The notes beneath the pieces are model-generated. The model was not told the origin of the DNA and made no database searches. It worked only from the letters and a program-made list of their open reading frames with translations. This document shows, piece after piece, positions 1-64,000 of a DNA stretch of 64,000 bases; within the stretch, counting starts at the first letter, position 1; each line of letters starts with the position of its first letter. Position numbers and translations under genes: made by a program. Source of the DNA: Anaerolineales bacterium (lineage in GTDB: Bacteria; Chloroflexota; Anaerolineae; Anaerolineales; Villigracilaceae); assembly GCA_050014715.1 (NCBI GenBank), contig JBEKCT010000002.1:1331-65330 (forward strand). Reading direction: 5' to 3'.

Positions 1-279
1 ATGGGAAATTTAGATTAGTTTTCGAGAGCCAACTTGAGGCCTGCTCGTTTAAGTCCCAATCTATATCACCCATTGCATCAATCAAGATCTCCTTATTTTG
101 ACTTGCCAAACCCTGAAGGAAATCTCTCATGGAAATTAACCCTTGAAGCACTATTTCTTCATTCCAGACCTTAAGGGCCCCTTGTTTTATAGAGATTTCC
201 TGAAGAGCTATTTCGTCTGGCAATAATAGGCCATCAGAGGATTGAAACAAATCTAATAGTTGTCGATTAAGGTTAGCCA
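1..279 (-). CDS. hypothetical protein (3' end cut by window edge)
   Basis: ATG at 279-277 is followed by 93 stop-free codons (MANLNRQLLDLFQSSDGLLLPDEIALQ...) down to position 1, in AT-rich DNA. No family recognised. Confidence 0.25.
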
Positions 280-502
280 TATCTCACCTGTTTCTATAAA
301 GTATTGTGCAGGATCTTCCAAGTATACAAAGAAAAGAAGGTCCTTCTTATATGAATCTTGTTTGTGAGCCTGAGTTTGAATCATTAACCACCTCACGCAG
401 AAACCGTAAAGCAGGCGCTTTTTTGCCACCATATCTGGACAAATTCTGACGAATCGGGCGGAAGGCAATAGATCTGGCGCATAGGGTGCGTAACATCACT
501 CA

Positions 503-1363
503 TTAACTCACCTTACGCAGTGAGAGAAACTTATAGAGTTGACGGAGCATAGGGTAAGCGGATTGAATGGCTTGAAAATACAATTTGGACTTGAGCGCAA
601 AATGGTTGAACTTGGTAGTACCTTTGAGTAGTTCGAGTTTGATGTAACCACATGGGGCTGCATAGAAATGGTTCGCCTGGGTGATCACTGTGTAGGTGGG
701 TGATTTCTCCAAGGAAGCATTTTGCTTCAAGGACTTGTAATATGGCTCCACGTTCCATCGTTTTTGATAGATAGTGGCAATACCATCACCAGATAATGTA
801 GCATCGCTGGTTACCAGATACATCGTGCCCATAGAGCAATCTTCATTTTTGTTTCCACACGCCTATTATGGCATAATTATTACCATCCGTAACTCTATTT
901 TTTCAAAATTCAGTAGTTGGCGTATAATCGGAATGATCGTTCGAAGTTGCCCTAACAAGGCTAAATGGGTCCCTTCCGGCAATGTCCCTTGCATCCTTTT
1001 GCTACCAACCAAATAACCGGCAAAGTCCGCTTCTGATAGACGGGATTGACCATCAACGTAATGCAGTCATGACCTACTTCACTACCATTCACAACCAATA
1101 CCAGGGGTCGCAGGATGGCCAAACTCGCCAAGACTTGCTCGACAAACGGCAGATAATAGGCTTCAAAGTTACTCCGCTCGTTGCCCTGAACCCAACGATT
1201 ATAACGTTTGATCTGGCTCTCCTCTTTGGCAGCCTCGGGCGTATGACACGCAATGGATGGCAACTGGCAATTCTTGCACGATTCCCGCCACCAAGGCTGT
1301 CAAAGTATTCAGATGACGAGCAAAGTTCCCTTCGGCTCGGTCGGATATAGTTACCAAAGTCAT
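503..1363 (-). mobile_element. IS4-superfamily (IS4/IS701-like) DDE transposase remnant, frameshifted and internally deleted
   Basis: Three collinear minus-strand fragments lie in different frames: MTLVTISDRAEGNFARHLNTLTALVAGIVQ (ATG at 1363), ..LVLVVNGSEVGHDCITLMVNPVYQKRTLPVIWLVAKGCKGH (961-1263), and ..IATIYQKRWNVEPYYKSLKQNASLEKSP.. (503-832). The YxxRWxVE..K.LKQ block is a C-terminal DDE-transposase signature. The summed length is too short for an intact gene. Confidence 0.7.
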
Positions 1364-1490
1364 GCTCTTATGTTACGATATACATGAAGTTTATCACTCA
1401 TGGCTACACTTGTTCTTTCTTGACCGAAAAACATAAGATAACCGGTTTGGCAACCGTTGTTCACGAAAGTGTCCGGTACTCAGAAAGAAA

Positions 1491-2555
1491 ATGGAGCATT
1501 TTATGAAACAACCCTATTTCATTCGCGTGGCCAACCAGACCCCGACCGAATTCTGGATCAACAACCCCACCTGCGAGCAGGCCGACCTAGCCCTCACCAA
1601 CGGGGCAACCGGCTGCACCAATAATCCCTCCTACTCGCAGAAGATGATCGAGCATCCTAGTGAAGGCCCCTACGCCTCCCGGCTTCTGGATGAGGCTCTC
1701 GGCGAATCCGAAAATGACAATGAGGTCGCAGCGATCTTCCAACGCAAGCTTGTCGCCTCCATCGCAGAGAAATTTATGCCGATTTTTGAGAAAACCAACG
1801 GTAAGCAGGGCTACGTCTCAATCCAGGGTGACCCGATCCTCGAAGACGATCCCCAGGTTATCATCCGCGAAGCCCTCGAAAACCGCAAGGTATCACCTAA
1901 TATCTGCTGTAAAATTCCTACCACTCATGCCGGCTTGATCGCGATGAAATACTTGGTGGAGGAAGGAGTACCGCTGAACGCTACAGAGGTCTTTGGAATC
2001 GCCCAAGGGGTTGCCTTGTGTGAGAGTTACCAGCAGGCAACTGAAAAGACGGGCAAACGTCCAAAGCTTTTCATCTCCCACATCGTCGGAATTTACGACG
2101 ACCACTTACGCAACACGGTCGAGCTTGAGAAGATCGAGATATCCCCGGACGTTTTGTGGCAGGCGGGGCTGGCGGTCTCCCGCAAGCTGTACCTACTCAT
2201 GGAAGAACGGGGCTACCCAGGGACGATGATCGTAGGTGGCGCGCGGGGCTTGCATCATTTCACCGAGGTGGTGGGAGGGAAGATCTGCTGCACGATCAAC
2301 TGGGAGGGGACGGCGGATAAGCTTCTCGAGCAAGACCCGCCGGTGGTGTACCGGCTGTTTAACCCGGTGCCGCAGAAGGTTATTGATGAGCTAATGGAGA
2401 AACTACCCGATTTCAAACGTGGGTATGCAGAAGATGGGCTAAGCATAGAAGAGTTTGAAGGCTTTGGTCCTGTACAATTATTCCGGAGCAGCTTTATCAA
2501 AAGCTGGAAGAGAATTCTCGAGCTTGCGAAAGAGAGACGTAGCATAGTGGCCTAG
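1491..2555 (+). CDS. transaldolase-family protein
   Basis: 354-aa ORF. TEFWINNPT and GATGCTNNPS match the transaldolase/F6P-aldolase signature, and CCKIPTTHAGL fits the Schiff-base lysine strand. GGAG 6 nt upstream of a second in-frame ATG at 1503 may mark the true start. Confidence 0.8.
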   Translation: MEHFMKQPYFIRVANQTPTEFWINNPTCEQADLALTNGATGCTNNPSYSQKMIEHPSEGPYASRLLDEALGESENDNEVAAIFQRKLVASIAEKFMPIFEKTNGKQGYVSIQGDPILEDDPQVIIREALENRKVSPNICCKIPTTHAGLIAMKYLVEEGVPLNATEVFGIAQGVALCESYQQATEKTGKRPKLFISHIVGIYDDHLRNTVELEKIEISPDVLWQAGLAVSRKLYLLMEERGYPGTMIVGGARGLHHFTEVVGGKICCTINWEGTADKLLEQDPPVVYRLFNPVPQKVIDELMEKLPDFKRGYAEDGLSIEEFEGFGPVQLFRSSFIKSWKRILELAKERRSIVA

Positions 2556-2594
2556 ACTCCAGATCGAATTCGCATATTACCAGGAGGGTCTACT

Positions 2595-3668
2595 TTGGCA
2601 AATCAATACCGAATTGCTGTCCTTCCGGGGGATGGGATTGGAAAAGAAGTAATGCCGGAGGGATTGAGAATCCTTCGAATGGTGGAGAGAAAAACCGGGG
2701 CATTCCATATGATGTTTGACATCTACCCATGGGGATCCGATACCTATTTGGGAACCGGTCGGATGATGCCAGAAGATGCACTTAAGATCTTAACGGATTA
2801 TGATGCAATTTATTTTGGCGCGGTTGGCCTCCCCGGGAAGATCCCCGATCACATCACCTTGTGGGAGTTTATCCTGCCTTTGCGGCAAGGATTCGACCAG
2901 TATATCAACTACCGGCCTACTCGGCTCCTTCCTGGCCTACGCGGCTCCCTCAGAGACAAGGGACCAGAAGATATCGACTTCGTGGTCATCCGCGAGAACA
3001 CCGAAGGGGAATATTCCGGGGCGGGCGGGCGTATCCATATCCACACCGACCAGGAAGTTGCCATCCAGACCAACATCTTTACCCGGCTGGGTACCGAGCG
3101 GGTCATGCGATATGGCTTTGAGCTGGCCTGCAAACGGAGGAAAAAGTTGACCAGCGCAACCAAATCCAATGCCTGTCAGTTTAGCATGGTGTTTTGGGAT
3201 GAAGTATTTGAGCTGGTCAAATCGAATTACCCTGAAGTCCAGGCTGAAAAATGGCACATAGATGCCCTGGCAGCCCGCTTCGTTACCAACCCAGAGACGC
3301 TGGATGTGGTGGTGGCTTCTAATCTGTTCGGCGATATCTTATCCGATCTGGGCGGGGCATTGCAAGGCAGCCTGGGCTTAGTGCCCAGCGCCAATCTCAA
3401 TCCGGAGAAGAAATACCCTTCGCTATTCGAGCCTGTCCATGGCTCAGCTCCCGATATTGCGGGAAAAAAGATTGCAAACCCCATCGCAATGATTTGGGCA
3501 GGATCCCTAATGCTCGATTTTCTTGGCGAGGCTGAGGCAGCCAACTTAGTAATGCGAGGGATTGAAACAACCATTCTCCAGGGGAAAGTGCTCACACCCG
3601 ATTTAGGGGGAAAAGCGAGTACGGCTCAGGTCGGACAGGTAATATACGAGCAAATCGAGCAGCTCTGA
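2595..3668 (+). CDS. tartrate dehydrogenase/decarboxylase-like enzyme (isocitrate/isopropylmalate dehydrogenase family)
   Basis: 357-aa ORF with a TTG start. It has the YRIAVLPGDGIGKEV N-terminus and the NLFGDILSDL and HGSAPDIAGK motifs of beta-decarboxylating dehydrogenases. Length and N-terminus look most like the TtuC/D-malate dehydrogenase type. Confidence 0.85.
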   Translation: MANQYRIAVLPGDGIGKEVMPEGLRILRMVERKTGAFHMMFDIYPWGSDTYLGTGRMMPEDALKILTDYDAIYFGAVGLPGKIPDHITLWEFILPLRQGFDQYINYRPTRLLPGLRGSLRDKGPEDIDFVVIRENTEGEYSGAGGRIHIHTDQEVAIQTNIFTRLGTERVMRYGFELACKRRKKLTSATKSNACQFSMVFWDEVFELVKSNYPEVQAEKWHIDALAARFVTNPETLDVVVASNLFGDILSDLGGALQGSLGLVPSANLNPEKKYPSLFEPVHGSAPDIAGKKIANPIAMIWAGSLMLDFLGEAEAANLVMRGIETTILQGKVLTPDLGGKASTAQVGQVIYEQIEQL

Positions 3669-3784
3669 TGATGGTCCCATCCCAACCAGGCTCAAGTTTC
3701 GGAATGATCCATTCCAACTTCGCCTTTGGCTTCTTCCAGTGTGGTTTTGACTGGCCATCTCATATCACTGATATGCACCAATTC
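3669..3784 (-). mobile_element. IS701-type transposase C-terminal relic (about 38 codons)
   Basis: The minus-strand translation ELVHISDMRWPVKTTLEEAKGEVGMDHSET*AWLGWDHH matches the RWxIE...AK.E.GLD...R.W.GW.RH block of IS701-type transposases. It has one in-frame stop and no start codon. Confidence 0.5.
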
Positions 3785-3871
3785 TTAGGTCGGACAATGC
3801 GTAGTAGAATTGCTCAAATAAAACTTCACTGCGGGTTGAGATCCCAAGCTACAACGATAAAGGAGAGATAG

Positions 3872-5329
3872 ATGACGGCTGAAGGATATCTCCGTAATTT
3901 TTCACCCCTCAAGATATTGAGCGAGGAACAGGTGGAAGCCATCCATCGTGGATCGTTGGAAATTTTAGAGAGTACTGGGATCCGTTTTGAGAGCGAAAAA
4001 GCACTCGAGTATTTATCCAAGAAAGGGTGCAAGGTGGATTTCAGCCAACATCGGGTCCGTTTCCCTTCGGGGTTGGTAGAGGAATGTGTGTGCCAAGCCC
4101 CGAGTTGCTTCCGGCTGAAAGGGCGCACTCCGGACAAAGATGTAAATTTGGGAGGTAATACCCTGTATTTTTCTCCCTCACCGGGTATGCGGACGGTGGA
4201 TCTGGACACCTGGGAACAGCGCGTGCCCACACTGGAAGAAAATCACGCAGCTGTCCGGGTGCTCGACGCACTTGAAAATATCCACCTAGCTTGTTCTTAC
4301 ACCCCATACTGCGAGATCGAAAACGTCTCCCCTAACATGGTATTGCCAGTTAGCGCATACAGCCGGATGAAGTACTTCACTAAGCCCCAACGGGTAGGGA
4401 CAATCCTGAATAGCCATATCTGGGAAATACACATGGCGGAGGTCGTAGGGATCGATGTATTTGGCGCCATGGAAGCGGCGCCACCTCTCACTTGGTATAA
4501 GGATGCAATCGATTGCGCCTGGGCATGCGCCGAACAAGGCTATCCAGTTGAGGTGGGCTGTGGTTGCGTTATGGGTGGTACCGGGCCGGCTACTCAGGCC
4601 GGAGCACTTGTGCAAAGTAACGCCGAAATCCTTTCTGGGATCGTGCTGGTTGAACTAATCCGACCGGGGACTGGGATTCTGGCGAATAGCTTTGTTTTTG
4701 CTCAGAATATGCGCTCGGGCTTACCGGTGGCAGGGGGAATTGAAGTATCTCTTTTTCAGGTAGCTTTCAATCAGATATGGCGTGGTAAATACAATCTTCC
4801 AACCATGCTCGGTGCCTGCGGGCCAAGTAATTCCAAGCGAATTGATATCCAATTAGGGTATGAGAAAGGGGTTAGTTCGACCTTGGCGGCGATCTCGGGG
4901 GCGAGCGTGATTAACCTCCATGGGGGGATAAGCGTCGAATTAACTTATCATCCTGTTCAATCCATACTGGATAACGATCTGGCAGGCATGTTGGGAAAAT
5001 TAGTAAAGGGTATCACTGTCACTCCTGAAACTCTTGCTTTAGACCTGATACAGGTAGTTGGCCCCATGCCGGGGCACTATTTGAATACCAAACACACCCG
5101 GGATTGGTGGAAGAAGGAACAGTATTTGCCACAAGTGATGGATCGGACAGGATATCCAGATTGGCTGGCGGGAGGAAAGAAAAGCGCTTTGGACCTCGCC
5201 CGGGCAAAGATGGAAAAGATTTTGGCCACCCATCACCCCGAGCAGGAGCTCAGTCAGGAACAGGAACGAGAGTTGGACCGCATTTTGAATGAAGCCAGCG
5301 CTTATTATAAAGAACTGGAAGGAAAATAA
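3872..5329 (+). CDS. MttB-superfamily methyltransferase, non-pyrrolysine member (quaternary-amine:corrinoid methyltransferase-like)
   Basis: 485-aa uninterrupted ORF behind an AAGGAGA SD. The N-terminal pattern LSEEQVEAIHRGSLEILESTGIRFESEKALEYL...RVRFPSGLVEE and the size are typical of the trimethylamine methyltransferase MttB family. There is no in-frame TAG. Confidence 0.85.
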   Translation: MTAEGYLRNFSPLKILSEEQVEAIHRGSLEILESTGIRFESEKALEYLSKKGCKVDFSQHRVRFPSGLVEECVCQAPSCFRLKGRTPDKDVNLGGNTLYFSPSPGMRTVDLDTWEQRVPTLEENHAAVRVLDALENIHLACSYTPYCEIENVSPNMVLPVSAYSRMKYFTKPQRVGTILNSHIWEIHMAEVVGIDVFGAMEAAPPLTWYKDAIDCAWACAEQGYPVEVGCGCVMGGTGPATQAGALVQSNAEILSGIVLVELIRPGTGILANSFVFAQNMRSGLPVAGGIEVSLFQVAFNQIWRGKYNLPTMLGACGPSNSKRIDIQLGYEKGVSSTLAAISGASVINLHGGISVELTYHPVQSILDNDLAGMLGKLVKGITVTPETLALDLIQVVGPMPGHYLNTKHTRDWWKKEQYLPQVMDRTGYPDWLAGGKKSALDLARAKMEKILATHHPEQELSQEQERELDRILNEASAYYKELEGK

Positions 5330-5458
5330 AGCGATATTTTGGGATTAGCAAATCGGGATTGTAATTCGTCGTTGCGGAGGCGGGATTGGCTTCGCAACAA
5401 TCATCATTTCTGTCGGATTTTCGCTACGATACCGATTTCTTGTTTTAGCAAAATTCTC

Positions 5459-5487
5459 TTGTATCCTGTTTAAGTGTATTATATAAT
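5459..5487 (+). promoter_or_regulatory. sigma70-type promoter of the LacI gene (TTGTAT-17-TATAAT)
   Basis: TTGTAT at 5459-5464, an exact 17-nt spacer, and TATAAT at 5482-5487. The 13-mer ACACGAGTAAATT follows at 5494-5506, and the start codon is at 5513. Confidence 0.45.
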
Positions 5488-5512
5488 AAGTATACACGAG
5501 TAAATTGATTCT

Positions 5513-6523
5513 ATGAATTCTAGGAAAACATTCTACAGACGACCCAAACGAGAAGACGTGGCCCGGCTTGCCGGCGTTTCCTCGGCAACAGTTTCGTACG
5601 TGCTGAACAACAGCCCAAAACCTGTTACCGAAGAGACTCGCAAAAAGGTCCTGTTAGCGGTTCAACAGCTTGGCTACAAGCCTCATGCTTTTGCGCGCGG
5701 CCTGAAAACTGGCAATACCTGTACGATCGGGTTAGTCATACCGGTAGTCGCCAGTTCGGGCATGGCCTATCTGGCCAGCATCGTGCAGGACGAATTATTG
5801 CTCCATGGCTACCAGGTAATTATGGCGAATGCCCATGAAGACCCGGAGCGAGAGAAGGACTTACTTGAAGTGCTTAGTGCTCAGCCAGTCGATGGGATGA
5901 TTGTCTCTCCGGCTTCCCTGTATGAAACCCGCCGGTTTGATCAGATCATAGATTTTGGCATCCCATTGGTCTTTATGGACCGGTACGCGCAAGGCGTCAA
6001 TGCCGATCGCGTTACCACGGATAATATCAGCGCAACCCGCTACGCGACCAATTACCTGATTGGCCAGGGCTGTCAAAAGATCCTAATTCTCTCTTTTAGC
6101 ATGGTTGCTTCTTCCGCACTGGAGCGCCTGGATGGTTTCCGACAGGCCATGTCGATGCAAGGGATTCCCGTCGAGACTAACCAAATCCTGGTCATCCGTG
6201 ATCCGAATGGGGATTCGATTGAGAGAACTGTCCTAGAGCATATCGGCCATCACGGGTTTCCGGATGGCGTACTTTGCACAACGCAAGAACTTGGTATCAA
6301 TTTTGTCCGCGCCCTTCAGCACCAGGGGATTCCCATCCCCAATAAGAAGGTCGTTATTTTCGATGCCGATTGGGCAGAGTTGCTAAGCCCCCCGATTCCG
6401 GTCATCAAGCAAAACCTTCACTCTATGGCTTCAACGGCTGTGCGGCTGCTTATTGACCGCCTTAATGGAAGCGCGTACCCGCCTCAGGTCATTCTCTGCG
6501 AGGCGGAAAAGATTCATTATTAA
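5513..6523 (+). CDS. LacI-family transcriptional regulator
   Basis: 336 aa. It has the N-terminal HTH REDVARLAGVSSATVSYVLNN plus a periplasmic-binding-protein-like sugar-sensor domain of typical length. Confidence 0.9.
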   Translation: MNSRKTFYRRPKREDVARLAGVSSATVSYVLNNSPKPVTEETRKKVLLAVQQLGYKPHAFARGLKTGNTCTIGLVIPVVASSGMAYLASIVQDELLLHGYQVIMANAHEDPEREKDLLEVLSAQPVDGMIVSPASLYETRRFDQIIDFGIPLVFMDRYAQGVNADRVTTDNISATRYATNYLIGQGCQKILILSFSMVASSALERLDGFRQAMSMQGIPVETNQILVIRDPNGDSIERTVLEHIGHHGFPDGVLCTTQELGINFVRALQHQGIPIPNKKVVIFDADWAELLSPPIPVIKQNLHSMASTAVRLLIDRLNGSAYPPQVILCEAEKIHY

Positions 6524-6703
6524 GCGCAGTCACTCGCCAGGCCCGATCGCAGAGCGGCTGGCCGCCCCGTGATAACCTTGGCTTTTTTGAGTGGGTAGTC
6601 GCAAACAATTCCCGAAGGCGGCGAAGTTGCGCACTTACTTAAGATGCGATCTTTCAAAGATATTAATAGATTCCACCCAGCGTATGTATGAAGGAGGCCC
6701 CCG

Positions 6704-7897
6704 ATGCAAATATCCCCCGAAAAACTAGCTCGAGCTCAAAGTGCGATGCTGGAAAATGGTCTGGATGCCCTTTTCTGCCGGCTGTCGGAGAACGTCTTAT
6801 ATTTTACCGGCTACTGGCCGCACGGCCACGTTGGCGCTGCGGTCCTGCCGGCCAACGGGAACCCGGTCCTGCTCATCGGGAAGCTGGAAGCCCAATTGGA
6901 ATTCAGCACATTTCCGCCATCGAGTCAGGTGGATGTAGTCACCTTCCCTTATGAGTCGAGTGAAGTAATGCGCGGGCCAAACGATGTTCTGGAAAAAGCC
7001 CTACCTGCGGTTTTCCAGAAGCTTGGGTTGAAAGGCAAGATCATCGGCATCGAACAAAGTTTTGAGGGGTGTAACGTAGGGGTGTTCCAGGGTGAGGTTA
7101 AGTACCCTAGCCTGCCGACCTGGGAAATGTTAAAGAACACTTTCCCCCACAATGAGTTTCGGGATGCAACTTCCCTCATCCTCAAATTACGACAGATCAA
7201 GAGTCCTGAAGAAGTGGATGCAATCCGGTTGGCAATCGAGACAGCTGCATTTGGGTTGCAGGCAGCGCGCGAAGCTGTCCACCCCGGGATGAAAGAAACC
7301 GAGCTGGCAATGGTAGTGGAAAGCGCCATCCATACCCGTGGGACGGGTTACAAGGATATCGCCCAGGCACGCGGCTATGCCGCGGTCAACGCCGGGGAGC
7401 ATTCTGCGATGCAGTGGGCGCATTATGCGAGCTCAAGTGAGCGGGTCATCCACAACAGCGATATGGTGATCATCGAGTTAGGCAGCTTTGCCGATGGCTA
7501 CTGGGCCGATCTGACCCGCAATATTGCTGTGGGAAAGGTCGACCCGAAGTTTTACGACCTGTACCAGGCTCTATGCGAGACCCAGCAGGCTGTTTATAAA
7601 ATTGCCAAGCCGGGCACCCCACTCTGTGATCTAGTGCGTGCTGCACGTGCGACCCTTGAAAAATATGGCTTCGCCGAGTATTGGCCACATGGTTTGGGCC
7701 ATGGCGTTGGATTTGCTTATCATGAAGGCCCCCCTATCCATATTGCCAATCCACAACCGATTGAGGCTGGTATGGTCCTGACTATTGAGCCTGGACTATA
7801 TATCCCGGGCCTGGGCGGTGTGCGTCCCGAGGACATGATCCTGGTGCATGAAGACCATGTCGAGGTGCTCTCAGACAGCATCCCCCGTGTACTCTGA
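6704..7897 (+). CDS. M24-family metallohydrolase (Xaa-Pro peptidase/creatinase fold)
   Basis: 397 aa, with AAGGAGG 6 nt upstream. Motifs seen are HGLGHGVGFAYHEGP, LTIEPGLYIPG and VRPEDMILV. A creatinase-like N-domain is present. Confidence 0.85.
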   Translation: MQISPEKLARAQSAMLENGLDALFCRLSENVLYFTGYWPHGHVGAAVLPANGNPVLLIGKLEAQLEFSTFPPSSQVDVVTFPYESSEVMRGPNDVLEKALPAVFQKLGLKGKIIGIEQSFEGCNVGVFQGEVKYPSLPTWEMLKNTFPHNEFRDATSLILKLRQIKSPEEVDAIRLAIETAAFGLQAAREAVHPGMKETELAMVVESAIHTRGTGYKDIAQARGYAAVNAGEHSAMQWAHYASSSERVIHNSDMVIIELGSFADGYWADLTRNIAVGKVDPKFYDLYQALCETQQAVYKIAKPGTPLCDLVRAARATLEKYGFAEYWPHGLGHGVGFAYHEGPPIHIANPQPIEAGMVLTIEPGLYIPGLGGVRPEDMILVHEDHVEVLSDSIPRVL

Positions 7898-7902
7898 CAA
7901 CT

Positions 7903-7925
7903 CCCCCGCTCTTAGGGGGCGGGGG
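7903..7925. terminator. GC hairpin between convergent genes (possible bidirectional terminator)
   Basis: CCCCCGC (7903-7909) pairs with GCGGGGG (7919-7925). The hairpin lies between the stop of the plus-strand M24 gene and the stop of the minus-strand ADH. The flanking T-run is weak. Confidence 0.35.
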
Positions 7926-7995
7926 TTCTGGCGATCCAACATGTTCCCATTAGTTGCATGGCGGGGCTCCCACGCCGCAAAGAATGGGAATATTT

Positions 7996-9021
7996 TCATT
8001 TGTGCAAAGGATTTCTTGGGTTAAAAGCGCCCACGAAGATCACTTTGCCGCATTGCCCTTCGCGAAAAACTCGGAAGGCTTCCTCGGCATCCGCATAGGT
8101 AAACCGGTGAGTGATCACCTGTTGGACTGGCAGCCCGGTACGGATCAGGCCAATCATCTCATCAAATTCAGCAGTATTAAAGTTGCGACTGCCATAGATG
8201 GTGGCTTCATTTTTTATCAGCTGTTCCCAGGGGTTAAGGGTCAGCTGGTGACTTACCCCCACCACGGCTAGTGTCCCCCGCCGTTTGAGGCTCGCCAAGG
8301 CTTGCTGGCAAACCGCCTCATTCCCTACGCAATCGAAGCCGACATCGATCCCTCGCCCGTTGGTCCAGTCTTTGATGACTTCGCTAACGTCCGCCTCGGC
8401 CGGATTGATGATCAGATCCGGGCCAAACTTACCGGCCATCTCACGGCGGTAAGAGCTCGTATCTATAGAAGCCACCTTGACGCCAAAGCGCTTGGCAGAC
8501 ATCAGTGCTCCCAACCCGATTGGCCCGGCACCCCAGATCGCGATCTTCTGCCCGGGTGTCAGGCGTGCGCGTTTGATTGCCCGGAAGGGAGTCCCCAGCA
8601 TATCCACCATTAAAGATGCCTGCTCGAAAGTGATTTCATCTGGGATGGGCATACAACTGGCCTCAGGAACGAGCATATACTCCCCAAACCCGCCGTCGTA
8701 ATCAAAGCCAATAACGGTGAGCTGGTCACAAAAGTAGAGGTCCCCATTCAAGCAGTACTCACAGTGCCCGCAGGTCACATGGCAGTTGATTGCTACCCGA
8801 TCACCAGGTTTGAGGTGGACCGGCTGATCGACCGCGGTCACGACCCCGGCACTCTCGTGCCCGGGTACGGTCTTCTGACCGGCCCCCATCAGGTTCTCCC
8901 GGTCGGTCCCGCAGATCGTTGCCGAACGAGTCTGGACGACCACCCAGCGATCGTGAGGTTGCGGTATGGATATCTCATCGATCGAAATTTTCCCCTGACC
9001 CAAGAAATGTACGCCAAGCAT
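7996..9021 (-). CDS. Zn-dependent alcohol/polyol dehydrogenase (MDR family)
   Basis: 341 aa. It has GHESAGVV, the structural-Zn motif CGHCEYCLNG, a GAGPIGLG Rossmann motif, and GGAGG 5 nt upstream of the ATG. Confidence 0.85.
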   Translation of the reverse strand: MLGVHFLGQGKISIDEISIPQPHDRWVVVQTRSATICGTDRENLMGAGQKTVPGHESAGVVTAVDQPVHLKPGDRVAINCHVTCGHCEYCLNGDLYFCDQLTVIGFDYDGGFGEYMLVPEASCMPIPDEITFEQASLMVDMLGTPFRAIKRARLTPGQKIAIWGAGPIGLGALMSAKRFGVKVASIDTSSYRREMAGKFGPDLIINPAEADVSEVIKDWTNGRGIDVGFDCVGNEAVCQQALASLKRRGTLAVVGVSHQLTLNPWEQLIKNEATIYGSRNFNTAEFDEMIGLIRTGLPVQQVITHRFTYADAEEAFRVFREGQCGKVIFVGAFNPRNPLHK

Positions 9022-9035
9022 TTTTCCTCCCGATC

Positions 9036-9800
9036 CTATGTATCCATGAACTCTCCGCCGGAGACAACCATCCCTTCTCCGGTTATATGCGATGCCAATG
9101 GCGAGGCCAGGAAGACAGCGGCGTTGGCCTGGTCGCGCGGATCAGCCATTTTCCCCAAAGGAGTCTTTGCAACCAATTCCTCAATGAGCCCTGGGACGTC
9201 TTTGATGAGCCCCCGCAGCATGTCGGTATCCGTAGCCCCCGGCAGGATTGCGTTGACCCGGATCCCATATTTGCCAAGCTCCAATGCAGCCACCCGCGTT
9301 ATCCCAATGATTGCGGATTTCGAGGAACAGTAGGCTGCTCCTTGCGGGTCTGGCTTTTTCCCGGATGCCGAAGACATATTGATGATTGACCCGCCTCGTT
9401 CCTGTTCGATCATTTGGCGGGCAACCGCTTGGATCATGAGGAAGCTACCACGCACGTTGACACGATAGACTAGATCCCAATCTTCGACCGGGAAATCGAC
9501 GATAAAATGCGGGCGGTGGATTCCCGCGTTATTGACCAGGATATCAATCCCACCGAAGGCAGCTGCCACTTCAGCGACGGTCTGCTGGATACTCTGCGGG
9601 TCACTTACGTCCAACATAAAGGCCTTGGCTTCGGGGTATCCTGCCCGGTTGATCCCCTCGGCGACAGCCTGTGCCTCGTAGAACAGCTTATCAGCCACGG
9701 CTAACCGTGCCCCTTGCTCAGCGTAGACCTCTGCAATGGCCCGACCAATGCCGCGTGCGGCGCCTGTTACCAAGGCCGTCTTTCCATCTAATAGCCCCAT
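9036..9800 (-). CDS. SDR-family oxidoreductase
   Basis: 254 aa. It has the TGAARGIGRAIA cofactor motif, NNAG, and the catalytic YCSSKSA. Confidence 0.9.
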   Translation of the reverse strand: MGLLDGKTALVTGAARGIGRAIAEVYAEQGARLAVADKLFYEAQAVAEGINRAGYPEAKAFMLDVSDPQSIQQTVAEVAAAFGGIDILVNNAGIHRPHFIVDFPVEDWDLVYRVNVRGSFLMIQAVARQMIEQERGGSIINMSSASGKKPDPQGAAYCSSKSAIIGITRVAALELGKYGIRVNAILPGATDTDMLRGLIKDVPGLIEELVAKTPLGKMADPRDQANAAVFLASPLASHITGEGMVVSGGEFMDT

Positions 9801-9831
9801 ATGGGTACCCTCCCTTTCTGAAAAGATTTAA

Positions 9832-11043
9832 CTATGCCAATTCCGCGACACGGGTTGCCAGAGTCTGCAAGAAGCGGGCGGCGGGGGCGCCATCCACCAA
9901 CCGGTGATCGATGGTCAGGCTGAGCGTCATTATCGGACACTGGACGATCTTTCCATCCTGAATGACCGGCCTCTCGGCGATCCGCCCAACTCCCAGAATC
10001 CCCACTTCTGGTGGGTTAAGTATAGGTGTAAAACCATCGATTCCAAAAATGCCCAGGTTCGTAATCGTGAAGGTCGAGCCGGAAAGGTCATCTGGCTGGC
10101 TTTTGCCCACCAGCGCCCGCTTTGTCAGGATGCCGAGTTCCTGGTGGATATCGATGATGGATTTTTGATCGGCGTCTCGCACGACCACAACCACCAAACC
10201 CGCCTCGGTATCCACTGCCAACCCGACGTGAACCTCCGGAAGCAGACGGATGGTCTGACCCTCCTGGCGAGCGTTCAAGCGCGGATGTTCGTGAAGCGCC
10301 CGAGCGACCAGTGAGATCAAAATTGCATTGTAGCTGGGCACGGGAGAAGATTCCCGCTGGGCATCGGCTTTTATCCGCTCGCGAGAGTTAACCAATCCAG
10401 AAGCATCGACTTCAGAGTGCAAGGTGAGCTGGGCAGTGGATTGCACAGAGAGGGTCATCCGTTCGGCGATGACTGCCCGAACCCCATTGATAGGCAGCGC
10501 TTGTTGTTGGAGCACAGCCGCCGGTTTCACCCTGGCAGGGGTAGAGGCGGACTGACGTCCGGCGATAGCCCGCTCGATGTCCTCTTGCCCGATGCGCCCG
10601 TCCGGACCACTGCTCTGGATGGACGCCAGATCGATGCCGTGTTCGGCCGCCAAGCGCTTGGCAAGAGGCGAAGCAAGGACCTTTCCCGGGCGAGCCATGG
10701 CTACTGTTGGCTGGGTGGGCGCTGCAGGCGCGCTGGCCTGTACGCTCGGAACGGAGGCACCGGTTGGCGCAGGGATTTCTTCCCTTACCAAACTGGCCTT
10801 CTCGCCTTCAGCTAAAATCATTGCTACAACTGTTCGCACCGGGACAGTTGCACCGGCTTCGACCAGGATCTTACCTAAAACACCATCCGCCTGGGCGGTC
10901 GATTCTGTTGTGACCTTATCGGTCTCGACAATAAAAAGTGACTCTCCACGTTTGACCGGGTCGCCCTCCTTCTTCAACCACTCAACGAGCAAACCCTCGC
11001 TCATGTTCAGTCCCAATTTAGGCATTACCACATAGGTTGGCAT
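9832..11043 (-). CDS. acoC: dihydrolipoamide acyltransferase (E2) of an acetoin/2-oxoacid dehydrogenase-type complex
   Basis: 403 aa. It has one lipoyl domain (VETDKVT), a peripheral-subunit-binding stretch (ASPLAKRLAAEHGIDL), and a catalytic domain ending in DHRLVDGA. Confidence 0.88.
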   Translation of the reverse strand: MPTYVVMPKLGLNMSEGLLVEWLKKEGDPVKRGESLFIVETDKVTTESTAQADGVLGKILVEAGATVPVRTVVAMILAEGEKASLVREEIPAPTGASVPSVQASAPAAPTQPTVAMARPGKVLASPLAKRLAAEHGIDLASIQSSGPDGRIGQEDIERAIAGRQSASTPARVKPAAVLQQQALPINGVRAVIAERMTLSVQSTAQLTLHSEVDASGLVNSRERIKADAQRESSPVPSYNAILISLVARALHEHPRLNARQEGQTIRLLPEVHVGLAVDTEAGLVVVVVRDADQKSIIDIHQELGILTKRALVGKSQPDDLSGSTFTITNLGIFGIDGFTPILNPPEVGILGVGRIAERPVIQDGKIVQCPIMTLSLTIDHRLVDGAPAARFLQTLATRVAELA

Positions 11044-11070
11044 GTAGGCATCTCTTTCTGAATCATATGA

Positions 11071-12084
11071 TTATGTCTTAAAAATAAATCGCTGGTCGCG
11101 AACAGCTTTCTCCAACACCCGGTCTACGTCAACAATCCATGGACCATCCATCCGCAAGCAGATAGCGGCATCTTCACCCGGTTTTACTTGAAGCTCGCGC
11201 TCCCCATCCAAAGCCAGCATCAATGGGCGCTCCGCGGTTAGTGGGTACAGCTGGTCAGGCTTCAGAACGTTTATCTCGCGCAGGGCAAGCCTGGCAAACA
11301 GACCAGGTCCAATAGGCGCCATGATAGTCATAACGCTTCCATCTTGGCCGATATTGGCGATCGCTCCGTAGGGATCGCGTGTCGAGATCGGACGGACCAT
11401 GCCGACGATGGTGGAAAGGCCGATCGTGGCAGGTGAGGCGCGTGTGACAGCCACCTGACGGATCTGCTCCGACTCCCAGACCGCCCGCGACCCGATAAAT
11501 GTGCTGGCGACTGCGGCGACATCCACCAGGGCATCGTCGACCGTCCGCCCGTCAATCTGGACCTCAAGCCGCTTGCTGCGAAAGCAGAGCTCCTGCTTTC
11601 CGGCTTCATTCTCTTGGGCAATTATCCCAGCGGCCAGTCCGGCAATCGTCCCCTCCACAAACTGCGGGAGCACATTATTCGTTCCGGTTGAGACGGGCAG
11701 GAGCGGAACATGGTAGGTTTCTTTCGCTGCCAGACGTGCAGTTCCATCACCGCCTATGGTGATGATGCAGCCAGCACCCATCTCGCGCAACATGCGGGCC
11801 GCGCGGATCGTGTCGATGCCAGCGCCGATGAAATCCATGTCCAGGATGCTCACCCCGGCAACCACTTCAGGGCTGCCGCGCCTGAGATCGTCGATCGCCT
11901 GCAGGCCAATCCCAAACTTATCAGGCATGACACGCACATCGCTGACCCCTGCTTCACTCAGGCCGAGTAGCATCCGGCGGACAATATTGGCTTTTTCGCG
12001 GTTCCCTATGAAGAAGGCATGCGCCACAAGTCGGCGGATATCTTTCCCGGAAGCCGGGTTGGCAATAATCCCTACCATTGTCAT
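11071..12084 (-). CDS. acoX: ATP-NAD kinase-like protein (AcoX-type)
   Basis: 337 aa. It has the GIIANPASGKD N-terminus and a GGDGT diacylglycerol/NAD-kinase motif. It is inserted between E1beta and E2, as in acoX-containing acetoin operons. Confidence 0.72.
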   Translation of the reverse strand: MTMVGIIANPASGKDIRRLVAHAFFIGNREKANIVRRMLLGLSEAGVSDVRVMPDKFGIGLQAIDDLRRGSPEVVAGVSILDMDFIGAGIDTIRAARMLREMGAGCIITIGGDGTARLAAKETYHVPLLPVSTGTNNVLPQFVEGTIAGLAAGIIAQENEAGKQELCFRSKRLEVQIDGRTVDDALVDVAAVASTFIGSRAVWESEQIRQVAVTRASPATIGLSTIVGMVRPISTRDPYGAIANIGQDGSVMTIMAPIGPGLFARLALREINVLKPDQLYPLTAERPLMLALDGERELQVKPGEDAAICLRMDGPWIVDVDRVLEKAVRDQRFIFKT

Positions 12085-12161
12085 CGTAAGTTCGCAATTC
12101 TAAACAGAACGGGGTTAGCCACAGCCCTCCTAGCTAACCCTGGCCACATCTACTTGCAGGT

Positions 12162-13148
12162 TCAGGCGGGAACACGCTTCAACACACGGTTCACTGCGGC
12201 GACAATATCAGATTCTTTGGGCAACACGAACTCCTCGAGCACGGGGCTGAAAGGCACCGGGACGTCCTTGGCGGTTACGCGCACGATTGGCCCATCCAGG
12301 TAATCCATTGCCTCTTCGGCCACCAGGGCAGATACTTCACTGGAGATAGAGCAGTCGCGCCAGGTCTCCTGCACTACCACCAGGTGTCCGGTTTTCTTAA
12401 CCGATTCGAGCACCATTTCGCGGTCCAGTGGATCGACGGTGCGCAGGTCGACTACTTCACAGTCGATACCCTGCTTGGCCAGCTGCTCGGCGGCTGCCAG
12501 GCTCTTGTGGACCATTAAGGAATAGGTGACGATAGTTACATCCGAACCTTTACGCTTGATATCAGCTTTCCCGATCGGAATGGTATAGTCTTCTTCGGGA
12601 ACGTCACCTTTCATGGCATACAGTTTTTTGTGTTCGAAGAATAGCACAGTGTTGTTATCCCGGATTGCACTCTTTAACAGGCCCTTGGCATCGTATGGAG
12701 TGGCGGGCATGATCACTTTGATTCCGGGGACGAAGGAGAATATTGATTCAAAACTATTGGAGTGCTGTGCTCCGGCACTCAGATATCCGCCGACCGGGGC
12801 GCGTATCACCAACGGCATCTCGAGCACGCCACCGAACATATAGCGCATTTTTGCAGCCTGGTTGATGATCATTTCGCTCGCCAGTGTAATCCAATCTGAA
12901 AACTGCAGTTCGATTACCGGGCGGATGCCGGTTGCCGCTGCGCCGACGCCCATCCCAACGTAGCCAAGTTCGGAAACGGGCATATCGATCACCCGCTCAC
13001 GACCAAACTGCTCATACAGACCTTTCGTGCAGGCATTGGCCCCCCCATATGGGCCGATATCAATCCCCCATAGGATGACGTTTGCATCCCGACGCATTTC
13101 TTCGGCTAAGGCTTCGGCTATGGCCTGGTTGTAGAATAGCTGTCTCAT
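12162..13148 (-). CDS. acoB: E1 beta subunit, acetoin/2-oxoacid dehydrogenase type
   Basis: 328 aa. It has the pyrimidine-binding plus transketolase-C fold pattern (DTPISE-like PVSELG, HSNSFE, FFEHKKLY). It lies directly downstream of E1alpha. Confidence 0.9.
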   Translation of the reverse strand: MRQLFYNQAIAEALAEEMRRDANVILWGIDIGPYGGANACTKGLYEQFGRERVIDMPVSELGYVGMGVGAAATGIRPVIELQFSDWITLASEMIINQAAKMRYMFGGVLEMPLVIRAPVGGYLSAGAQHSNSFESIFSFVPGIKVIMPATPYDAKGLLKSAIRDNNTVLFFEHKKLYAMKGDVPEEDYTIPIGKADIKRKGSDVTIVTYSLMVHKSLAAAEQLAKQGIDCEVVDLRTVDPLDREMVLESVKKTGHLVVVQETWRDCSISSEVSALVAEEAMDYLDGPIVRVTAKDVPVPFSPVLEEFVLPKESDIVAAVNRVLKRVPA

Positions 13149-13169
13149 CGGTTTTCTCCTCTCACCCGG

Positions 13170-14129
13170 CTAGGCCCACAGGTCCGCCAAGGCGGTTTCT
13201 GGTTCAGGGAATGGGCTCTGGCGAGCGAATTCAACGGCTTCGTCCAGTTCGGTGATGACCTGTTTTTCGATGACCTGGGCATCTGCTTCGGTAATCACAC
13301 CCTGGTCAATCAGGAGCTGGCGATAAGGAGCGATCGGCTCGCGTTTCAGCCAGGCGGCCACTTCCTCGGGCGGGCGATAGGTATCAGGCTCGCCCTCAAA
13401 ATGGGTTCGCCAGCGATATGTCTTGCATTCAATCAATGTCGGGCCTTCCCCGGCCCTGGCACGTTGCACCGCTACTTTGGTAGTTTCATATACAGCTATA
13501 ACATCGTTGCCATCCACCACCACGCCGGGCATTCCATAGCTGGCCGCACGATCGGCGATATCCTCGATCTTGCGAACCTCGCTCTGGCGGGTGCCGACGG
13601 CGTACAGGTTGTTCTCACACACATATACGACGGGCAGGTTGAATGCTCCGGCGATGTTTAGCGATTCATGAAAGGTGCCCTCATTCGAGGCTCCATCACC
13701 GAAGAAACAGGCCACCACCTGGCCGCTCTTGCGCAACTTGGCGGACATGGCCGCCCCGGTCGCGATCGGGATACCGGCGCTCACGATCCCATTCGCCCCC
13801 AGGATGCCGAGCTTTGGCCAGGCGATGTGCATCGAACCACCTTTGCCTTTGTTATAGCCGGTGGACTTGGCAAATAACTCAGCCATCATGCGGCGCATCT
13901 CGCCGCCCTTGGCGATAATGTGCCCATGACCGCGGTGAGTACTGGTGATGTAATCATCGTCATTCAGGTTGACGCACACCCCGACTGCCACCGCCTCTTC
14001 CCCCAGATACAGATGAACAAACCCGGGTAATTCGCCCGCAGCGAACAGGTCTTTCACCCGGTCCTCAAAGTGGCGAATTTTGAGCATTCGCTCATACATC
14101 ATCAACAGTTTTTCTTTTGGGATATCCAT
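13170..14129 (-). CDS. acoA: E1 alpha subunit (TPP-dependent), acetoin/2-oxoacid dehydrogenase type
   Basis: 319 aa. It has STHRGHGH and the TPP motif GDGASNEG-...-CENN (GDG-x26-NN). Confidence 0.9.
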   Translation of the reverse strand: MDIPKEKLLMMYERMLKIRHFEDRVKDLFAAGELPGFVHLYLGEEAVAVGVCVNLNDDDYITSTHRGHGHIIAKGGEMRRMMAELFAKSTGYNKGKGGSMHIAWPKLGILGANGIVSAGIPIATGAAMSAKLRKSGQVVACFFGDGASNEGTFHESLNIAGAFNLPVVYVCENNLYAVGTRQSEVRKIEDIADRAASYGMPGVVVDGNDVIAVYETTKVAVQRARAGEGPTLIECKTYRWRTHFEGEPDTYRPPEEVAAWLKREPIAPYRQLLIDQGVITEADAQVIEKQVITELDEAVEFARQSPFPEPETALADLWA

Positions 14130-14153
14130 ACAATCCTCCGTCAGATAGGTTGG

Positions 14154-14960
14154 TTAGCAGCGCATCAGGCTCAGGGCTTCTGCCGCTGCCTGCTCAGATG
14201 CAACAGTTGGGGCAAACTCCAGCCCTATATACTTCTCATAGCCGGCTTCCTTGAGCGCTTTGAATACGTTCGCGTAATTAATTTCTCCTGTCCCGGGCTG
14301 ATGGCGTCCAGGGACATCAGCTACATGGATGTGGCCGATGACATCCAGATTATGGGTCAAGGAGGTGATCAAATTCCCTTCCATCACCTGCATGTGATAA
14401 ATATCGTACAATAGACGGATGTTGGGGCTGTCCACCGCACGAATCAGGTCAAAACCGAGCGCTGAGCCGTGCAGATAGTAACCAGGATGGTCCACATAGA
14501 TGTTGAGCGGTTCGAGCACCAGGGTTACCCCGGCTTTTTCCGCCAATGGGGCAATCGTTTTCAGCCCGGCCAGCACGTTTTCGTATTTCTCTTCTGCGGA
14601 AAGCTGTGGGTACTGATAACGGACCGAGCGGTCATCGCCCAGCTCGTCGGTGAGCAGGAACAGGGTATGGACGCCCATCTCCCTAGCCTTCTCCAGCGAT
14701 TTCTGGATGCCTGCAACGAATTCTGTGCGGTGCTCTGGATGGATCAGGGTGCCACCCAGGTTCGATTGGAAAGTCGCGATCTTGATCCCGGCCCTCTGGG
14801 TAGTTTCTTTGACGGTCGGCATATCCTTGTTGTCCCAGTTCCAGAACTCGATCGCGTCAAAACCTTGTTGGGCCGCCTTCTGGATGCGTTCAAGGAACGG
14901 ATATTCAGTATAGATCATTTCAATACATACGGATGTTTTCATACTCCTTCTATTGTCCAT
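14154..14960 (-). CDS. hydroxypyruvate-isomerase-like TIM-barrel protein (xylose isomerase-like fold)
   Basis: 268 aa. The N-terminus CIEMIYTEYPFLERIQKAAQQGFDAIEFW and the HIHVAD..GRHQPG motif are typical of the Hyi/sugar-phosphate isomerase-epimerase family. Confidence 0.8.
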   Translation of the reverse strand: MDNRRSMKTSVCIEMIYTEYPFLERIQKAAQQGFDAIEFWNWDNKDMPTVKETTQRAGIKIATFQSNLGGTLIHPEHRTEFVAGIQKSLEKAREMGVHTLFLLTDELGDDRSVRYQYPQLSAEEKYENVLAGLKTIAPLAEKAGVTLVLEPLNIYVDHPGYYLHGSALGFDLIRAVDSPNIRLLYDIYHMQVMEGNLITSLTHNLDVIGHIHVADVPGRHQPGTGEINYANVFKALKEAGYEKYIGLEFAPTVASEQAAAEALSLMRC

Positions 14961-15036
14961 CGGTAAAATACCTCTTCTTTCGGCATGTGAGCTGAACTTC
15001 TTATTGAACGGTTTTTCTAACCATCATCCTTTCATT

Positions 15037-16110
15037 CTATGATTTTGGGGTTTTTGCCCCCATCTTTAATAGATCGATCAAGAACGCGATATCGCGGCGG
15101 CCTTTTTCGCCATTCGTAATCGGCTCTTCGCCATTAACAATGCAGCCATAAAAATGACGCCATTCGCGCTTGAATGCTTCATCGTAAGAGACCAGCACCT
15201 GTTTTGTCACGCAGGTTTCCCCCTCCATTTCGTTCATTGTGATTTGGGTATTCGCGTTCTTTAAGTAAGGGAAGGGAAATTTGACTTCAATCATCCGGTT
15301 GCTGCCATAGGCAGTAATGCTCTCATCCCATTCGGTGCGATCCGGAATTAATCCAGTTTCCCAGATACAGCGGGTGTGCGGACCATAATTCAGGACGGCG
15401 ACCACAAAGGTATCAAACAGTTCCACATGCTGGATTTTGTCTGCCAGACCGAAGGCCTCATGCAGAACAATCGCATCATGGGAGCAGTTGTACATCAGCA
15501 GGCTGAAAGTCTCGTACAGGTCAGCATTCTCTTTCCCGATGGCCTTGAGCATTGCTTCGTATTCGTGTTCCCGTGATTTCTGGATTTCAACCGCAGGGAT
15601 ATCGTCCCCTACAAATAAATCGTAAATCTTATTGTTAATGGTATAGGTTCCCCCAAAGTCATGCACCCGGATGAGACGCAGATTCTGGATGTCCTTGAAT
15701 TTTCTGAGGGCCCATTCGTAAGCTGGGTCATATCGCTTCATATAAGCCACCATCAATTTAACGTTATTTGCGTGCGCGGCTGCAATCATCTGGTCACATT
15801 CTTTCAGGTTGAAAGCCATCGGCTTTTCCGTAATCACATGTTTGCCGGCGTTCATCGCGGCGACAGCAACGGGCGCATGGTCTTTATTGCAAATGCAAAC
15901 GACATCCAGTTCCGGGAGATTAACCAAGTCCAGGTAGTTCGTAAAACAATGCCTAATTCCATACTTACCGGCTACCGCTTCAGCCACCTTTTTGGAGATA
16001 TCGCACACAGCGACGAGTTCAAGGTTTGGTAGTTCCAGAATGTAGGGGATGTGCGCGATTTGCGCAATTTGACCACATCCGACGACGCCAACTTTCAATG
16101 TCTTTTCCAT
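15037..16110 (-). CDS. Gfo/Idh/MocA-family oxidoreductase
   Basis: 357 aa. It has the LKVGVVGCGQIAQIAH Rossmann N-terminus, an EKP motif (ITEKPMA), and a C-terminal alpha/beta domain of typical length. Confidence 0.85.
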   Translation of the reverse strand: MEKTLKVGVVGCGQIAQIAHIPYILELPNLELVAVCDISKKVAEAVAGKYGIRHCFTNYLDLVNLPELDVVCICNKDHAPVAVAAMNAGKHVITEKPMAFNLKECDQMIAAAHANNVKLMVAYMKRYDPAYEWALRKFKDIQNLRLIRVHDFGGTYTINNKIYDLFVGDDIPAVEIQKSREHEYEAMLKAIGKENADLYETFSLLMYNCSHDAIVLHEAFGLADKIQHVELFDTFVVAVLNYGPHTRCIWETGLIPDRTEWDESITAYGSNRMIEVKFPFPYLKNANTQITMNEMEGETCVTKQVLVSYDEAFKREWRHFYGCIVNGEEPITNGEKGRRDIAFLIDLLKMGAKTPKS

Positions 16111-16125
16111 AAAGCTCTTCCTCGT

Positions 16126-16544
16126 TTAAAAATTTAGACCGTGAGACTTGAAAACTACCCCAGATACCAAAATGACGTTTGCATAAGGGGTAAATTCCCC
16201 AGTACGGATCACCGCTTTCGCTCTCGCAGAAAGCCCTTTGAGCTCATCATGGATGATTTCAATCATCTCCACTCCGGGGAAAAACTCTTTGAGCTTTGTT
16301 CCAATCTCGGGGCTGCTGGCAAATGTCTCGCGAGCGACCAGGATTTGCTGTACCTTAAGTTCTTCCGCGATGGTCTGAACGGTTTGCAGGAAGCCAGGCA
16401 CCCCTGGACAAAGGGCGAAATCGATCCGTTGCACACCTGCTGGAATAGGCCGGCCTGCATCGGCGATTACCAGCGCTTATCCAAGTGCCCCATGCCGGCA
16501 ACCACGTTAGAGATATCTTGATTGAGGATACCCATTTTTTTCAT
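16126..16544 (-). pseudogene. rbsD: D-ribose pyranase (RbsD/FucU family) with a 1-nt frameshift after codon ~23
   Basis: AGGAG SD precedes ATG at 16544. The ORF reads MKKMGILNQDISNVVAGMGHLDKRW* and stops at 16469-16467. Shifting one base continues as ALVIADAGRPIPAGVQRIDFALCPGVPGFLQTV...TGEFTPYANVILVSGVVF, collinear with RbsD end to end. Confidence 0.75.
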
Positions 16545-16647
16545 CGAAATCTCCTGCAGTATTTGATAAATGGTCCCGATGGGTTTACCAAATTCGATAT
16601 GCTGTTAACCGAAAATGTTCGTTTGTGTGAGGGTTATTAATTCGAGG

Positions 16648-16797
16648 CTACCGAGAAATGTGGTCAGGCGAGGAAAGGTCAAGCGGATTGAGGATCACAT
16701 GGGAAACGGTGGTTATCGAGACACCCGCAGATTCGGCAACATCCCGAATAGTCACATTGGTATCCAGAGTATCTCGCGAGAATACCTTGGCAGACAT
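16648..16797 (-). pseudogene. LacI-family HTH-only remnant (49 codons)
   Basis: The translation is MSAKVFSRDTLDTNVTIRDVAESAGVSITTVSHVILNPLDLSSPDHISR*. It has the canonical LacI DNA-binding helix-turn-helix, but no effector domain follows in any frame. Confidence 0.55.
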
Positions 16798-16898
16798 GGT
16801 TCAATCGATTTATTTAGAAGTTCTGCGTATAGAAAGCGTTTGCGCAATGGTTTAATTGATTTTAGCATCACTGATTGATGAAGTCAATAAGAATTAAG

Positions 16899-16927
16899 TT
16901 GACACGAGTAAATTTGTTTGCTATAAT
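16899..16927 (+). promoter_or_regulatory. consensus sigma70-type promoter (TTGACA-17-TATAAT) for block B
   Basis: TTGACA at 16899-16904, a 17-nt spacer, and TATAAT at 16922-16927. The motif ACACGAGTAAATT overlaps the -35 box (16902-16914). The first gene starts at 17001. Confidence 0.6.
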
Positions 16928-17000
16928 ATTCTTAATAACCAACTTGTTCCTTCGTAATTAATTATCCCTTCTCTGTTACGCAATTGCGTGCTGGTACCCG

Positions 17001-18047
17001 ATGAAAACACTTGTCTGGTATGGAGCATTGGATGTGCGGTTGGAAGAGCGCCCGCTTCCCCGGCCTGGCTTGGGTGAATTATTGGTCCGTATCAAAGCTC
17101 TCGGGATATGCGGATCCGATTTGAAGCTTTACAAGTACGGGATCTTGGGTACTTTACAGCCAACCCATCCGTTCATTATGGGTCATGAAGGTGCTGGGCA
17201 GGTGGCACAGGTTGGTGACAGCGTAGAAGGATTTGAGGTGGGTGATCCGGTGATCATCAATCCACAGAGTGTCTGTGAGGATTGCTTTTACTGCCGGAAG
17301 GGCGAGCAAAATCTATGCGAGCGATTGAATTTCAAGAGTGTGACGACAGATGGGGTCTATTCAGAATTCGTCCTGGTTCGGGCAATCCAAGCCATCCACC
17401 TTCCACCCGGTTTTGATTTTGGGCTGGCTACGACAATCGAGCCAGTATCGGTGGCCGTCCAGGCACTGCGTTCCACCAAAATCTCTCCCTCTGATTCGGT
17501 CCTGATATTGGGTGCCGGGTCGATTGGTCTGGCGATTCTGGGCATCCTAGGCTCTATGGGTATCAGCCGGGTAGCGACGGTCGATCCACAGGAATTTGCT
17601 CTTGAGCGTGCCCGACAGGCAGGAGCTGCCTTGACCATCAATACCCAAAAAGCGGATTTAACCGGGGAAATAAGCAAGTTCTTCGGGTCGCGGGGGCCGG
17701 ATGTGGTGGTCGAGGCATCTGGATCCAGTGCAGCCCAGTCATTGGCCTTTGAGTACGCCCGGCCAGGCGGCGCGATCATCCTGGTCGGGATCTCAGCAGA
17801 GGCAAGCACAAATGTGAATATAAACCGCCTAGTACGTTCCAACCTTCGTGTTTTTGGATCGGTGCGCACGAGCGGCGATGCTTTTCCGGCCGCTGCCCGG
17901 CTGGTGACCTCGGGGCAGGTTGACACGCGAGGGTGGATCAGTCAGGTCTTTCCCTTTGAGAAAGCTCCGCAAGCGTTTGCATACACGATTGACCCAAATC
18001 ATCGGGTGACGAAGTGCTTGCTGGAATTCCAAGATCCGGGCAATTAA
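17001..18047 (+). CDS. Zn-dependent alcohol/polyol dehydrogenase (MDR family)
   Basis: 348 aa. It has GICGSDL, GHEGAGQV, the structural-Zn motif CEDCFYCRKG, and GAGSIGLA. Confidence 0.85.
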   Translation: MKTLVWYGALDVRLEERPLPRPGLGELLVRIKALGICGSDLKLYKYGILGTLQPTHPFIMGHEGAGQVAQVGDSVEGFEVGDPVIINPQSVCEDCFYCRKGEQNLCERLNFKSVTTDGVYSEFVLVRAIQAIHLPPGFDFGLATTIEPVSVAVQALRSTKISPSDSVLILGAGSIGLAILGILGSMGISRVATVDPQEFALERARQAGAALTINTQKADLTGEISKFFGSRGPDVVVEASGSSAAQSLAFEYARPGGAIILVGISAEASTNVNINRLVRSNLRVFGSVRTSGDAFPAAARLVTSGQVDTRGWISQVFPFEKAPQAFAYTIDPNHRVTKCLLEFQDPGN

Positions 18048-18174
18048 TGGCCGACCAGATCGATAGCCAAACACCCTATATACTGAAAGCGGCCTGGCCG
18101 AATGCGCCTTTTACCAAAACCGCCATCCCCCCGCTGTTAGCGGTGGAGAATTTCAGAAGAGGAGATAAATTATT

Positions 18175-19251
18175 ATGAAAGCTATCGTTTTCTATAATGT
18201 GGGTGATATCCGCTTCGAATCCAAATGGCCAGAACCGCGTACCTTAAAACCGGACGAGGTGCGTATCTCGACCTCCTGGTGTGGGATTTGCGGTACGGAC
18301 ATGGAGGATTACAAAAAGGGTGCCATTATCCCGATTGGGAAGCCTCACCCTGAGTCGGGACGGATGGCGCCGCTGGTTATCGGCCATGAATACTCGGGGC
18401 GTGTGCTGGAACGGGGTTCTCGAGTGGAGGGTCTGGAGATCGGTCAGAGGGTGGCAATCGAGTGCGTGCGTCACTGCGGCCACTGCTATTGGTGCAAGCG
18501 GGGCGAGTTTGCCTCTTGCCTCAACCAGGTCTCGGTTGGCCAGGTCGATGACGGAGGTATGGCGGATTGCTTCAACATACCGGCCACGAATTGTATCCCT
18601 CTCCCGGATTCTCTCTCGGAAGATGAAGCAGCTTTGACAGAGCCGCTGGCTGTAATGATCCGCGCCGTCCACAAGGGCAGGGTTCAGGTCGGTGATATCG
18701 TCACTGTCATCGGGGCAGGCGCGATCGGCCTGTGCGGAATAGCCGCGGCCAGGGTGGCAGGAGCCAGCCACGTGATCTCTCTGACCCATGGTGGCAGCCG
18801 AGCAGAAGCGGCTCGCCAAATGGGCGCTACGACCGTGCTGAACACCCGTGAAGAGAACTGGAAGGAAACCTTCTACGAACTGACACATGGCTTGGGCTCA
18901 GATGTGGTGATAGACGCCGGTGCAAACTTGGATGGCATGCGCCAGGCCGTGGAACTGACCCGCCGCCAGGGACGTTGCGTCATCAACAGTGTTATCGATG
19001 GCGACGTGCCTCTTAACGCACTGGATATCATGTTGAACGAGAAAGAAATTATCGGTACTTGCGCTCATCAGGAAGACAGGGAATTTCTTTGGGCCGTACA
19101 GTATATGTCGGATGGACGTATTGACGTCAAACCGATTATCACCAGCCGGATTTATATCGCTGACGCGGTGGAAGCAGGTTTCAATCGCCTGCTTACCGAT
19201 CGATCTCAGATTAAAATTCTGGTAACCCCGCATAAAGAATTGATCCATTAA
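18175..19251 (+). CDS. 2,3-butanediol dehydrogenase-like Zn-ADH
   Basis: 358 aa. It has WCGICGTDMEDY, the insertion PIGKPHPESGRMAPLVIGHEYSG, and the C-terminal SQIKILVTP. All resemble (R,R)-butanediol dehydrogenase-type MDRs. Confidence 0.75.
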   Translation: MKAIVFYNVGDIRFESKWPEPRTLKPDEVRISTSWCGICGTDMEDYKKGAIIPIGKPHPESGRMAPLVIGHEYSGRVLERGSRVEGLEIGQRVAIECVRHCGHCYWCKRGEFASCLNQVSVGQVDDGGMADCFNIPATNCIPLPDSLSEDEAALTEPLAVMIRAVHKGRVQVGDIVTVIGAGAIGLCGIAAARVAGASHVISLTHGGSRAEAARQMGATTVLNTREENWKETFYELTHGLGSDVVIDAGANLDGMRQAVELTRRQGRCVINSVIDGDVPLNALDIMLNEKEIIGTCAHQEDREFLWAVQYMSDGRIDVKPIITSRIYIADAVEAGFNRLLTDRSQIKILVTPHKELIH

Positions 19252-19261
19252 GGACACACAA

Positions 19262-20065
19262 ATGCTCACAACTGAAGGAAGATTAAAAGATGTCAGGCCG
19301 GTCTTCAGCCTTTCTGAAAAAGTTGCTCTGGTGACCGGCGCAGGCTCTGGCCTGGGGAGAGGGATCGCGGAAGGGTTTGGCCAGTTTGGAGCCCGTGTCG
19401 CTGTCGTCGATCAAAACCCGGATACCGCAAGAGAAACCATCTCCTTTATTAAGCAGAGTGGGGGCAGGGCGATTGCAATCCAGTGTGATGTAACCAAGGA
19501 GGACCAGGTCAAAGCGGCTGTTGCGAAAACGGTCAAGGAATTTGGAAAGATTGACATCTTGGCTGCCATTGCCGGGATTGGCGATCGGAACCCAGCCGAG
19601 AAAATGACGCTTGAGCAGTGGGACAGGGTCATTGATATTAATTTAAAGGGGGTTTGGTTGTTCGATCAGGAGGTAGGGAAGCATATGATCGAGCGAGGCC
19701 AGGGTGGAAGCATTATCAATATGGCTTCGGTTGCCGGCATCGTTGGCATCACCACCGGCAACGCGAATTATGCTGCCAGCAAAGGCGGCGTCATTGCGCT
19801 TACCCACCTTTTGGCCATCGAATGGGCAAAATTTAACATCCGGGTGAATGCGATTGCCCCAGTCCAGTTTAAGACACCCCTCATTAAAAACCTCTTTCAT
19901 CAGAAACCAGAAACCGAACAATATTTCCTAGCCCATATCCCATTGGGAAGATTGGGCGACGTCGACGAGATCGTTGGACCGGCAGTTTTTCTGGCTTCCA
20001 GCGCGTCATCGATGGTCACCGGTCACGTGCTCGTGGTAGACGGGGGAAGTACCGTAGCTTTCTAG
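19262..20065 (+). CDS. SDR-family oxidoreductase
   Basis: 267 aa. It has TGAGSGLGRGIA, AAIAG, and the catalytic YAASKGG. Confidence 0.9.
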   Translation: MLTTEGRLKDVRPVFSLSEKVALVTGAGSGLGRGIAEGFGQFGARVAVVDQNPDTARETISFIKQSGGRAIAIQCDVTKEDQVKAAVAKTVKEFGKIDILAAIAGIGDRNPAEKMTLEQWDRVIDINLKGVWLFDQEVGKHMIERGQGGSIINMASVAGIVGITTGNANYAASKGGVIALTHLLAIEWAKFNIRVNAIAPVQFKTPLIKNLFHQKPETEQYFLAHIPLGRLGDVDEIVGPAVFLASSASSMVTGHVLVVDGGSTVAF

Positions 20066-20078
20066 AAAGGTCATAAAT

Positions 20079-20987
20079 ATGATCACCGGTCTCTTTCATG
20101 CCAGTTACACCATCTCGGATGTAGAAAAAACCGTTTCCTTCTGCAAAGAGGTGTTAGGGCTGGAACACACGCGATGGCAGATCAGCAATCAACCCTATCT
20201 TGCATCAGTCACAGGTATTCCCGGCTGCAGTTTGCGAATTGGCTTTGCTCGGGCAGAGGGCGACGATACATCGTACGAAATGGTGGAGTATGTACAGCCC
20301 AAAGGCCCGCGCGCCAGAACAGGGTTCGGAATCCCCGGATCCATTTACATGAGTTGGGAAGTGGACAATTTGGAAGCAGCCATTGAAAGGTTAAGGAAGG
20401 CCAATACCTCCATTATCGCCAGTCCAGCTACGATTGAGGATGGTTTATGGAAAGATGCCCGGGGAGTATTTTTCCTGGGTCCAGATGATATTCTCACTGA
20501 ATTGGTGGAGATCAAGCACCAACCCGATGGAAATGGAAGGTTGTTACGTCTTCATCATGTCACCTTCTCAATTACCAGTATTGAAAAAGCGCTTGGGATT
20601 TTTTGTGAAAAGTTAAAATTGACCTTGGATCTCATCGTTAATTCCTCGGGAGATTATGTGTCCAATTTCATTCGACTTCCTGATCCGTCCATGCGTAAAG
20701 CATATTTATCAATACCGAATACAAATTGCAAAATGGAATTGTTGGAGTATCGTACAGCCGCTGGCCCAACTGCGGATATGGCAACAAACAACCTGGCCAG
20801 TGGTCACGCATGTTTTCGGGCAGACGACATGAATTCGACTTATCGTGAATTGAGATCGGTCGGGGTAGAATTTGTTGGCAAACCAACGGAGATTACCGCG
20901 GGAGTAAATAAGGGTGGATACGCAACATATTTTAAAGGCACGGACGGTATCCGTTTTGAGCTCTTTCAAAATCCGCCAGCGGTCTGA
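20079..20987 (+). CDS. two-domain VOC (glyoxalase/dioxygenase) family protein
   Basis: 302 aa. It has two tandem beta-alpha-beta-beta-beta modules. Each starts with an H-containing strand (LFHASYTISD and LHHVTFSITS) and has a conserved E near its end. Confidence 0.8.
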   Translation: MITGLFHASYTISDVEKTVSFCKEVLGLEHTRWQISNQPYLASVTGIPGCSLRIGFARAEGDDTSYEMVEYVQPKGPRARTGFGIPGSIYMSWEVDNLEAAIERLRKANTSIIASPATIEDGLWKDARGVFFLGPDDILTELVEIKHQPDGNGRLLRLHHVTFSITSIEKALGIFCEKLKLTLDLIVNSSGDYVSNFIRLPDPSMRKAYLSIPNTNCKMELLEYRTAAGPTADMATNNLASGHACFRADDMNSTYRELRSVGVEFVGKPTEITAGVNKGGYATYFKGTDGIRFELFQNPPAV

Positions 20988-21052
20988 AGCCGGGTTTAAC
21001 GACCCGGTTTTCAGAATCGCTATTCGGTAAAAATTATCAAAAGGAGAAATAT

Positions 21053-21823
21053 ATGACAACTCGGATCCAATTCTTTGGTGTTGCTGGTTATCAAATCATT
21101 ACCGCGAGCGGCAAACATGTGGTGATTGACCCATTCCTGGATGGGAATGTTCAATCGCCGGTGAAAGTGGCCGATCTGGAACAAGTCGATCTGCTTCTCA
21201 TCACCCATAATGCATCGGATCACATGGGGAATGCCCCCGACATCCTCCGCAAATTCCACTGCCCGGTGATTTGCGCCAAGGATGTGATTCACAACCTGAC
21301 CCGGAATCATGGTATCGATCCGGACCTGTTCCGGGTAACCATATGGGGGATGGTAATCGAGGAGGCTGGTGTACGAGTACGCCCGGTAGAAAGCCATCAC
21401 TGGTCATTTGCTGTCACTCCGAGTGGCGAACTGCTCTCTGGTCCGGCGCTGGGATTTATTGTTGAGGCGGGTCCGGGCGTACGTATTTATCATCCGGGCG
21501 ATACAGCCATGACCTACGACATGCGATTGTGGGGAGAACTCTATAAACCCACAGTGGGGTTGATGCATGTGACCCTACCGGAAGGTCCAAGCGTTTCATT
21601 GCCTCATATGGAATGCTACCAGTGTGGAGAATTAACCCCTTACGAAGCGGCACTGGCCAGCCAGTGGCTGGGCCTTCAGCACGTGGTGGTCAGTCATTAT
21701 ATGGATCCTAACTGTAAAGATGTCCAGGATTTCCTGCAAATTATGAAAGCGTCTGACCGAGGCGATGGCACTGGTCCGAAAGTAAGTGTTATGAATCCCG
21801 GTGAATGGTTGGATTTGGTCTGA
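21053..21823 (+). CDS. MBL-fold metal-dependent hydrolase (UPF0173-like), variant metal motif
   Basis: 256 aa. Motifs seen are IQFFGVAGYQI..HVVIDPFL, LLITHNASDHMGN (HxHxDH reads HNASDH), YHPGDTA and VVSHY. Confidence 0.75.
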   Translation: MTTRIQFFGVAGYQIITASGKHVVIDPFLDGNVQSPVKVADLEQVDLLLITHNASDHMGNAPDILRKFHCPVICAKDVIHNLTRNHGIDPDLFRVTIWGMVIEEAGVRVRPVESHHWSFAVTPSGELLSGPALGFIVEAGPGVRIYHPGDTAMTYDMRLWGELYKPTVGLMHVTLPEGPSVSLPHMECYQCGELTPYEAALASQWLGLQHVVVSHYMDPNCKDVQDFLQIMKASDRGDGTGPKVSVMNPGEWLDLV

Positions 21824-21835
21824 AAAGGCCTCCTC

Positions 21836-22612
21836 ATGGAGTTCGACCAACAGGGTGTTCATATCCGGATGATTTCCGGGCTTTCAAGTAGACATCTTGT
21901 CGGTGCAACAGGCTTGATCAAAAGCCTGAATTTCCACACCGAGATCAAGACAACACGCAAAACGCTTCCCCTTGGTCACCCTACTTCCCCTAGCCTGGGC
22001 GTTGTCCTCAACGGCGAGGGCGCCACATTAGAATGGGCTGGCCGCGCCACCCCACTGCAACGCTGGTCCTGGTTCTACTTACCAGCCGGCTGCCCGGCAA
22101 ACCTGGATTCCAGGGAAGGCTCTCTTTCTCTTTTGCTGACCAAGCCTGTCAGTATCAATCCAGCCATGCTTGAGGCTGCCTTGCAAGGCGAGCCTGTTGT
22201 GGCGTCACTTAACACGCTTCGAGTTATCCGTAAAGAAGGGCGTATCACTTTTAATGCAGCGGGGGATGGCTGCCCAATCAACCGGCCATTCTTCATGGCC
22301 TCCTTTTGTATCTACGACCAAGAATATGGCAGCATGGCTCAGCACGTGCATACCGACCAGGAGGAATGCATGTTTGTTTTGCGCGCAACTGGCAGCCAGC
22401 CCATCTTCCGCTTCTCCAGTCATTCGGTCAATCTCCAAGATGAGACCCTGATCCACGTTTTCCCGGGGGATTACCATGGGTTCATCCCCTCAGCAGACGG
22501 TAAGATCGCGATCGTGGCATTGTACCTTTTCCCTTCCAGTAACGCAGGTGTGAAGTTGGAACCCATGAGCCCAAAAGATATTACCTTGTGGGAAGCGGTC
22601 GCTGGCAGCTAG
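21836..22612 (+). CDS. cupin-like hypothetical protein
   Basis: 258 aa. The C-terminal HVHTDQEECMFVL...HVFPGDYHGF resembles a cupin metal motif. It is co-oriented and close-packed with block B. Confidence 0.45.
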   Translation: MEFDQQGVHIRMISGLSSRHLVGATGLIKSLNFHTEIKTTRKTLPLGHPTSPSLGVVLNGEGATLEWAGRATPLQRWSWFYLPAGCPANLDSREGSLSLLLTKPVSINPAMLEAALQGEPVVASLNTLRVIRKEGRITFNAAGDGCPINRPFFMASFCIYDQEYGSMAQHVHTDQEECMFVLRATGSQPIFRFSSHSVNLQDETLIHVFPGDYHGFIPSADGKIAIVALYLFPSSNAGVKLEPMSPKDITLWEAVAGS

Positions 22613-22626
22613 CTGCCCCCGTCTTG

Positions 22627-23664
22627 CTATTTGTATAGCTTCGTCGGAAATGGATTTCGCTCAGTAAACTGGCGTTGGTGCCAGTATGGATAAATGGTGT
22701 CCGTTTCGCTGACTGCATCCATCCGCGCTACTTGCTCCGCGCTCAAATTCCATCCAACGGCTCCCAAGTTTTCCCGCAACTGTTCTTCGTCGCGAGCACC
22801 AATAATCACGCTGGCGACTGTTGGTCTTTGCAACAGCCAGTTGAGCGAGACTTGCGCCACCGTTTTGCCCGTTTCTGCACTTATTGCATCCAACACGTCC
22901 ACAATGTTGTAGAACCATTCGTCAGGAATCGCTGGTCCCTCGCCAGCGCCTTGTGCTACGCGACTCCCGGCCGGAATAGGTTGGTTGCGCCGGAATTTTC
23001 CACTCAGGCGTCCTTGTGATAGTGACCCCCAGACGATAGTACCAACCTTTTGATCAATCGCCAGCGGCATCAGATCCCATTCGTATTCCCGCCTGAGCAA
23101 TGAATAATGGGCTTGATGAGCTATATAGCGTGCCCAGCCGTACTTTTCGGAAATAGCCAGTGATTTCATCAATTGCCAGCCAGAGAAATTGGAACAGGCG
23201 ATATAACGCACCTTACCACTTTGCACCAGCGTCTCCAGTGTTCGCAGCGTTTCCTCAACCGAAGTTTGTGCATCGAACCCATGTATGATATAAATATCGA
23301 GGTAATCCGTATTGAGGCGACGCAGGCTGGCTTCGCATGAGCGAATGAGGTGGTAACGTGAAGTTCCCACCGCGTTCGGCTCATCACTCATGCGGAAGGT
23401 AGCCTTCGTAGAAACCAGCAATTTATCACGCCGTCCGCTGATTGATTTCCCCAGAATTTCTTCCGACTGTCCCGCCGAATAAACATCTGCTGTATCAAAC
23501 AGGTTAACACCTGCTTCGATACAAATATTGACCAGGCGCCTGGCTTGCGCGGCATCGCTGTTCCCCCATTTGGCAAAGAAGGGATCGTCGCCGCCAAACG
23601 TCCCCGTCCCGAAACTGAGGGCTGACACACTTAGACCTGAGTCACCAAGTAATCTATATTCCAC
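22627..23664 (-). CDS. aldo/keto reductase
   Basis: 345 aa, GTG start behind AAGGAG. It has the MEYRLLGDSGLSVSALSFGTGTFGG N-terminus, DTADVY, and an AKR-length TIM barrel. Confidence 0.9.
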   Translation of the reverse strand: MEYRLLGDSGLSVSALSFGTGTFGGDDPFFAKWGNSDAAQARRLVNICIEAGVNLFDTADVYSAGQSEEILGKSISGRRDKLLVSTKATFRMSDEPNAVGTSRYHLIRSCEASLRRLNTDYLDIYIIHGFDAQTSVEETLRTLETLVQSGKVRYIACSNFSGWQLMKSLAISEKYGWARYIAHQAHYSLLRREYEWDLMPLAIDQKVGTIVWGSLSQGRLSGKFRRNQPIPAGSRVAQGAGEGPAIPDEWFYNIVDVLDAISAETGKTVAQVSLNWLLQRPTVASVIIGARDEEQLRENLGAVGWNLSAEQVARMDAVSETDTIYPYWHQRQFTERNPFPTKLYK

Positions 23665-23864
23665 GTTTGTTTCTCCTTAAAGAAAGTGAAACTATGGATT
23701 CGGTTATCATGGCTAAATCCTTGCATTGCGTAAAACGTCTTGAGGTTTCAAGTAGGCGAAGAGGGGACCTTCATACGGTAATGTGGACCAGTGGTCATTC
23801 GTGGCCAGAAAAGCTGTTGCCATCAGGCGACAGAGATCGGCACTGGAATAATTTGATCTGATGA

Positions 23865-24818
23865 TCAAACATGGATCTTCCCATTATGGATCAGCCACTC
23901 CACCGATTCAACTACGCCTTGCAGAGAACTATAACGCGGGTGATAGTCGAGCAGGCGTTGCGCTTTGGCAATGCTGCAGTTGGGGCTATGGGCAATATGA
24001 TCCCACGTTGCAGAAGACTCTTCGGCAGAAACGGTAGTGCGCCATTGTTCCCAGGGCAGGTAACTTAGATTGGCGGGTTGTCCGAACCAGTCAGCCACGG
24101 CTTCAGCGTAGCCGCGCAGGGTCAGCGCTGCAGGGGAAACGACATGGAAACTTTCACCCACTGCCGCGCTCCAGTTTGCCAGGGCTTTCATGAAGCTCTG
24201 GGCTACGTCGCCAGCGTGGACGTGATGCACGGTCTCCATCCCCATGTTGGGTAAAACCAGCTCTTCCCCGTGCGCTATCTTCTCGAAGACTATGGGATTA
24301 AAGTGTCCTGCTGGATTGAGCGGTACCCAACCGGGACCCACAATATGACCTGGGTGCAGGATGGTCGCGGGAAAACTACAGCGATGCGCCTGGTCGAGCA
24401 AGTAGTTTTCAATGGCAGCTTTTTGGATCCCATATTCGCCAAAAGGACGACGTGGCTGCTGCTCGGTGGTCGGCACCACCTTGCTGGGGCCATGTACCCA
24501 AATGGTGCCGCAAAATAGAAAGTGTTGTACTTGCCCATTCAATGCTTCGACCAGTTGACGGGCACTTTCGAGTTTGAAACAGATCAAATCGATCACTACA
24601 TCAGGACGTAGAGCGCTCACCCGCCCGCCGAAGGAACCAGCAGTTTCCTCCAGATCCCGGTCAACATTTACTTGCTGGACTTTCGTCCAGGCTTTGTCCG
24701 ACTGGTAAGGCTCACGTTGCTGCCGACTAAGGTTAAAGACCTCATGACCGGCCTCGACCAAGTAAGGCACCAGGTAAGTACCCACATGCCCAGTTCCGCC
24801 AATGGTTATGACACGCAT
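23865..24818 (-). CDS. NAD-dependent epimerase/dehydratase family protein (extended SDR)
   Basis: It starts MRVITIGGTGHVGTYL (GxxGxxG). The start is set at ATG 24818, which has GGAG 8 nt upstream. The ORF track's 24830 start is a TTG 4 codons further up. Confidence 0.8.
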   Translation of the reverse strand: MRVITIGGTGHVGTYLVPYLVEAGHEVFNLSRQQREPYQSDKAWTKVQQVNVDRDLEETAGSFGGRVSALRPDVVIDLICFKLESARQLVEALNGQVQHFLFCGTIWVHGPSKVVPTTEQQPRRPFGEYGIQKAAIENYLLDQAHRCSFPATILHPGHIVGPGWVPLNPAGHFNPIVFEKIAHGEELVLPNMGMETVHHVHAGDVAQSFMKALANWSAAVGESFHVVSPAALTLRGYAEAVADWFGQPANLSYLPWEQWRTTVSAEESSATWDHIAHSPNCSIAKAQRLLDYHPRYSSLQGVVESVEWLIHNGKIHV

Positions 24819-24835
24819 CGCCAACTCCAACCCCT

Positions 24836-25816
24836 CTAATCCATTACCTTGTGAACGGCTGCAATAATATCCTTCTCGCTTGGGATAACTTCCGCTTCTA
24901 GCGCATGGTTATACGGGATTGGAACGTCCTCCGCCGCGACCCGCTGGACCGGGGCGTCCAGGTCATAAAAGCATTCGTCCATGATCCGCGCGGCTAGTTC
25001 GTTAGTAAACCCGCCGGTGCGATGACTTTCACAGACCACAACTACCTTATGGGTCTTCCTGGCTGACTGCCCGATTGTTTCCATATCCAAGGGTTTAAGC
25101 GTGCGAGGATCAATGAATTCCACGTCGATTTTCTGCTGCTCTAGTTCTCTTATGGCCTTTTCCGCCATCCAACACATCCGGCTGGTTGCAACGAGCGTCA
25201 CATCCTTGCCTGGACGACGCAGCGCTGCTTTTCCAATGGGGACAAAGCAGTCCTCGGCCGGAACGGGACCAGATTCTCCGTACAGGAGCTTGTTTTCGAT
25301 AACCAGGACCGGATTATCATCCTGAATGGCCGCCTTAAGCAGCCCTTTGGCATCATAGGGCGTAGATGGCATCACCACCTTTAGCCCGGGAATCAGAGTG
25401 AACCAAGTCTCCAGCGCCTGGGAATGCTGAGCAGCGTTGCCTCGCCCAGCACCAAAGGCAGTGCGGATGGTCAGTGGGACCACGGCGTGCCCTCCGAACA
25501 TGTACTTCACCTTTGCCGCCTGGTTAACAATCGAATCCATGGCCATACAGATAAAGTCCATGTACATGATCTCAACGATCGGGCGCATCCCCATGAGAGC
25601 GGCGCCTACACCTGCCCCAACGATCACTGACTCGCTGATCGGTGTGTTTCTCACCCGCTGGGCGCCAAACTCATCAAAGAGGCCTTTGCTGGCAGCAAAC
25701 GCACCGCCGTGTTTCCCCACGTCCTCTCCCATCAGGAACACCGCCGGGTCCCGGCGCATCTCCTCCGCCATCGCCTCTGCCACTGCCTGTCGATAAGTCA
25801 GTATCCGTTCGCTCAT
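24836..25816 (-). CDS. E1 beta subunit, paralogue 2
   Basis: 326 aa. Motifs seen are RNTPISE, HSQALE and VIENKLLY. Its start abuts the E1alpha stop (25816/25817). Confidence 0.9.
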   Translation of the reverse strand: MSERILTYRQAVAEAMAEEMRRDPAVFLMGEDVGKHGGAFAASKGLFDEFGAQRVRNTPISESVIVGAGVGAALMGMRPIVEIMYMDFICMAMDSIVNQAAKVKYMFGGHAVVPLTIRTAFGAGRGNAAQHSQALETWFTLIPGLKVVMPSTPYDAKGLLKAAIQDDNPVLVIENKLLYGESGPVPAEDCFVPIGKAALRRPGKDVTLVATSRMCWMAEKAIRELEQQKIDVEFIDPRTLKPLDMETIGQSARKTHKVVVVCESHRTGGFTNELAARIMDECFYDLDAPVQRVAAEDVPIPYNHALEAEVIPSEKDIIAAVHKVMD

Positions 25817-26791
25817 CTATGCACCTCCTGTATATATATCTTCAAAGAGGGCCGCGGAATCGGGTTCTGGGGAGGCTTCAGCAAACTGGACCGCTTCATC
25901 TATTTCCTGCTGTACCGAGGCCTGGATTTGGCGGCAATCTGACTCGGTCAGAAGACTGCGCTCGATCAACCGCTGTTCTACCCGCAAGATCGGATCTTTC
26001 TTGCGCCATTCATCGGTCTCTTCTTTACTGCGATAGACCATCGCATCCCCGTAATAATGCCCTTCGATCCGGTAGGTGTTACACTCCAAGACATAGGGTC
26101 CCTTCCCGGAGCGTACATACTGGATCGCTTCGCGGGCGGCAAAATAGACAGCTTCCAGGTCGTTACCGTCCACCGCCTGAGCGGGGAGTCCATACCCGGC
26201 TGCCCGCTTAACCATTGATCCACCTGCCATGGAATAATCTGAGCAAGTAGAGACGGCATAACAATTATTTTCAAATAAGAACAGCACCGGCAATTTCCAG
26301 ATAGCAGCCAGGTTCATTGATTCATGGGTGTTGCCTTCGTTCGAAGCTCCGTCCCCAAACGAGACCACCGTAATCTGATCCGTTCCGCGCATCTGGACAG
26401 CCAAGGCAGCTCCGACCGCAATGGGTAACCCGCCGCTGACAATGCCGTTGGCGCCCAAGTTCCCTAGCTTCAGGCTGGCAATATGCATACTGCCCCCCTT
26501 GCCCTTGCAGTATCCGGTGGATTTGCCCAGGATTTCGGCAAGCATCAGCTTGAGCTCTCCGCCTTTTGCCAGCATATGGCCATGACCGCGGTGAGTGCTG
26601 ACAATGTTGTCGTCTGGCCGAAGCTGGGCGATCACCCCGACGGCAATTGCTTCCTGACCGATGCATAGATGGGTCGTTCCGCCGATTTTTCCTGCCGAGA
26701 AAAGGACTTTGATTGCCTCTTCATGCAGACGAATACGCAACATTAACCGGTAATCTGCTATCAAGGTTTCTCGATCGAGTTGTTGGTTCAT
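25817..26791 (-). CDS. E1 alpha subunit (TPP-dependent), paralogue 2
   Basis: 324 aa. It has STHRGHGH and GDGASNEG...FENN. Its ATG overlaps the stop of the upstream gene as ATGA (26788-26791). Confidence 0.9.
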   Translation of the reverse strand: MNQQLDRETLIADYRLMLRIRLHEEAIKVLFSAGKIGGTTHLCIGQEAIAVGVIAQLRPDDNIVSTHRGHGHMLAKGGELKLMLAEILGKSTGYCKGKGGSMHIASLKLGNLGANGIVSGGLPIAVGAALAVQMRGTDQITVVSFGDGASNEGNTHESMNLAAIWKLPVLFLFENNCYAVSTCSDYSMAGGSMVKRAAGYGLPAQAVDGNDLEAVYFAAREAIQYVRSGKGPYVLECNTYRIEGHYYGDAMVYRSKEETDEWRKKDPILRVEQRLIERSLLTESDCRQIQASVQQEIDEAVQFAEASPEPDSAALFEDIYTGGA

Positions 26792-27699
26792 TTTTGATCT
26801 TCTTCTAATTGGGTTCTGGCCTGCACTCTAGCCAAATCTTCCAAGATTGTGATCACCGCGGAGTGATCCAGATCACCCCGGCCTGCGCATACCAGTGCAT
26901 TAAATAACTGCTGTGTTATGGCCGTACAAGGTAAAGGGACATTGAGGTCTTTAGCGGTCTCGATGATAATATTGAGGTCCTTCAGATGGAACTTGCTTTT
27001 GAATCCGGGTTCGAAGTCACCGTGGATCAATCGCGGCCCACGTACGTCCATCACCCGAGTCTGGGCATATCCGCCGCTCAGCACCTTGAGGATGATCGCT
27101 GGATCCACACCGGCTTTCGCCCCCAGCACGAAGGCTTCTGCCATGCCAACGAAATTTAACGCTACCTGAATCTGGTTGCAAGCTTTGACGATCTGGCCTG
27201 TGCCGTTCGTTCCGCATAAGGTAATGGTCTTCCCCAAGACTTCAAAGATAGGTTTGACCTCCTCAAACAGATCCTCGGGGCCGCCCACCATGATCGAAAG
27301 GGTCGCATTGTAGGCCCCGGTTTCACCCCCGCTTACCGGTGCATCCAGGCAGCGCATCCCCAGCGCCCCCAGCTCTTGAGCTACCCGGACGGCCACCCGC
27401 GGGGAAATGCTGCTCATATCCACATAGATCAACCCCGGCCGGGCGGCATCCCGAATCCCATTCTTCCCCAAGGCAACTTGCTCTACGTCGGGGGAATCGG
27501 GGACCATAGAAATGACAAGGTCACTTTGGGCGGCCACATCTGCGGACGAGAGTCCACGCTTGGCGCCCATAGAAACGAGTGCATCCACCGGTGATGAAAT
27601 GACGTCAAATACGGTCAGGGAATAACCTGCTTGCAACAGGTGGGATGCCATATGCTTCCCCATGATCCCCAACCCAATAAAACCGATTCTTGGCTGCAT
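26788..27699 (-). CDS. beta-hydroxyacid dehydrogenase (3-hydroxyisobutyrate / tartronate-semialdehyde reductase family)
   Basis: 303 aa. It has the IGFIGLGIMGKHMASHL Rossmann N-terminus and DAPVSGG, with the length and helical C-domain of the HIBADH/GarR family. Confidence 0.88.
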   Translation of the reverse strand: MQPRIGFIGLGIMGKHMASHLLQAGYSLTVFDVISSPVDALVSMGAKRGLSSADVAAQSDLVISMVPDSPDVEQVALGKNGIRDAARPGLIYVDMSSISPRVAVRVAQELGALGMRCLDAPVSGGETGAYNATLSIMVGGPEDLFEEVKPIFEVLGKTITLCGTNGTGQIVKACNQIQVALNFVGMAEAFVLGAKAGVDPAIILKVLSGGYAQTRVMDVRGPRLIHGDFEPGFKSKFHLKDLNIIIETAKDLNVPLPCTAITQQLFNALVCAGRGDLDHSAVITILEDLARVQARTQLEEDQK

Positions 27700-27719
27700 A
27701 GTATCCTTTCTTAAATTAT

Positions 27720-28904
27720 TTAGACAGACGGGTTCTCAACCAGCTGTTTTAGACGCTGCAAAAAGCGTCCCGCTGGAGCACCATCCACCAGGCGGTGATC
27801 AAACGCCAGAGTCAAAACCATCCTAGGCCGAATAACGACCTGATCGTCGACAACTACGGGTTTTTTGATGATCGCACCTATTCCAAGGATTGCGCACTCG
27901 GGAACATTTATGATGGGCAGAAAGGTTTCGATCTCCAGACTGCCCAGATTAGTGATGGTAAATGTGCCTCCTTCCAGTTCTTCCAACTTATTTTTCCCTT
28001 TTAAAGCGCGACCGGCAATCTCGTCAAACTCACGTTGCAACGCACCCACGTCTTTCGTGTTAGCCTGATGCAAAACCGGAACCAATAGCCCGCGATCGGA
28101 GTCAACCGCGACCCCAATATTGATCTCTTCCATTAAGCGTATCGAATTGCCTTCCAATTGAGCATTCATATATGGAAATTCCGCCAGCGCCTGAGAGGCA
28201 AGCTTGGCCAGTAGGACATTGTAGCTGCCTTTTATTCCGCTGGCTTGGAGCCGTTCCCGCCATACCAACAGCGCCGTAGCATCTACTTCCAGCGAAAGCC
28301 CAACCCGTGCTACCGTTCGGGCACTTTGGCTCATGTGCTCGGCAATCCTCCGGCGAATGGAAGTCATTTCCTGCTTGGCCGCTCTGGGTTGGGTCGACTG
28401 ACTGGCCTGCATCGCCTGGTATGCTGCCTCGATATCCTCCCGCATGATTTTGTCTTTTCGCGGAACGACTTTGGCGATATCGACCCCCAATTCGCGCGCC
28501 AGAGTCCTGGCAGCCGGTGAGATGGGGATATGAGCCGGGCTGCCCCCCGCCGCGCTTTGGGAGGATGCGGCCGCGCCTGCCCCGGTCAGAACTTTGACCT
28601 CGACCTCCGCCTTGGGTGCGACCCCTTCCGCGATCACATCCGGCACATTAGCAGGCATCGCTTCCCCAGGCTGGAGAATGACTGCTAAAACCACATTACA
28701 GGGGACAATCTCCCCTTCTTGTTTAAGGATGGAGGCGAGGAAGCCACCTGCGGGCGCTTCCACTTCTTGAGTGGCTTTATCGGTCTCAATTTCAAGGATT
28801 GCCTGCCCGGCTTTAACGGCAGTCCCTTCCGGAAACAGCCAGCGGATGATCACCCCCTCGACCATGTTTAGTCCCAGTTTGGGCATTGCGACAAATGTAG
28901 CCAT
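27720..28904 (-). CDS. dihydrolipoamide acyltransferase (E2), paralogue 2
   Basis: 394 aa. It has a lipoyl domain (IETDKAT), a binding domain (ISPAARTLARELGVDI), and the catalytic DHRLVDGA. Confidence 0.9.
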   Translation of the reverse strand: MATFVAMPKLGLNMVEGVIIRWLFPEGTAVKAGQAILEIETDKATQEVEAPAGGFLASILKQEGEIVPCNVVLAVILQPGEAMPANVPDVIAEGVAPKAEVEVKVLTGAGAAASSQSAAGGSPAHIPISPAARTLARELGVDIAKVVPRKDKIMREDIEAAYQAMQASQSTQPRAAKQEMTSIRRRIAEHMSQSARTVARVGLSLEVDATALLVWRERLQASGIKGSYNVLLAKLASQALAEFPYMNAQLEGNSIRLMEEINIGVAVDSDRGLLVPVLHQANTKDVGALQREFDEIAGRALKGKNKLEELEGGTFTITNLGSLEIETFLPIINVPECAILGIGAIIKKPVVVDDQVVIRPRMVLTLAFDHRLVDGAPAGRFLQRLKQLVENPSV

Positions 28905-28935
28905 TGAATAACCTCTCTGCAGTTGCGGTCCGTTG

Positions 28936-29916
28936 CTATTGGTCCATTAAATTCAAGATTGCTTGCTTGACCTTCTCTTCGCTTGGGATGACCATCGCCT
29001 CAAGGTTCTTACTGTACGGCATGGGCACATCCAACCCCGCCACAATGACCGGCTTGACATCGAATAGATCAAATGCTCGTTCCGTGAGCTGGGAGACAAT
29101 TTCACTACCAATTCCACTGCGGCGGTTTGCTTCATGCGTTACAACCAGTCGATGGGTTTTCGATAATGAGCGGATCACGGTTTCGTAATCAAAAGGATAG
29201 ATGGTGCGCGGGTCGATCACCTCACATTCAATACCCATGGCGCTCAGGTCCTTGGCTACTGCTAGGGCTTTGTGGACCATAATCGAAATCGCAACGATGG
29301 TCACATCCCGGCCTTCGCGGCAGACCGCAGCCTTTCCAAAGGGGAGCGTGTACTCTTCTTCCGGCACCTCACCCTGAATCTCATATCCGCGCTTATGTTC
29401 AAAGAAGAGTACTGGATCATTGCCGCGCAGCGAGGTTTTGAGCAGCCCCTTGACATCGTAAGGTGTGATCGGCATCACAACCTGCAACCCCGGGACATGG
29501 CTGAACCATGATTCAAAAGATTGAGAATGCTGAGCTGCCTGGCCGCCCCCCGCACCAACCGGGGCACGAATCACCATCGGGACATTAATCTTTCCGCCAA
29601 ACATATAGCGAATCTTTGCCACCTGGTTGACCAATTGATCCATCCCAATGGTGATCCAATCCGAATAAAGAATTTCGCCGATTGGACGCAGACCGGTCAC
29701 TGCTGCCCCCAGGCATGTACCGACAATCGCTGCCTCGGAGATTGGTGTATCCAGGACCCGCTCGGGGCCGAATTCATCATAGAGGCCTTTGGTTAATCCA
29801 AAAGGATTGCCACGGTGTCCAACATCGCAGCCCATGATAATGATGGTTGGATCGCGGCGAAATTCCTCAAAGAGGGTCTCGTTAATTGCCTGTTTGATGG
29901 TCAGTACTCTGGTCAT
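28936..29916 (-). CDS. E1 beta subunit, paralogue 3
   Basis: 326 aa. Motifs seen are LDTPISE, HSQSFE and FFEHKRGY. It overlaps the E1alpha stop as ATGA (29913-29916). Confidence 0.9.
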   Translation of the reverse strand: MTRVLTIKQAINETLFEEFRRDPTIIIMGCDVGHRGNPFGLTKGLYDEFGPERVLDTPISEAAIVGTCLGAAVTGLRPIGEILYSDWITIGMDQLVNQVAKIRYMFGGKINVPMVIRAPVGAGGGQAAQHSQSFESWFSHVPGLQVVMPITPYDVKGLLKTSLRGNDPVLFFEHKRGYEIQGEVPEEEYTLPFGKAAVCREGRDVTIVAISIMVHKALAVAKDLSAMGIECEVIDPRTIYPFDYETVIRSLSKTHRLVVTHEANRRSGIGSEIVSQLTERAFDLFDVKPVIVAGLDVPMPYSKNLEAMVIPSEEKVKQAILNLMDQ

Positions 29917-31034
29917 GACCCAATTCCTTGTTCTTTCATGAACTCAGGCGAGAAAAGTCCATCGAACAACGTATCCGGGGAAGGTTCAGGGGCAAGCTTG
30001 GCATATTCGATGGCCTCCTCAACTGTTTTGCGTGCGGACGCATAGATGCCATCTACGGTTGCGCGGGTCGAGGTGTGCGAGTCAACCAGGTAGTTGGCCA
30101 TACGATCCAACGGATCAAATTCCTTCCAAGGTTCGTTGGTACGGGTATCCCGGTAGCGTTCGTCATCGGCGACAAAGTGCCCGATAAAACGGTAATACTT
30201 GGCTTCGATCAAGGTTGGCCCGCTGCCATTTCGCGCCAGCTGAGCAGCTTCCTGTACTGCGGAATATACCGCGAAAGGATTGAATCCATCCACGGTCACT
30301 CCAGGTATGCCGTATCCAACTGCCCGGTCAGAAACCTTTGGATTTTTGGCTGCCCGGTAATAGGGTAAGCTGATCGCCCATTGGTTGTTCTCGCACAAGA
30401 AGATGACGGGCAGGTTCCAGATGGCTGCCAGGTTGATCGACTCATGCCAGATACCCTGGTTTGTTCCGCCGTCGCCATGGAAACATACGGTTACATAATC
30501 CTTTTTCAACGTCTTCGCGGTCAAGGCCGCCCCGACGGCGATAGGCATACCGCTGCCAACGATTCCAGTAGCCCCCAGCATCCCTTCATCGACCGCCGCG
30601 ATATGCATCGAACCACCTTTCCCATGACAATAGCCATCAGCCTTGCCCATCAGCTCTGCCATCATCTTCTTGAGGTCCCCCCCTTTGGCGATGGTATGCC
30701 CATGGCCACGGTGGGTGCTGGAAATGAAATCAGATGTGCGCAGGGCCGCGCAGGCTCCCACTGCCACTGCTTCAGCACCGACATAGGAATGGGCTAATCC
30801 GTAGATGAAATTCTGTTTCCAAAGTTCCTTGACGTTAGTATCGAACTCGCGGATGAGGGCCATCTTCCGGTACATTTCGAGCTGCTGGTCGACGGATAGA
30901 TCAGCCGGGGCTTTCAAGGGCGTCAGAATATTCTTTCGAAATACTTTTATCGCTTGAGCGGTCTCTTCAAGTGTTACTGCTGTCGACATAATTATTTTCC
31001 TTTCTTGTTTGATTTGCCAAAACAATTGGAGCAT
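29913..31034 (-). CDS. E1 alpha subunit (TPP-dependent), paralogue 3
   Basis: 373 aa from ATG 31034; an alternative ATG at 30989 gives MSTAVTLEE. It has STHRGHGH and GDGGTNQG...CENN. Even from the alternative ATG at 30989 it keeps a longer N-terminal extension than the other three alphas. Confidence 0.88.
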   Translation of the reverse strand: MLQLFWQIKQERKIIMSTAVTLEETAQAIKVFRKNILTPLKAPADLSVDQQLEMYRKMALIREFDTNVKELWKQNFIYGLAHSYVGAEAVAVGACAALRTSDFISSTHRGHGHTIAKGGDLKKMMAELMGKADGYCHGKGGSMHIAAVDEGMLGATGIVGSGMPIAVGAALTAKTLKKDYVTVCFHGDGGTNQGIWHESINLAAIWNLPVIFLCENNQWAISLPYYRAAKNPKVSDRAVGYGIPGVTVDGFNPFAVYSAVQEAAQLARNGSGPTLIEAKYYRFIGHFVADDERYRDTRTNEPWKEFDPLDRMANYLVDSHTSTRATVDGIYASARKTVEEAIEYAKLAPEPSPDTLFDGLFSPEFMKEQGIGS

Positions 31035-31052
31035 TGCTAAGTGCTTATTTCC

Positions 31053-31805
31053 CTACAGCTGCTGGTGATCAGCCGGGTTGCTGCTCTTCTTCTCCAATTT
31101 CTCCTTTAAAGCTTGAGCTGTTACGCGTTGGGACTGACAGAGATGAGCATACATCTCTTTACTCGCACCCTCGCCGTCATGGGCAATTACATTCTCGAAT
31201 ATTCGGAGGTGAAATTGGTAACCTTCTTCCTTTACACCGGGAAGTTGGCTCGATTGTTTAATCCCTTCCAATAGGGCATCCGTCAGAGGATCTAGCAATA
31301 ATTCAAAAAAGACATTATGGGTAGCACGGGCAAGAGCAAAATGAAATTCGAGATCGACTTCCGGGTAATTCACAGGATCATCAAGATCCTCAGCCATGCA
31401 CTGGAGAATCTGCCGCATCTCAGCCAGATCTTGTTCATTTGCTCTTTCGGCTGCCAATTTAGCAGTTTGAACCTCCAGCGCCCACCGCACCTCTATCAGA
31501 TCGTCTACGGTCGCAGGGTGACCTTTAAGGTTGATCAGCATCCCGATGGAGTTGGCAACCTCCTTTCCTTGCAATATGCGCACGTAAGTACCATTACGCC
31601 CCTTCGACTCAATTAATCCTTTAGCTCTTAAAATACTGATTGCTTCCCGAACAACTGTTCGGCTTACATCAAAGGTTTGACATAACTCGCGCTCCGTTGA
31701 CAGGCGATGCCCGGCCTGAAGAGTGCCCGAGAGGATCATCTGAGTAATTTGTTCGGCCACTTGTTGAGTAAGCCTGTCGGTGCGTTTAACCGGGACGTAG
31801 TCCAT
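31053..31805 (-). CDS. GntR-family (FadR/FCD subfamily) transcriptional regulator
   Basis: 250 aa. It has the winged-HTH LSTERELCQTFDVSRTVVREAISILRAKGLI plus an all-helical FCD-type C-domain. Confidence 0.9.
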   Translation of the reverse strand: MDYVPVKRTDRLTQQVAEQITQMILSGTLQAGHRLSTERELCQTFDVSRTVVREAISILRAKGLIESKGRNGTYVRILQGKEVANSIGMLINLKGHPATVDDLIEVRWALEVQTAKLAAERANEQDLAEMRQILQCMAEDLDDPVNYPEVDLEFHFALARATHNVFFELLLDPLTDALLEGIKQSSQLPGVKEEGYQFHLRIFENVIAHDGEGASKEMYAHLCQSQRVTAQALKEKLEKKSSNPADHQQL

Positions 31806-31825
31806 AAAAACTTTTCATTGCCATA

Positions 31826-31871
31826 GAATTTGGTATGACCATATTATATAATATGGTCATACCAAATTCAA
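31826..31871. promoter_or_regulatory. perfect 44-bp palindrome with two GntR/FadR-type boxes and back-to-back -10 hexamers; minus-strand promoter TTGAAT-17-TATAAT
   Basis: GAATTTGGTATGACCATATTAT|ATAATATGGTCATACCAAATTC (31826-31869) is its own reverse complement. It contains the boxes TGGTATGACCA and TGGTCATACCA. On the minus strand, -35 is at 31871-31866 and -10 at 31848-31843. On the plus strand, TATAAT is at 31847-31852. Confidence 0.7.
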
Positions 31872-31947
31872 GAGGCAAATATATATTGGGTATATCCTTT
31901 TTTCGGGAAAAGGGTAAGGTGGGGAAAATGCCACGTAAGGAGGCCAC

Positions 31948-32169
31948 GTGAAGATTGAAGAGGTTAGTTACGGGGCGGCGAAATTGCGGCAGGTCCATCC
32001 ATGGGTGACCTTTCGCGAGATCGAGGCAGAGATGGATCGGGATTAGGATGAGTTTCGAGCGAATATGCTGTCGGACCCAGATAACGTGAATGGAAGTGCG
32101 GAATGGAAAGAGGGACTGGATGGACCGGTGTGTCCACACTGTGGAGCAAGGTTGGAAATGTTTCCTTAA
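31948..32169 (+). other. small SD-preceded ORF interrupted by one in-frame TAG (probable pseudogene)
   Basis: AAGGAGG lies 4 nt upstream of GTG 31948. The translation is VKIEEVSYGAAKLRQVHPWVTFREIEAEMDRD-TAG(32044-32046)-DEFRANMLSDPDNVNGSAEWKEGLDGPVCPHCGARLEMFP*. No family recognised. Confidence 0.25.
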
Positions 32170-32486
32170 CCTCTGCCCGGGTTAGATGGCCTTTGCAAAA
32201 GTTCCTGAAGATCAACCGGACCTGTTTGTCTGTCAGCCACCGCGAAGTTGTCCCATGAGGATACCTCTGTTTTGGCCGACACCTTACCACAGACTGTCAA
32301 GTTTTCAAGTTGTGGATAACAAGGCAACACGGCCTTCTTAAGGTCGGAATACACAGCCAAAATAAATCAATCCTTCGCCAACCAGCCGAGATTTTTGAGT
32401 AAAAAGGAAAAATCTTTTCGGCTTCTGCGGTTGGTCTTCACAATTTACGCACCTTCACAACGGACTTTAAGAAGGCCCTAAACAAA

Positions 32487-32515
32487 GCAATTCGATATAT
32501 GGCAATTCGATATAT
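32487..32515 (+). repeat. tandem direct repeat GCAATTCGATATAT x2 (period 15) abutting a -35 box
   Basis: Identical 14-mers at 32487-32500 and 32502-32515, separated by one G. The last T is the first base of TTGACA. Confidence 0.7.
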
Positions 32516-32543
32516 TGACAAGACCAAGGTAGCGTGCTAATAT
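32515..32543 (+). promoter_or_regulatory. sigma70-type promoter of the sorC operon (TTGACA-17-TAATAT)
   Basis: TTGACA at 32515-32520, a 17-nt spacer, and TAATAT at 32538-32543. The sorC start is at 32579. Confidence 0.5.
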
Positions 32544-32578
32544 GTTGAAAATCTTTTCAGGTATGAAAAAAAAACCAT

Positions 32579-33565
32579 ATGGCCGTTCTCCAGAGAGAAG
32601 ACATGCCCCGATTAATTCCCACTGATGAGCTGCGACTTCTCAGCAAAGTGAGCAAGTTCTATTACGATGAGGGTATGACTCAGGATGAGATAGTTGAGAA
32701 GCTGCTGCTCTCACGCTCAAAAATCTCACGGTTGTTAAAACAGGCTAGGGAGGCGGGCATCGTTAAGATTACGGTCATCCCTCCACCGGGAGTCTTTCCC
32801 GATCTGGAAATGCAGTTGGAGAGTCGTTTCCACCTAAGGGATGTGATTGTGGTAGAGGCTCGCCAGCCAGATTCGCAGGCAGCTGTTGCGCGCGAACTGG
32901 GAATTGCCGCTGGCAGCTATTTGCACCGCACAGTCAGGGAAAGGGATGTAATTGGGATTACGTGGGGCTCGACCCTGCATTTGATGGTGGACACCATGCA
33001 ACCCAGCTCGATGCCGACCGTCCAGGTGATCCAGATCCTCGGCGGATTGGGCAGGCCCGAATCGGAGGTCCATGCCACTGATCTGTGCCGCCGGCTGTCA
33101 CGTTTGTTGAACTGCAAGCTGACCCTCCTGCCGGCACCAGGGATTGTAGATAACCAGCAGGTCAAAGAGGTCTTCCTCTCGGACAGCCACGTCCAAGGGG
33201 CAATGAGCTTTTTCCGAAAATTGACGATAGCTATCGTGGGGATCGGCTCGCCAACACCGGATTCAGCGGTGATGCGGGATGGATCAATTATTAATAAGGT
33301 TGAACTAAATGATTTATTGAAGCGAGGTGCAGTTGGAGATATTGCCTTGCGTTTCTTTGACTCGTTCGGCCAACCGGTACTATCAGATGTCAATGACCGG
33401 GTGATAGGGATCACCATGGAGCAGCTTTCAAAAGTAGAGCGGGTGGTGGGGGTAGCCGGCGGCCCGCATAAATTTACTGTTATACAGGCCGCCTTACGGG
33501 GCAGATTGATCAATACACTAATTACCGATCATGCAACCGCTCGCAGGCTGCTCGAATCGGATTAA
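32579..33565 (+). CDS. SorC/DeoR(B. subtilis-type)-family sugar-binding transcriptional regulator
   Basis: 328 aa. It has the N-terminal HTH LLSKVSKFYYDEGMTQDEIVEKLLLSRSKISRLLKQAREAGIV and a C-terminal sugar-phosphate-binding (SorC) domain. Confidence 0.88.
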   Translation: MAVLQREDMPRLIPTDELRLLSKVSKFYYDEGMTQDEIVEKLLLSRSKISRLLKQAREAGIVKITVIPPPGVFPDLEMQLESRFHLRDVIVVEARQPDSQAAVARELGIAAGSYLHRTVRERDVIGITWGSTLHLMVDTMQPSSMPTVQVIQILGGLGRPESEVHATDLCRRLSRLLNCKLTLLPAPGIVDNQQVKEVFLSDSHVQGAMSFFRKLTIAIVGIGSPTPDSAVMRDGSIINKVELNDLLKRGAVGDIALRFFDSFGQPVLSDVNDRVIGITMEQLSKVERVVGVAGGPHKFTVIQAALRGRLINTLITDHATARRLLESD

Positions 33566-33595
33566 GGTACACCCATAACAATCAGGAGCCTTTCA

Positions 33596-34204
33596 TTGGT
33601 ACCGGATGAAATTTTGCAGCTCGCTTCGACAGTGATCAGGCAGGAAAGCGCTGGGATTGCAACACTCTGCGACCAGCTGGACCAGTCTTTCGTTGAGGCT
33701 GCCTACAAACTGTTCAATTGTAAAGGGCATGTGTTGGTGACCGGCTCAGGTACATCGCATGCGGTCGGTGCTCGCTTGGCCCATCTGTTGTCGTGCTGCG
33801 GCACCCCGGCACTGTTTATCCACCCAGGAGACAGTCAGCACGGCTTGGCCGGAGCGGTGCTGGGAGATGACGTGCTGATTGCGCTCTCCAAGGGCGGTGA
33901 GACGGTTGAGGTCAACTACCTGGCCAGCTACGCCAAAAAAATTGGCGCATCCCTGATCGGCCTGACCGAAAAACCCGCCTCAACTTTGGGCAAGATGTGT
34001 GACGTGGTGTTAAAGGTCCAGGCTCCGGCTGACATTGACCCTTATGGCATGATTGCCACCGGTAGTTCCCTGGTAAATGCAGCTCTCGGCGACGCTCTAT
34101 GTGTGGTATTGCTTAAATTGCGCGGTTATACCCGCGAAGACTTTGGCAGGACCCATCCAGGTGGGGCGGTAGGCATCAAACTGTCCCAAGAGCCGGGCAA
34201 GTAA
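33596..34204 (+). CDS. SIS-domain sugar-phosphate isomerase (KpsF/GutQ-like, no CBS pair)
   Basis: 202 aa, TTG start behind AGGAG. The segment VLVTGSGTSHAVGARLAHLLSCCGTPALFIHPGD..HG and ALSKGGET match the SIS fold of arabinose-5-P isomerase-type proteins. Confidence 0.8.
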   Translation: MVPDEILQLASTVIRQESAGIATLCDQLDQSFVEAAYKLFNCKGHVLVTGSGTSHAVGARLAHLLSCCGTPALFIHPGDSQHGLAGAVLGDDVLIALSKGGETVEVNYLASYAKKIGASLIGLTEKPASTLGKMCDVVLKVQAPADIDPYGMIATGSSLVNAALGDALCVVLLKLRGYTREDFGRTHPGGAVGIKLSQEPGK

Positions 34205-34213
34205 GGGAGCGGC

Positions 34214-35272
34214 ATGAAAGCAGCGTTTTTGATCGGCGCCAGCCAATTTGAAGTTCGCGATGTTCCAGCTCCGAATCTTCCACCCGACGGTATTTTGTTA
34301 AAGGTGGTGACCTGCGGGATATGCGGCTCGGATCTGCGGCGCTGGAAGGAAGGTCCCTACCCTGGCAGTGACCGGCTGGTCCCCGGGCACGAGGCAGCCG
34401 GTATCATCGAGGCGGTAGGCGCTGAAGTGAAAGACTTTCGGCTTGGCGAGCGCCTGGCGATTGCCCCGGATGTTCACTGCGGCACCTGCTACTACTGCCA
34501 ACGCGGCCTATACAACCTATGCGATGACCTGCGCTTTTTAGGAATCACTCCAAACTATTCGGGCGGCTTCGCCGAAAAAATGGTATTAACCGGCCAAGTG
34601 CTTGAAAATGGTATTGTACACCGCATGCTGGAGGGTATGAGCTTTCCCCAGGCTTCTTTTGCCGAGCCGTGCAGCTCGGTGCTGGCCTCCCACGACAAAG
34701 CCGGGACCAGTCTGAGGGATACCGTGCTGGTGATGGGCGCCGGTCCGATTGGCTGCCTGCATATCGTGATAGCAAAGGCGCGCGGGGCGCGGGTGATACT
34801 GTCCGAGCCCAGCGAAATCCGCCGCAACCTGGCACAGCGGTTTGGACCCGATCTGGTGATCGATCCATCCAGTGAATCTGTGGTCGAGCGCGTCCGCCAA
34901 TTCACCGGCGGGTTGGGTGCCGATATTGCCATTTGCGCCAACCCGATAGCAGCTACCCAGGCCGAGGCGGTCGAGGCGGTCCGCAAAGCGGGCAGGGTCA
35001 TTCTTTTCGGCGGCCTGCCGAAGGCAGATCAATTGACATCAATGAACGGCAACCTGATCCATTACGGTGAAATCACGGTGATCGGGGCTTTCTCTTATCA
35101 CCCAACCTATCACCAACAGGCCATCGAGGCGATCGGCCGCGGTTTGATCCCGGTAGATCACTTTATCACACACACATTTGCATTGGAACATATAAACGAA
35201 GCCTTCTATGCTGCTGCTGGTGGGCAGGCTTTGAAGGTAATGATAGAAATACAACAAAAAACTAAAGTCTGA
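34214..35272 (+). CDS. Zn-dependent polyol dehydrogenase (MDR family, sorbitol/iditol-DH-like)
   Basis: 352 aa. It has [16 protein letters not shown], the structural-Zn motif [10 protein letters not shown], and GAGPIGCL. Confidence 0.85.
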
Positions 35273-35278
35273 GAACCG

Positions 35279-36625
35279 ATGATTGGATTAAACCAGGAAC
35301 TAGAAGAGCGAGAAGCTTCTGGAAAGCCCGTGCGGATTGGGCTGATAGGGGCCGGGCAAATGGGCACCGATGTGGTGGCCGAAACCAGGATGATGAAGGG
35401 CATCCAGGTTATTGCTGCCGCGGATATAGATATCGAACGAGCGCGCGAGTCCTATGAGATTGCCGATATTAATGCAGAAGTGGTCGTTGCCTGTACTCCT
35501 GAAGAAGCAGATGCCGCGGTTGCTTCAGGGAAACGGGTGGCCACTCAGGATTACCGCGTGATCACGGATATGAAAAACATCGATGTCATGCTGGAGGCAA
35601 CCGGTGTGCCGGAGATCGGGACACGCGCAGCCTTGCGAGCGGCTCGCCACGGACATGACCTTTCCATGATGAACGTTGAAACCGACATAACCGTTGGCCC
35701 ACTTTTAAATTGGTATGCCAGGCAAAAAGGCGTTTTATATGCTCTGGCAGCCGGTGATGAGCCAGCCGCCTGTAAAGAACTGTACGATTTCGCTGATTCA
35801 CTTGGTTTCACGATCGTGGCGATTGGCAAAGGGAAAAACAATCCACTCGATCGGCACGGAACCCCGGCTGATCCGGTTGTAATGAAGGAAGCTGCCCGGC
35901 GCGGGCTGAGCCCGAATATGCTGATCGAGTTTGTTGATGGCAGCAAGACAATGGTTGAGATGGCTGCTGTCTCCAACGCCACCGGGCTGGTTCCGGATGT
36001 GCGCGGCATGCATGGCCCGGAAACCAACCGGGATATCCTCAACCAGACCTTCGCTCTCAAAGAGGACGGCGGCATTTTGAACAAAATGGGAGTGGTTGAT
36101 TTTGGGATCGGACATGTTGCCCCGGGAGTTTTTGCCATTGTCCGCACCGACCACCCCCGTCTGCGCCAGGCGATGATCTTGCGCGATATGGGCAATGGTC
36201 CATACTACACTCTTTTCCGCCCCTTCCATCTGTGCAGCATCGAGGTTCCCCTGACCTGCGCCATGCTGACCATCCGCAAGAAACCCAACATGGTCCCGCT
36301 GAACCGGCTGGTTTCCGAGGTATTTGCAGTGGCCAAGCACGACTTGATGTCCGGCGATGTGCTGGACGGGATTGGCGGGACAGCCTACTACGGCCTAATC
36401 GATACTTTCGAGAACGCCAAGGCTGAAAACCTGCTGCCAATCGGTCTGGCCAAGGGCGCTAAAGTACTCCATCCACTTAAGATCGACCGCCCCATTTCGT
36501 GGAGTGACGTGGAAATTAATCCCTCGACTGTGCTGGACCTGCGCCGGTTGCAGGATGCCTGGTTTGAAGGAAAGATCGGCGATCCAGAACTGTTGGCGGC
36601 CATCGATGCCCTGGCGAATGACTGA
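35279..36625 (+). CDS. NAD(P)-binding oxidoreductase with C-terminal SAF domain (COG4091-type, 'predicted homoserine dehydrogenase' family)
   Basis: 448 aa. Motifs seen are [53 protein letters not shown], and a C-terminal [21 protein letters not shown]-like segment. Architecture was recognised by eye. Confidence 0.7.
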
Positions 36626-36669
36626 GAAGTCTGATCGATTCTGTTAACCTAATGAGAGGAGCGCAAACC

Positions 36670-38079
36670 ATGTCACGAGCTACCCTGGGAGTGATTGTTG
36701 GAAACCGAGATTTCTTCCCTGACCGATTGGTCACCGAAAGCCGTAAAGATATCCTGACTCTGTTCAAGGAGCTGGATATAAAGCCGGTGATTTTGAAAGA
36801 AACCGATACCAAGTTGGGTTCCGTTGAAACCTACAGCCATGCGAAAGCCTGCGCCGAGCTCTTCCGCCAAAACCGGGACCGTATCGACGGCATCCTGGTT
36901 ACCCTGCCAAACTTTGGCGATGAAGGCGGTGTTGCGGAAACGATCAAGTTGTCCGGGCTGAATGTACCTATCCTGGTACAGGCTTATCCGGATGATTTAA
37001 ACCAGCTCAACGTGGAGCGCCGCCGGGATGCATACTGCGGCAAGATCTCCGTTTGTAACAACCTGCGGCAATATGGTTATGCCTACACCTTGACCGAGCT
37101 GCACACCGTTCACCCACTCAGCCCGAGTTTTCGCAAGGACCTAGAAAAGTTTGTGGGCATTTGCAGCGTGGTCAAGGGCATGCGCTCTGTGCGCCTGGGC
37201 CTGGTGGGCGCTCGGCCGAACAATTTTAAGACCGTCCGCTTTAGCGAGAAACTCCTGCAGTCCTACGGCATTACGGTCTGCACGATCGATCTCTCCGAAA
37301 TCTTCGGGGAAGCCAAACGGATCGCGGACGATGATGCAAGGGTCAAGACCAAGCTGGGCGAAATAACCAGTTATATCAAGACAACCGGCGTGCCGTCTGA
37401 ATCGCTGGTGCGCATGGCCAAATTTGGGATTGTCCTGTCAGATTGGATGAGCTCCAATGACCTGCAGGCCAGCGCTTTACAATGCTGGGACTCGATCCAG
37501 AAAAACTATGGTGTCAATGCCTGCACCTTGATGAGCATGATGAGCGACCAGCTGATGCCCAGCGCCTGCGAAACAGATATCACCGGTGTGGCATCGATGT
37601 ATGCCCTGCAGCTGGCATCGAAAAAACCAAGCGCACTGGTTGATTGGAATAACAATTACGGCGATGATCCGGACAAGGTAGTGTTCTTCCACTGTGGCAA
37701 TTGGGCAAAAAGCTTCCTGCCCGGGTTTGAAATGAAGACCGCTGAGATCCTGGCGACCACCCTAGGCGAGCGCAATACATACGGCGCAGTCGCCGGGCGA
37801 GTCCCACCAGGACCGGTCACTTTTGCCCGCATCACCACCGACGATGTGGTTGGCATGATCCGGACCTATGTTGGCGAAGGCCGCTTTACCGACGACCCGC
37901 TGGATACTTTCGGCAGCCGGGCGGTGGTCGCCATCCCCGGTCTACAAAAGATGATGCATTATATTTGCAAGAACGGCTTCGAGCATCATGCTGCCATGAA
38001 CGGCTCATTGACGGCAGATATTCTAGCGGAAGCCTTCGAGAACTATTTCGGTTGGGAAGTTTATCAACATCATGGGTAA
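36670..38079 (+). CDS. L-fucose/L-arabinose isomerase-family protein
   Basis: 469 aa from ATG 36670, which has GAGGAG 8 nt upstream; the ORF-track start at 36652 lacks an SD. Motifs seen are [19 protein letters not shown] and FHCGN, with the domain length of the FucI-like family. Confidence 0.75.
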
Positions 38080-38082
38080 TTC

Positions 38083-39606
38083 ATGAACTTGATCGGTCTG
38101 GATATCGGCACGACCGGGTGCAAAGCTTCGTTGTTTGCTGACGACGGCCAGCTGTTAGGCAGCGCCAGCCGGGAATACCCGGTGGATATCCCCCAGCCTG
38201 GTTGGGCCGAGCAGGATGCTGAACGGGTCTGGTGCCTGGCGCAGGAAGCCCTGCGCCAGGCGCTGGCTGCGGCAGGCGTCAGCCGGGTCGAAGCGTTGGG
38301 GCTGTCAGTGCAGGGCGAAGCGGTCTTGCCGGTTGATGCGGATGGACTGGCTCTCCGTCCGGCCATCTTGGGCATGGACACCCGCACCGGCGATCAAAAT
38401 AAATGGTTATCCGAGCGCGTTGGCGCGAAGTATCTGTTTCGTCACACGGGCATGCCAGTTCACACAATCAATACGCTGCCCAAGCTGCTCTGGTTGAAAC
38501 AAAATGAGCCGGAGGTCTGGAAGCAGGCCACCCATTTCCGCCTTTATGAAGATTTCTTGATCCAAAAGATGACTAGCAAGGCTTTGATCAGCCGCTGCCT
38601 GGCATCCCGCACCCAGTTATTCGACCTGTCGGCGGATGATTGGTCGGATAGGATTTTGCAGGCCATCCAACTGGATCGGAGGCGGCTCTCCACCGTCAGT
38701 CCCTCGGGCGTGGCCGCAGGTGAAATGCTGCAGGAGCTGGCGGAAGGGCTGGGTTTGAAAAACCGCCCCCTGGTGGTTACCGGCGGTCACGACCAGGCGT
38801 GCGGCGCCCTGGGCTGCGGATTGACGCGACCTGGCCTGTCGATGGTATCGACTGGAACGGCGGAGGTAATGGAAGTCGCGCTGGCAACTCCGGTTCTCAC
38901 TCCCTCCCTCGAGCGGAGGAACATCTCTGTCTATGCCCATGTCGTACCCGGGCTTTACTTGGCGATGGCCTTGAACCACAGTGGCGGACTGGTGCTTCGC
39001 TGGTTCCGCGATACGTTTTGCGAGGAAGAAATGCGCACGGCAGAAGCGAGCCATCAGGACCCATATGATCTGATTTTCGAGGGTGCTGACCGGGACCCAT
39101 CTCCGCTCCTACTCCTGCCCCATTTTGCGGGGAGCGGGACACCCGATTTCGATACCCAGTCCAAAGGGGCGTTGATCGGGTTGACCTTTGCAACGACCAA
39201 GCAGGATATTGCCAAGGCGATATTGGAAGGATTGACGTTCGAGCTGCGCTGCAACCTGGAGGTGTTTAAAGCCGGTCATATCGATATCCAGGAGCTGCGC
39301 GCAATCGGCGGAGGGGCCCGGTCAAAGCTGTGGCTGCAGATCAAGGCTGACGTAACCGGCATCCCTGTTCGGGTGCCGAAGATTACTGAAAGCGCCTCCT
39401 GGGGCGCCGCGATTCTAGGCGGGGTGGCAGCAGGTTGTTTCGCGAGCATCCTGGAAGGGGCTGAGCGGTCTTTACAGTTTGAGGCTGTGGTAGCACCCGA
39501 TCCTCACCAGCAAGCACGGTACGAACCCCGCTACCATCTCTACCGAAGTCTGTACCCACTCTTAAAACCGGTCCTCCACGAGGTCGGTGAGGTGAAAAGA
39601 ATGTAA
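38083..39606 (+). CDS. FGGY-family carbohydrate kinase (xylulokinase-like)
   Basis: 507 aa. It has the LIGLDIGTTGCKA phosphate-1 motif, GGHDQACGALG, and IGGGARSKLWLQIKADV. Confidence 0.9.
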   Translation: MNLIGLDIGTTGCKASLFADDGQLLGSASREYPVDIPQPGWAEQDAERVWCLAQEALRQALAAAGVSRVEALGLSVQGEAVLPVDADGLALRPAILGMDTRTGDQNKWLSERVGAKYLFRHTGMPVHTINTLPKLLWLKQNEPEVWKQATHFRLYEDFLIQKMTSKALISRCLASRTQLFDLSADDWSDRILQAIQLDRRRLSTVSPSGVAAGEMLQELAEGLGLKNRPLVVTGGHDQACGALGCGLTRPGLSMVSTGTAEVMEVALATPVLTPSLERRNISVYAHVVPGLYLAMALNHSGGLVLRWFRDTFCEEEMRTAEASHQDPYDLIFEGADRDPSPLLLLPHFAGSGTPDFDTQSKGALIGLTFATTKQDIAKAILEGLTFELRCNLEVFKAGHIDIQELRAIGGGARSKLWLQIKADVTGIPVRVPKITESASWGAAILGGVAAGCFASILEGAERSLQFEAVVAPDPHQQARYEPRYHLYRSLYPLLKPVLHEVGEVKRM

Positions 39607-39729
39607 GAAAAAAATTATCTTGAAAAGGGTCAGCAGGATGCAGAGTGGGCTGAATCGGCTGATCAGCGAAATGCCGTTACGGACACGGTGGAAAATTGGA
39701 CCGCATATTAAAAACTTGATGTTTGTCTA

Positions 39730-39757
39730 TTGACACGAGTAAATTATTGTCTATAAT
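39730..39757 (+). promoter_or_regulatory. sigma70-type promoter (TTGACA-16-TATAAT) upstream of the ABC-transporter block
   Basis: TTGACA at 39730-39735 and TATAAT at 39752-39757. ACACGAGTAAATT overlaps the -35 box (39733-39745), and the variant ACATCAGTAAATT lies at 39766-39778. Confidence 0.5.
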
Positions 39758-40172
39758 TAAAAATGACATCAGTAAATTCTTTTGTCCCTCGCGATAAGAA
39801 ATGTGCAAAAGTGAACATTTCTGCAATTATTGCTCACTCGAAAGCTCAATGACTTTTCTGTTTTGGAGCCTAATGAATAATCAGCCTTAGTCGATTTTAC
39901 TGAGACGTTTGCCAGGAGAAATTCCTCCACTTCCGATTGCGGTTTTGTGTATCTGGATCGATAAAGTGCCTGCAATCATCTTACCTCTATTAGCGGACGT
40001 GTAATCTGTGAAAGCCAATAGCTCGCCTGTAAACGAACAAAGGCGGCTGAGCTTGAGAGGAGGTGCGCGAGAGAGAAAAGAAAACAAACCTGTAGTTGCT
40101 GTTCGTTCCAAAACCATGGTTCGTGTTTTGTATCTGTAGGATCCATAAAAATCAATAAGAAGGAGAATAGTT

Positions 40173-41309
40173 ATGAAAACCCGAATATTGCTTGTATCTT
40201 TAATCGTGGCGGCGTCCATGATCCTGAGTGCCTGCGGATCAACCCCCACGGCTGCGCCTGCTACGGTTGCGCCTGCTGGTCCAACCGCTACGCCGCAGAT
40301 TATCATCCAGACCCAGGTGGTCATGGAGACCGCTGTTCCATCGAAGAAAAGTGTGGTCATCGGTTATGCCGCCCCAGGCCTGGTCGGTGGGCAAATTAAC
40401 ATCCAGGAGACCCTGCTCCGCTACGCTCAGAATAAGGGCTGGCAGGTGTCCGTTACCAACTCGAATGGCGATGCCCAGAAGCAAAATGATGATATTGACT
40501 ATTTGATCTCCCAGGGCGTCAGTGCGATCGTGGCCGTCCCTCAGGACAGCGCCGCGATTTGCGCCGGTGCTGCCAAGGCTAAGGCGGCCAATATCCCCTT
40601 CTATACCATTGACCGCGCTCCGTCTGGCTGCGCCATCAATATGACTATCGAATCCGATAACACCCTCGCCGGGAAGCAGGCTGGGCAGGCAATGGTTGAC
40701 GCCCTCAAGGTGAAAAACGGCTCCGAAAAGGGTATTGTGCTGGAGATCACCGGCGATCTGGGCCAAGATGTGGGCCAGAAACGCCGCGATGGCTTCCACA
40801 GTGTCGTGGATACGTTCCCGAACATCAAAGTCATCCAGAAGGTCGGTAACTGGGATGCCGCGACAGGCGCCACGGCCGTTCGCGACGTTTTGACCGCGAA
40901 CCCCACCCTGGACGGCATCTACATGGCCTCCGACGCCGTGTATATCTCCGGCACCATGGCTGAACTCAAGGCGGCCAATAAGCTCTTCAAGGTCGGCCAA
41001 CCGGGCCATGTCATCCTGACTTCCGTCGACGGCTCTCCGGCTGGTGTCCAGGCCATCAAGGATGGCTGGGGGGACGAATCCTCCAACCAACCCATCCCGG
41101 ATTTCGGGCTGATCGTGAACTTCATCGATCAGGAATTGGGTGGTAAGCCGGTCCAGGAAGGCGCATTCACCCAGGCTGGCGCCCTCTGGTCACCTGCCCA
41201 GATCGTAAAAAACTCTGACGGCACCCCTACCTGCCTGTTAGCCACTACCGCTGTCACAGCCGCCAATGACACCGATCCCGGTCTGTGGGCGAACTACGTA
41301 GTGAAATAA
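40173..41309 (+). CDS. sugar ABC transporter substrate-binding lipoprotein (CUT2/RbsB-like, PBP type I)
   Basis: 378 aa, with AAGGAG SD. It has a signal peptide with the lipobox ILSAC|G, a Thr/Pro/Ala linker, and then a periplasmic-binding-protein fold. Confidence 0.88.
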   Translation: MKTRILLVSLIVAASMILSACGSTPTAAPATVAPAGPTATPQIIIQTQVVMETAVPSKKSVVIGYAAPGLVGGQINIQETLLRYAQNKGWQVSVTNSNGDAQKQNDDIDYLISQGVSAIVAVPQDSAAICAGAAKAKAANIPFYTIDRAPSGCAINMTIESDNTLAGKQAGQAMVDALKVKNGSEKGIVLEITGDLGQDVGQKRRDGFHSVVDTFPNIKVIQKVGNWDAATGATAVRDVLTANPTLDGIYMASDAVYISGTMAELKAANKLFKVGQPGHVILTSVDGSPAGVQAIKDGWGDESSNQPIPDFGLIVNFIDQELGGKPVQEGAFTQAGALWSPAQIVKNSDGTPTCLLATTAVTAANDTDPGLWANYVVK

Positions 41310-41348
41310 ACTACTGTTCTCCAAAGATCGGTAATTAGTTTGTAATGT

Positions 41349-41388
41349 CCTGCCCCGTGTTCTTTGAGCCCTTTAGCACGGGGCAGGA
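41349..41388 (+). terminator. 11-bp GC hairpin after the binding-protein gene (attenuator/partial terminator)
   Basis: CCTGCCCCGTG (41349-41359) pairs with CACGGGGCAGG (41378-41388). The T-run is displaced 8 nt downstream. This is the usual position for differential expression of an SBP. Confidence 0.4.
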
Positions 41389-41442
41389 TCCAAAATTTTC
41401 CCGATTATCAACGGGCTTATACTTTAAAGAAGAGCGGAGCTT

Positions 41443-42963
41443 ATGATAGCAACGGATAGCTCACCTGTAATTCAAATGCAAGATATTGTAAAAACCTTCC
41501 CTGGGGTGCGCGCTCTGGACCACGTCAATTTTGAATTGAAACGCGGCGAGTTGCGATCCCTGGTGGGTAAAAATGGCGCAGGGAAGAGCACCCTGATGAA
41601 CGTCCTGACAGGTATCTACCAACCGGATCAGGGCAAGATCTTCATCAACGGGGAACTCATTCACCCGATGACGACCGAGCGGTCCAGGCAACTGGGGATC
41701 GCTTACGTTCACCAGCAATCTCAACTCATCCCTGCTCTTTCCATAGCAGAGAACATCTTTTTAGGCAGTCCGCTTACCCGCAGTGGCGGGTTTGTGGATT
41801 GGAAACGGCTGATTTCGGAAGCTACCAAACAGTTGCACACACTCGGTCTGGAGATTGATGCCGAACGAAAGATAGAAGACCTGACCGTTGCGGAAAAACA
41901 AATTATCGAAATTGCCAAAGCCTTGTTTGCAAACGCCCATACGATTATCCTGGACGAGGCGACGGCTCCCCTGCCCAAAGAAGAGGTCAATATGTTATTT
42001 GACTTCGTGCGCCGGCAGAGCGAGCAGGGCGTGGCATTCGTTTACATTTCCCACTACCTCGAAGAGGTATTCGAGCTGTGCCAGGTGGTCACGGTGATGC
42101 GCGATGGCCAGATCATCGGTGAAAACCAAGTCTGCGATCTTGACCAGTCGGAATTGATTCGCCTGATCAGTGGAACACAGGTGGAGCAGTTCCACCGCGA
42201 ATCGCATAACACACAGCGGAAACCAGTTCTGGAGATTAAGGGCCTGACCCGTCCCGGGTTCTATAGGGATATCCATCTGACGGTTTGTGAGGGCGAGGTG
42301 GTCGGCCTGACCGGGCTGGAGGGATGTGGTAAAGGCAACCTGGCGCGTGGTGTATATTCGCTCGAGCCGCGCGGGAATGGCGAAGTTTTATTGGCTGGCC
42401 AACCGTTTTCTCCCACCGGGCCCGAAAGCGCGCTTAATGCTGGCGTGGCTTACCTTCCCCGCGACCGGCATGGGATGGGCCTTATAGGGATGCGGCCGGT
42501 TGGGGAAAATGTTACCCTTTCTATCCTCAGGCGGTTATGCAACCGATTTGGTTTACTGGACCCCGGTAAAGAACGCAGACATATCAGTTACTTTATCAAA
42601 AAGTTAGGCATCATGACCCCTTCGGTCAATCAGCCGGTGGAGTTCTTGAGCGGCGGCAACCAGCAGAAAGTTGTGTTCGCCAAGCTGGCATCCACCGAGC
42701 CCAAAGTCCTTTTTCTGGATGAGCCCACCCAGGGTGTTGACGTCCAGGCCAAGGTCGAGATCATGAGGATCATCGACCAGCTGGCTGGCCAAGGAGTGGC
42801 GGTTATCTATATTTCCGAAGAAATTCGTGAGCTGCTGGATGTGTGTGATCGCATCCTGGTCATGTATAACGGCGAAATCTCCTCGGAATTCAAGCCTGGT
42901 GACCCGAACTACAACGCTCACCAGATCCTCGGTGCCGTGGAAGGAGAGCGGGTGACCCTATGA
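41443..42963 (+). CDS. sugar ABC transporter ATP-binding protein (duplicated ATPase, RbsA-like)
   Basis: 506 aa. It has Walker A GKNGAGKST, the signatures in LTVAEKQIIEIAKAL and LSGGNQQKV, and two NBDs in one chain. Confidence 0.92.
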   Translation: MIATDSSPVIQMQDIVKTFPGVRALDHVNFELKRGELRSLVGKNGAGKSTLMNVLTGIYQPDQGKIFINGELIHPMTTERSRQLGIAYVHQQSQLIPALSIAENIFLGSPLTRSGGFVDWKRLISEATKQLHTLGLEIDAERKIEDLTVAEKQIIEIAKALFANAHTIILDEATAPLPKEEVNMLFDFVRRQSEQGVAFVYISHYLEEVFELCQVVTVMRDGQIIGENQVCDLDQSELIRLISGTQVEQFHRESHNTQRKPVLEIKGLTRPGFYRDIHLTVCEGEVVGLTGLEGCGKGNLARGVYSLEPRGNGEVLLAGQPFSPTGPESALNAGVAYLPRDRHGMGLIGMRPVGENVTLSILRRLCNRFGLLDPGKERRHISYFIKKLGIMTPSVNQPVEFLSGGNQQKVVFAKLASTEPKVLFLDEPTQGVDVQAKVEIMRIIDQLAGQGVAVIYISEEIRELLDVCDRILVMYNGEISSEFKPGDPNYNAHQILGAVEGERVTL

Positions 42964-44000
42964 ACAGTCGAAAAATCATATTATGGGTTTTGAATAACTT
43001 GATTTGGTTCTTATTATTGTTGACGGTCATTTTCTTTGCGCTGATATCGAAACACTTCCTGACCCGCATCAACCTGACGAACATCGTTATCCATGCTGCC
43101 GTAATCGGCCTTTTGGTGGTCGGCCAGGTGTTTACGCTGGTTACCGGGAACTTTGACCTATCCTCGGAGGCAACGCTGGGATTAACTGCGCTCATCGCCG
43201 CCTGGCTGATGCTCCCCAAGGGGGCACCGACTTTTGGTGGGGGAATCCTGTTCAGCGTCTATCTGGCCGTTCCGATCATGCTCCTTATCGGGGTGTTGAT
43301 CGGCTTGATCAATGGGCTGCTGATTACCCGCCTTAAAGCAAATGCCTTTATTGTGACCCTGACCATGCAACTGATCATCCGCGGGGTCATGATGCCAATC
43401 ACCGCGGGCAATACCATGGCCCGACTTCCGGCTGATTTTAAGTTCCTGGGTAATAACTCGCTCGGCCCTATCCCGATTTCAGTGATCGTCCTGGTCGTGG
43501 CGTTCGCAATCGGCCATATTATTTTGCAATACCGGCCTTTTGGCCGCAGTTTATTTGCGGTCGGCGGGAATAAGACTGCAGCCCTGGCGGCGGGTATTAA
43601 CCCCGACAGGCGCATCCTCCAAGTCTATGTAATCAGTGGTCTTATGGCAGCTATCGCCGGGTGGCTGATGGCAGGCCGAACGGGTGTGATTGTCCAGAAT
43701 ATGGGCCAGGGTTACATCTTTGAGGTGATGGCGGCCTCGGTTATCGGTGGGATCAGCCTGAACGGGGGGCGCGGTACAATGGTGGGTGCATTCGGCGGGG
43801 TGCTTCTCCTCTCGACAATTGAATCCGGGTTGAGCCTTATGCGGATCTCAACATTCTGGATTGAAATCGCGAGTGGTCTGATTATCCTGATCGCCATGCT
43901 CATTGATGCCCAGAAAGTCCGCTTCACCTCCTCTCAGGCAGCCCCCCTGGCCAAAATTAGTGCCAAAGCCACGGCCTCCGAGTCTGCTGGGAACGATTGA
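42960..44000 (+). CDS. sugar ABC transporter permease (RbsC-like)
   Basis: 346 aa, polytopic and hydrophobic. It has the FGRSLFAVGGN motif. Its start overlaps the ATPase stop (ATGA). Confidence 0.9.
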   Translation: MNSRKIILWVLNNLIWFLLLLTVIFFALISKHFLTRINLTNIVIHAAVIGLLVVGQVFTLVTGNFDLSSEATLGLTALIAAWLMLPKGAPTFGGGILFSVYLAVPIMLLIGVLIGLINGLLITRLKANAFIVTLTMQLIIRGVMMPITAGNTMARLPADFKFLGNNSLGPIPISVIVLVVAFAIGHIILQYRPFGRSLFAVGGNKTAALAAGINPDRRILQVYVISGLMAAIAGWLMAGRTGVIVQNMGQGYIFEVMAASVIGGISLNGGRGTMVGAFGGVLLLSTIESGLSLMRISTFWIEIASGLIILIAMLIDAQKVRFTSSQAAPLAKISAKATASESAGND

Positions 44001-44068
44001 GCGGTATCCATTCGGCCGACTGGTGGAATCTCTTTTTTCATTTTTAATATAGAAAGGTTGGACACTCC

Positions 44069-45106
44069 ATGGATGTGCGCAAATATGTTCCGGCGGTGCT
44101 AGATAACCTGATCTGGGTTCTCCTGATAGGTGTGATCATCCTATTTTCTACCCAGAACTCAGCTTATCTGTCACCATTGAACTTTCTCAATATTCTATTT
44201 TCAGCAGCGGTATTGGGACTGATGGTTATCGGAGAAACTTTTGTCCTGATTACCGGGAATATAGACCTATCGGTCGAATCGACCGTTGCTCTGTGCGCTT
44301 TGCTCGGAGCCTGGTTAACGGTGCGCCTAGGACCTCCGGATAATGGTTTGGGGATCCAGATGAACCCTTTCCTAGCCATTGCGGCCCTGCTTGCTGCCGG
44401 CGCTTTCGTGGGTTGGTTCAACGGGTTCCTGATTACGCGCATGAAGATGAATGATTGGGTGGTCACGCTCGCCATGCTGATTGCACTGCGGGGATTGATG
44501 CACTTGCTTCCGGCTGGGAACACGGTTTACAACACGACCATGCCCTACAATTTTCTTGGCCAATCGAGGATTGGGCCGATCCCCTTACCTGTGATCGTCA
44601 TCATCGTGGCATTCGCCGCAGCCTTTATTGTTCTGAAATATACTCCCTTCGGGCGGAGCCTGTACGCGATCGGAGGTAACCGGATGGCCGCAAGGGCCTC
44701 GGGGATCAACCCCGAGCGGCGCATACGCCAGGTTTACCTGATCTCGGGGATCCTGTCGGCGGTTGCGGGCTGGATGCTGGGCGCCCGGATCACTGCCGTA
44801 CCCCCGAACCTGGCGAGTGGCTATGTATTCGATGTGATGGCCGCCTCCGTGATTGGCGGGATTAGCCTGCAAGGGGGGCGTGGCTCGATGCTGGGCTCCT
44901 TTGGAGGGGTGCTGCTGCTGGCTGCGATCAGCTCAGGCCTAAACCTGACAGATGTGAACGCTTTCTGGATAGATCCGATCCGCGGCGGCGTTATCCTTTT
45001 GGCTATGCTGATCGATGCCCAGAAAGTTCGCTACCGGGCGCCGGTGGTGAAATCTGCCCCCACGCCTGCGTCGGCTTCTCCAGGAGCGCCTCCTACATCA
45101 GGCTAA
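44069..45106 (+). CDS. sugar ABC transporter permease (RbsC-like), second copy
   Basis: 345 aa, polytopic. It has FGRSLYAIGGN and is paralogous to the preceding permease. Confidence 0.9.
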   Translation: MDVRKYVPAVLDNLIWVLLIGVIILFSTQNSAYLSPLNFLNILFSAAVLGLMVIGETFVLITGNIDLSVESTVALCALLGAWLTVRLGPPDNGLGIQMNPFLAIAALLAAGAFVGWFNGFLITRMKMNDWVVTLAMLIALRGLMHLLPAGNTVYNTTMPYNFLGQSRIGPIPLPVIVIIVAFAAAFIVLKYTPFGRSLYAIGGNRMAARASGINPERRIRQVYLISGILSAVAGWMLGARITAVPPNLASGYVFDVMAASVIGGISLQGGRGSMLGSFGGVLLLAAISSGLNLTDVNAFWIDPIRGGVILLAMLIDAQKVRYRAPVVKSAPTPASASPGAPPTSG

Positions 45107-45152
45107 GCTTCGACCGATAGCATTACTTGAGACGTCGTGCGAACCGTAGGAA

Positions 45153-45226
45153 GGAGTTGGGGAAGGCAAACCGTCGATCTGTAGAACTTGGCCGAGCCCG
45201 GATATTCATGCCCAACTCCTTTTTTT
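45153..45226 (+). terminator. long-loop hairpin followed by T7 (possible terminator or structured RNA)
   Basis: GGAGTTGGG (45153-45161) pairs with CCCAACTCC (45211-45219) and is followed by TTTTTTT (45220-45226). The loop is about 49 nt, which is atypical. Confidence 0.3.
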
Positions 45227-45284
45227 ACCCTGGCAATGCTCTCGTTCTTAGCCTCACCCCTTCACCAGAAAACAAAGAGGCCTC

Positions 45285-46256
45285 ATGAACGCTTCTCCAT
45301 CCACAATTCAAGAACAGCGGGTGGCCTTGGGAGATGCCCTTGTTCACCTGGGAGGAGAATTCTCCAACCTGGTGGTGCTCTCCCCGGATGTATCCATATC
45401 TACCCGGGCTATCAAGTTTAAAGCTGCTTTCCCTGATCGATTCATTTGCACCGGCATCTCGGAGCAGAACACAATTGGAATGGCAGCGGGTCTCTCGACC
45501 ATGGGCTGGGTACCGGTCGTCGTCGGATACGCGATGTTCGTAGGCGGGAAAGCCTGGGAACCCACGCGCAACTCGATCGCCTACCCTCACTTGAATGTAA
45601 AGATCGTTGCGACGCATGGAGGAATCGGGGTGGGCCCGGATGGTGTGACGCACCAGGCGATCGAAGACTTGGCATTGATGCGATCGATCCCTGGAATGAT
45701 CGTCCTGACACCGATGGACGCCAACCAGGTAGAACCGGCGCTGAGAGCAGCCCTGACGACCCAAGGGCCGGTTTATATCCGGCTGGAACGGGCAGCGATG
45801 CCGATTCTTTCCGAAACGGGGGCACCCTATCTGATCGGTGGATCCATCCGGCTGCGCGAAGGCCGGGATGCCACGGTCCTGGCCATTGGTGGGATGTCTG
45901 CTGCGGCGGTTGAGGCGGCGGATGCACTTGTACAGGAGGGTATCCACATCCGCGTGGTGAGTATGCTTTCGGTCAAACCACTCGATGAAGCGGCAATCGT
46001 CGCCGCTGCACACGATACAGGCGCTATCGTCACCGCTGAAGACCATAATCGCCTTGGCGGGCTGGGCGGAGCTGTAGCCGAGACGCTGGCCCGCTTGGCC
46101 CCCGCACCCATGGAGCAGATTGCCGTAGAAGATACCTTCGCTGAAAGCGGTTCCGTCAAAGCGCTTTACACGAAATACCACCTGACCTCCAGTGATATCG
46201 CCAGTGCAGTGAAAAAAGCGATCTCCAGAAGCCAGGCGACCACCAAGGGTCTTTAA
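45285..46256 (+). CDS. transketolase, C-terminal (pyrimidine-binding) subunit
   Basis: 323 aa. Motifs seen are FICTGISEQNTIGMAAGL, HGGIGVGPDGVTHQAIEDLALMRSIP, and a C-terminal regulatory-like domain. Confidence 0.9.
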   Translation: MNASPSTIQEQRVALGDALVHLGGEFSNLVVLSPDVSISTRAIKFKAAFPDRFICTGISEQNTIGMAAGLSTMGWVPVVVGYAMFVGGKAWEPTRNSIAYPHLNVKIVATHGGIGVGPDGVTHQAIEDLALMRSIPGMIVLTPMDANQVEPALRAALTTQGPVYIRLERAAMPILSETGAPYLIGGSIRLREGRDATVLAIGGMSAAAVEAADALVQEGIHIRVVSMLSVKPLDEAAIVAAAHDTGAIVTAEDHNRLGGLGGAVAETLARLAPAPMEQIAVEDTFAESGSVKALYTKYHLTSSDIASAVKKAISRSQATTKGL

Positions 46257-47096
46257 ATGGTAAACGCCGCATCACAAATTGACCTTCCCAAGATTGTGCT
46301 GCTGACCGAACGGGCGCGCTGTATGCGCTGCGACATCATCCGCATGACTAGCGCCGCCGGCAGCGGCCACCCGGGACCATCCTTCTCGCCGGTGGAGTTC
46401 CTCTCGGCCCTCTATTTTTCGGAAATGCGCATCGACCCTGTCAATCCGAGCTGGCCTGAACGGGACCGGTTTGTGTTGTCCAAAGGGCATGCCGCACCGG
46501 TTCTGTACGCTGCGCTACACGAGGCAGGTTATTTCTCCGACGAAGTGATGCTCTCCCTGCGCCAGGTAGGCAGCCTGCTGCAAGGCCATCCGACCGTGAA
46601 GACCCCTGGCGTGGATGCGACAACGGGCTCGCTGGGGCTCGGTCTTTCCCAAGTGGTCGGTATGGCGCTGGGCGCCCGCATGCGCGGGGCCAACAGCCGG
46701 GTCTATGCCGTCATCGGAGATGGTGAATGTGATGAGGGCCAGATCTGGGAGGCCGCCCTGGCAGCGGCCCATTTCCACCTGGGCAACCTGGCCGTATTCC
46801 TCGACCATAACGGCTACCAGTTCGACGGGCCGGTAAGCCAGGTAATGGGCCTCGAACCCCTGGCCGATAAATGGCGCGCATTTGGTTGGCGGGTTGAAGA
46901 GATCAATGGCCATTCGTTCGAGGACATCCTCGGCTTTCTCGAGCGTTCGCGCGCCTTCCCGGACCAGCCCTCGATGGCGGTCGCCCGTACGATAAAAGGG
47001 TACGGGGTGTCTTTTATGGCTGGAAGCCAGGAATACCATGCCCGATCGCTGACCCCCGAAGAGACGCAGCGGGCACTCGCCGAATTGGAGTGCTAA
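46257..47096 (+). CDS. transketolase, N-terminal (TPP-binding) subunit
   Basis: 279 aa. Motifs seen are SGHPGPSFS, LSKGHAAPVLYA, GSLGLGLS and GDGECDEGQIWEA. Its ATG immediately follows the TAA of the previous gene. Confidence 0.9.
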   Translation: MVNAASQIDLPKIVLLTERARCMRCDIIRMTSAAGSGHPGPSFSPVEFLSALYFSEMRIDPVNPSWPERDRFVLSKGHAAPVLYAALHEAGYFSDEVMLSLRQVGSLLQGHPTVKTPGVDATTGSLGLGLSQVVGMALGARMRGANSRVYAVIGDGECDEGQIWEAALAAAHFHLGNLAVFLDHNGYQFDGPVSQVMGLEPLADKWRAFGWRVEEINGHSFEDILGFLERSRAFPDQPSMAVARTIKGYGVSFMAGSQEYHARSLTPEETQRALAELEC

Positions 47097-47099
47097 ACG

Positions 47100-48047
47100 A
47101 TGCCCACACCCAAGATTGCAGTAGTCGGCAGTTGCAATATGGATATTTATTCGTGGACCGATCACCTGCCGGAGCCCGGCGAGACGGTGATCGGCGACCG
47201 GTACCTGATGGTCATGGGTGGCAAAGGCGCCAACCAGGCAGTGGCTGCCTGCCGCCAGGGCGCCCAGGTGAGCATGATTGGCCGGGTTGGGGATGACCTG
47301 TTCGGTCAGCGCATGCTGGATACCCTGGTCAGCTACGAGGTAGACACATCCTTTGTCCAGGTGGATCACCAGACCGGGTCAGGAGTGGCACTGGTGATCG
47401 TGGACAAAAAGCCGGAGAACATTATCCTGGTGGTGCCGGGGACCAATATGCGCATTGAGCCAACCGATATTGACCCCGCGGCCGAGAGACTCCATGAGGC
47501 GGATGTATTGCTGCTTCAGATGGAGATCCCGCTCCCGACCATCGAGCATGCCCTCGACATCTCACGGCAGGGAAAGACGTTCTGCATCCTCAACCCTGCG
47601 CCGGCCCGGCCTCTCCCGGATCAGATTTTCCGGAAGATCGACTTAATCACCCCCAACCAGAACGAAGCTAAAGTCCTGACCGGCATCCCGGCGGATACGG
47701 TCAAAGGTGCGGAAGCAGCCGGAAAGGCGCTGATCGAGCGTGGGGTTCCGGCGGTAATCATCACGCTGGGAGCGCAGGGTGCGCTGCTTGTGCTTCCCAA
47801 CGAGACACACCACGTGGAAGGATTGCGCATCGAGGATGCGCTGGACACCACCGGCGCCGGGGATGCCTTCATGGGCGGGCTCTCGGTCGCCCTCGCCAAA
47901 GGAAAATCCTTGCAGCCGGCTGTCCGGTTTGCCAACGTCGTCGCGGCGCTCTCAACCCGGCGGCGAGGGGCAATGCCCTCCATGCCCAGCCGGGAGGAGG
48001 TGGAAGTGTTCATTCGGGATCATAATCTTGAATCCCTGGTCGCCTAA
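47100..48047 (+). CDS. rbsK: ribokinase (PfkB family)
   Basis: 315 aa, collinear with RbsK. Motifs seen are VVGSCNMD, PGETV.G, GGKGANQAVA, LNPAPA, TPNQNEA and DTTGAGDAF. Confidence 0.88.
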   Translation: MPTPKIAVVGSCNMDIYSWTDHLPEPGETVIGDRYLMVMGGKGANQAVAACRQGAQVSMIGRVGDDLFGQRMLDTLVSYEVDTSFVQVDHQTGSGVALVIVDKKPENIILVVPGTNMRIEPTDIDPAAERLHEADVLLLQMEIPLPTIEHALDISRQGKTFCILNPAPARPLPDQIFRKIDLITPNQNEAKVLTGIPADTVKGAEAAGKALIERGVPAVIITLGAQGALLVLPNETHHVEGLRIEDALDTTGAGDAFMGGLSVALAKGKSLQPAVRFANVVAALSTRRRGAMPSMPSREEVEVFIRDHNLESLVA

Positions 48048-48060
48048 AAGAGAGGAAAAA

Positions 48061-49158
48061 ATGGGCATTTCGAATGAGGCAAAGGTAAAAGAAGAACGGA
48101 TCCATCACCTGCTGGGTCAGCGTGGGTATGATTCGTTGCTGGTTGTGCGCCGGGAGAACTTTGCCTGGCTCAGCTGCGGTGGGCGGGCAGTCACTTCGTA
48201 TGTGGTGGAGAATGCGCCGGTGTATCTGCTGGTGACCCCCACCCGCAAGTATGCCATCGGATACTGCATGGACGTGCCGCGCACCTTTGACGAGGAACTG
48301 GCCGGCCAGGGGTATGAACCAGTGGCGCTGCCCACTTTTGGGAAGACCCCCGACCAGGCTGCCTTGGAGCTTGCCACGGGCCGCCTGGCAGCAGATTGCG
48401 CCATCGCCGGGCTGGATAACCTGGGGCCGGCGGTGACCGCACTCCACGAGCCGCTTTTGTCCGAGGAGATGGAGCGCTACCGTGCAGCCGGAAAAGAGGC
48501 CGGCGAGTTAATTCACGATCTGGCCAGCTGGGTCAGGCCCGGGATGTCCGAGCGCCAGGTCCTCGGCCACATGTGGGGGTTGTACGCCGAACACAATTTT
48601 GATGGGGACTGCATGTTCGTCGTTTCGGACGAGCGGATCCGCCGCTACCGGCACGCGGTGCCCTCCAATAAGGTCATCGAGCGGGTGGTGATCCTGGCTC
48701 CGGCAACCTATAAGTACGGCCTGCATTTTCCGGTCAGCCGGGTTGTTTATTTTGGCCAGCCCACGAAAGATGAACGCCGGCGTCATCTGGCGGCCTCCTC
48801 TATCCAGGCGGCGATGGTCGCCAGCGCAAAACCGGGCATGCACCTTACGACCATGCGTCAGACTTGCCTGGACCTCTTTGACCAGCTCGGCTTCCCAGAA
48901 GAGAAAACCAACCACATGCACGGTGGGCCGACTGGCTACCGAGTCAGCTATCCAGAACGCTGCCAGGATCCGAACGAAATGGTCAAGCCCGGTATGGCTC
49001 TTGGCTGGTATATCACCCTCGCAGGGGCAAAGAGCGAGGAGGTTACCCTGGTAGATGAGCAGGGTGGCCAGCTCATCACTGTAGATCCGACCTGGCCGAT
49101 GCTCGAGATCGAGTATCAGGGACAAAAAGTGGTTGTTCCGGATGTCCTGCTGCAATAG
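48061..49158 (+). CDS. M24-fold (creatinase/prolidase-like) protein, probably non-peptidase
   Basis: 365 aa from ATG 48061 (GAGAGGAAAAA upstream). The ORF-track start at 47779 overlaps rbsK and is rejected. It has the pita-bread-fold pattern HMHGGPTGY and KSEEVTLV. The usual Asp-Asp metal pair is not evident. Confidence 0.65.
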   Translation: MGISNEAKVKEERIHHLLGQRGYDSLLVVRRENFAWLSCGGRAVTSYVVENAPVYLLVTPTRKYAIGYCMDVPRTFDEELAGQGYEPVALPTFGKTPDQAALELATGRLAADCAIAGLDNLGPAVTALHEPLLSEEMERYRAAGKEAGELIHDLASWVRPGMSERQVLGHMWGLYAEHNFDGDCMFVVSDERIRRYRHAVPSNKVIERVVILAPATYKYGLHFPVSRVVYFGQPTKDERRRHLAASSIQAAMVASAKPGMHLTTMRQTCLDLFDQLGFPEEKTNHMHGGPTGYRVSYPERCQDPNEMVKPGMALGWYITLAGAKSEEVTLVDEQGGQLITVDPTWPMLEIEYQGQKVVVPDVLLQ

Positions 49159-49476
49159 GAGATTGAGACGTCAACTACCACCCGCTAATGGCTTATATCT
49201 GGAGTAATAGAGTGCCCTACTTTCAAAGCTGCTTACCTTTTCCGATACATTCGTCAGTAATCAGGGTTATGCGCTGGTGTACCCTGTGGCATTTCGATTG
49301 GATGACTTCTCTTACGACAGAGAGTGGGGCCTCCGGTCCCACAACAGCCCAGTTGGCAAGAATTTCTCGTACTTCCTGCAAACACCAGTGCCGTTTAATT
49401 AGAACAATCGTACCGCAAGAAAGGAGAGGCGGCTTTCTCCCGTGTTGAAACGGGTGGTTTCCACCGCCAAGAAACT

Positions 49477-50640
49477 ATGAAAATTGCGATTGGCAGCGAC
49501 CACGCAGGTTTTCCCTTGAAACAGACCGTTATGGCAGAGCTGCAGGAACTGGGTCATGAGGTGACCGACCTGGGCGCTTTTACCGATGCACACGCGGCTG
49601 ACGATTACCATTTCACCGGAGTGCGCGTGGCGGAGACGGTGGTCAGCGGACAGGCAGACCGGGGGATTGTCATCTGCGGGACGGGGATCGGCATCAGCAT
49701 CGCCGCCAACAAGATCCCCGGGGCAGACGTCGCCCTATGCAACGATCTCTATACAGCGCAGAAATCGCGCGAGCACAACAACGCCAATGTCCTGGCGATG
49801 GGGTCACGGGTCGTCGGCGAAGGTCTGGCGAAGGAGATCGTGCGTGTCTGGCTGGCGACCCCCTATGCAGGCGGCCGTCACGAGGCCCGCAATCTTAATC
49901 TGCGCAAAATAGAAGCCAGGTATTCCCGCACACCGCAGACCGGATCACGCCGCGCCAGCCGAGGGAAACCCGCACCTCTCCGCGGGCGTCTGGTCGATCT
50001 CTCTCAATTGATATATCCCTCCCAAGAGGAGTACCGCTTCGACGCGCAGGTTTACCCGGTTAGCGAACTGCTCCCCCAATACCACACCCCGGTGGGGCAG
50101 TGGTATGTCATGACCGAGGTGACCTTGTGGAGCCACGTAGGTACGCATATCGAGTCGCCGCTTCACTACATAAAGGATGGACCAGATGTGGCTGACCTGC
50201 CGCTCGAGCAGTTGATCGGCCCGGCGGTGGTCCTCGATTTCAGCCACAAGCAGACCAACGAACCCATCCAGCTGGAAGAACTGCGCGAAGCAGGGGACGT
50301 GCAGGTCGGGGATATCGTCATCCTCAAAACTGGGCGCGACCGGCTGTATCGGACGCCGCAGGCGCATGACCGTCCTTACCTCGCTGTGGAAGCCACCCAT
50401 TGGCTGGCGGAAGACCGCCGGATCGCCCTACTGGGTACAGATGCCTCGGGTTTTGAGGTGCGCGGGATCGATACTCAGCCGAACCACCAGATCCTGTTCG
50501 AGCGTGGCATCCCGGTGATCGAACACCTGACCAACCTGTCATCCCTCACCCGGAGCCGGGTTACACTAATCGTCCTGCCCTGGAAGGCCCGCGGCTTGGA
50601 TAGCTGCCCGGTGCGGGTGGTAGCCTTCGAAGAAGAATAA
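49477..50640 (+). CDS. fusion protein: RpiB/LacAB sugar-phosphate isomerase (N) + putative cyclase/formamidase-family domain (C)
   Basis: 387 aa. Residues 1-~148 read MKIAIGSDHAGFPLK...VICGTGIGISIAANK...GGRHEARNLNLRKIE (RpiB). An Arg/Ser/Pro linker follows. Residues ~170-387 carry the motif SHVGTHIESPLH (HxGTHxExPxH, 50134-50166), typical of the cyclase family. Confidence 0.8.
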   Translation: MKIAIGSDHAGFPLKQTVMAELQELGHEVTDLGAFTDAHAADDYHFTGVRVAETVVSGQADRGIVICGTGIGISIAANKIPGADVALCNDLYTAQKSREHNNANVLAMGSRVVGEGLAKEIVRVWLATPYAGGRHEARNLNLRKIEARYSRTPQTGSRRASRGKPAPLRGRLVDLSQLIYPSQEEYRFDAQVYPVSELLPQYHTPVGQWYVMTEVTLWSHVGTHIESPLHYIKDGPDVADLPLEQLIGPAVVLDFSHKQTNEPIQLEELREAGDVQVGDIVILKTGRDRLYRTPQAHDRPYLAVEATHWLAEDRRIALLGTDASGFEVRGIDTQPNHQILFERGIPVIEHLTNLSSLTRSRVTLIVLPWKARGLDSCPVRVVAFEEE

Positions 50641-50652
50641 ATAAGGTGACTT

Positions 50653-51105
50653 ATGAAAATCATTATTGGCAGTGATCACGTTGGCTTCCCACTGAAGGAA
50701 ACGATTGTGCAGCATCTCAAGGACCGCGGATATGAGCCGGTAGATTTGGGCGTGCGGGACGAGACGCCGGTCGATTATCCGGATATCGGTCAGAAGCTGG
50801 CGGAGTGCGTTGCCCGAGGGGAGTACGAACGGGGGATCCTGGTGTGCGGTACGGGGATCGGCATGGCAATTGTGGCTAACAAAATCCCGGGTGTGCGAGC
50901 AGCAGTATGCCATGATCCCTATTCGGCTGACCGTGCGCGTAAAAGCAACAATGCTCAGATAATGACTCTGGGCTCCCTGGTGGTCGGCGCGGAGCTGGCC
51001 AAAATACTGGTTGATATCTGGCTGGCATCTGAATTTTCCGGTGGGCGATCAGCACCCAAGGTGGAAAAGATCAATGCCTTGGACGCTTATTACCGGAAAC
51101 GCTAA
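50653..51105 (+). CDS. rpiB: ribose-5-phosphate isomerase B / LacAB-family sugar-phosphate isomerase
   Basis: 150 aa. Motifs seen are MKIIIGSDHVGFPLK, ILVCGTGIGMAIVANK and GGRSAPKVEKI. Confidence 0.9.
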   Translation: MKIIIGSDHVGFPLKETIVQHLKDRGYEPVDLGVRDETPVDYPDIGQKLAECVARGEYERGILVCGTGIGMAIVANKIPGVRAAVCHDPYSADRARKSNNAQIMTLGSLVVGAELAKILVDIWLASEFSGGRSAPKVEKINALDAYYRKR

Positions 51106-51120
51106 GAAATCTGGTGAACC

Positions 51121-52113
51121 TTGAATACTGACCCATTGGCAGTAGATAAATCGACATTACAGCATCTTCTGTATCAAATGCTTGTCATCCGGCGCTTTGA
51201 GGAAGCACTTTATCGGGCTTTTCAAACTGAGAAAATGCCCGGCACCATGCACCAAACGACCGGCCAGGAGGCGATTGCGGCGGGGGTTGGAGAGGCGCTC
51301 CAGCCCGGGGATGTGATGACTTCTACCCATCGCGGCCATGGGCATGCGATTGCCAAGGGGCTAAGCATTCGGAAACTGATGGCGGAGATGTACGCTCGCC
51401 AGACGGGAACGAGCCGGGGGATAGGCGGTTCGATGCACCTCTTCGACCTTGCCAACGGGTTTTTGGGCACGACAGGCGTGGTGGGGGCCGGGGTGCCGAT
51501 CGCGGCCGGTGCCGCGCTGGCCCTGCATCTGGAAGGCAATCACAGGGTGGCGATCGCATTCATGGGAGATGGAGCCATGAACCAGGGTGCCGTCCACGAG
51601 GCGATCAACCTGGCGGCGGTTTGGAAGCTGCCGGTGGTCTTTGTATGCGAGAACAACGGTTATGCCGTTTCACTGCCCATGCAGAAGGCTTTTGCAATCA
51701 GCGCCATCGCCGAACGGGCGGCAGGGTACGGTATTCCTGGGATGACGCTGGATGGCAACGATGTGTTGGCGATCTATGAAGCGGCCTGTGCCGCAGTTGC
51801 CCGGGCGCGGGCAGGTGATGGCCCCTCTTTCCTGGAGTGTCTGACTTACCGCCATAAAGGCCATTCACGCTTTGAGCCGGCCAGCTACAGACCAGCCGGG
51901 GAGCTGGATGCATGGCTAGAAAAAGACCCAATCAAAGGATTCTGTCAGCGGCTCATCAGCTCGGGTATTTTCAAAAATAGCGAGATCGATGCCGTGCAGG
52001 CTGAGGCTCAGGTGGCAGTGGACGATGCAATCGCCTTTGCCCACTCCAGCCCACCCGCATCGTTGGAGGAAGCGCTGCACTTGACCTTTGCTGACGGCGA
52101 AGAGAGCAGGTAG
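51121..52113 (+). CDS. E1 alpha subunit (TPP-dependent), paralogue 4
   Basis: 330 aa, TTG start 15 nt after the rpiB stop. It has STHRGHGH and GDGAMNQG...CENN (GDG-x26-NN). Confidence 0.9.
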   Translation: MNTDPLAVDKSTLQHLLYQMLVIRRFEEALYRAFQTEKMPGTMHQTTGQEAIAAGVGEALQPGDVMTSTHRGHGHAIAKGLSIRKLMAEMYARQTGTSRGIGGSMHLFDLANGFLGTTGVVGAGVPIAAGAALALHLEGNHRVAIAFMGDGAMNQGAVHEAINLAAVWKLPVVFVCENNGYAVSLPMQKAFAISAIAERAAGYGIPGMTLDGNDVLAIYEAACAAVARARAGDGPSFLECLTYRHKGHSRFEPASYRPAGELDAWLEKDPIKGFCQRLISSGIFKNSEIDAVQAEAQVAVDDAIAFAHSSPPASLEEALHLTFADGEESR

Positions 52114-52115
52114 TC

Positions 52116-53156
52116 ATGCTAACCATGAATATGTCACAAGCGATCAACCTGGCCCTGCGCGAGGAGATGCGCCGGAACGCTAAAGTAGTTCTATTGGGCG
52201 AGGATATCGGCCGCTTCGGCGGGGCTTTCCAAGTAACCAAAGGGCTGCTGGAGGAATTTGGAGAGGACCGCGTTCGGGACACCCCCCTGTCTGAGGCGGC
52301 GATCATCGGCTGTGCGGTCGGGATGGCCCTGATGGGCTGGCATCCGGTAGCCGAGATGCAGTATTCCGATTTCGTCACCTGCGGGTTTGACCAGCTGGTC
52401 AACCAGGCGGCAAAAATTCACCTGATGTCCGGAGGAGGGGCGTGCGTCCCGATGGTGTTGCGCTTGCCGATCGGGGCCAAAGAGCACGGTGCGCAGCACG
52501 ACCAGAGCCCGGAAGCCTGGTTCATGCACACCCCCGGTCTGAAAGTTGTCATCCCTTCTACCCCCTACGATGCCAAAGGCCTGCTGAAGAGCGCCATCCG
52601 CGACCCCAATCCGGTGGTCTTCTGCGAACACAAAGTCCTGTATGGTACCCAATCGGTGGGCGGCCGCGGGCTGCCGGATCCGAAAAACGGAGAGACCGGG
52701 AGCGGCCTGGGGGCACAGGTCCCTGAGGAAGAATATACGATTCCTTTGGGAGTAGCGGATTTAAAGCGGCCCGGCCGGGACGTGACGATCATTGCCACGG
52801 CACTCATGGTCCACCGGTCAGTTGAGGCCGCCCTCCAACTTGCACAGGAGGGGATCGAGGCGGAGGTTGTCGATCCACGCACGCTCGTCCCGCTCGACCG
52901 AGAGACCATCCTAGGGTCGGTTGCCCGCACTCACCGGGTGATGGTGGTGACCGAGGAAGCCCGAACAGGGTCAGCGGGAGCGGAGATCGCCGCGCTGATC
53001 GCCGAAGAGGGCTTTGACGAGCTGGATGCTCCGGTGGTGAGGCTGGGCGCACCGGATGTTCCCCTCCCCTTCGCGCCTCACTTGCAGGCGAAATTTATCC
53101 CAAGCGCTGCGGAGATCGCGCGGGTGGCCCGTAGGCTCGTCCAGAAACAGATTTAG
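52116..53156 (+). CDS. E1 beta subunit, paralogue 4 (with ~20-aa insertion)
   Basis: 346 aa. Motifs seen are RDTPLSE, QHDQSPE and FCEHKVLY. The extra segment SVGGRGLPDPKNGETGSGLGA is absent from the other three betas. Confidence 0.9.
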   Translation: MLTMNMSQAINLALREEMRRNAKVVLLGEDIGRFGGAFQVTKGLLEEFGEDRVRDTPLSEAAIIGCAVGMALMGWHPVAEMQYSDFVTCGFDQLVNQAAKIHLMSGGGACVPMVLRLPIGAKEHGAQHDQSPEAWFMHTPGLKVVIPSTPYDAKGLLKSAIRDPNPVVFCEHKVLYGTQSVGGRGLPDPKNGETGSGLGAQVPEEEYTIPLGVADLKRPGRDVTIIATALMVHRSVEAALQLAQEGIEAEVVDPRTLVPLDRETILGSVARTHRVMVVTEEARTGSAGAEIAALIAEEGFDELDAPVVRLGAPDVPLPFAPHLQAKFIPSAAEIARVARRLVQKQI

Positions 53157-53170
53157 TCTTTTGGAGAACT

Positions 53171-54415
53171 ATGTCGTTTGAAGTGATCATGCCCAACCTG
53201 GGAGTAGTAAGCGAAACCTCAACCTTACTGCGCTGGCTTGTCCAGCCGGGTGATGAAGTGCGGAGAGGGCAGCCCTTTTTTGAAGCTGAATCCGATAAAG
53301 CGACCGTAGAGATCGAAGCCGGGGAGTCGGGGCGGTTTATCCCTCTTGCAAGTGCAGGGGACTTGATTGAGGCTGGTAAGGTGATCGGGATGCTGTTGAG
53401 TCCAGGGGAAGAATATCCGCAGGAAGAAGACCTCCCAAACAAGACCTCCTCCGCATCCGTTGCCAGTCCCCTCAGGCCAGTCGCGTTGCCGATGAACAAC
53501 CCGGAGCCACCCACCACGGCTCGTTCGGGCCGGGTGATGGTCACCCCACTTGCCAGGCGTCTGGCTGCCCGGCAGGGTGTGGATATCACCAAAATTAGTG
53601 GGTCAGGACCGCGCGGAAGGATTGTGGAATCGGACGTGCGGCAGGTCATGGAGCAACAAGCCGGGAGGGGATTCTCGCTCGAGGAAAAATCCCCGTTGTC
53701 GACTTTGCGCGGTGTAATTGCCCGCCGGATGGAAGAGTCAGCGCATACCACCGCACCGGTCACCCTGGTCACCGAGGGGAATGCTGAAAGGCTGGTTTCC
53801 CTCCGCGAAAACCTGCAGCATCACCCGGGCATGACAGGGGAATGGGTTACCTATAACCTGCTCCTGGCCCGGATAACCGGGCAGGCTTTGCTTGACTTTC
53901 CCCTTTTGAATGCCTCGTTGAGCGCTGGCGAGATTACCTTCCATGATATGGTCAACATTGGTGTGGCAGTGGATACCGAGAGAGGTCTGATCGTGCCGGT
54001 CTTGAAAGATGTCACCCACCGCCCGCTCCTTGAGCTGGGGAAGGAATTGGCTGACCTGATCGGGCGGGCCCGCGCGGGCCGCTCTTTCCCAGAAGACTTA
54101 CAAGCCGGGACATTTACAATTACCAACTTAGGCCAATATGGGATCGATGCGTTCACCCCGGTGATTAATTTACCCGAATGCGCAATCTTAGGTATTGGTC
54201 GGATCCGCCGATCGCCGGTCGAACGGGATGGAGGGCTGATACTGGGACAGATGATTACCCTTTCGTTAACCTTTGATCATCGCCTGGTGGACGGCGCCCC
54301 CGCCGCCCGCTTCTTGCAACGCTTGATTCAGATCGTAGAGGCACCGGATCAGATTGGGATTTTACATTCAGGAGGGCTTGGTGAGCAGGAGGAAGGCTTA
54401 TCAACTGCGGCGTAA
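53171..54415 (+). CDS. dihydrolipoamide acyltransferase (E2), paralogue 3
   Basis: 414 aa, with TGGAGAA SD. It has a lipoyl domain (EAESDKAT), a binding domain (VTPLARRLAARQGVDI), and the catalytic DHRLVDGA. Confidence 0.9.
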   Translation: MSFEVIMPNLGVVSETSTLLRWLVQPGDEVRRGQPFFEAESDKATVEIEAGESGRFIPLASAGDLIEAGKVIGMLLSPGEEYPQEEDLPNKTSSASVASPLRPVALPMNNPEPPTTARSGRVMVTPLARRLAARQGVDITKISGSGPRGRIVESDVRQVMEQQAGRGFSLEEKSPLSTLRGVIARRMEESAHTTAPVTLVTEGNAERLVSLRENLQHHPGMTGEWVTYNLLLARITGQALLDFPLLNASLSAGEITFHDMVNIGVAVDTERGLIVPVLKDVTHRPLLELGKELADLIGRARAGRSFPEDLQAGTFTITNLGQYGIDAFTPVINLPECAILGIGRIRRSPVERDGGLILGQMITLSLTFDHRLVDGAPAARFLQRLIQIVEAPDQIGILHSGGLGEQEEGLSTAA

Positions 54416-54629
54416 AACAATTGCCTTTAATGGAGTAGTTTTTATGTTGGGTTTATGAAGTTGATAGGCTATGCGCATTTCATGAAAGACCTCCCCTCCA
54501 TCAACCAATTCTATATCACATTCTTCTGCCTGGCTATACCCATGCCATCCGACCCACTAGGTAGCTAAGGGGCTGTTTGAAAAGTAGACAACCTCTTACT
54601 ATTACTCACAGCCGGACACGCCTCAGCAT

Positions 54630-55493
54630 TTATTTCAGCACACCACGTATGAAGGCGAGAGCTTTCCTCGCCTCCTCATCAAGGTCCATGTTGGTGCTGA
54701 GATCGCGAAATAATTTGATATCTTCACCAACCTTTCCACCAGGCATCACAAACGGCTCCATAACCACATAGCGGTTGTAGTCTATCTTTCGCAGAGCTGC
54801 CCCAATCTCAGTCCACGGGATATGCCCATAACCAGGTGGCATACGGTTGTTTTCGCCAACGTGCAGGTGCCCCAATTTTCCACCTGCCCTTACGATGGCA
54901 TCATCAATAAAATCTTCTTCGATATTCATGTGGAATGTATCCAGCATGACTCTTGCGTTCAGGCTGCCCACCGCATCCACATACTCAAGCGCTTCCTCGC
55001 AGGTATTCAACAAAAACTGCTCGAAGCGGTTGACCACTTCCATGTTGAAGAACACCTGATTATCCTCAGCAGCCTTGATTGCTTCTTTCATGTTAGTGAC
55101 ACTGCGGTCAAAATAAGGCCGCCTGTCTGTCTCTCCAGCCGGTAATGTCGCAGGCCAACAAGAATACAGGATACCCCCTAATTGGCCGCCGCCCATCTTG
55201 CCAATAGCTGCAGCCATTTTCTTAAGATATGCGACACCTGCGGCGCTCACGGTCTTATCTTCAGACGCAATATTATATTTTGCTGGCAAGCCAATACAAT
55301 AGGAGAGAGTGATATTCTTCTCATCCGCGTGAGCCTTGAGGCTTTTTCGCTCTGCGCGGGTCATGTTGGCGATGGTACCACCGTTTACTTCAAGGATATC
55401 AAACCCGAGGTCAGCTATTTTATCCACGAAGGGATGAAAATCCGCATCCCATTCATGCGTCCAATATGCATAATAAATTCCAATCTTAATCAT
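54630..55493 (-). CDS. D-psicose (allulose)/D-tagatose 3-epimerase-family ketose epimerase
   Basis: 287 aa, collinear with characterised ketose 3-epimerases. Motifs seen are IGIYYAYWTHEW, GFDILEV, EVVNRFEQFLLNT, MLDTFHMNIEED, HLHVGENNR and VMEPFV. Confidence 0.88.
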   Translation of the reverse strand: MIKIGIYYAYWTHEWDADFHPFVDKIADLGFDILEVNGGTIANMTRAERKSLKAHADEKNITLSYCIGLPAKYNIASEDKTVSAAGVAYLKKMAAAIGKMGGGQLGGILYSCWPATLPAGETDRRPYFDRSVTNMKEAIKAAEDNQVFFNMEVVNRFEQFLLNTCEEALEYVDAVGSLNARVMLDTFHMNIEEDFIDDAIVRAGGKLGHLHVGENNRMPPGYGHIPWTEIGAALRKIDYNRYVVMEPFVMPGGKVGEDIKLFRDLSTNMDLDEEARKALAFIRGVLK

Positions 55494-55502
55494 AAAATTT
55501 AC

Positions 55503-56489
55503 CTATTTAGCGTTGAACAGGATTTCACGGAAGAAGCTCATCATCGCCATGCCGTCACCTTGTTTGATCAATGCATCCAGCTTCTCCACCCTTATTTTCT
55601 CAATGAAGTCATACATGGCTTGAATCCATTTCAGGCTTTCCAGCACTGTCTGAGAAGGGTCTGTGCGGTAGGGGAAGATATCGACAGAATGCCAACCTTG
55701 ATAGTTGGTACGCACCAGCCAATAAACAAATTCAACATATCCCAGGAAATGCACCGAGCCAAAAGCCATATCGCTATCTGAGTCAGCGTAATTATCGTTC
55801 ATATGAAGGTGGAACAGCTTCTTTTCACGCTGGGCTAAAGACACCACCGCCGCCAGATTCTCGTGCCCATACAGCGAATGCCCGATATCCAATGTAAGCC
55901 CGACATTCTCACGCCCAATGTCACGAGCTAACATCATCACTTTTGCAGGGGTATCGATGAAAGAAAAGGAACGCGGTTCAAACGGTTTAGGCTCAAGACC
56001 TAGCTGGATCTTTGGGTTATAATCCGCCAGCTCTTGCATTCCTTTGACCCACCAATCGTACATCTTCTGATAATCCACCTCGAAGTAATAATCCCAACCA
56101 TCCTGTCCTGGCCATTGACCGACATAGGGGCAATCTAGCTCCGCGGCCAGGTCAATCGCTTTCTTTACCAGGTCGATGGCTTTCAAGCGGATATGTGCAT
56201 CGGCTGCGCCCAGAGAGCCTTTATAGAATTCTTCGCTGTAAGTTATTGGTAGGATTGCAACAGTCTGTAAATTGTTGTCTTTCAGTACAGCCTTGACTTC
56301 CTTCTTGTTACCATCATTAACGCAAACCGGACCATCACCCATGTGCAGTTCTACACCCTGAGCGACGCCCTGTTTGCCACAGGTCTCGATCATTGCAATC
56401 GAATCTTTTTGAGTCCCACCGTAAGACGTGAAACGGTCATTCGGAGTGTTATAGTTCGATAGAATAACAGATAGTTTTGGCTTTGCCAT
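55503..56489 (-). CDS. xylose-isomerase-like TIM-barrel sugar isomerase/epimerase
   Basis: 328 aa from ATG 56489 (MAKPKL), which has GGAGGAG directly upstream; the ORF-track TTG at 56504 would translate the SD itself. It has LTLDIGHSL and HLHMNDN metal-site-like motifs. Confidence 0.8.
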   Translation of the reverse strand: MAKPKLSVILSNYNTPNDRFTSYGGTQKDSIAMIETCGKQGVAQGVELHMGDGPVCVNDGNKKEVKAVLKDNNLQTVAILPITYSEEFYKGSLGAADAHIRLKAIDLVKKAIDLAAELDCPYVGQWPGQDGWDYYFEVDYQKMYDWWVKGMQELADYNPKIQLGLEPKPFEPRSFSFIDTPAKVMMLARDIGRENVGLTLDIGHSLYGHENLAAVVSLAQREKKLFHLHMNDNYADSDSDMAFGSVHFLGYVEFVYWLVRTNYQGWHSVDIFPYRTDPSQTVLESLKWIQAMYDFIEKIRVEKLDALIKQGDGMAMMSFFREILFNAK

Positions 56490-56917
56490 TGTATACTCCT
56501 CCAAAAATTTAATATTGAAAATAGTGATTTTTCATCGCACCAGCATCCCTGGCACGAGTATCGGGCCTTTTTCCGTCTCCACTGAGATCGTTGGCCAATG
56601 GTCACTCAGTGAAACAATCTCGAAGCCTTCGGTGGTCAGGATCGAAAGCCCTTCCACCTTAGCCCCACGGATCGTCGTAAACCATGAATATGGTTGTAGC
56701 AATCGGATCATGTTGTCCGTTTGGTTCTGGCTCATATCAACAATCTCATAGCCAGTTGGTCCACCTTGAAAATGGTAGTTCTATCCATCTGGATAACCTA
56801 ATTCAGTATATCACCTCTTCTGAAGCTCGAGATTTTTGAGAATTTTAACCCTTCCCTTAATTTTTAGAAAATCCTCCTCTCAGTCGCTGCAGCTGCGTGA
56901 TCCGTAAAGCTCCAATT

Positions 56918-57271
56918 AGTGGTGACGGGATCGCTACTGCCCTGCAGCAGACTCAGACCAACCTGGCAGTGATCAACGAAAAACTTGCCCATTTGGAACC
57001 TGCCACCCAGGCTATCCAGAACACTTTGACCGGGGAACTAGCCAAGGTGCAGCAAGGATAAGCCGCCTTGAATTCGATCGTCCAGGCCATGCAGGACGAA
57101 CTCGACGGGAGATTCGCAAAGGCACTCACCATGCTCGCTAATTCGGGCTAAGATATGCGTGAGCAGCAGATCGGCAAGGCCTCGAGCAACCTGATCAGCC
57201 TGCAGATTCGCACATCATTAAGTACGCCGGCATTGAGTGGTCCGGAAGCGCTTGAAGAGACAAAGGTATAA
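56918..57271 (+). pseudogene. decayed coiled-coil ORF (copy A), two internal TAA stops
   Basis: The translation is SGDGIATALQQTQTNLAVINEKLAHLEPATQAIQNTLTGELAKVQQG*AALNSIVQAMQDELDGRFAKALTMLANSG*DMREQQIGKASSNLISLQI.. The stops are at 57059-57061 and 57149-57151. It is homologous to 62365-62547. Confidence 0.45.
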
Positions 57272-57622
57272 GCCTTCTCGTCTCTTTTGTTCTGCTCCTG
57301 CTTGGATGAGTAGGTCAAACAGCTGGAACATCCTGATAAGATACGAATTCTTGGGGGGTCTATTACAGAACTGTAGGGAATACAGCCGTTTCAAGATGAG
57401 ATTTCATCGGAGCAGATACTGCGCACGCCGACCGATTGAGTAAGAGCAGCCCCCTCCCCTACCGCGTGGAGATCTATGGGGATAGAGATTGGGTGTTCTT
57501 TTTGATAGGAAGTTCTATTTCTATTTGAGCAAGGATAAAAATAGGCTATGCGCATTATATCTCCCCCCTACCTATAAATCAGATGCGTCACTCATTTAGC
57601 CTGGCTAAGCCGCGGGAGGCGA

Positions 57623-58639
57623 TCAAAAACCCTCAAGCACGATCTTACCCTTTGTTTTGCCGCTCTCGATTAGTTCGTGTGCACGCTTCAAGTTGTCCGC
57701 ATTGATGCGTCCAAAATGTTCACCGAGGGTAGTGCGGATCACGCCGTCGTCAACGAGATCGGCCATTTCACAAAGCAGACGGTGTTGAGCGACCATATCA
57801 AGCGTAGCATACACCGGGCGCGTGAACATATATTCCCAATACAAGGAAATGCTCTTACGGCGGAGCAATCCAATGTCGCTCTGCCCCAGGTCATCGATCA
57901 GGGCAAATTTGCCCTGCGGTGCAAGCAACTCGACGATTTCAGGATAATGCAGCGGAGTTTGGGTCAGGCTGGCGACGTGGCTCAAATGCGAAATACCGAT
58001 GCGCCGTAACTCATCTGGAAGCGGCTGGCTGTGATCGATGACGTAATGCGCACCATGCGACAGTACCCAATCCGCGGTTTCTTTGCGAGAGGCCGTTCCG
58101 ATTACGGTCATATTTGTCAGCCTGCGAGCCAGCTGTGTGAGGATCGACCCCACACCGCCTGCCGCGCCGATGATCAGAAGAGATTCTTCGGTAGGATACT
58201 TACCCGGCATTACACCGAAACGCTCAAACAACAGCTCCCATGCCGTGATCGTTGTTAGCGGCATAGCTGCGGCTTCGGCGAATCCCAGCGAAATGGGTTT
58301 CTTACCGACGATGCGCTCGTCAACCAGCTGTACCTCTGAGTTGCTACCCGGCCTGTCGATGGAGCCTGCATACCAGACCGCATCCCCAGGCTTGAAAAGC
58401 TGTGCGTCCGGGCCAGTCTTCAGTACGATTCCTGCCGCGTCCCACCCCAATACTTTTACTCCCTCGCCGTCTCGGGGAGCGGAACGCTTACGGATTTTGG
58501 TGTCGACCGGGTTGACCGATATTGCTTTCACCTGCACGAGCAAGTCCCGCCCCAACGGTTCTGGATCGGGAAGTTCGACATCGATCAGTGAATCTGCTTC
58601 GGTTATTGGAAGTGACTGGCGATACCCGACAGCTTTCAT
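57623..58639 (-). CDS. zinc-binding alcohol dehydrogenase family protein (quinone-oxidoreductase/zeta-crystallin type)
   Basis: 338 aa. Motifs seen are MKAVGY...LLVQVKAISVNPVDTKIR and GAAGGVGS. It lacks the catalytic-Zn GHE motif, as QOR-type MDRs do. Confidence 0.88.
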   Translation of the reverse strand: MKAVGYRQSLPITEADSLIDVELPDPEPLGRDLLVQVKAISVNPVDTKIRKRSAPRDGEGVKVLGWDAAGIVLKTGPDAQLFKPGDAVWYAGSIDRPGSNSEVQLVDERIVGKKPISLGFAEAAAMPLTTITAWELLFERFGVMPGKYPTEESLLIIGAAGGVGSILTQLARRLTNMTVIGTASRKETADWVLSHGAHYVIDHSQPLPDELRRIGISHLSHVASLTQTPLHYPEIVELLAPQGKFALIDDLGQSDIGLLRRKSISLYWEYMFTRPVYATLDMVAQHRLLCEMADLVDDGVIRTTLGEHFGRINADNLKRAHELIESGKTKGKIVLEGF

Positions 58640-58797
58640 AGGTGCCCTTCCTAACTTTTCTAAATAAGTAATAATACAATTCTTGCAAATCCTGTTCCGA
58701 TTTTTCCCGGGTCATAACCACATAAAGACATTTTCACGCTTTTCTGTCCATTATATCTTATACTCTATTTCCGCAAATCGAAACCGGATCTCGCCAT

Positions 58798-58872
58798 CAA
58801 TTCTCAATATAGCAAAGCTGGGGAGATGCGAGAAGTAAAAAAGAGAAAGCCGGTTCTGTTGAAAAGCAGTTG
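58798..58872. repeat. ~75-nt dispersed repeat, copy 1 (partner at 62189-62266)
   Basis: CAATTCTCAATATAGCAAAGCTGGGGAGATGCGAGAAGTAAAAAAGAGAAAGCCGG.. aligns by eye with CAATTCTTAATATAGCAAAAAAATGGGGAGATGTGAGAAGCAGAAAAGATAAATCCGG.. in the same orientation. Confidence 0.6.
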
Positions 58873-59094
58873 AAGGACTCAGGTAACTATTACCGAGATT
58901 CCATGTCGAAATCATTTTGCCATCAATTTCGCCCAAATCGGGAGAAAACTTTGGCTGAGCCATCTTAAGTGTAGCATTGTTTTTGCCATTTCCCAATGAT
59001 TTTCGCAACTAATTGCTCAGAACCGAACATTTTGAAACGTTTTCATCGTCCCGATTAAATAGAAATAACAGTTTGGGGTATTTAAGAACGATCA

Positions 59095-60447
59095 TTATGT
59101 CAGGCATTTTTCATACCCATCTTGATATGGGTATTTTGCCGGGAGCTTCATGACAATATATCTTACCGATCTGATAATTATCCCGGCAAGAGAAACATAT
59201 TTCAAACAGAATGTCTTGATTTGCTTCCTGAATTCTGAAATGCCCATAAGATCGAATTTGAACAGCAAAAACAGATTGAATGAAAGCATCATCATTTGAA
59301 ACACAGCCTCATTGGCCCAAAACGATTTCAATAATAGATGCCCTACTGCCATATCATACTTGGCTTCTTAGATGTAATTCTCAGCATTGTCACGCTTTTC
59401 GTAAGAAATAACCACTTTTTCTGAAGGGAGTTCAGTATTGGTTACAAAGAAAAAGTAATCGTATTCGTCGCCGTCTATGAGAGATAATTGCACCCTTTCT
59501 TTTTCTGGTTTCCCTGGCCTAGTCTGCCAGGACAGCCAATACCCGAGAGACTACAAATCTTCTGTCTTTGTCCCATGTGTTTTGTTTCGTAAAAAGTTCA
59601 GCCGTTTCCCTGCCCTCTTCACCTGTCACGAATAAAACCGATGAATCCATTACTTGAGATATAAGGGTTGGATATTCTTTGGCCTTGATCAATTACTTGC
59701 AACCCAGAGATTCGATCGTTTCAATAATTTCTTTATCAAAATAGCCGCTGTCCATTCGGAACATGATTTCCAACTCATCGGTTTTGATATTGGCAACGAT
59801 CTCTTTGATCATTTCAGCTGCGCCATTGGCCGTATAGGTGTTGCCGCTTCTCACAAAGCCAGTGATGTATGCCTTTAGTTCTTCACAGAAGGCAAACTGG
59901 ATGTTGTAACAAAGATTGCCAAGCTTTTTGGGATTATATCCCCTGGCAGTTCCTTCCTGATGACCTTCCACGTTGACTACACTGCTGTCAATGTCGATAG
60001 TGAAAGTACCACGAAGTGGCATGGATCTTAGTTTGCTTCGATCAAGCAGCTTTTTAAAGACTTTGAAAATAATATCTCTGAGCATTTGAGTTGTTTTATA
60101 GCTGAAGTTTCCCAAAAATCTGGATACCGTTTCTGGTTCTTTCACCGAAATACCAAACTCGTTGACCAGTGCATCCTCTTGCAGCAGTTTGAGCCGTTCC
60201 AGTTTATCAATTCCAATAAAGTGGCCGCAGAGCAGCGTTTTGACATGGTTCATCTTGATCGTGTTTGTTGATTCATTATCAAACACAAGGTCTTTGTCAA
60301 TGAGTTCAAAGATACGATTGCCTTTGCATTTTCAAACAATAGAAATAAATCTGCTTTGGACGTCAGATTCCTGGCTGTAAAATCAATATTATTGATCACA
60401 ATTCGTACTTCTTCGTGCTTGTTTTTTTCTCCTTCAAATTTTAACAT
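59095..60447 (-). mobile_element. IS1380-family transposase pseudogene (multiple lesions)
   Basis: The fragments are collinear: MLKFEGE..DFTARNLTSKADLFLL, then ..IDIDSSVVNVEGHQEGTARGYNPKKLGNLCYNIQFAF..RSGNTYTANGA, and ..FFFVTNTELP..YEKRDNAENYI*EAKYD... In-frame stops lie at 59690-59692 and 59368-59370. Frameshifts lie near 60270 and 59520. The segment is strongly AT-rich. Confidence 0.75.
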
Positions 60448-60756
60448 GCAGGTTTTTCTTTCCCTTAATGGGTGAAAGTCAAACTTGACACAACTCCTGT
60501 GTTTTCAGACTGGAAAGGCAGGCTGACAATATTTTTAGGGAAAAGTGGGGGTAATGGTCTTGTTTTGGGTTCATATCTAGCACAATTTACCATTTTCTGG
60601 GCCCTTTTACCACCTGAGTAGGAGAATAAATTATGGTATATTTAACCGGGCTAAAAATGTTGTTATCTATGATTTTGCAACGTAGAATCCGGGTACTAGA
60701 CCATGCGGGACGGTGTAATTAATCAAACAGGCAGATAGCTCAACCTTGGAAATCTC

Positions 60757-60790
60757 AAAACAGGGATGTGCGGAAATGCATCTCTGTTTT
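60757..60790 (-). terminator. rho-independent-type terminator of the glycerate kinase gene
   Basis: AAAACAGGGATG (60757-60768) pairs with CATCTCTGTTTT (60779-60790), with one G-U pair. It lies 4 nt downstream of the minus-strand stop (60795-60797). The A/T tracts flank the stem. Confidence 0.55.
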
Positions 60791-60794
60791 ATTT

Positions 60795-62141
60795 TCAGAA
60801 AATGAACATGAACACCAGATCATTCACATTTGTGCCGGTTGGGCCGGGCTTGAGCAGGTCATCCAGAGCAGCAAAAAAGGAGTAGGAATCATTCCGGGAA
60901 AGAAAATCGTCCGGACTCAGAGCCAGCGCGACGGCGCGGTGAAATGTTTCGCCGGTGACGACCGCCCCAGCCGCGTCGGTGAGGCCATCCTCGCCATCCG
61001 TGGCCAGCGTGACCAGCATCACGCCGGGAAAGTCCGCTAATTTGGCCACGGCAGCCAGGGCCAGTTCGGTATTGCGCCCGCCTTTCCCCTTTCCCTGCAG
61101 GGTAACTGTCGTCTCACCGCCTGCCACAATACAGGCCGGGCGCGGGGCCGGCTTGCCGTTCTTTTTGGCCTGACGTAGGAAGGTACCAAGTTCAAAGGCA
61201 GCCTGGCGCGCTTCGCCCTGCAGGTTGGTGCGCAAAAGAAATGGATGGAATCCCTCCGTCCTGGCCTGTGCCAGCGCAGCCTCGGCAGCCAGCAGGCCGC
61301 TCCCCACAACTACATTCTGAACCTTCTTGAAGATGGAATCGCCCGGCTTGGGAGTTTCCCGGGCCTGTTCCAAAGCGGCCAAAATGGAGGCGGGGACTTT
61401 ACTGCGCAATCCATATTTTTCCACCAATGCCAGTGCATCGGCGCGCGTGGCCTGGTCGGGGGCAGTCGGGCCGGAGGCGATCGCTTCGAGAGGGTTCCCA
61501 ACCACATCCGAGAGGATCAGGCTGACAATGGTAGCCCCATTCGATAAACGTGCCAACCCGCCACCTTTTATCCGCTCCAGGCGGCGGCGCAGGAGATTGA
61601 TTTCGTCTATGCGCGCCCCACATGCCAGCAAAACAGCTGTAAGGGCCTGCATATCCTCCAGAGAAACGCCCTCCAGTGGGGCAGTAAGCAGGGCAGAGCC
61701 GCCGCCGGAGATCAAGCAAAAGAGCAGGTCGTTCGGGCCGTGCGTGGAGATGAATTCAAGCGTTTTTTGACCCGCTGCCAGGCTGCGCGCGTCCGGGACA
61801 GGGTGGCCGCCGGCGAGAATGGTAAATCGGGATGCGGGGATGGCAGGTGCATGTTTGGTAATGACCAGCCCGGCATCCAGGCGACCTGCCAGTATCTCGG
61901 CCAGGCGTGTGCTCATCGCGACCGAAGCTTTCCCAATTCCCAACATCTGCACGCTCCGGAAATCTGCCAGGTGATATTCACGCCCGGCAACGTTCAGAAT
62001 ATCGCCGGAGCGGCGGATAAAGCGTTCCACCGCCGCACCCGGTTCCACGGCATTTATGGAGGCGGCGAGGATGCGGGAAATCGATTCACCCTCCCGGGCC
62101 AGGCGCAGGCTGGCGGTACGGAAAGACTCGGCAGAAAACAT
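60795..62141 (-). CDS. glycerate 2-kinase (DUF4147 + MOFRL family; TtuD/GckA-type)
   Basis: 448 aa. Motifs seen are LGIGKASVAM, GGHPVPD, LISGGGSALL, CIVAGGETTV and LATDGEDG, typical of MOFRL glycerate kinases. Confidence 0.9.
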   Translation of the reverse strand: MFSAESFRTASLRLAREGESISRILAASINAVEPGAAVERFIRRSGDILNVAGREYHLADFRSVQMLGIGKASVAMSTRLAEILAGRLDAGLVITKHAPAIPASRFTILAGGHPVPDARSLAAGQKTLEFISTHGPNDLLFCLISGGGSALLTAPLEGVSLEDMQALTAVLLACGARIDEINLLRRRLERIKGGGLARLSNGATIVSLILSDVVGNPLEAIASGPTAPDQATRADALALVEKYGLRSKVPASILAALEQARETPKPGDSIFKKVQNVVVGSGLLAAEAALAQARTEGFHPFLLRTNLQGEARQAAFELGTFLRQAKKNGKPAPRPACIVAGGETTVTLQGKGKGGRNTELALAAVAKLADFPGVMLVTLATDGEDGLTDAAGAVVTGETFHRAVALALSPDDFLSRNDSYSFFAALDDLLKPGPTGTNVNDLVFMFIF

Positions 62142-62188
62142 GTTCCTATGATAGCATTAAAAAATATCCAAGCCCAGAGTTTTCGCAG

Positions 62189-62266
62189 CAATTCTTAATA
62201 TAGCAAAAAAATGGGGAGATGTGAGAAGCAGAAAAGATAAATCCGGAGTTGTTAGAATGCAGACTG
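62189..62266. repeat. ~78-nt dispersed repeat, copy 2 (partner at 58798-58872)
   Basis: See the 58798-58872 entry. Both copies lie just upstream (on the plus strand) of short ORF starts MRE../MRS.., and just upstream of a minus-strand gene start. Confidence 0.6.
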
Positions 62267-62364
62267 TGTGCATGCCCTATTCTAATTTCAATCCTTTCAA
62301 TCCCCCCAACCATAAAAAACCTGCGGTCGATTGGTCTGCAGAGGCTCGAAGCCCATCTACATGC

Positions 62365-62547
62365 CGTCCAGGCAGTATCCTTGGAATGCAGGATGAATTG
62401 GACGGTAGGTTTGCCAAGGCGCTAACCATGCTCTCAAACAGCCGGGATGATATGCGCGCCCTGATTGGGAAAGCGAATACCGGACTTACCTCTCTCCAGC
62501 TCGGAGTACCCCAGTCGGCCGCCCTACCAGATCAGGCCAATCAGTAA
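62365..62547 (+). pseudogene. decayed coiled-coil ORF (copy B), 3' portion of ORF 62221-62547
   Basis: ..SILGMQDELDGRFAKALTMLSNSRDDMRALIGKANTGLTSLQLGV.. is homologous to copy A at 57080-57230. Upstream, the coiled-coil-like reading LQRLEAHLHAVQAVSLE is in a different frame, so this copy is also frameshifted. Confidence 0.4.
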
Positions 62548-62562
62548 AAGGAGCCATTTTTT

Positions 62563-63402
62563 ATGAGTAATAATATCCAATTCCCCCATAAATCACCTTT
62601 CGAGGAAATCAAGCGCACCGACCCAGATACCGGGGGCGAGTTCTGGTCGTCCCGCGACTTTTACAAGGTGCTGGGATATACAAGTTATAAATACTTCGAA
62701 CCGGTCATCAAGAAAGCCAAGCTGGCCTACCTGAACAGTGGACATAAAATCGAAGATCATTTCATGGAGTTGCATGATATGATCAAAATCGGCAAAGGCG
62801 GACAGCGACAAGTTGAGACCGTTCTCATGTCGCGGTACGCCTGTTATCTGGCCATACAAAACGCCGACCCAAAAAAAGAAATCGTAGCCCAGGGGCAAAC
62901 CTACTTCGCGGTGCAGACCCGGATACAAGAAATCCAGGAAGCGGAACTTGAGGACGATCGGCGGTTTCATTTGCGGGACGAGATCCGCCACCATAACACC
63001 CAGCTGGCCGGTGCCGCCAGGAACGCCGGCGTGGTCGAACCGGTAGACTACGCAATATTCAAAAACCACGGCTATATGGGATTGTACTACGGCTTGAAAA
63101 CGGCCGACATCCACAAGCACAAAGGTCTCAAACCGAGCCAGAAGATCCTGGATCATATGGGCAGCGCTGAACTGGCCGTAAATTATTTTCGCGCAACCAA
63201 GGCAGAGGAGAAGCTCCGGCACGATGGTGTAAAGGGGAAAGCAGCCGCGAATGCCACCCATTTCACTGTGGGTCGGGAGGTACGAGAGACCATCAAAAAG
63301 CTCGGCGGTACGATGCCGGAGGATCTGCCGATTGCCGACAGTATCGAGAAGATTGATGCCAAACGCAAGAAACGGCTCTCTGGAGAAGAACATATTAGAT
63401 GA
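62563..63402 (+). CDS. dinD: DNA-damage-inducible protein D
   Basis: 279 aa, with AAGGAG SD. It is collinear with E. coli DinD. Motifs seen are PFEEIK, HFMELHDMIKIG, LSRYACYLAIQNADP, QTYFAVQTR, FKNHGYMGLY, ILDHMGSAELAVNYFRAT and GGTMPEDLP. Confidence 0.9.
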   Translation: MSNNIQFPHKSPFEEIKRTDPDTGGEFWSSRDFYKVLGYTSYKYFEPVIKKAKLAYLNSGHKIEDHFMELHDMIKIGKGGQRQVETVLMSRYACYLAIQNADPKKEIVAQGQTYFAVQTRIQEIQEAELEDDRRFHLRDEIRHHNTQLAGAARNAGVVEPVDYAIFKNHGYMGLYYGLKTADIHKHKGLKPSQKILDHMGSAELAVNYFRATKAEEKLRHDGVKGKAAANATHFTVGREVRETIKKLGGTMPEDLPIADSIEKIDAKRKKRLSGEEHIR

Positions 63403-63817
63403 AGAGAAGGGGTTGCCACTCGAGAATGAATAATTACGCTTTCTATTGTACACTTACCAACCTACAGGAATGGAGATATTTACATGGGATTAAATGACCT
63501 CACTGGAATTTTGACCGCCCGCCGGCATGGAACTCCTCCGAAGATCGTCGTAGGTTTCCCGATTTGCCGGGACGGAGATGATCGCAGCCTGGTTTGGATA
63601 CGTACTTCAAATGGTAGGACGTTCCTGGGCGGCCCGCGCACGGTCCAGCTGCCTTGCTAGGAAACAACGAAATACAGGTCCCCGGATTCCGGCGGTTTCC
63701 GATACCGATCTCCCATCCCTATCCCCTAATGGGGACTTTGCTCTGACTAAGGAGATCGAAACGATTTGGAAATTATATTCGCCTAGCTGATGTCCTTTTC
63801 TGTTGCTTCGACATAAT

Positions 63818-64000
63818 CTAAAAGCCCGGTTTATTATCGGCCATCGGCAGAGGCTCTTCAACTTTACCCCGGGCTTTGTCATATTCGGCAAGATCTTCAC
63901 GTGACATGGGCTGGTCGTTATCGTCTTTTATACCGCGGAAAAACTCGCTGAGATAGCCCTGATAAACTGGCGTTACCATACTTGAAAGCATGGCAACTGC
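63818..64000 (-). CDS. hypothetical protein, C-terminal 60 codons (5' end outside window)
   Basis: An open frame enters from the right edge, ..AVAMLSSMVTPVYQGYLSEFFRGIKDDNDQPMSREDLAEYDKARGKVEEPLPMADNKPGF*, with its stop at 63820-63818. No family recognised. Confidence 0.3.
   Translation of the reverse strand, partial: AVAMLSSMVTPVYQGYLSEFFRGIKDDNDQPMSREDLAEYDKARGKVEEPLPMADNKPGF

Follow-up and report, generated by a model that had tools for sequence, protein, structure and literature searches.

An AcoX-linked E1/E2 operon with sugar-type partner genes in an Anaerolineales bacterium: a putative acyloin-cleaving complex for a sugar-derived hydroxyketone

The acetoin dehydrogenase cluster of Clostridium magnum reportedly has the gene order acoA-acoB-acoX-acoC-acoL; clusters of this type were represented in the comparison by Sporomusa rhizae (L039) and Anaerotignum propionicum (L077). 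The proteobacterial acoR-acoXABC type of Cupriavidus necator and Pseudomonas putida was represented by Burkholderia sp. RPE67 p1 (L088) and Paracoccus denitrificans plasmid 1 (L089). The rbs operon of Escherichia coli and other bacteria is arranged as rbsDACBK-rbsR, and we know of no need for an oxidoreductase, a ketol isomerase or an E1/E2 complex in ribose catabolism. Genes ycjS/ycjR/ycjQ of E. coli encode a Gfo/Idh/MocA 3-dehydrogenase, a PF01261 epimerase and a Zn-MDR dehydrogenase, while iolG/iolE/iolD encode a Gfo-type dehydrogenase, a PF01261 dehydratase and a ThDP-dependent C–C hydrolase. The function of AcoX is unassigned, yet the protein is needed for activity (PMC10943186; PMC10107126); in particular, acetoin dehydrogenase activity of P. 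putida genes moved into E. coli requires it (PMC10943186). A study cited in PMC10943186 reportedly detected neither NAD kinase nor acetoin or pyruvate kinase activity of AcoX.

Analysis of the window, the whole stretch of 64,000 nucleotides from an uncultured Anaerolineales bacterium, showed the following features in and next to the operon at 7996-16544.

7996-9021, minus strand: Zn-ADH, Zn-dependent MDR alcohol dehydrogenase, threonine-DH/IolM-like (Pfam, NCBIfam)
9036-9800, minus strand: SDR, short-chain dehydrogenase/reductase (Pfam, NCBIfam)
9832-11043, minus strand: E2 with lipoyl domain (ETDKV), E3-binding domain and 2-oxoacid_dh catalytic domain (DHRLVDG) (Pfam, NCBIfam, motifs)
11071-12084, minus strand: AcoX-like protein of NAD-kinase/DAG-kinase fold, GGDGT at residues 111-115 (Pfam, alignment, model)
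12162-13148, minus strand: E1beta with 15 clade-specific substitutions (Pfam, NCBIfam, alignment)
13170-14129, minus strand: E1alpha, ThDP-binding, 319 aa, GDG...NN (Pfam, NCBIfam, alignment)
14154-14960, minus strand: Hyi/OtnI-like TIM barrel of xylose-isomerase fold, predicted ketol isomerase or epimerase (Pfam, NCBIfam)
15037-16110, minus strand: Gfo/Idh/MocA NAD(P) oxidoreductase (Pfam, NCBIfam)
16126-16544, minus strand: rbsD (D-ribose pyranase) pseudogene (Pfam, NCBIfam, frame analysis)
16648-16797, minus strand: LacI/RbsR-type repressor remnant, 49 codons, helix-turn-helix only (homology to LacI of L001 and L002)
16859-16887, minus strand: promoter-like site TTGACT-17-TAAAAT with extended TG, 5' of the LacI stub (consensus match only)
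16899-16927, plus strand: divergent consensus promoter of block B, facing the operon promoter-like site (consensus match)

The nine co-oriented minus-strand genes with gaps of at most about 80 nt, described in the preliminary description, were recovered as open reading frames, separated by 14, 31, 27, 77, 21, 24, 76 and 15 nt from the Zn-ADH end to the RbsD end, and the family of each gene was confirmed by Pfam and NCBIfam. In the preferred reading they are taken to form a single transcription unit. Sites of the TTGACT-17-TAAAAT kind number 8 in the region versus 7.7 expected.

The E1 component is a ThDP-dependent enzyme of the alpha2beta2 type with separate alpha and beta genes: E1alpha contains the E1_dh domain (305 bits) and a visible GDG...NN motif, and both Transket_pyr and Transketolase_C were found in E1beta. 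The E2 gene encodes a lipoyl-bearing protein with the domains Biotin_lipoyl, E3_binding and 2-oxoacid_dh, and belongs to the Firmicute/anaerobe type, not to the alpha/beta-hydrolase AcoC. The gene for E3 is located outside the operon and is present in a single copy in the genome (one TIGR01350 match, 550 bits, G000:C118:2450-3838). In total, the genome contains one AcoX gene versus seven E1alpha and six E2 genes. This operon had been singled out as the best candidate in the window for an acetoin/diol-type complex, and the choice is supported by the AcoX-like gene, which accompanies only this one of the seven E1/E2 sets in the genome.

Assignment of the NAD-kinase-like gene to AcoX was likewise borne out, the AcoX proteins from classical acoXABC clusters being 36–39% identical to its product over 96–99% of the length; identity to the ‘acetoin catabolism protein X’ of the acoR-acoXABC clusters of Burkholderia and Paracoccus is 38% over the full length. 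The protein shows both the two-domain fold of NADK and its nucleotide motif, GGDG(T): it scores 49.5 bits with PF01513, GGDGT is nearly invariant among 21 aligned homologues, the AF2 model (pLDDT 87) shows the NAD-kinase fold, and the top Foldseek matches of this model are NAD kinases (E 4e-11, TM about 0.5). With the NCBIfam NAD kinase models it reaches only about 19 bits versus cut-offs above 300. The position of AcoX between E1beta and E2, earlier presented as a peculiarity, turned out to be the commonest layout, occurring in 37 of 84 AcoX loci, and Sporomusa and Anaerotignum have the order E1alpha-E1beta-AcoX-E2 in ordinary clusters of the AcoR/sigma-54 type. The unusual feature is the Anaerolineae clade to which the operon belongs, not this order.

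The arrangement is not due to chance, as about eight lineages of Anaerolineae share this gene set, in roughly a dozen loci altogether. The module of Hyi, E1alpha, E1beta, AcoX and E2 together with SDR and Zn-ADH is kept across these lineages, with shuffled gene order, and its front end consists of LacI-rbsK-rbsD(-rbsBAC) or of a different set of sugar genes. Genes rbsD, rbsK and rbsR are all intact in the relatives L002, L085 and L087, ribokinases of the relatives score 342–365 bits (TIGR02152 cut-off 299.65), and in L087 and L001 the module also lies behind a CUT2 ABC importer; in G263 the front end differs and comprises genes for an FGGY kinase, a DRL-type oxidoreductase and a class II aldolase. 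The upstream sugar-type genes, which the preliminary description called partners of the complex, are thus conserved in relatives and are not accidental neighbours. Regulators of the clade loci are of LacI or SorC types, and neither the window nor any relative examined has a sigma-54 AcoR-type activator within the operon or next to it. Among the partners of this E1, the Hyi-like gene is the most constant, adjoining E1alpha in about eight lineages. The module is rare: among 400 sampled genomes of the class, one contains a Hyi orthologue with 71% identity, the next best having 47%. A SorC-SIS-ADH-DRL-FGGY block is located at 32579-39606 in the window and lies beside the module in other genomes.

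In a tree whose backbone is unresolved, the E1alpha proteins of the clade form a branch supported at 100%, its stem measuring 0.52 substitutions per site. The tree constrained to unite AcoX-linked E1alpha versus the non-AcoX paralogues had an lnL 14 units above that of the free search (p-AU 0.82). The window E1alpha is 46–49% identical to proteobacterial AcoA, which does not exceed its identity to a paralogue also encoded in the window (49%). Positions fixed in the clade differently from at least 85% of other AcoX-linked sequences were counted as clade-specific. In E1beta, 15 such positions were found, differing from 47–55 of the 55 other AcoX-linked E1beta and including F38N, I63Y, M82Q, F86W, G122Y, Q131N and H139F, versus 0–1 in five other clades; E1alpha has five, mostly conservative, E2 only three and AcoX none. 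At these 15 E1beta and five E1alpha positions, residues conserved in canonical AcoX-linked E1 are not kept in the clade (0–3 such positions in other clades). Judged by sequence alignment to 1W85 and from the structural literature, changed positions of E1beta lie close to residues that probably line the active site: one lies three residues after the catalytic E60 (Glu59 of 1W85_B), one two residues after the catalytic H129 (His128 of 1W85_B), and F86W aligns with Phe85 of 1W85_B. The active-site motifs of E1alpha are nearly unchanged, which leaves room for a small acetoin-like substrate.

Similarity to pyruvate and branched-chain dehydrogenases raises the question of a 2-oxoacid dehydrogenase complex, which would convert a sugar-acid-derived 2-oxoacid (e.g., 2-keto-3-deoxy-pentonate, or oxo-tetronate via Gfo and the OtnI-like isomerase) to acyl-CoA and CO2. 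The best solved relative of E1beta is the PDH E1 of Geobacillus stearothermophilus (1W85, 3DUF; E 1e-91), the nearest solved structures being PDH and BCKDH E1, and Gln of the clade at E1beta position 82 is that of the PDH/BCKDH structures, canonical AcoB having Met. Of the three components, only E1beta passes a cut-off, that of the PDH E1beta ‘subfamily’ model (395.6 versus 321), but E1alpha with 368.8 bits (cut-off 393.85) and E2 with 275.4 bits (cut-off 445) are both under every PDH/OGDH equivalog cut-off, and E1alpha is devoid of the N-terminal extension of PDH/BCKDH E1alpha. The second-best family of the TIM barrel, 2-oxo-tetronate isomerase (166 bits, cut-off 325), also fits such a pathway, but neither a lactonase nor a sugar-acid dehydratase is encoded in any clade locus examined. 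Moreover, the set is tied to AcoX, the hallmark of aco clusters, and the tree uniting it with other AcoX-linked E1alpha is not rejected. A 2-oxoacid substrate is accordingly considered improbable.

Similarity of the Gfo/Idh/MocA protein to characterised enzymes is confined to its Rossmann domain, the best PDB matches, over residues 1–140 only, being DgpA, glucose-fructose oxidoreductase and inositol dehydrogenases. The Hyi-like barrel scores 185 bits with the hydroxypyruvate isomerase model (cut-off 353), and 3-keto-D-glucoside 4-epimerase (PDB 6wn6, 67 bits) is among its structure matches. SDR passes just one cut-off, that of the ‘glucose 1-dehydrogenase’ subfamily (233.9 versus 215). Neither Zn-ADH nor SDR reaches a butanediol dehydrogenase or acetoin-reductase cut-off. 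The genes of divergent block B, previously called butanediol-DH-like, encode generic threonine-DH/IolM-like MDRs, as does the operon Zn-ADH; identity of all these proteins to an annotated 2,3-butanediol dehydrogenase is 27–33%, and none reaches a curated cut-off.

These data bear on an ordinary acetoin/2,3-butanediol operon, in which E1alphabeta-AcoX-E2 would cleave acetoin to acetyl-CoA and acetaldehyde, SDR and Zn-ADH would each oxidise a different stereoisomer of butanediol, an acetoin racemase might be represented by the Hyi-like protein, and the rbs genes would merely be co-located. SDR and MDR dehydrogenases also follow acoC in the classical Paracoccus cluster, but the window enzymes are only 39% (SDR) and 31% (Zn-ADH, to the annotated 2,3-butanediol dehydrogenase) identical to those of Paracoccus. 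Chemistry of the ketose-3-epimerase type would, in our view, suit acetoin racemisation, and acetoin cleavage agrees both with the little-changed E1alpha and with the gene order, which is that of Sporomusa and Anaerotignum clusters of the AcoR/sigma-54 type. Opposed to it are regulators of sugar types in place of AcoR, a link to sugar genes that outlasts shuffling in about eight lineages, including an ABC importer inside the operon, and the accumulation of E1beta changes near the catalytic residues. An ordinary acetoin operon is therefore regarded as unlikely, though a stronger candidate than the 2-oxoacid complex.

The regulatory head of the operon is decayed. In the assembled sequence, the rbsD frame from the ATG at 16544 ends with TAA after 25 codons, and RbsD homology resumes in a different frame, reaching 16126. 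The frame is broken, as had been noticed; comparison with intact rbsD of L001 and L002 revealed two extra bases in GATAAGCGCTGG, near 16472-16478, so that a +2 insertion fits better than a one-base slip. This is the sole rbsD copy in the genome, while the intact RbsD orthologue of L002 scores 160 bits (NF008761 cut-off 93). Homology of the stub to LacI of L001 and L002 extends through ...VSITTVSHV and is lost thereafter; about 850 nt between the LacI helix-turn-helix and rbsD of L001 are absent from the window, the operon's own LacI having been cut down to 49 codons by this deletion. With rbsD frameshifted, the repressor a stub and no rbsK in the operon, the window does not contain an rbs operon proper; two ribokinases are encoded elsewhere in the genome. 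Given both lesions, the eight intact genes are probably expressed without their original control.

The same lesions could be the first steps in the loss of a decaying, non-working remnant, and none of the 12 genomes sampled from this family gave a match to the module (Hyi query). Yet all eight genes downstream of rbsD have their full length, are free of stops, retain the catalytic motifs and are 69–87% identical to their L001 counterparts; the promoter-like site, a consensus match only, is still there; repressor loss would lead to constitutive expression rather than silence; and RbsD is dispensable, ribokinases being available outside the operon. A non-working remnant is thus the least probable of the readings, and very unlikely.

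The preferred reading, to which we assign a probability of about 0.5, is that the operon encodes a ThDP/lipoyl acyloin-cleaving complex of the AcoA/AcoB/AcoX/AcoC lineage for a sugar-derived hydroxyketone. In this reading, the Anaerolineae clade would have recruited the complex to form the lower half of a pathway for sugars or polyols. Since the arrangement is kept in relatives and the active-site region is remodelled, the complex probably splits a sugar-derived hydroxyketone, not acetoin; the regulator type, synteny and remodelled E1beta provide indirect support for such an acyloin as the substrate. In relatives, a ribose-type importer, ribokinase and RbsD would import the sugar under a LacI/RbsR-type repressor. 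Secondary alcohols of the sugar or sugar alcohol would be oxidized to the ketone by Gfo/Idh/MocA, SDR and Zn-ADH, with a second MDR-ADH in place of Gfo/Idh/MocA in some relatives, and the Hyi/OtnI-like barrel may shift or epimerise the ketol to an alpha-hydroxyketone accepted by E1. ThDP of E1 would then add to the carbonyl, the adjacent C–C bond would be broken and an aldehyde released, the acyl group being loaded on the E2 lipoyl arm and passed to CoA. The lipoyl arm would be reoxidised by the single genomic E3, the gene of which was found on contig C118, while the aldehyde may instead be reduced by one of the dehydrogenases. AcoX is predicted to be a general helper for E1 activity, not a substrate-specific enzyme. 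The substrate is expected to be a pentose-derived methyl or hydroxymethyl ketol, e.g., 1-deoxypentulose or pentulose. Ribokinase already represents the standard ribose route, which leaves unexplained how the rbs genes would help to supply E1.

More specifically, and tentatively, the module may carry out the C–C cleavage in a lipoamide-dependent route, so far undescribed, that splits pentose-derived ketols, e.g., 1-deoxypentulose (or its phosphate) or pentulose, to acyl-CoA and triose or glycolaldehyde, possibly in cooperation with the SorC-SIS-ADH-DRL-FGGY block and with AcoX as a general activator of the E1 lineage, regardless of substrate. If so, lipoamide-dependent ketol splitting would offer an alternative to the reactions of aldolase, transketolase and phosphoketolase.

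Compared with known systems, the operon shares the catalytic Glu and His with Geobacillus stearothermophilus PDH E1, but its E1alpha is shorter at the N-terminus, falls under the PDH equivalog cut-offs and is AcoX-linked. Three protein families brought together in the ycj and iol modules are also combined here, namely, Gfo/Idh/MocA enzymes, TIM barrels of the xylose-isomerase fold, and Zn-MDR or ThDP enzymes that act on keto-sugars. Their sequences show little similarity (67 bits to 6wn6, Gfo match in the Rossmann part only), and the ThDP step is represented by an E1/E2 lipoyl system instead of the hydrolase of the iol module. Relatives resemble the rbs operon in the LacI/RbsR-type repressor, ribokinase, RbsD and CUT2 ABC components at the operon head, but here the oxidoreductase, ketol isomerase and E1/E2 complex come after the rbs genes, of which the window keeps only the broken rbsD along with the repressor stub. 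In proteobacterial acoXABC clusters, which are under sigma-54 control unlike the window operon, acoX is the first gene rather than lying between E1beta and E2; besides the full-length AcoX similarity (38%), E1alpha is 46–49% and E1beta 49–50% identical, while E2 is of the lipoyl plus alpha/beta-hydrolase type and only its lipoyl domain aligns with the window E2. The sigma-54 AcoR-type activator and Lin0512-family gene of L039 and L077, the E3 with a lipoyl domain of L077 and the radical-SAM gene and LplA of L039 have no counterparts in the window. The Clostridium magnum type shares with the window the order E1alpha, E1beta, AcoX, E2 and an E2 with a true 2-oxoacid_dh catalytic domain, with identities to L039 and L077 of 41–44% for AcoX and 59–60% for E1alpha; the window operon differs from it in having LacI, rbsD, Gfo and Hyi-like genes upstream, SDR and Zn-ADH downstream, and a remodelled E1beta.

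Analysis of the region 7996–16544 bore out the operon of the preliminary description, which had listed nine co-oriented minus-strand genes with gaps of at most about 80 nt. Nine consecutive minus-strand ORFs are present, with intergenic gaps of 14, 31, 27, 77, 21, 24, 76 and 15 nt, and the families were confirmed. Assignments, made with Pfam and NCBIfam models unless indicated, are as follows.

7996–9021, minus strand, Zn-dependent MDR dehydrogenase (Zn-ADH)
9036–9800, minus strand, SDR
9832–11043, minus strand, E2 with lipoyl, E3-binding and 2-oxoacid_dh catalytic domains
11071–12084, minus strand, AcoX-like protein of 337 aa, sole match the NAD_kinase N-terminal domain
12162–13148, minus strand, E1beta
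13170–14129, minus strand, E1alpha of 319 aa
14154–14960, minus strand, Hyi-like xylose-isomerase-fold TIM barrel
15037–16110, minus strand, Gfo/Idh/MocA oxidoreductase (Gfo)
16126–16434, minus strand, C-terminal 102 residues of RbsD (D-ribose pyranase)

The Hyi-like barrel comes closest to the models of hydroxypyruvate isomerase, at 185 bits against a cut-off of 353, and of 2-oxo-tetronate isomerase, at 166 bits against 325; 6wn6 is among its PDB matches. The G+C content is 56–58% across the ADH-to-E1alpha part (8001–14000) and 49–50% across the Hyi–Gfo–rbsD part and the promoter region (14001–18000), and this step may reflect a mosaic origin.

The window's own genome assembly (G000; 3.69 Mb, 270 contigs) contains seven full E1alpha genes, four of which fall within the window, six E2 genes, one AcoX-like gene, one rbsD and one close Hyi-like gene. 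The operon carries a complete E1alpha/E1beta/E2 set with AcoX, while the single dihydrolipoamide dehydrogenase (E3) is encoded elsewhere in the genome (contig C118, 2450–3838; 550 bits). No other E1/E2 set of the assembly has an AcoX-like gene, which agrees with the earlier choice of this operon as the best candidate in the window for an acetoin-type complex. The AcoX-like protein shares 36–39% identity over 96–99% of its length with proteins of alpha- and betaproteobacterial megaplasmids; in Burkholderia sp. RPE67 and in Paracoccus denitrificans the homologue is part of an acoR-acoX-acoA-acoB-acoC cluster, and the annotation ‘acetoin catabolism protein X’ is attached to one proteobacterial homologue. 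A fold search with its AlphaFold model (pLDDT 87, pTM 0.87) returned NAD kinases, DAG kinases and sphingosine kinases at 11–15% identity, and a sequence search of the PDB gave a spurious match only. The motif GGDGT is nearly invariant across the AcoX family, the function of which is stated as unknown (PMC10107126).

E1alpha and E2 score below every PDH and OGDH equivalog cut-off. The E1alpha alignment begins at residue 31–42 of solved PDH and BCKDH E1alpha, and therefore the N-terminal extension of those proteins is absent. These sub-threshold scores, the short E1alpha, the link to AcoX and the absence of lactonase and dehydratase genes from the loci examined speak against a 2-oxoacid dehydrogenase for a sugar-acid product, which is quite improbable despite the PDH-like score of E1beta and its Gln82. 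When all AcoX-linked E1alpha, including those of the Anaerolineae clade described below, were constrained against ten non-AcoX paralogues, the likelihood of the tree was above that of the free search (p-AU 0.82). Since this grouping is not rejected, the sequences are compatible with descent of the clade's E1alpha from an aco-type E1; the tree backbone is without resolution.

A scan for AcoX loci with one genome per species yielded 80 loci with an alignment query and none with a single-protein query; four assembly contigs brought the set to 84. The order E1alpha-E1beta-AcoX-E2 is exact in 37 of the 84 loci, and four more are truncated yet consistent. Upstream of this core, both Sporomusa rhizae and Anaerotignum propionicum encode an AcoR-type sigma-54 activator (GAF/PAS) and a Lin0512-family protein. 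Downstream of it, Anaerotignum has an E3 that bears a lipoyl domain at its N-terminus, and Sporomusa has genes for a radical-SAM protein and LplA. The acoABXCL cluster of Clostridium magnum, said to have been described by Krueger and co-workers in 1994, reportedly has the same layout. The position of AcoX between E1beta and E2, previously pointed out for this operon, is therefore the norm of anaerobes. In 18 of the 84 loci, mostly of Chloroflexota and some on short contigs, an AcoX homologue has no adjoining E1 or E2 gene (among them L013, L014, L019, L022, L023, L031, L036, L037, L044, L050 and L063), and the family may have roles outside aco clusters.

This gene order also fits a plain acetoin/butanediol operon, and in the Paracoccus cluster, too, acoC is followed by genes for an SDR and an MDR dehydrogenase. 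However, the window's Zn-ADH and SDR share only 31% and 39% identity with their Paracoccus counterparts and reach no butanediol-dehydrogenase or acetoin-reductase cut-off; their assignment as butanediol dehydrogenase orthologues is not supported. Orthology to butanediol dehydrogenase is likewise unsupported for the butanediol-DH-like gene that had been noted in block B, the divergent genes beyond the operon's promoter-like site.

One clade, with 100% SH-aLRT support and a stem 0.52 substitutions per site long, unites twelve E1alpha sequences, every one of them from Anaerolineae (the window, L001, L002, L006/L085, L007/L086, L009, L010, L012, L080 and L087). The E1alpha of L090, a locus of genome G263 fetched after the tree was built, is 80% identical to that of the window. 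The Hyi-like gene adjoins E1alpha in all members with upstream DNA except L010; the SDR and Zn-ADH genes are present in the clade clusters, and their positions shuffle. The front ends of the clusters differ from locus to locus.

L001: LacI-rbsD-Gfo, with a divergent CUT2 importer
L002: LacI-rbsK-rbsD-Gfo
L087: LacI-rbsK-rbsD-SBP-ATPase-permease-Gfo
L085 (Leptolinea): rbsK-rbsD-ADH-(degenerate M24-like)
L086: LacI-rbsD-ADH-(M24-like)
L090 (G263): xylulokinase-like FGGY kinase, MDR-ADH, epimerase-type TIM barrel, class II ketose-bisphosphate aldolase, DRL-type oxidoreductase

The kinases of the relatives score 342–365 bits against the ribokinase equivalog cut-off of 299.65, and an intact RbsD of a relative scores 160 bits against a cut-off of 93. 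G263 carries its own E3 and LplA genes after the module core. No sigma-54 activator was found at any clade locus with a sugar front end, G263 included. Accordingly, the module is conservedly linked to a barrel of the ketol isomerase/epimerase type, three families of NAD(P) oxidoreductases, and genes of sugar uptake, sugar kinases and sugar-type regulators; both the regulators and the conservation of the linkage argue against the plain acetoin/butanediol operon. The module is rare: a class-wide sample of 400 genomes contained one Hyi orthologue with 71% identity, the next best match having 47%, and no match was present in any of 12 sampled genomes of the window's own family. A second, canonical AcoX set in the module carriers would have pointed to separate functions; 10 of 11 carriers proved to have a single AcoX, an outcome that favours neither view.

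Genes orthologous to pieces of another part of the window directly adjoin the Hyi-E1ab-AcoX-E2 module in other Anaerolineae. The block 32579–39606 (plus strand) encodes a SorC regulator, a SIS protein, an MDR-ADH, a DRL_cat/SAF oxidoreductase (DXR-II-like family), a fucose-isomerase-C-like protein and an FGGY kinase. SorC, SIS, ADH and DRL genes are divergent from the module in L085; FGGY kinase and DRL genes (68% and 43% identity to those of the block) are co-oriented and upstream of it in L090, and SorC with 50–55% identity occurs in L002 and L007. The block and the module may belong to one pathway or regulon.

Since the operons of L085, L086 and L090 include M24-like genes, the convergent M24 peptidase of the window (6704–7897, plus strand) was considered as a module part and rejected, being 18–19% identical to the in-operon type. 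It retains all metal ligands, whereas the in-operon type, from Leptolinea and two other lineages, has lost the HGxGH and Glu ligands. The degenerate proteins are encoded just before the Hyi-like gene:

L085, 5976–7076, degenerate M24-like protein
L086, 5156–6208, degenerate M24-like protein
L090, 8841–9962, degenerate M24-like protein

The head of the operon is damaged. The rbsD gene, described earlier as broken, starts with ATG at 16544 after AGGAG and reaches TAA after 25 codons; alignment with the intact rbsD of two relatives revealed two extra bases in GATAAGCGCTGG, a context that is not a homopolymer. Deletion of these bases gives ...GHLD-TLVIADAG... and restores the usual RbsD spacing. 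The frameshift may be an assembly error. In the L001 contig, E1beta and E2 (8851–9836 and 11036–12228) are each called as two genes, probably through frameshift errors in that assembly, and single frameshifts in such MAG contigs therefore need read support. A 49-codon ORF (16648–16797, minus strand), located 100 nt before rbsD, encodes a LacI-type helix-turn-helix and nothing more. L001, the closest relative with the region present, has a LacI of 347 aa at the equivalent place; its DNA likeness to the window ends past ...VSITTVSHV and restarts only at rbsD, so that about 850 nt, comprising the sensor domain, are missing. The repressor stub and the rbsD lesion together thus represent two damages.

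A promoter-like TTGACT-17-TAAAAT sequence lies at 16887–16859, ahead of the stub; no LacI operator palindrome with at most two mismatches was detected upstream of the operon, and an Rfam scan of 7500–17500 revealed no RNA element or riboswitch. A second LacI gene, complete and RbsR-like (5513–6523), has a different helix-turn-helix. With the repressor body lost, expression of the operon in the window genome should be constitutive, and RbsD can probably be spared. Ribokinase genes are present at 47100–48047 (plus strand) and in contig C128 of the same assembly at 1355–2245 (341 and 352 bits, above the TIGR02152 cut-off), one of them in the window's third E1/E2 cluster. That the operon is a dead remnant in this genome is highly improbable, because the eight genes behind rbsD are intact and conserved.

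E1beta of the clade is remodelled. Positions were counted as clade-specific if at least 90% fixed in the clade and at least 85% fixed for another residue in the other AcoX-linked sequences. E1beta has 15 such positions in the Anaerolineae clade against 0, 0, 1, 0 and 1 in five other well-supported clades, and E1alpha has 5 against 0–3; counted for this clade alone, AcoX has 0 and E2 has 3. The E1beta changes are F38N, I63Y, M82Q, F86W, V89L, D92E, G122Y, A126G, Q131N, H139F and five others. In the alignment with Geobacillus stearothermophilus 1W85_B, catalytic Glu59 and His128 correspond to E60 and H129; Y63 is three residues past the catalytic Glu, N131 two past the catalytic His, Y122 and G126 lie in the loop preceding this His, and W86 is at Phe85, which presumably packs against the ThDP pyrimidine ring. 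Positions 122, 139 and 82 are variable among the non-AcoX paralogues of the genome and fixed in canonical AcoB. From these alignments we infer a pattern expected of specificity determinants. The unchanged AcoX beside a changing E1beta argues for an AcoX role independent of the substrate. The little-changed E1alpha would suit a plain acetoin/butanediol operon, but the remodelled E1beta would not, and that explanation is, on the whole, doubtful.

The reading we favour, with a probability of about one half, is an aco-type ThDP/lipoyl complex cleaving a hydroxyketone derived from a sugar or polyol. A sugar or polyol, once imported, would be turned by the oxidoreductases and the TIM barrel into an alpha-hydroxyketone, which E1 would cut beside the carbonyl, freeing an aldehyde and acylating lipoyl-E2; E2 would then form acyl-CoA, and E3 would regenerate the lipoyl group. 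One of the dehydrogenases may reduce the aldehyde product, as acetaldehyde is reduced by a dehydrogenase in fermenters. As ribose is already served by ribokinase, a ribose-related compound (a pentitol, pentulose or deoxypentulose) is more likely than ribose itself as the E1 substrate.

To our knowledge, acetoin dehydrogenase is the only well-studied PDH-like machine that cleaves a hydroxyketone rather than decarboxylating a 2-oxoacid; if the sugar-linked reading is true, such cleavage also serves carbohydrate-derived molecules in anaerobes that are abundant in sediments and digesters but little studied. The clade also lends itself to a clean comparative study of AcoX function, long an open question, and it raises an annotation issue, since current annotation calls the module genes pyruvate dehydrogenase, NAD kinase and glucose dehydrogenase. 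A literature search found no description of this gene combination, its regulators or the E1beta changes, and no account of acetoin-dehydrogenase-type cleavage of deoxy-sugars. The component parts are already known, namely, aco-type E1/E2/AcoX, the rbs genes, and the Gfo, Hyi, SDR and MDR families. For their combination, we take two systems to be precedents: the keto-glucoside module ycjSRQ of E. coli, which unites Gfo, a PF01261 barrel and a Zn-MDR, and inositol breakdown by iolG/iolE/iolD, in which Gfo and a PF01261 barrel act with a ThDP enzyme.

Follow-up and report, generated by a model that had tools for sequence, protein, structure and literature searches.

A 64,000-nucleotide stretch of an Anaerolineae (Chloroflexota) genome, hereafter the window, contains four acetoin-dehydrogenase-type E1 alpha/beta pairs and three lipoyl E2 proteins. 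We read them, with somewhat less than even confidence, as three TPP- and lipoamide-dependent AcoAB-type systems with four E1 subfamilies, in which set A would act on acetoin, set B on hydroxy-keto acids and set C on sugar phosphates. Direct observation covers which genes are present, the families they belong to, their conserved synteny and the active-site motifs specific to each subfamily. Three of the four E1s represent conserved, uncharacterised subtypes, and set C hints at an undescribed cleavage of a sugar to an acyl-CoA; our literature search found no paper on such a route.

Gene content and family placement

All eleven E1 and E2 open reading frames listed in a sequence-only reading of this DNA were recovered at the same coordinates (Table 1), and their Pfam domains agreed with the assignments: E1_dh in all four alpha subunits, Transket_pyr and Transketolase_C in all four beta subunits, and Biotin_lipoyl, E3_binding and 2-oxoacid_dh in all three E2s. 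The motifs named in that reading were present in every copy, with STHRGHGH and GDG-x26-NN in the four alphas, and E[TS]DK[VA] at residue 40 together with DHRLVDG in the three E2s. Pairwise identity among the paralogues was 41–49% for alpha, 49–52% for beta and 41–45% for E2. At 41–52% identity they are thus not recent duplicates, as had been proposed. The reported lack of an E3 also held: Pyr_redox_2 had no match among the scanned genes of the window, and the E3 redox motif C[LVIT]NxGC was absent from all six reading frames. An E3-less window is normal for such systems, since the acoXABC clusters of P. putida and A. eutrophus, as described, comprise only acoX and E1/E2 genes (PMC10107126). In acetoin dehydrogenase systems E3 is likewise often supplied in trans, and the E3 for all three systems would be encoded outside the window. 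Finally, TCA or branched-chain genes adjoined none of the four E1s, in agreement with the same reading.

None of the four E1 alphas reached the NCBI equivalog cut-off for PDH. Their matches to solved PDH/BCKDH E1 alpha subunits ranged overall from 115 to 219 bits, and the best solved-structure matches of A and C, the two alphas compared in this way, scored 189–219 bits. In neighbour-joining trees skewed to set C relatives, with two solved E1s (human PDH and T. thermophilus E1) as the only outgroups and the only experimentally characterised references, all four alphas fell inside the HRGHGH family and none grouped with the two references. The residues beside two active-site histidines, which align with RGFCHL and YRYHGHSMSD of human PDHA1, were distinct in A, B1, B2 and C, and each version was kept in the orthologues of other genomes. 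The four E1s are predicted to form four subfamilies with four specificities.

The AcoA/AcoB/AcoC(/AcoL) systems with AcoX likewise combine a TPP-dependent E1 alpha/beta carrying HRGHGH with a lipoyl E2. Known gene orders include acoABCL in B. subtilis and acoABXCL in Clostridium magnum. Unlike the acetoin system, sets B and C are without acoX and differ in their active-site residues; set B lies in a conserved operon with an FCD regulator, an MBL hydrolase and a reductase, and set C in one with a cyclase, RpiB, kinases and a transketolase. A sigma-54 AcoR-type activator was also missing from the window, in contrast to acetoin systems. PDH and BCKDH complexes with a heterotetrameric E1 share architecture, fold, cofactors and catalytic histidines with the window E1s, which differ from them in their sub-cut-off scores, in having HRGHGH instead of YRxHG, and in lacking TCA or branched-chain neighbours.

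Table 1. Positions of the genes and other features discussed, in window coordinates
Feature	Position	Strand	Basis or remark
Transaldolase-like protein, divergent	1491-2555	+	Pfam TAL_FSA
Tartrate dehydrogenase	2595-3668	+	TIGR02089 538 bits (cut-off 470)
Zn-ADH, downstream of E2 A	7996-9021	-	Pfam; candidate diol/acetoin dehydrogenase
SDR, downstream of E2 A	9036-9800	-	Pfam; candidate diol/acetoin dehydrogenase
E2, set A (lipoyl, E3-binding, acyltransferase)	9832-11043	-	Pfam; ETDKV, DHRLVDG
AcoX-like protein (NAD-kinase fold), between E1 beta and E2	11071-12084	-	Pfam NAD_kinase 49.5 bits
E1 beta, set A	12162-13148	-	Transket_pyr, Transketolase_C
E1 alpha, set A (AcoA-like)	13170-14129	-	Pfam E1_dh 305 bits; motifs confirmed
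Xylose-isomerase-like TIM barrel (hydroxypyruvate/2-oxo-tetronate isomerase-like)	14154-14960	-	Pfam, NCBIfam
Gfo/Idh/MocA oxidoreductase, heads set A operon	15037-16110	-	Pfam, NCBIfam
Cluster convergent on set B	17001-22612	+	Pfam; two Zn-ADH, SDR, two-domain VOC/glyoxalase, MBL-fold hydrolase, unknown 258-aa protein
MBL-fold hydrolase, within convergent cluster	21053-21823	+	Pfam
Aldo-keto reductase, set B operon end	22627-23664	-	Pfam, NCBIfam
NAD-dependent epimerase/dehydratase-family protein, near set B operon end	23865-24830	-	Pfam, NCBIfam
E1 beta B2	24836-25816	-	Pfam
E1 alpha B2	25817-26791	-	Pfam
Beta-hydroxyacid dehydrogenase, tartronate-semialdehyde-reductase type, between E2 B and second E1	26788-27699	-	TIGR01505 355 bits (cut-off 341)
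E2, set B	27720-28904	-	Pfam; ETDKA, DHRLVDG
E1 beta B1	28936-29916	-	Pfam
E1 alpha B1	29913-31034	-	Pfam; probable start about 30989
GntR/FCD regulator of set B	31053-31805	-	Pfam
Operon C1: SorC regulator, SIS isomerase, Zn-ADH, DXR-II-type oxidoreductase, FucI-like isomerase, FGGY (xylulokinase-like) kinase	32579-39606	+	Pfam, NCBIfam
DXR-II-type oxidoreductase, in operon C1	35279-36625	+
Sigma-70 consensus TTGACA-16-TATAAT, perfect, ahead of operon C2	39730-39757	+	12/12; consensus match only
Rbs-type ABC transporter, operon C2a	40173-45106	+	Pfam
Split transketolase, operon C2a	45285-47096	+	Pfam
Ribokinase, operon C2a	47100-48047	+	Pfam; TIGR02152 341 bits (cut-off 300)
M24-fold protein, operon C2a	48061-49158	+	Pfam
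RpiB-cyclase fusion	49477-50640	+	Pfam
Second RpiB	50653-51105	+	Pfam
E1 alpha, set C	51121-52113	+	Pfam
E1 beta, set C	52116-53156	+	Pfam
E2, set C	53171-54415	+	Pfam

Sets A and B

The operon of set A comprises eight genes with intergenic gaps of 15–78 bp. Its E1 alpha has the pocket LPGFVHLYL and the loop HFEGEP, the AcoX-linked 'FV/HF' type, and homologues of the AcoX-like protein (35–44% identity) occupy the same slot in 32 E1a-E1b-X-E2 loci. The acoX-like gene had not been noted in the sequence-only reading. In characterised acoXABC clusters, acoX is a component and a butanediol dehydrogenase gene lies downstream (PMC10107126). Set A resembles those of P. putida and A. eutrophus described there in its acoX and downstream dehydrogenases, the assignment of the latter as butanediol dehydrogenases being putative: the matches of the SDR and the Zn-ADH to NCBIfam models of meso-2,3-butanediol dehydrogenase, acetoin reductase and threonine-dehydrogenase-like proteins were all below the cut-off. 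Since acoX, two enzymes of butanediol-dehydrogenase families and the AcoX-linked signature occur together, set A is most simply read as ordinary acetoin/butanediol catabolism, in which acetoin or a close analogue would yield acetyl-CoA and an aldehyde by acyloin cleavage. Plain acetoin is uncertain, because Gfo/Idh/MocA and hydroxypyruvate-isomerase-like genes lead the operon and the two closest relatives (L137 and L145) lie by sugar genes, either a PfkB kinase or a sugar ABC system.

In the operon of set B, two E1 pairs (B1 and B2) have a single E2 in common. The B1 alpha subunit probably starts at Met16, because its close homologues (more than 100 clusters, 66–91% identity) are 358–360 aa long. 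Set B is a conserved Anaerolineae module: it recurs in three other loci (L164, L166 and L168), which also keep the B1 signature IYGLAHSY / GHFVADDE, and the module with its two E1s was retained at 68–80% identity. The B2 signature GGTTHL / GHYYGDAM was kept in L164 (83% identity), and the B2 alpha clade had a bootstrap value of 100% in the neighbour-joining tree.

The neighbours of set B were conserved as well. The tartronate-semialdehyde-reductase-type gene has the same position in L164 (78% identity). The FCD regulator, whose best NCBIfam matches were NanR, LldR, PdhR and GlcC, is kept beside B-type clusters in other genomes, and in all three loci the gene directly upstream of B1-type E1 alpha encodes an orthologue of the MBL hydrolase (60–69% identity). 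A transaldolase-like orthologue (74% identity) adjoins the B-type cluster in L164, with weaker ones in L166 and L168; in the window, the transaldolase-like and tartrate dehydrogenase genes probably belong to the metabolism of set B. A glycerate kinase gene also lies within the window. Together, a regulator of the LldR/PdhR/GlcC kind, the MBL hydrolase, the tartronate-semialdehyde reductase and the transaldolase-like protein argue for hydroxy-keto acids and not neutral sugars; small hydroxy/keto acids would be more likely substrates than ketoses. Two E1s on one E2 would then carry out two TPP-dependent cleavages in a hydroxy-keto acid pathway, with the tartronate-semialdehyde-reductase-like enzyme reducing one aldehyde product.

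Set C and the DXR-II-linked operons

A cyclase-family metallohydrolase lies directly upstream of E1 alpha in 10/10 set C-type loci, and the order cyclase-E1alpha-E1beta-E2 is retained in all ten, down to 50% identity and with other neighbours differing. RpiB occurred in seven of these loci, an FGGY or PfkB kinase in at least six and a split transketolase in three. Since the clade is usually accompanied by RpiB isomerases and sugar kinases, the association of set C with sugar-phosphate genes is conserved. The signature MPGTMHQ / KGHSRFEP was common to eight related cyclase-linked loci where readable, with a loop variant in L170 and masked sequence in L004. In the window, the catalytic CGTGIG is intact in both RpiB copies, as is the metal motif HVGTHIESPLH of the fused cyclase, whose nearest structure is a metal-dependent hydrolase (1R61). 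The gene order of operon C2a is repeated in one further locus (L001).

Here, as for sets A and B, we infer every substrate and product. The Rbs-type ABC system would import a pentose-like compound, which the ribokinase or the FGGY kinase would phosphorylate and which the RpiB-type isomerases and the metallohydrolase would convert to a phosphorylated alpha-hydroxy-ketone. As the last step of this sugar-phosphate route, E1 would cut the ketone next to the carbonyl and the lipoyl E2 would carry the acyl group to CoA. A 1-deoxy-ketose phosphate, for example 1-deoxyxylulose-5-phosphate (DXP), would be the likeliest kind of substrate and would give acetyl-CoA and glyceraldehyde-3-phosphate. In known metabolism, phosphorylated deoxy-keto or keto-pentoses are split into a C2 acyl product (acetyl-CoA or acetyl-phosphate) and a triose phosphate by LsrK/LsrG/LsrF, acting on phospho-AI-2, and by phosphoketolase. 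LsrF is a thiolase-like enzyme of aldolase fold and phosphoketolase a single TPP enzyme, both working without a lipoyl E2; the proposed route would be a functional analogue of these cleavages. The Lsr system and cluster C both have an FGGY kinase, a SorC regulator and Rbs-type ABC parts; the window showed no homologue of lsrF or lsrG. A further parallel is the MEP pathway, in which DXS forms DXP, the proposed substrate, by TPP chemistry at the same C2-C3 bond. Whereas DXS consumes pyruvate, the proposed route would be catabolic and oxidative, would yield acetyl-CoA, and would use a lipoamide-linked E1/E2 and no DXS.

The DXR-II-type protein of the window shares 45% identity with the Brucella DRL structure 3UPL and has G121/T229/H250/V351. 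Operon C1 is conserved across seven Anaerolineae genomes, usually without E1/E2. It neighbours the cyclase-E1/E2 module in only two of the seven genomes examined, namely in the window and in L170, and the gene order differs between them; the adjacency could be a 'sugar island' coincidence. Some cyclase-linked loci carry amino-acid-type transporters and GntR/UTRA regulators, so an amino-sugar or Amadori-type substrate fits these loci better than DXP.

Elsewhere, genuine DXR-II heads the E1/E2 operons of an independent, related clade. A tight DXR-II-E1a-E1b-E2 operon was found in 47 loci, mostly in alphaproteobacterial genomes and MAGs; 41 of the 47 DXR-II proteins share 63–76% identity with the crystallised Brucella DXR-II, and the other six share 51–54%. 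The operon is accompanied by a SorC regulator, a sugar kinase and a carbohydrate ABC system, and on S. meliloti pRM41A additionally by lpdA and lipA. Other cases, in Pseudoroseomonas and in Priestia, where the genes lie on a plasmid and again directly follow genuine DXR-II, use a glucitol-type PTS. Because these E1/E2 genes lie directly downstream of genuine DXR-II and next to polyol/sugar uptake, their arrangement suggests cleavage of DXP to acetyl-CoA and glyceraldehyde-3-phosphate. A precedent for such substrates is a 1986 report, cited in PMC3424233, that acetoin dehydrogenase forms 1-deoxyketoses. Set C shares GTMH and GHS[KR] with this clade, but five further invariant basic residues characteristic of DXR-II-linked E1 alpha are missing from it.

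The sequence-only reading had proposed that all copies may form a family of ketose- or deoxy-ketose-cleaving complexes. This idea is partly supported. Operons that combine E1/E2 with DXR-II and sugar/polyol uptake genes fit deoxy-ketose cleavage, and the sugar association of set C was conserved in its relatives (10/10 loci with the cyclase-E1/E2 order, most of them with RpiB and sugar kinases). The idea does not hold evenly, as set A looks acetoin-like and the partners of set B pointed to hydroxy/keto acids.

Alternative readings

The GHS loop of set C resembles that of true 2-oxoacid E1s such as PDH, so a sugar-derived 2-oxo acid is a serious alternative substrate. Sets B and C would then be 2-oxoacid dehydrogenase complexes without acyloin cleavage, acting on sugar-derived 2-keto acids, either those released when a metallohydrolase opens a keto-lactone or keto-lactam, or hydroxypyruvate or oxaloglycolate from tartrate, and oxidative decarboxylation would give an acyl-CoA one carbon shorter. 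The loop is shared with the DXR-II-linked clade, each of the three E2s is a standard 2-oxoacid_dh acyltransferase, and isatin hydrolase, whose product is a 2-oxo acid, is among the relatives of the cyclase family. For set B, the LldR/PdhR/GlcC-like regulator, the tartronate-semialdehyde reductase, and the tartrate dehydrogenase and glycerate kinase of the window are also in keeping with such substrates. We nonetheless consider this alternative unlikely, as all four alphas have HRGHGH in place of YRxHG and miss the PDH equivalog cut-offs, the RpiB isomerases and sugar kinases of set C imply phosphorylated neutral sugars, and in the parallel operons the product of the DXR-II partner is a ketose phosphate and no 2-oxo acid. 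More improbable still is that all four E1s belong to ordinary paralogues of the acetoin, PDH or BCKDH type whose sugar neighbours are incidental to a carbohydrate-rich region, with nothing new about them. Sugar operons are dense in Anaerolineae genomes, set A looks canonical, relatives are annotated as pyruvate or acetoin dehydrogenase subunits, and the Anaerolineae DXR-II operon mostly lacks E1/E2; but chance neighbourhood would hardly retain the cyclase-E1-E2(-RpiB) order in ten of ten loci among otherwise different neighbours, the two-E1 module of set B, or four distinct active-site signatures, each conserved, and none of the E1s reaches the PDH equivalog score.

In the last alternative, which we hold to be very improbable, the E1s would be mainly carboligases that join an acetyl donor to an aldose phosphate, making 1-deoxy-ketoses such as the DXP that would feed a DXR-II-dependent route to isoprenoids or cofactors. 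Pyruvate and acetoin dehydrogenases do form 1-deoxyketoses according to a 1986 report, as cited in PMC3424233, and a mutant E. coli PDH E1 can replace DXS (PMC3424233); DXR-II genes moreover adjoin E1/E2 in many genomes. However, carboligation needs no E2, E3 or lipoyl synthase, which are nevertheless co-encoded, and the mevalonate pathway operates in some Chloroflexota (PMC3847144, PMC13001223). The uptake systems, kinases and SorC-type repressors of these operons are typical of catabolism.

Inventory and family placement of the E1/E2 systems

The four E1 alpha genes and three E2 genes that had been read from the sequence alone were borne out by open reading frames, Pfam and NCBIfam. An E1 beta gene follows each E1 alpha; Pfam E1_dh (alpha) and Transket_pyr/Transketolase_C (beta) were matched in all four adjacent pairs, and all three E2 proteins carry lipoyl, E3-binding and acyltransferase domains (Biotin_lipoyl, E3_binding and 2-oxoacid_dh). 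The motifs STHRGHGH, GDG-x26-NN, E[TS]DK and DHRLVDG were each found as claimed, and the paralogues, described as clearly diverged, are 41–52% identical. The reported absence of E3 also stood: none of the scanned window genes had a pyridine-nucleotide-disulfide oxidoreductase domain, and none of the six frames an E3 redox motif. By gene order, the window contains three acetoin-dehydrogenase-type systems rather than four, here called sets A, B and C. Set B has one E2 gene and two E1 pairs (B1 and B2); thus, its E2 is shared by both E1s, B2 included. No sigma-54 activator domain of the AcoR type was found in the Pfam results of the scanned window genes, whose regulators were of the GntR/FCD, SorC and LacI types. 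Such an activator is not universal in the acetoin dehydrogenase family.

Coordinates of the features discussed, as positions in the window
Positions	Strand	Feature
1491-2555		Transaldolase-like gene
1491-3668		Transaldolase-like gene with neighbouring tartrate dehydrogenase gene
3872-5329		MttB-family gene
9832-11043	-	E2, set A
11071-12084	-	acoX-like gene, set A
13170-14129	-	E1 alpha, set A
17001-22612		Convergent cluster with MBL and SDR orthologues
25817-26791	-	E1 alpha, set B
27720-28904	-	E2, set B
29913-31034	-	E1 alpha, set B
35279-36625	+	DXR-II-type oxidoreductase (DRL) gene
49158-49477		Gap between M24 and RpiB-cyclase genes
49424-49441	-	Terminator-like hairpin
49477-50640	+	RpiB-cyclase fusion, set C
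51121-52113	+	E1 alpha, set C
53171-54415	+	E2, set C
54630-56504		Two xylose-isomerase-like TIM-barrel genes
56000-63400		Stretch of lowered GC content
59693-60286		Truncated DDE transposase
60795-62141		Glycerate 2-kinase-like gene
62563-63402		BRO-N domain protein

For all four E1 alphas the best NCBIfam model was mitochondrial/alphaproteobacterial PDH, yet every score fell under the curated cut-off. Against the PDH E1 alpha equivalogs TIGR03182 and TIGR03181 they reached 336–369 bits (cut-off, 393.85) and 256–267 bits (cut-off, 411.35), respectively. Acetoin-type E1 alphas of other phyla scored 268–342 bits against the window four (BLASTP) and solved BCKDH E1 alpha chains 115–167 bits; on this comparison, BCKDH E1 alpha is not the closest group. 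Among solved structures, the PDB offered no acetoin-type E1; the nearest E1s there, namely human PDH, the 2-oxoacid DH of T. thermophilus and the BCKDHs, scored only 115–219 bits. The nearest database relatives came from Anaerolineae/Chloroflexota metagenome-assembled genomes (MAGs). The sequence-only reading had named nesting of the E1s within experimentally defined PDH or BCKDH clades as one of its refutations. In a neighbour-joining tree whose only characterised references were human PDH and the T. thermophilus E1, both used as outgroups, all four alphas instead lay inside the HRGHGH family.

Besides one probably ordinary acetoin system, the window has three E1 subtypes that are conserved and uncharacterised; one of these is firmly tied to sugar-phosphate operons. 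The earlier proposal that all copies may form a family of ketose- or deoxy-ketose-cleaving complexes is partly supported: the sugar association behind it held for set C, with its conserved operons, and the proposal lost ground for set A, the probable acetoin system, and for set B, with its hydroxy/keto-acid partners.

Active-site signatures and the contexts of sets A and B

The window E1 alphas were aligned with about 165 relatives among the genome and metagenome matches listed by pattern scans (mostly 44–50% identity, with few close ones), and these relatives were grouped by neighbour genes. Human PDHA1 (RGFCH63L and YRYHGH263S), in which H63 and H263 are the two catalytic histidines, served as the alignment guide to the residues that flank the active-site histidines. 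The AcoX-linked signature was defined here by synteny and not by characterised enzymes: among the matches listed, PGF[VI]HLY / xHFxG occurred in about half of the AcoX-linked operons and an AL-type pocket in most others. The signature was MPGTMHQ / KGHSRFEP in cyclase-linked operons and RGLIHGTMHL / GHSKSDRNRYRTKEE in operons linked to DXR-II. Window alpha A carries the AcoX-type signature and alpha C the cyclase-type one. PGF[VI]HLY / xHFxG was not matched by B1 (YGLAHSY/GHFVADD), B2 (GGTTHL/GHYYGD) or C (PGTMHQ/GHSRFEP). The B1 form IYGLAHSY / GHFVADDE and the B2 form GGTTHL / GHYYGDAM are each unique and each kept in orthologues, and the B1 and B2 clades each had 100% bootstrap support (neighbour-joining). 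Distinct signatures for A, B1, B2 and C, conserved in their kin, argue that the four paralogues represent four old substrate pockets, maintained separately.

The eight-gene set A operon (minus strand) comprises Gfo/Idh/MocA, a xylose-isomerase-like TIM barrel, E1 alpha, E1 beta, an acoX-like gene, E2, an SDR and a Zn-ADH. The acoX-like gene, of the NAD-kinase fold, is missing from sets B and C (Pfam), and the order E1a-E1b-AcoX-E2 recurs in at least 32 recovered loci. In P. putida and A. eutrophus, acoX is part of characterised acoXABC clusters, with a butanediol dehydrogenase gene after acoC (PMC10107126). Because of acoX, the matching pocket signature and the two downstream dehydrogenases, the simplest reading of set A is a predicted activity in ordinary acetoin/2,3-butanediol-type catabolism. 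Some doubt attaches to acetoin, since the operon is headed by Gfo/Idh/MocA and hydroxypyruvate/2-oxo-tetronate-isomerase-like genes (NCBIfam), and since, among the matches listed, the closest relatives of set A have a PfkB kinase as neighbour in L137 and a sugar ABC system in L145. The acoX gene itself is not universal among characterised acetoin dehydrogenase systems.

The nine-gene set B operon (minus strand) reads GntR/FCD regulator, E1 alpha, E1 beta, E2, beta-hydroxyacid dehydrogenase, second E1 alpha, second E1 beta, NAD-epimerase-family protein and aldo-keto reductase. Homologues of B1 alpha formed more than 100 clusters at 66–91% identity. Three B-type clusters on independent contigs (L164, L166 and L168) kept the GntR/FCD regulator, an MBL-fold hydrolase, E1, an E2/lipoyl protein and the second E1 (sometimes fused). 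The beta-hydroxyacid dehydrogenase was inside the operon in one of the three contigs; a transaldolase-like gene lay near the cluster in each of them, and two also had an SDR there. The window orthologues of the MBL and SDR genes lie in the convergent cluster. The divergent transaldolase-like gene of the window, 74% identical to the L164 copy, lies beside a tartrate dehydrogenase gene (above the equivalog cut-off), and the orthologue adjoins the dual-E1 cluster in other genomes; judged by gene order, the window arrangement looks rearranged. In NCBIfam, the in-operon reductase scored above the tartronate-semialdehyde-reductase cut-off, the regulator was similar to LldR, PdhR and GlcC, and the matches of the glycerate 2-kinase-like gene were under cut-off. 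Rather than neutral ketoses, these partners (reductase, regulator, tartrate dehydrogenase and kinase-like gene) suggest hydroxy/keto-acid chemistry for set B, in which an aldehyde product would be reduced to glycerate.

In L166 and L168, the B-type E2 appears as lipoyl proteins of 79–92 aa that stand alone, accompanied in L166 by a separate catalytic domain of 212 aa, and alpha and beta of the second E1 are fused into one protein of 596–737 aa. The split E2s and fused E1s may be real or may be frameshift errors of long-read assemblies. The L166 cluster has URO-D/MtaA-like and folate C1 genes as neighbours. The MttB-family (trimethylamine methyltransferase-like) gene of the window scored below the pyrrolysine-type equivalog cut-off.

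Set C and its sugar-phosphate cluster

Set C closes cluster C, a 22-kb block that runs in one direction and has two parts. C1 comprises a SorC regulator, a SIS isomerase, a Zn-ADH, the DXR-like oxidoreductase (DRL), a FucI-like isomerase and an FGGY kinase. C2 comprises an Rbs-type ABC transporter, a split transketolase, a ribokinase whose NCBIfam score lies above the cut-off, an M24-fold protein, a fusion of RpiB with a cyclase, a second RpiB and then E1 alpha, E1 beta and E2. The 567-bp gap between C1 and C2 holds a perfect sigma-70 consensus (sequence match).

Relatives of the set C alpha among the matches listed (L001-L004, L084, L085, L170, L172 and L173) were 50–84% identical, and in every one placed in context a cyclase-family gene was directly upstream of E1 alpha. 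One or two RpiB genes were present in 7/10 set C-type loci listed, and between E1 beta and E2 in three. A kinase of the FGGY or PfkB type occurred in most of the ten, and a split transketolase and BtpA/SgcQ-family genes in three each. Transporters (Rbs-type ABC, amino-acid-type ABC, AA-permease or EamA) and regulators (SorC or GntR/UTRA) varied. Among the loci listed, RpiB and cyclase are fused in the window and L001 only and are separate genes in the others; both window RpiB copies have the catalytic cysteine. All E1-linked cyclases (10/10) have HVGTHxExPxH; compared with the metal motif of kynurenine formamidase, Glu replaces Asp and the histidines are kept. The window cyclase (PF04199; 101.6 bits in Pfam) reads HVGTHIESPLH, compared with the canonical HxGTHxDxPxH, and its nearest structure is an uncharacterised metal-dependent hydrolase. 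For this copy, the claimed association with sugar genes was kept in relatives when neighbourhood conservation was checked, and the conserved cyclase/RpiB/kinase context shows that it is therefore no local accident.

The kinases, RpiB isomerases and metallohydrolase would make a phosphorylated alpha-hydroxy-ketone, which set C E1 would then cleave. The most attractive candidate substrate, which we infer from sequence as we do every other substrate named here, is a 1-deoxy-ketose phosphate. Live alternatives are a pentulose phosphate, which would give glycolyl-CoA, an amino-ketose and a sugar-derived 2-oxo acid. Set C and the DXR-II-linked E1s, separate clades in the tree, both have GTMH in the pocket and GHS[KR] in the loop. 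A phosphate-binding signature shared by cyclase- and DXR-II-linked E1s was rejected, since five invariant R/H/K residues of the DXR-II clade are missing in set C. A sulfoquinovose pathway, prompted by the best match of the FucI-like gene (the SftI isomerase model) and by the transaldolase-like and YihU-like genes, was dropped: the FucI-like gene scored 100 bits against a cut-off of 700, no sulfonate gene was present, and scores were far under cut-off.

The M24 gene is separated from the RpiB-cyclase gene by 319 bp in the window and by 12 bp in the 84%-identical L001. This gap has no promoter- or terminator-like site on the coding (plus) strand and one terminator-like hairpin on the minus strand. 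Two xylose-isomerase-like TIM-barrel genes are convergent on the set C E2, one of them above the D-psicose 3-epimerase equivalog cut-off (382 versus 300 bits).

DXR-II-type genes and a candidate deoxy-ketose route

The window DRL shares 45% identity with the Brucella DXR-II of known crystal structure. All four of G121, T229, H250 and V351 (Brucella numbering), which separate DXR-II from the DLO1/DLO2 oxidoreductase families (PMC3847144), align in it (phmmer against 3UPL), and a Chloroflexus homologue complemented a dxr mutant (PMC3847144). DRL is 75–93% identical over more than 120 Anaerolineae protein clusters. The operon SorC-SIS-ZnADH-DRL-FucI-transporter-FGGY was found in seven Anaerolineae genomes, often followed by DUF4432 and ribulose-phosphate 3-epimerase genes. 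Some Chloroflexota use the mevalonate pathway (PMC3847144, PMC13001223), so the Anaerolineae DRL may have a role other than isoprenoid synthesis. The cyclase-E1-E2 module is directly upstream of the DRL operon in L170 and downstream in the window; in five other Anaerolineae genomes no E1/E2 lay within 10 kb of the DRL operon, and a general rule that set C goes with DXR-II was rejected. Because of the differing positions and these five genomes, the local link between DXR-II and set C in Anaerolineae is suggestive only.

A tight DRL-E1a-E1b-E2 operon was found in at least 47 loci, mostly alphaproteobacterial genomes and MAGs; identity to Brucella DXR-II was 63–76% for 41/47 listed DRLs and 51–54% for six. 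On the S. meliloti plasmid pRM41A (L169), the operon runs on into lpdA and lipA, and opposite it are genes for a SorC regulator, a carbohydrate ABC system and a PfkB kinase. The DRL-E1/E2 core comes with glucitol-type PTS genes on a Pseudoroseomonas plasmid. A Priestia (Bacillota) plasmid has E1a-E1b-E2-lpdA, SorC, MFS, DRL and FGGY next to a glucitol-type PTS, and the Priestia E1 alpha bears the DXR-II-linked signature. Thus, lpdA accompanied DRL-E1/E2 operons in two cases and lipA in one. Five further basic residues, all invariant, surround the active site of the DXR-II-linked E1 alpha. In Listeria monocytogenes (L182) and Ligilactobacillus salivarius (L183), the DRL operon has a glucitol-family PTS, GutM and SorC, with E1/E2 absent; fsa and tkt come next in L. 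salivarius. The Listeria and Ligilactobacillus operons suggest a polyol phosphate as the putative DXR-II substrate in Bacillota. DXR-II is the fixed element, uptake and phosphorylation genes vary, and a full E1/E2(/E3) often comes next; this pattern reads as a catabolic pathway.

In the proposed route, a polyol would be taken up and become a polyol phosphate (MEP), DXR-II in reverse would convert MEP to 1-deoxyxylulose-5-phosphate (DXP), and an acetoin-type E1/E2 would split DXP into acetyl-CoA and glyceraldehyde-3-phosphate. We hold only tentatively, and with considerable doubt, that acetoin-type E1/E2 subfamilies cleave 1-deoxy-ketose phosphates and, with reverse DXR-II and a polyol PTS or ABC/kinase, constitute an undescribed catabolism of 2-C-methyl-D-erythritol or 1-deoxyxylulose, of which set C would be an Anaerolineae variant. 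With the cross-phylum DXR-II/E1-E2 association, the deoxy-ketose-cleaving complex is now a concrete, testable hypothesis. Formation of 1-deoxyketoses by acetoin dehydrogenase was reported in 1986, as cited in PMC3424233. No description of such a pathway was found in the literature on acetoin dehydrogenase with sugar substrates, methylerythritol catabolism or post-2014 DXR-II. Some organisms that lack the MEP pathway have a functional DXR-II, and the enzyme is patchily distributed (PMC3847144), with no pattern according to a 2026 review (PMC13001223); a catabolic role, if true, would account for both the occurrence and the patchiness. If confirmed, the route would be a third C2 exit from sugar phosphates, besides aldolases/transketolases and phosphoketolase, in which lipoamide-dependent acyloin cleavage keeps the C2 unit as acyl-CoA and gains NADH. 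Three uncharacterised E1 subfamilies are defined by the signatures, which could take the place of the catch-all annotation "pyruvate/acetoin dehydrogenase E1", widespread in Chloroflexota and rhizobial plasmids.

Acetoin-type E1/E2 genes recur in further contexts (loci L042, L062, L126, L016, L115; L033, L113, L114, L121, L127). One context has an M24 (creatinase/prolidase-fold) gene upstream and a beta-hydroxyacid dehydrogenase downstream, another has E1a-E1b-E2 followed by a split transketolase, and each has its own active-site signature.

Rfam and tRNA scans found no RNA genes in the window. Near its end the GC content falls to 0.47, in a stretch that includes the truncated DDE transposase, the glycerate 2-kinase gene and the BRO-N domain protein; this may be a mobile-element scar beside the kinase gene.

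Follow-up and report, generated by a model that had tools for sequence, protein, structure and literature searches.

Textbook 2-oxoacid and acetoin dehydrogenase complexes consist of one E1, one E2 and one E3. To our knowledge, the few cases in which two E1s use one E2 all belong to central metabolism and are encoded by unlinked genes. In the pyruvate dehydrogenase (PDH) of Geobacillus stearothermophilus, an α2β2 E1 is bound to the PSBD of its E2 (PDB 1W85/3DUF). Related complexes include the acetoin dehydrogenase (acoABCL/acoX) of Pelobacter carbinolicus and Bacillus subtilis, and reduction of the aldehyde in acetoin fermentation is documented (PMC3543383). Two substrate-specific E1s act with one lipoyl-E2 in the PDH/ODH of Corynebacterium glutamicum (PMC7568260) and in human OGDH and 2-oxoadipate dehydrogenase, which use E2o (PMC10003691). 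These E1s are homodimeric and encoded at separate loci. The rule of one E1 per E2, taken as canonical in an earlier, sequence-only reading of the locus described here, is thus not universal. Haloferax volcanii has more E1 paralogs than E2s, and its orphan E1 operons (oadhAB3 and others) have no adjoining E2 gene (PMC8305020).

The locus lies in a 64,000-nt stretch of DNA from an Anaerolineales bacterium (GCA_050014715.1 JBEKCT010000002.1:1331-65330), hereafter the window. On the minus strand it carries, in order, gntR, E1α3, E1β3, E2, a HIBADH-type reductase, E1α2, E1β2 and an extended SDR (Table 1). The ORF check and Pfam/NCBIfam profiles returned all eight ORFs and their domains on the strand and at the coordinates of that earlier reading. 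The junctions agree as well: ATGA is shared by stop and start at both 29913-29916 and 26788-26791, and E1α2 abuts E1β2 (TAG followed by ATG, 25816/25817). The layout of a single transcript holds up, as the genes are co-directional and tightly packed, and the gaps from E1α3 to E1β2 are too small for internal signals. Promoter and terminator scans found none in these tiny gaps and no enrichment relative to shuffles, and an Rfam scan gave no RNA family, riboswitches included. The start of E1α3 is most likely its second Met, at 30989, giving 358 aa; this codon is preceded by a ribosome-binding site (GAAAGGAAAATAATT-ATG), and homologs measure 356-360 aa. With this start, the gap between gntR and E1α3 would be ~63 nt, not 18 nt.

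Table 1. Features of the operon and its surroundings, in window coordinates
Feature	Position	Strand	Basis or remark
GntR/FCD regulator	31053-31805	-	Pfam GntR + FCD
E1α3, ThDP-binding α subunit, 358 aa	29913-30989 (ORF to 31034)	-	PF00676 (E1_dh) 2e-88
E1β3; start overlaps E1α3 stop (ATGA)	28936-29916	-	Transket_pyr + Transketolase_C
E2 dihydrolipoyl acyltransferase; one lipoyl domain, PSBD, catalytic domain	27720-28904	-	domain profiles
HIBADH-family NAD(P)H reductase, tartronate-semialdehyde-reductase-like	26788-27699	-	TIGR01505 355 bits
E1α2, 324 aa; start overlaps HIBADH stop (ATGA)	25817-26791	-	PF00676 3e-86
E1β2; abuts E1α2 stop	24836-25816	-	domain profiles
Extended SDR (NAD-dependent epimerase/dehydratase family)	23865-24818/24830	-	Pfam
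Aldo/keto reductase (AKR)	22627-23664	-	domain profile
Convergent partner operon, six genes	17001-22612	+	orthologs of MBL, Zn-ADH, SDR, VOC co-linear with cassette elsewhere
Zn-ADH	17001-18047	+	partner operon
Zn-ADH	18175-19251	+	partner operon
SDR	19262-20065	+	partner operon
Two-domain VOC	20079-20987	+	partner operon
MBL/UPF0173 hydrolase	21053-21823	+	partner operon
Protein of 258 aa, no family named	21836-22612	+	partner operon
Divergent transaldolase/FSA-family protein (TAL)	1491-2555	+	74% identity to cassette-adjacent TAL of locus L001
AcoX-like gene	11071-12084		separate cluster of the window
Further complete E2	9832-11043		
Further complete E2	53171-54415		
44-bp perfect palindrome with two TGGT-N3-ACCA (FadR/PdhR-type) boxes, candidate GntR operator	31826-31869		repeat finder
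Promoter-like TTGAAT-17-TATAAT, overlaps palindrome, upstream of gntR	31843-31871	-	consensus match only

The operon resembles Geobacillus PDH in its E1α/E1β architecture and the domain set of its E2. It differs in having two E1 pairs per E2, a reductase between them, no E3, and a GntR/FCD regulator. At 324 aa, E1α2 is short, a length that we take to be AcoA-like. Other likenesses to acetoin dehydrogenase are that homologs are named acetoin:DCPIP oxidoreductase in source databases, that the host is an anaerobic fermenter, and that the proposed chemistry runs from a hydroxyketone to acyl-CoA and an aldehyde, which is then reduced (PMC3543383). In contrast to the aco systems, the operon lacks acoL (E3), acoX and a sigma-54 AcoR, it has two E1s, and its reductase is of the tartronate semialdehyde reductase type rather than an alcohol dehydrogenase. 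The likeness to the C. glutamicum and human hybrids is one of concept, the sharing being predicted here. Unlike in those hybrids, both E1s are of the α2β2 type, and their genes share one catabolic operon with that of the E2. As in H. volcanii, E1s outnumber E2s; where three E1 pairs had been counted, the window holds four E1α/β pairs and three E2s. The cassette E1s differ from the haloarchaeal orphans in having an adjoining E2.

The block E1α3–E1β3–E2–HIBADH–E1α2–E1β2 (hereafter the cassette) is found again in at least 14 Anaerolineae metagenome loci, the α-β-E2-reductase-α-β order for which a survey of other genomes had been suggested. Proteins share ~70-90% amino acid identity, and junctions range from about -11 to +37 nt. 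Because it is kept in these related loci with equally tight junctions, the layout is far beyond chance. One E1 species per E2 does not hold for this family, in which two E1 pairs conservedly flank one E2. The reductase between the pairs is likewise conserved and present in most type-A loci; one locus (L026) is without it. Two loci (L021 and L027) have E1-3, E2 and HIBADH and lack the second E1 pair, an arrangement that fits a role for E1-2 as a plug-in module. A literature search found no earlier description of the cassette. All-vs-all clustering of neighbouring ORFs added no families and was noisy owing to antisense ORFs and single linkage.

The E1 pairs are intact and distinct. The GDG-X(~26)-NN ThDP motif and the active-site His loops are present in E1α2, E1α3 and all members of their clades. 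Both E1β2 and E1β3 retain, as in Geobacillus, the cofactor-activating Glu (TPISE) and the equivalent of His128β, which has a catalytic role in the Geobacillus enzyme (PMC2663715). The view that the pairs differ substantially stands: E1-2 and E1-3 share ~45-50% identity, are as distant from each other as from the window's unrelated E1 pairs, and carry different active-site loop signatures. The long N-terminal extension attributed to E1α3 does not: with the probable start at 30989 it shrinks to ~34 aa, which in alignment to human PDHA1 is the length of a normal PDH-type E1α arm. The ~45-50% identity and the separate clades occupied by E1-3 and E1-2 in trees indicate old paralogs and rule out a recent tandem duplication. 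The E1s fall short of the thresholds that NCBIfam sets for its PDH equivalog models. The E2 is complete, with an ETDKAT lipoyl motif (K43), a PSBD (PF02817) and a catalytic DHRLVDG motif, and its best full-length PDB relative is the G. stearothermophilus PDH E2. An exact look-up of the E2 protein gave no match; one with E1α2 led to the source contig (JGI 3300037993, 147.6 kb). The interposed reductase exceeds the TIGR01505 cut-off (355 bits against 340.75), and its closest PDB entries are the tartronate semialdehyde reductases 1yb4 and 1vpd.

A sister clade (type B) pairs E1-3 with a fused E1αβ and free-standing lipoyl proteins. Trees rule out the fused protein as an ortholog of E1-2. A lipoyl protein of its own, bearing an ETEK motif, follows the fused E1, which is therefore most likely lipoyl-dependent as well. 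In most type-B loci, lipoyl carrier proteins are present and the E2 catalytic domain is absent.

Regulation appears to be exerted at the head of the operon. The best sub-threshold NCBIfam matches of the GntR/FCD protein are NanR, LldR and PdhR, placing it in a FadR/PdhR-like subfamily. A wHTH GntR domain, an FCD domain and a palindromic TGGT-N3-ACCA at the promoter agree with the features of such regulators. The only two exact TGGT-N3-ACCA boxes of the window sit in the palindrome at the gntR promoter, and the box TGGTCATACCA also heads the array in L001, L006, L016, L032, L089 and L091. The proposal of a single GntR-headed operon is supported by one candidate operator/promoter, at the array head here and in relatives.

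The genes conserved with the cassette are an MBL-fold hydrolase, a Zn-ADH, an SDR, a VOC and a transaldolase-like gene, the last lying beside the cassette in ~20 loci. The extended SDR, co-directional and 17 nt downstream of E1β2, had been counted as an epimerase of the system; it proved to be lineage-specific, occurring only on contigs of this genome. The AKR, 200 nt downstream, is also lineage-specific, lies outside the conserved cassette and is possibly on a separate transcript. A sulfoquinovose (sulfo-TAL/TK) pathway, suggested by the TAL, the HIBADH and a nearby SftI-like isomerase, was not adopted: the similarities are at family level only, and neither a sulfoquinovosidase nor a sulfonate exporter came to light.

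The cassette suggests that a branched dehydrogenase complex not described before takes part in sugar breakdown. With modest confidence, based on gene content and conserved order, we suggest that this GntR-controlled catabolic operon encodes a branched, lipoate-dependent system of the pyruvate/acetoin dehydrogenase type, with two E1s on one E2. Common use of the one E2 by both E1s is the most parsimonious reading. E1-3, the ancestral core, and E1-2, the add-on, would form ThDP-dependent heterotetramers, each cleaving a different sugar-derived 2-oxo or α-hydroxyketone intermediate. Both would dock on the PSBD of the single E2 and load acyl groups onto its one lipoyl domain. The E2 would then hand these groups to CoA, giving thioesters that yield ATP for the fermenter. 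The HIBADH enzyme would reduce the aldehyde fragment from E1 cleavage and so re-oxidise NADH from an E3 encoded elsewhere, following the redox logic of Pelobacter, where acetoin gives acetyl-CoA and acetaldehyde, and the latter ethanol. Upstream steps could fall to the SDR and Zn-ADH (oxidation of a sugar or aldonate), the MBL (lactonase-like), the VOC and the transaldolase-like genes. Because the neighbourhood is sugar-catabolic, the substrate is probably not pyruvate. A more tentative extension, itself rather doubtful, is that the cassette and its type-B relative serve an undescribed route of carbohydrate fermentation. In it, the two E1s would act one after the other on a sugar-derived keto-acid or hydroxyketone chain, each removing a short acyl unit and loading it on lipoate, with HIBADH reducing the semialdehyde product. 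Example substrates for such a route are a 5-keto-aldonate or hexuluronate, then an oxo-tetronate.

It is unlikely, though to be taken seriously, that the operon instead encodes co-regulated but separate complexes. Adjacency would then reflect a common pathway only, and E1-2 would use another E2, or none if it were a ThDP lyase, carboligase or dye-linked oxidoreductase. The window does contain two further complete E2s within 25 kb of the operon, Haloferax has E1 operons without an E2 (PMC8305020), and type-B E1s function without a PSBD-bearing E2. However, E1-2 always adjoins E1-3, E2 and HIBADH, following E2-HIBADH immediately with codons that overlap or abut, and related cassette-bearing contigs show no other E2 within 10 kb. 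Loci seeded independently from E1α2 return solely the same cassette, so E1-2 was never seen with an E2 of its own; the E1α2 clade is confined to this cassette. In addition, where loci encode a PSBD, both E1β2 (Asp) and E1β3 have an acidic residue aligned with Geobacillus E1β Glu285; the type-B E1s, from loci lacking a PSBD, all have other residues there (K/Q/R, others). Glu285 is said, in 2005 work by Frank et al., to have a role in PSBD contact.

A shared E2 could also serve two isozymes, acting on stereoisomers or close analogues (R/S hydroxyketones, epimeric keto-sugars) rather than in successive steps. This, the epimeric option of the earlier reading, has a fairly low probability. Acetoin/butanediol systems do use parallel enzymes for stereoisomers (PMC3543383), and paired Zn-ADHs and SDRs accompany the cassette. 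The distance between E1-2 and E1-3 and their differing loop signatures argue against it, as does the non-orthologous, fused second E1 of the sister clade, and a reductase placed between the pairs suits successive steps.

The position of E3 bears on a further alternative. The scanned window ORFs of at least 180 aa (a subset of such ORFs) contain no Pyr_redox domain, and the E3 motif CLNxGCIPxK is absent from the window and all ~45 Chloroflexota cassette loci; it is present in Synergistaceae aco loci. The redox cycle is therefore incomplete as seen. One E1 might reductively acylate the lipoyl group while the second, running in reverse, withdraws the acyl group as an acyl-anion equivalent, ligates it to an aldehyde and regenerates oxidised lipoate without E3. 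Such a relay would be a redox-neutral, lipoate-mediated 'trans-ketolase' between two ThDP enzymes. The missing E3, the type-B loci that have lipoyl carriers and no E2 catalytic domain, and the presence of a second, non-orthologous E1 in both clades are in keeping with this idea. It is nevertheless improbable: it is without precedent, the lipoyl groups of type B sit on two separate proteins and not on a single common carrier, and the full E2 catalytic domain of type A, with its intact DHRxxDG motif, implies CoA transfer. E3 is, moreover, commonly encoded elsewhere and common to several complexes, and may be so in this genome. With the E2 catalytic domain often missing in type B and E3 missing throughout, lipoyl unloading or re-oxidation could take a non-canonical form.

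A reading of one E1 pair as a duplicate that is decaying or has lost its function is effectively refuted, with no supporting point found: the inactivating substitutions that might have betrayed it were sought in vain, ThDP, Glu and His motifs being kept in 12-36 orthologs per clade, the ORFs are full length, and deep divergence goes together with conserved synteny.

Anaerolineae are abundant fermenters of sediments and digesters. The gene set for the proposed dual-E1/single-E2 design is built into a single operon that many uncultured Anaerolineae have kept, amid sugar-catabolic genes. Type B offers a natural 'disassembled' comparison for how lipoyl complexes are built and dismantled. Successive cutting, if true, would parallel transketolase chemistry in an oxidative, lipoate-linked form, giving acyl-CoA for ATP. 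If both E1s dock on the one E2, the cassette would represent a natural, modular expansion of the substrate range of a lipoyl complex, and would probably mark an unknown lipoate-dependent C-C cleavage of sugars or sugar acids in strict anaerobes.

The eight genes of the minus-strand array were all recovered by ORF listing, in the order first described from sequence, and their domains were confirmed by Pfam and NCBIfam (see table). The two ATGA overlaps and the TAG/ATG abutment reported between array genes are likewise present. The sequence-only reading also gave E1α3 a long N-terminal extension, and this held in part. Because the second methionine (30989) has a good ribosome-binding site and 120 homologs are 356–360 aa long, it is most likely the start. 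The arm then does not exceed that of human PDH E1α in length, and the gap between gntR and E1α3 is 63 nt; the arm is indeed missing from E1α2 (324 aa).

The proposed single operon is supported by the tight co-directional layout, the promoter region at the gntR head, and the intergenic gaps of the array, none of which holds a terminator-like site. Upstream of gntR, a 44-bp perfect palindrome overlaps a promoter-like TTGAAT-17-TATAAT. It comprises two TGGT-N3-ACCA boxes (PdhR/FadR-type), with no others in the window, and six related loci (L001, L006, L016, L032, L089, L091) have an identical box at the 5' end of their arrays. A weaker promoter-like match occurs in the gntR–E1α3 gap, and an additional internal transcription start may therefore lie there.

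Both E1 pairs, E1-3 (E1α3 and E1β3) and E1-2 (E1α2 and E1β2), appear functional, and they are distinct, as originally noted. In each E1α subunit the GDG…NN ThDP motif is present, as are the STHRGHGH and GKGGSMH loops and the loop His. The E1β subunits likewise retain TPISE, with its cofactor-activating Glu, and the equivalent of Geobacillus His128β, which has a catalytic role (PMC2663715). The pairs share 45% (α) and 50% (β) identity and are as distant from each other as each is from the window's two remaining E1 pairs. With the ThDP, Glu, and His motifs intact in both, a decaying duplicate is effectively excluded. E2 carries the lipoyl-lysine motif ETDKAT, a PSBD, and DHRLVDG, and Geobacillus PDH E2 aligns with it across the full length.

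Features of the window and of related loci; domain assignments for the genes from gntR to AKR are from Pfam and NCBIfam
Feature	Positions	Strand	Description
Array under study	23865-31805	−	
gntR	31053-31805	−	GntR + FCD regulator
E1α3	29913-31034	−	E1_dh
E1β3	28936-29916	−	E1 beta subunit
E2	27720-28904	−	lipoyl + E3_binding/PSBD + 2-oxoacid_dh catalytic domain
HIBADH	26788-27699	−	HIBADH-family reductase
E1α2	25817-26791	−	E1_dh
E1β2	24836-25816	−	E1 beta subunit
E1β2 D287	about 24956-24958		residue at Glu285 column
Extended SDR	23865-24830	−	NAD-dependent epimerase/dehydratase family
AKR	22627-23664	−	aldo/keto reductase
Palindrome	31826-31869		
MBL/ZnADH/SDR/VOC genes	17001-22612	+	convergent operon
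Cluster 1	7996-16110	−	E1/E2 set with AcoX-like gene
AcoX-like gene	11071-12084	−	NAD-kinase fold; between E1β1 and E2 of cluster 1
Fourth E1/E2 set	51121-54415	+	
SorC–FGGY operon	32579-39606	+	SorC-SIS(KpsF-like)-ZnADH-DRL/SAF-FucI_C(weakly SftI-like)-XylB-like FGGY
Split transketolase and PfkB kinase	45285-48047	+	kinase after the two transketolase halves
Pyrimidine/C-terminal half	45285-46256	+	precedes N-terminal half
N-terminal ThDP half	46257-47096	+	
RpiB-cyclase fusion	49477-50640		
TAL	1491-2555	+	transaldolase/FSA-family, divergent
TAL and tartrate dehydrogenase	1491-3668	+	dehydrogenase downstream; TIGR02089, 538 bits, above cut-off
MTTB-family gene	3872-5329	+	trimethylamine-methyltransferase-like
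Type-B loci (L003, L005, L009, L022, L023, L028-L031, L038, L072)	about 10000-15800 in each		

Relatives were sought with E1α3 in 185,579 species-representative genomes, and 189 were returned. All matches of at least 67% identity come from Chloroflexota MAGs (Anaerolineaceae, Pelolinea, 'Chloroflexia', Limnocylindrales). Below these, the best matches (no more than 51%) lie in aco-type clusters of the ordinary kind, from Synergistaceae and other groups. The ORFs of all loci were mapped against the window's proteins, with gene calls from look-ups added. The α-β-E2-reductase-α-β layout, for which a survey of other genomes had been proposed, recurs in at least 14 complete examples from Pelolinea and Anaerolineaceae (type A), in the order GntR, [SDR], MBL (an MBL-fold hydrolase), E1α3, E1β3, E2, HIBADH, E1α2, E1β2, ZnADH, [SGL], SDR, and VOC. 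After refinement, junctions span −11 to +37 nt, and the outliers coincide with frameshifted MAG assemblies. The second E1 pair is absent from L021 and L027, and the reductase from L026. The MBL, ZnADH, SDR, and VOC genes are not co-linear with the cassette in the window or in L006, its closest relative. The window's transaldolase-like protein (TAL) is the ortholog of the TAL found beside the cassette in L001, with 74% identity. Genes for MtaB, a B12-binding protein, and a URO-D methyltransferase lie near the cassette in related loci (L003, L089). The extended SDR, the AKR, and a 258-aa ORF have no counterpart beside any other cassette examined, and the epimerase role once proposed for the extended SDR is not supported.

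A sister form, type B, occurs in other Chloroflexota as MBL, E1α3, E1β3, a lipoyl protein of 92 aa, a fused E1αβ (about 600-770 aa), and a second lipoyl protein, of 79 aa, accompanied by divergent SDR, ZnADH, TAL, GntR, and FGGY genes. Both lipoyl proteins contain an ETDK/ETEK motif. No PSBD was found in any type-B locus examined, and a stand-alone E2 catalytic domain follows the 79-aa protein in three loci only. Type B looks like a naturally 'disassembled' complex. Alphaproteobacterial loci (L054, L057, L058, L060, L061, L064, L069-L071, L074, L076) also encode an E1α-β fusion (about 670-710 aa), the beta half of which is 50-55% identical to E1β2; its lineage is separate from the Chloroflexota type-B one. 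In neighbour-joining trees, E1α3/β3 form a single clade across types A and B, E1α2/β2 a clade restricted to type A, and the type-B fused E1s their own long-branch clade. Since the E1-3 clade spans both types and the second E1s fall in distinct clades, the ancestral core consists of E1-3, MBL, and a lipoyl domain, to which non-orthologous second E1s were added twice.

Glu285 of Geobacillus E1β, in work by Frank et al. from 2005, reportedly contacts PSBD arginines. At the equivalent column (counts include the window's own proteins), Asp is found in 18/18 type-A E1β3 and 14/14 E1β2, and also in E1β1 and E1β4 of the window's other pairs. In type B, 11/11 E1β3 have K/Q/R/T/S/A at this position, and 12/12 fused E1s have Arg. 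An acidic residue is therefore kept in every E1β with a PSBD-encoding locus and replaced in every PSBD-less type-B E1. The acidic residue may be a docking signature. If the reported contact holds, both type-A E1s would retain the docking residue, which would be lost exactly where the PSBD is lost. The E1 heterotetramer binds one PSBD, at its two-fold axis (PMC2663715).

The locus is most economically explained by a branched lipoate-dependent complex, in which E1-3 and E1-2 would each take a different intermediate, a single E2 would serve both, and the HIBADH reductase would remove the aldehyde product, as in acetoin fermentation, where such a product is disposed of by reduction (PMC3543383). 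An E2 shared by both pairs is plausible, and the two-E1/one-E2 principle is already known, as it is documented elsewhere (PMC7568260, PMC10003691). No description of an operon-encoded, α2β2-type, catabolic system with an interposed reductase was found in the literature searched. A rival has E1-2 working with another E2, or without any. The window's 64 kb hold four E1αβ pairs and three full E2s, in cluster 1, the array, and the fourth set; taking E1α2 as an independent seed gave three contexts (L089-L091), all of them type-A cassettes, and the E1-2 lineage was therefore never seen with its own E2. In another rival the two E1s would be stereo-isozymes. A further rival is an E3-independent relay between them; no gene for E3 (dihydrolipoamide dehydrogenase) turned up in the window or at any of the related Chloroflexota cassette loci. 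An Rfam search of the window gave no RNA family match.

Neighbouring genes are sugar-catabolic, and include the SorC–FGGY operon, a CUT2 ABC transporter, the split transketolase, PfkB, and the TAL–tartrate dehydrogenase pair. Cluster 1 also has GFO/IDH/MocA and hydroxypyruvate/oxo-tetronate-isomerase-like genes. The SorC–FGGY operon adjoins the cassette in three independent genomes (the window, L006, L091), which suggests that the two are functionally linked to some sugar. For the branched complex itself, the substrate hints are at family level. The reductase passed the tartronate-semialdehyde-reductase model TIGR01505 (355 bits; cut-off 340.75), and such reductases are its nearest solved structures. 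SDR resembles glucose-1-dehydrogenase and gluconate-5-dehydrogenase, the Zn-ADHs idonate-5-dehydrogenase and IolM, and MBL is UPF0173 (possible lactonase). Combined with a cupin (u133), TAL, and the tartrate dehydrogenase beside it, these point, with low confidence, to keto-sugar acids (5-keto-aldonates/hexuluronates, oxo-tetronates) as attractive candidate substrates. The recruitment of non-orthologous second E1s on two occasions argues that a second E1 is no accident but a functional requirement of the pathway.
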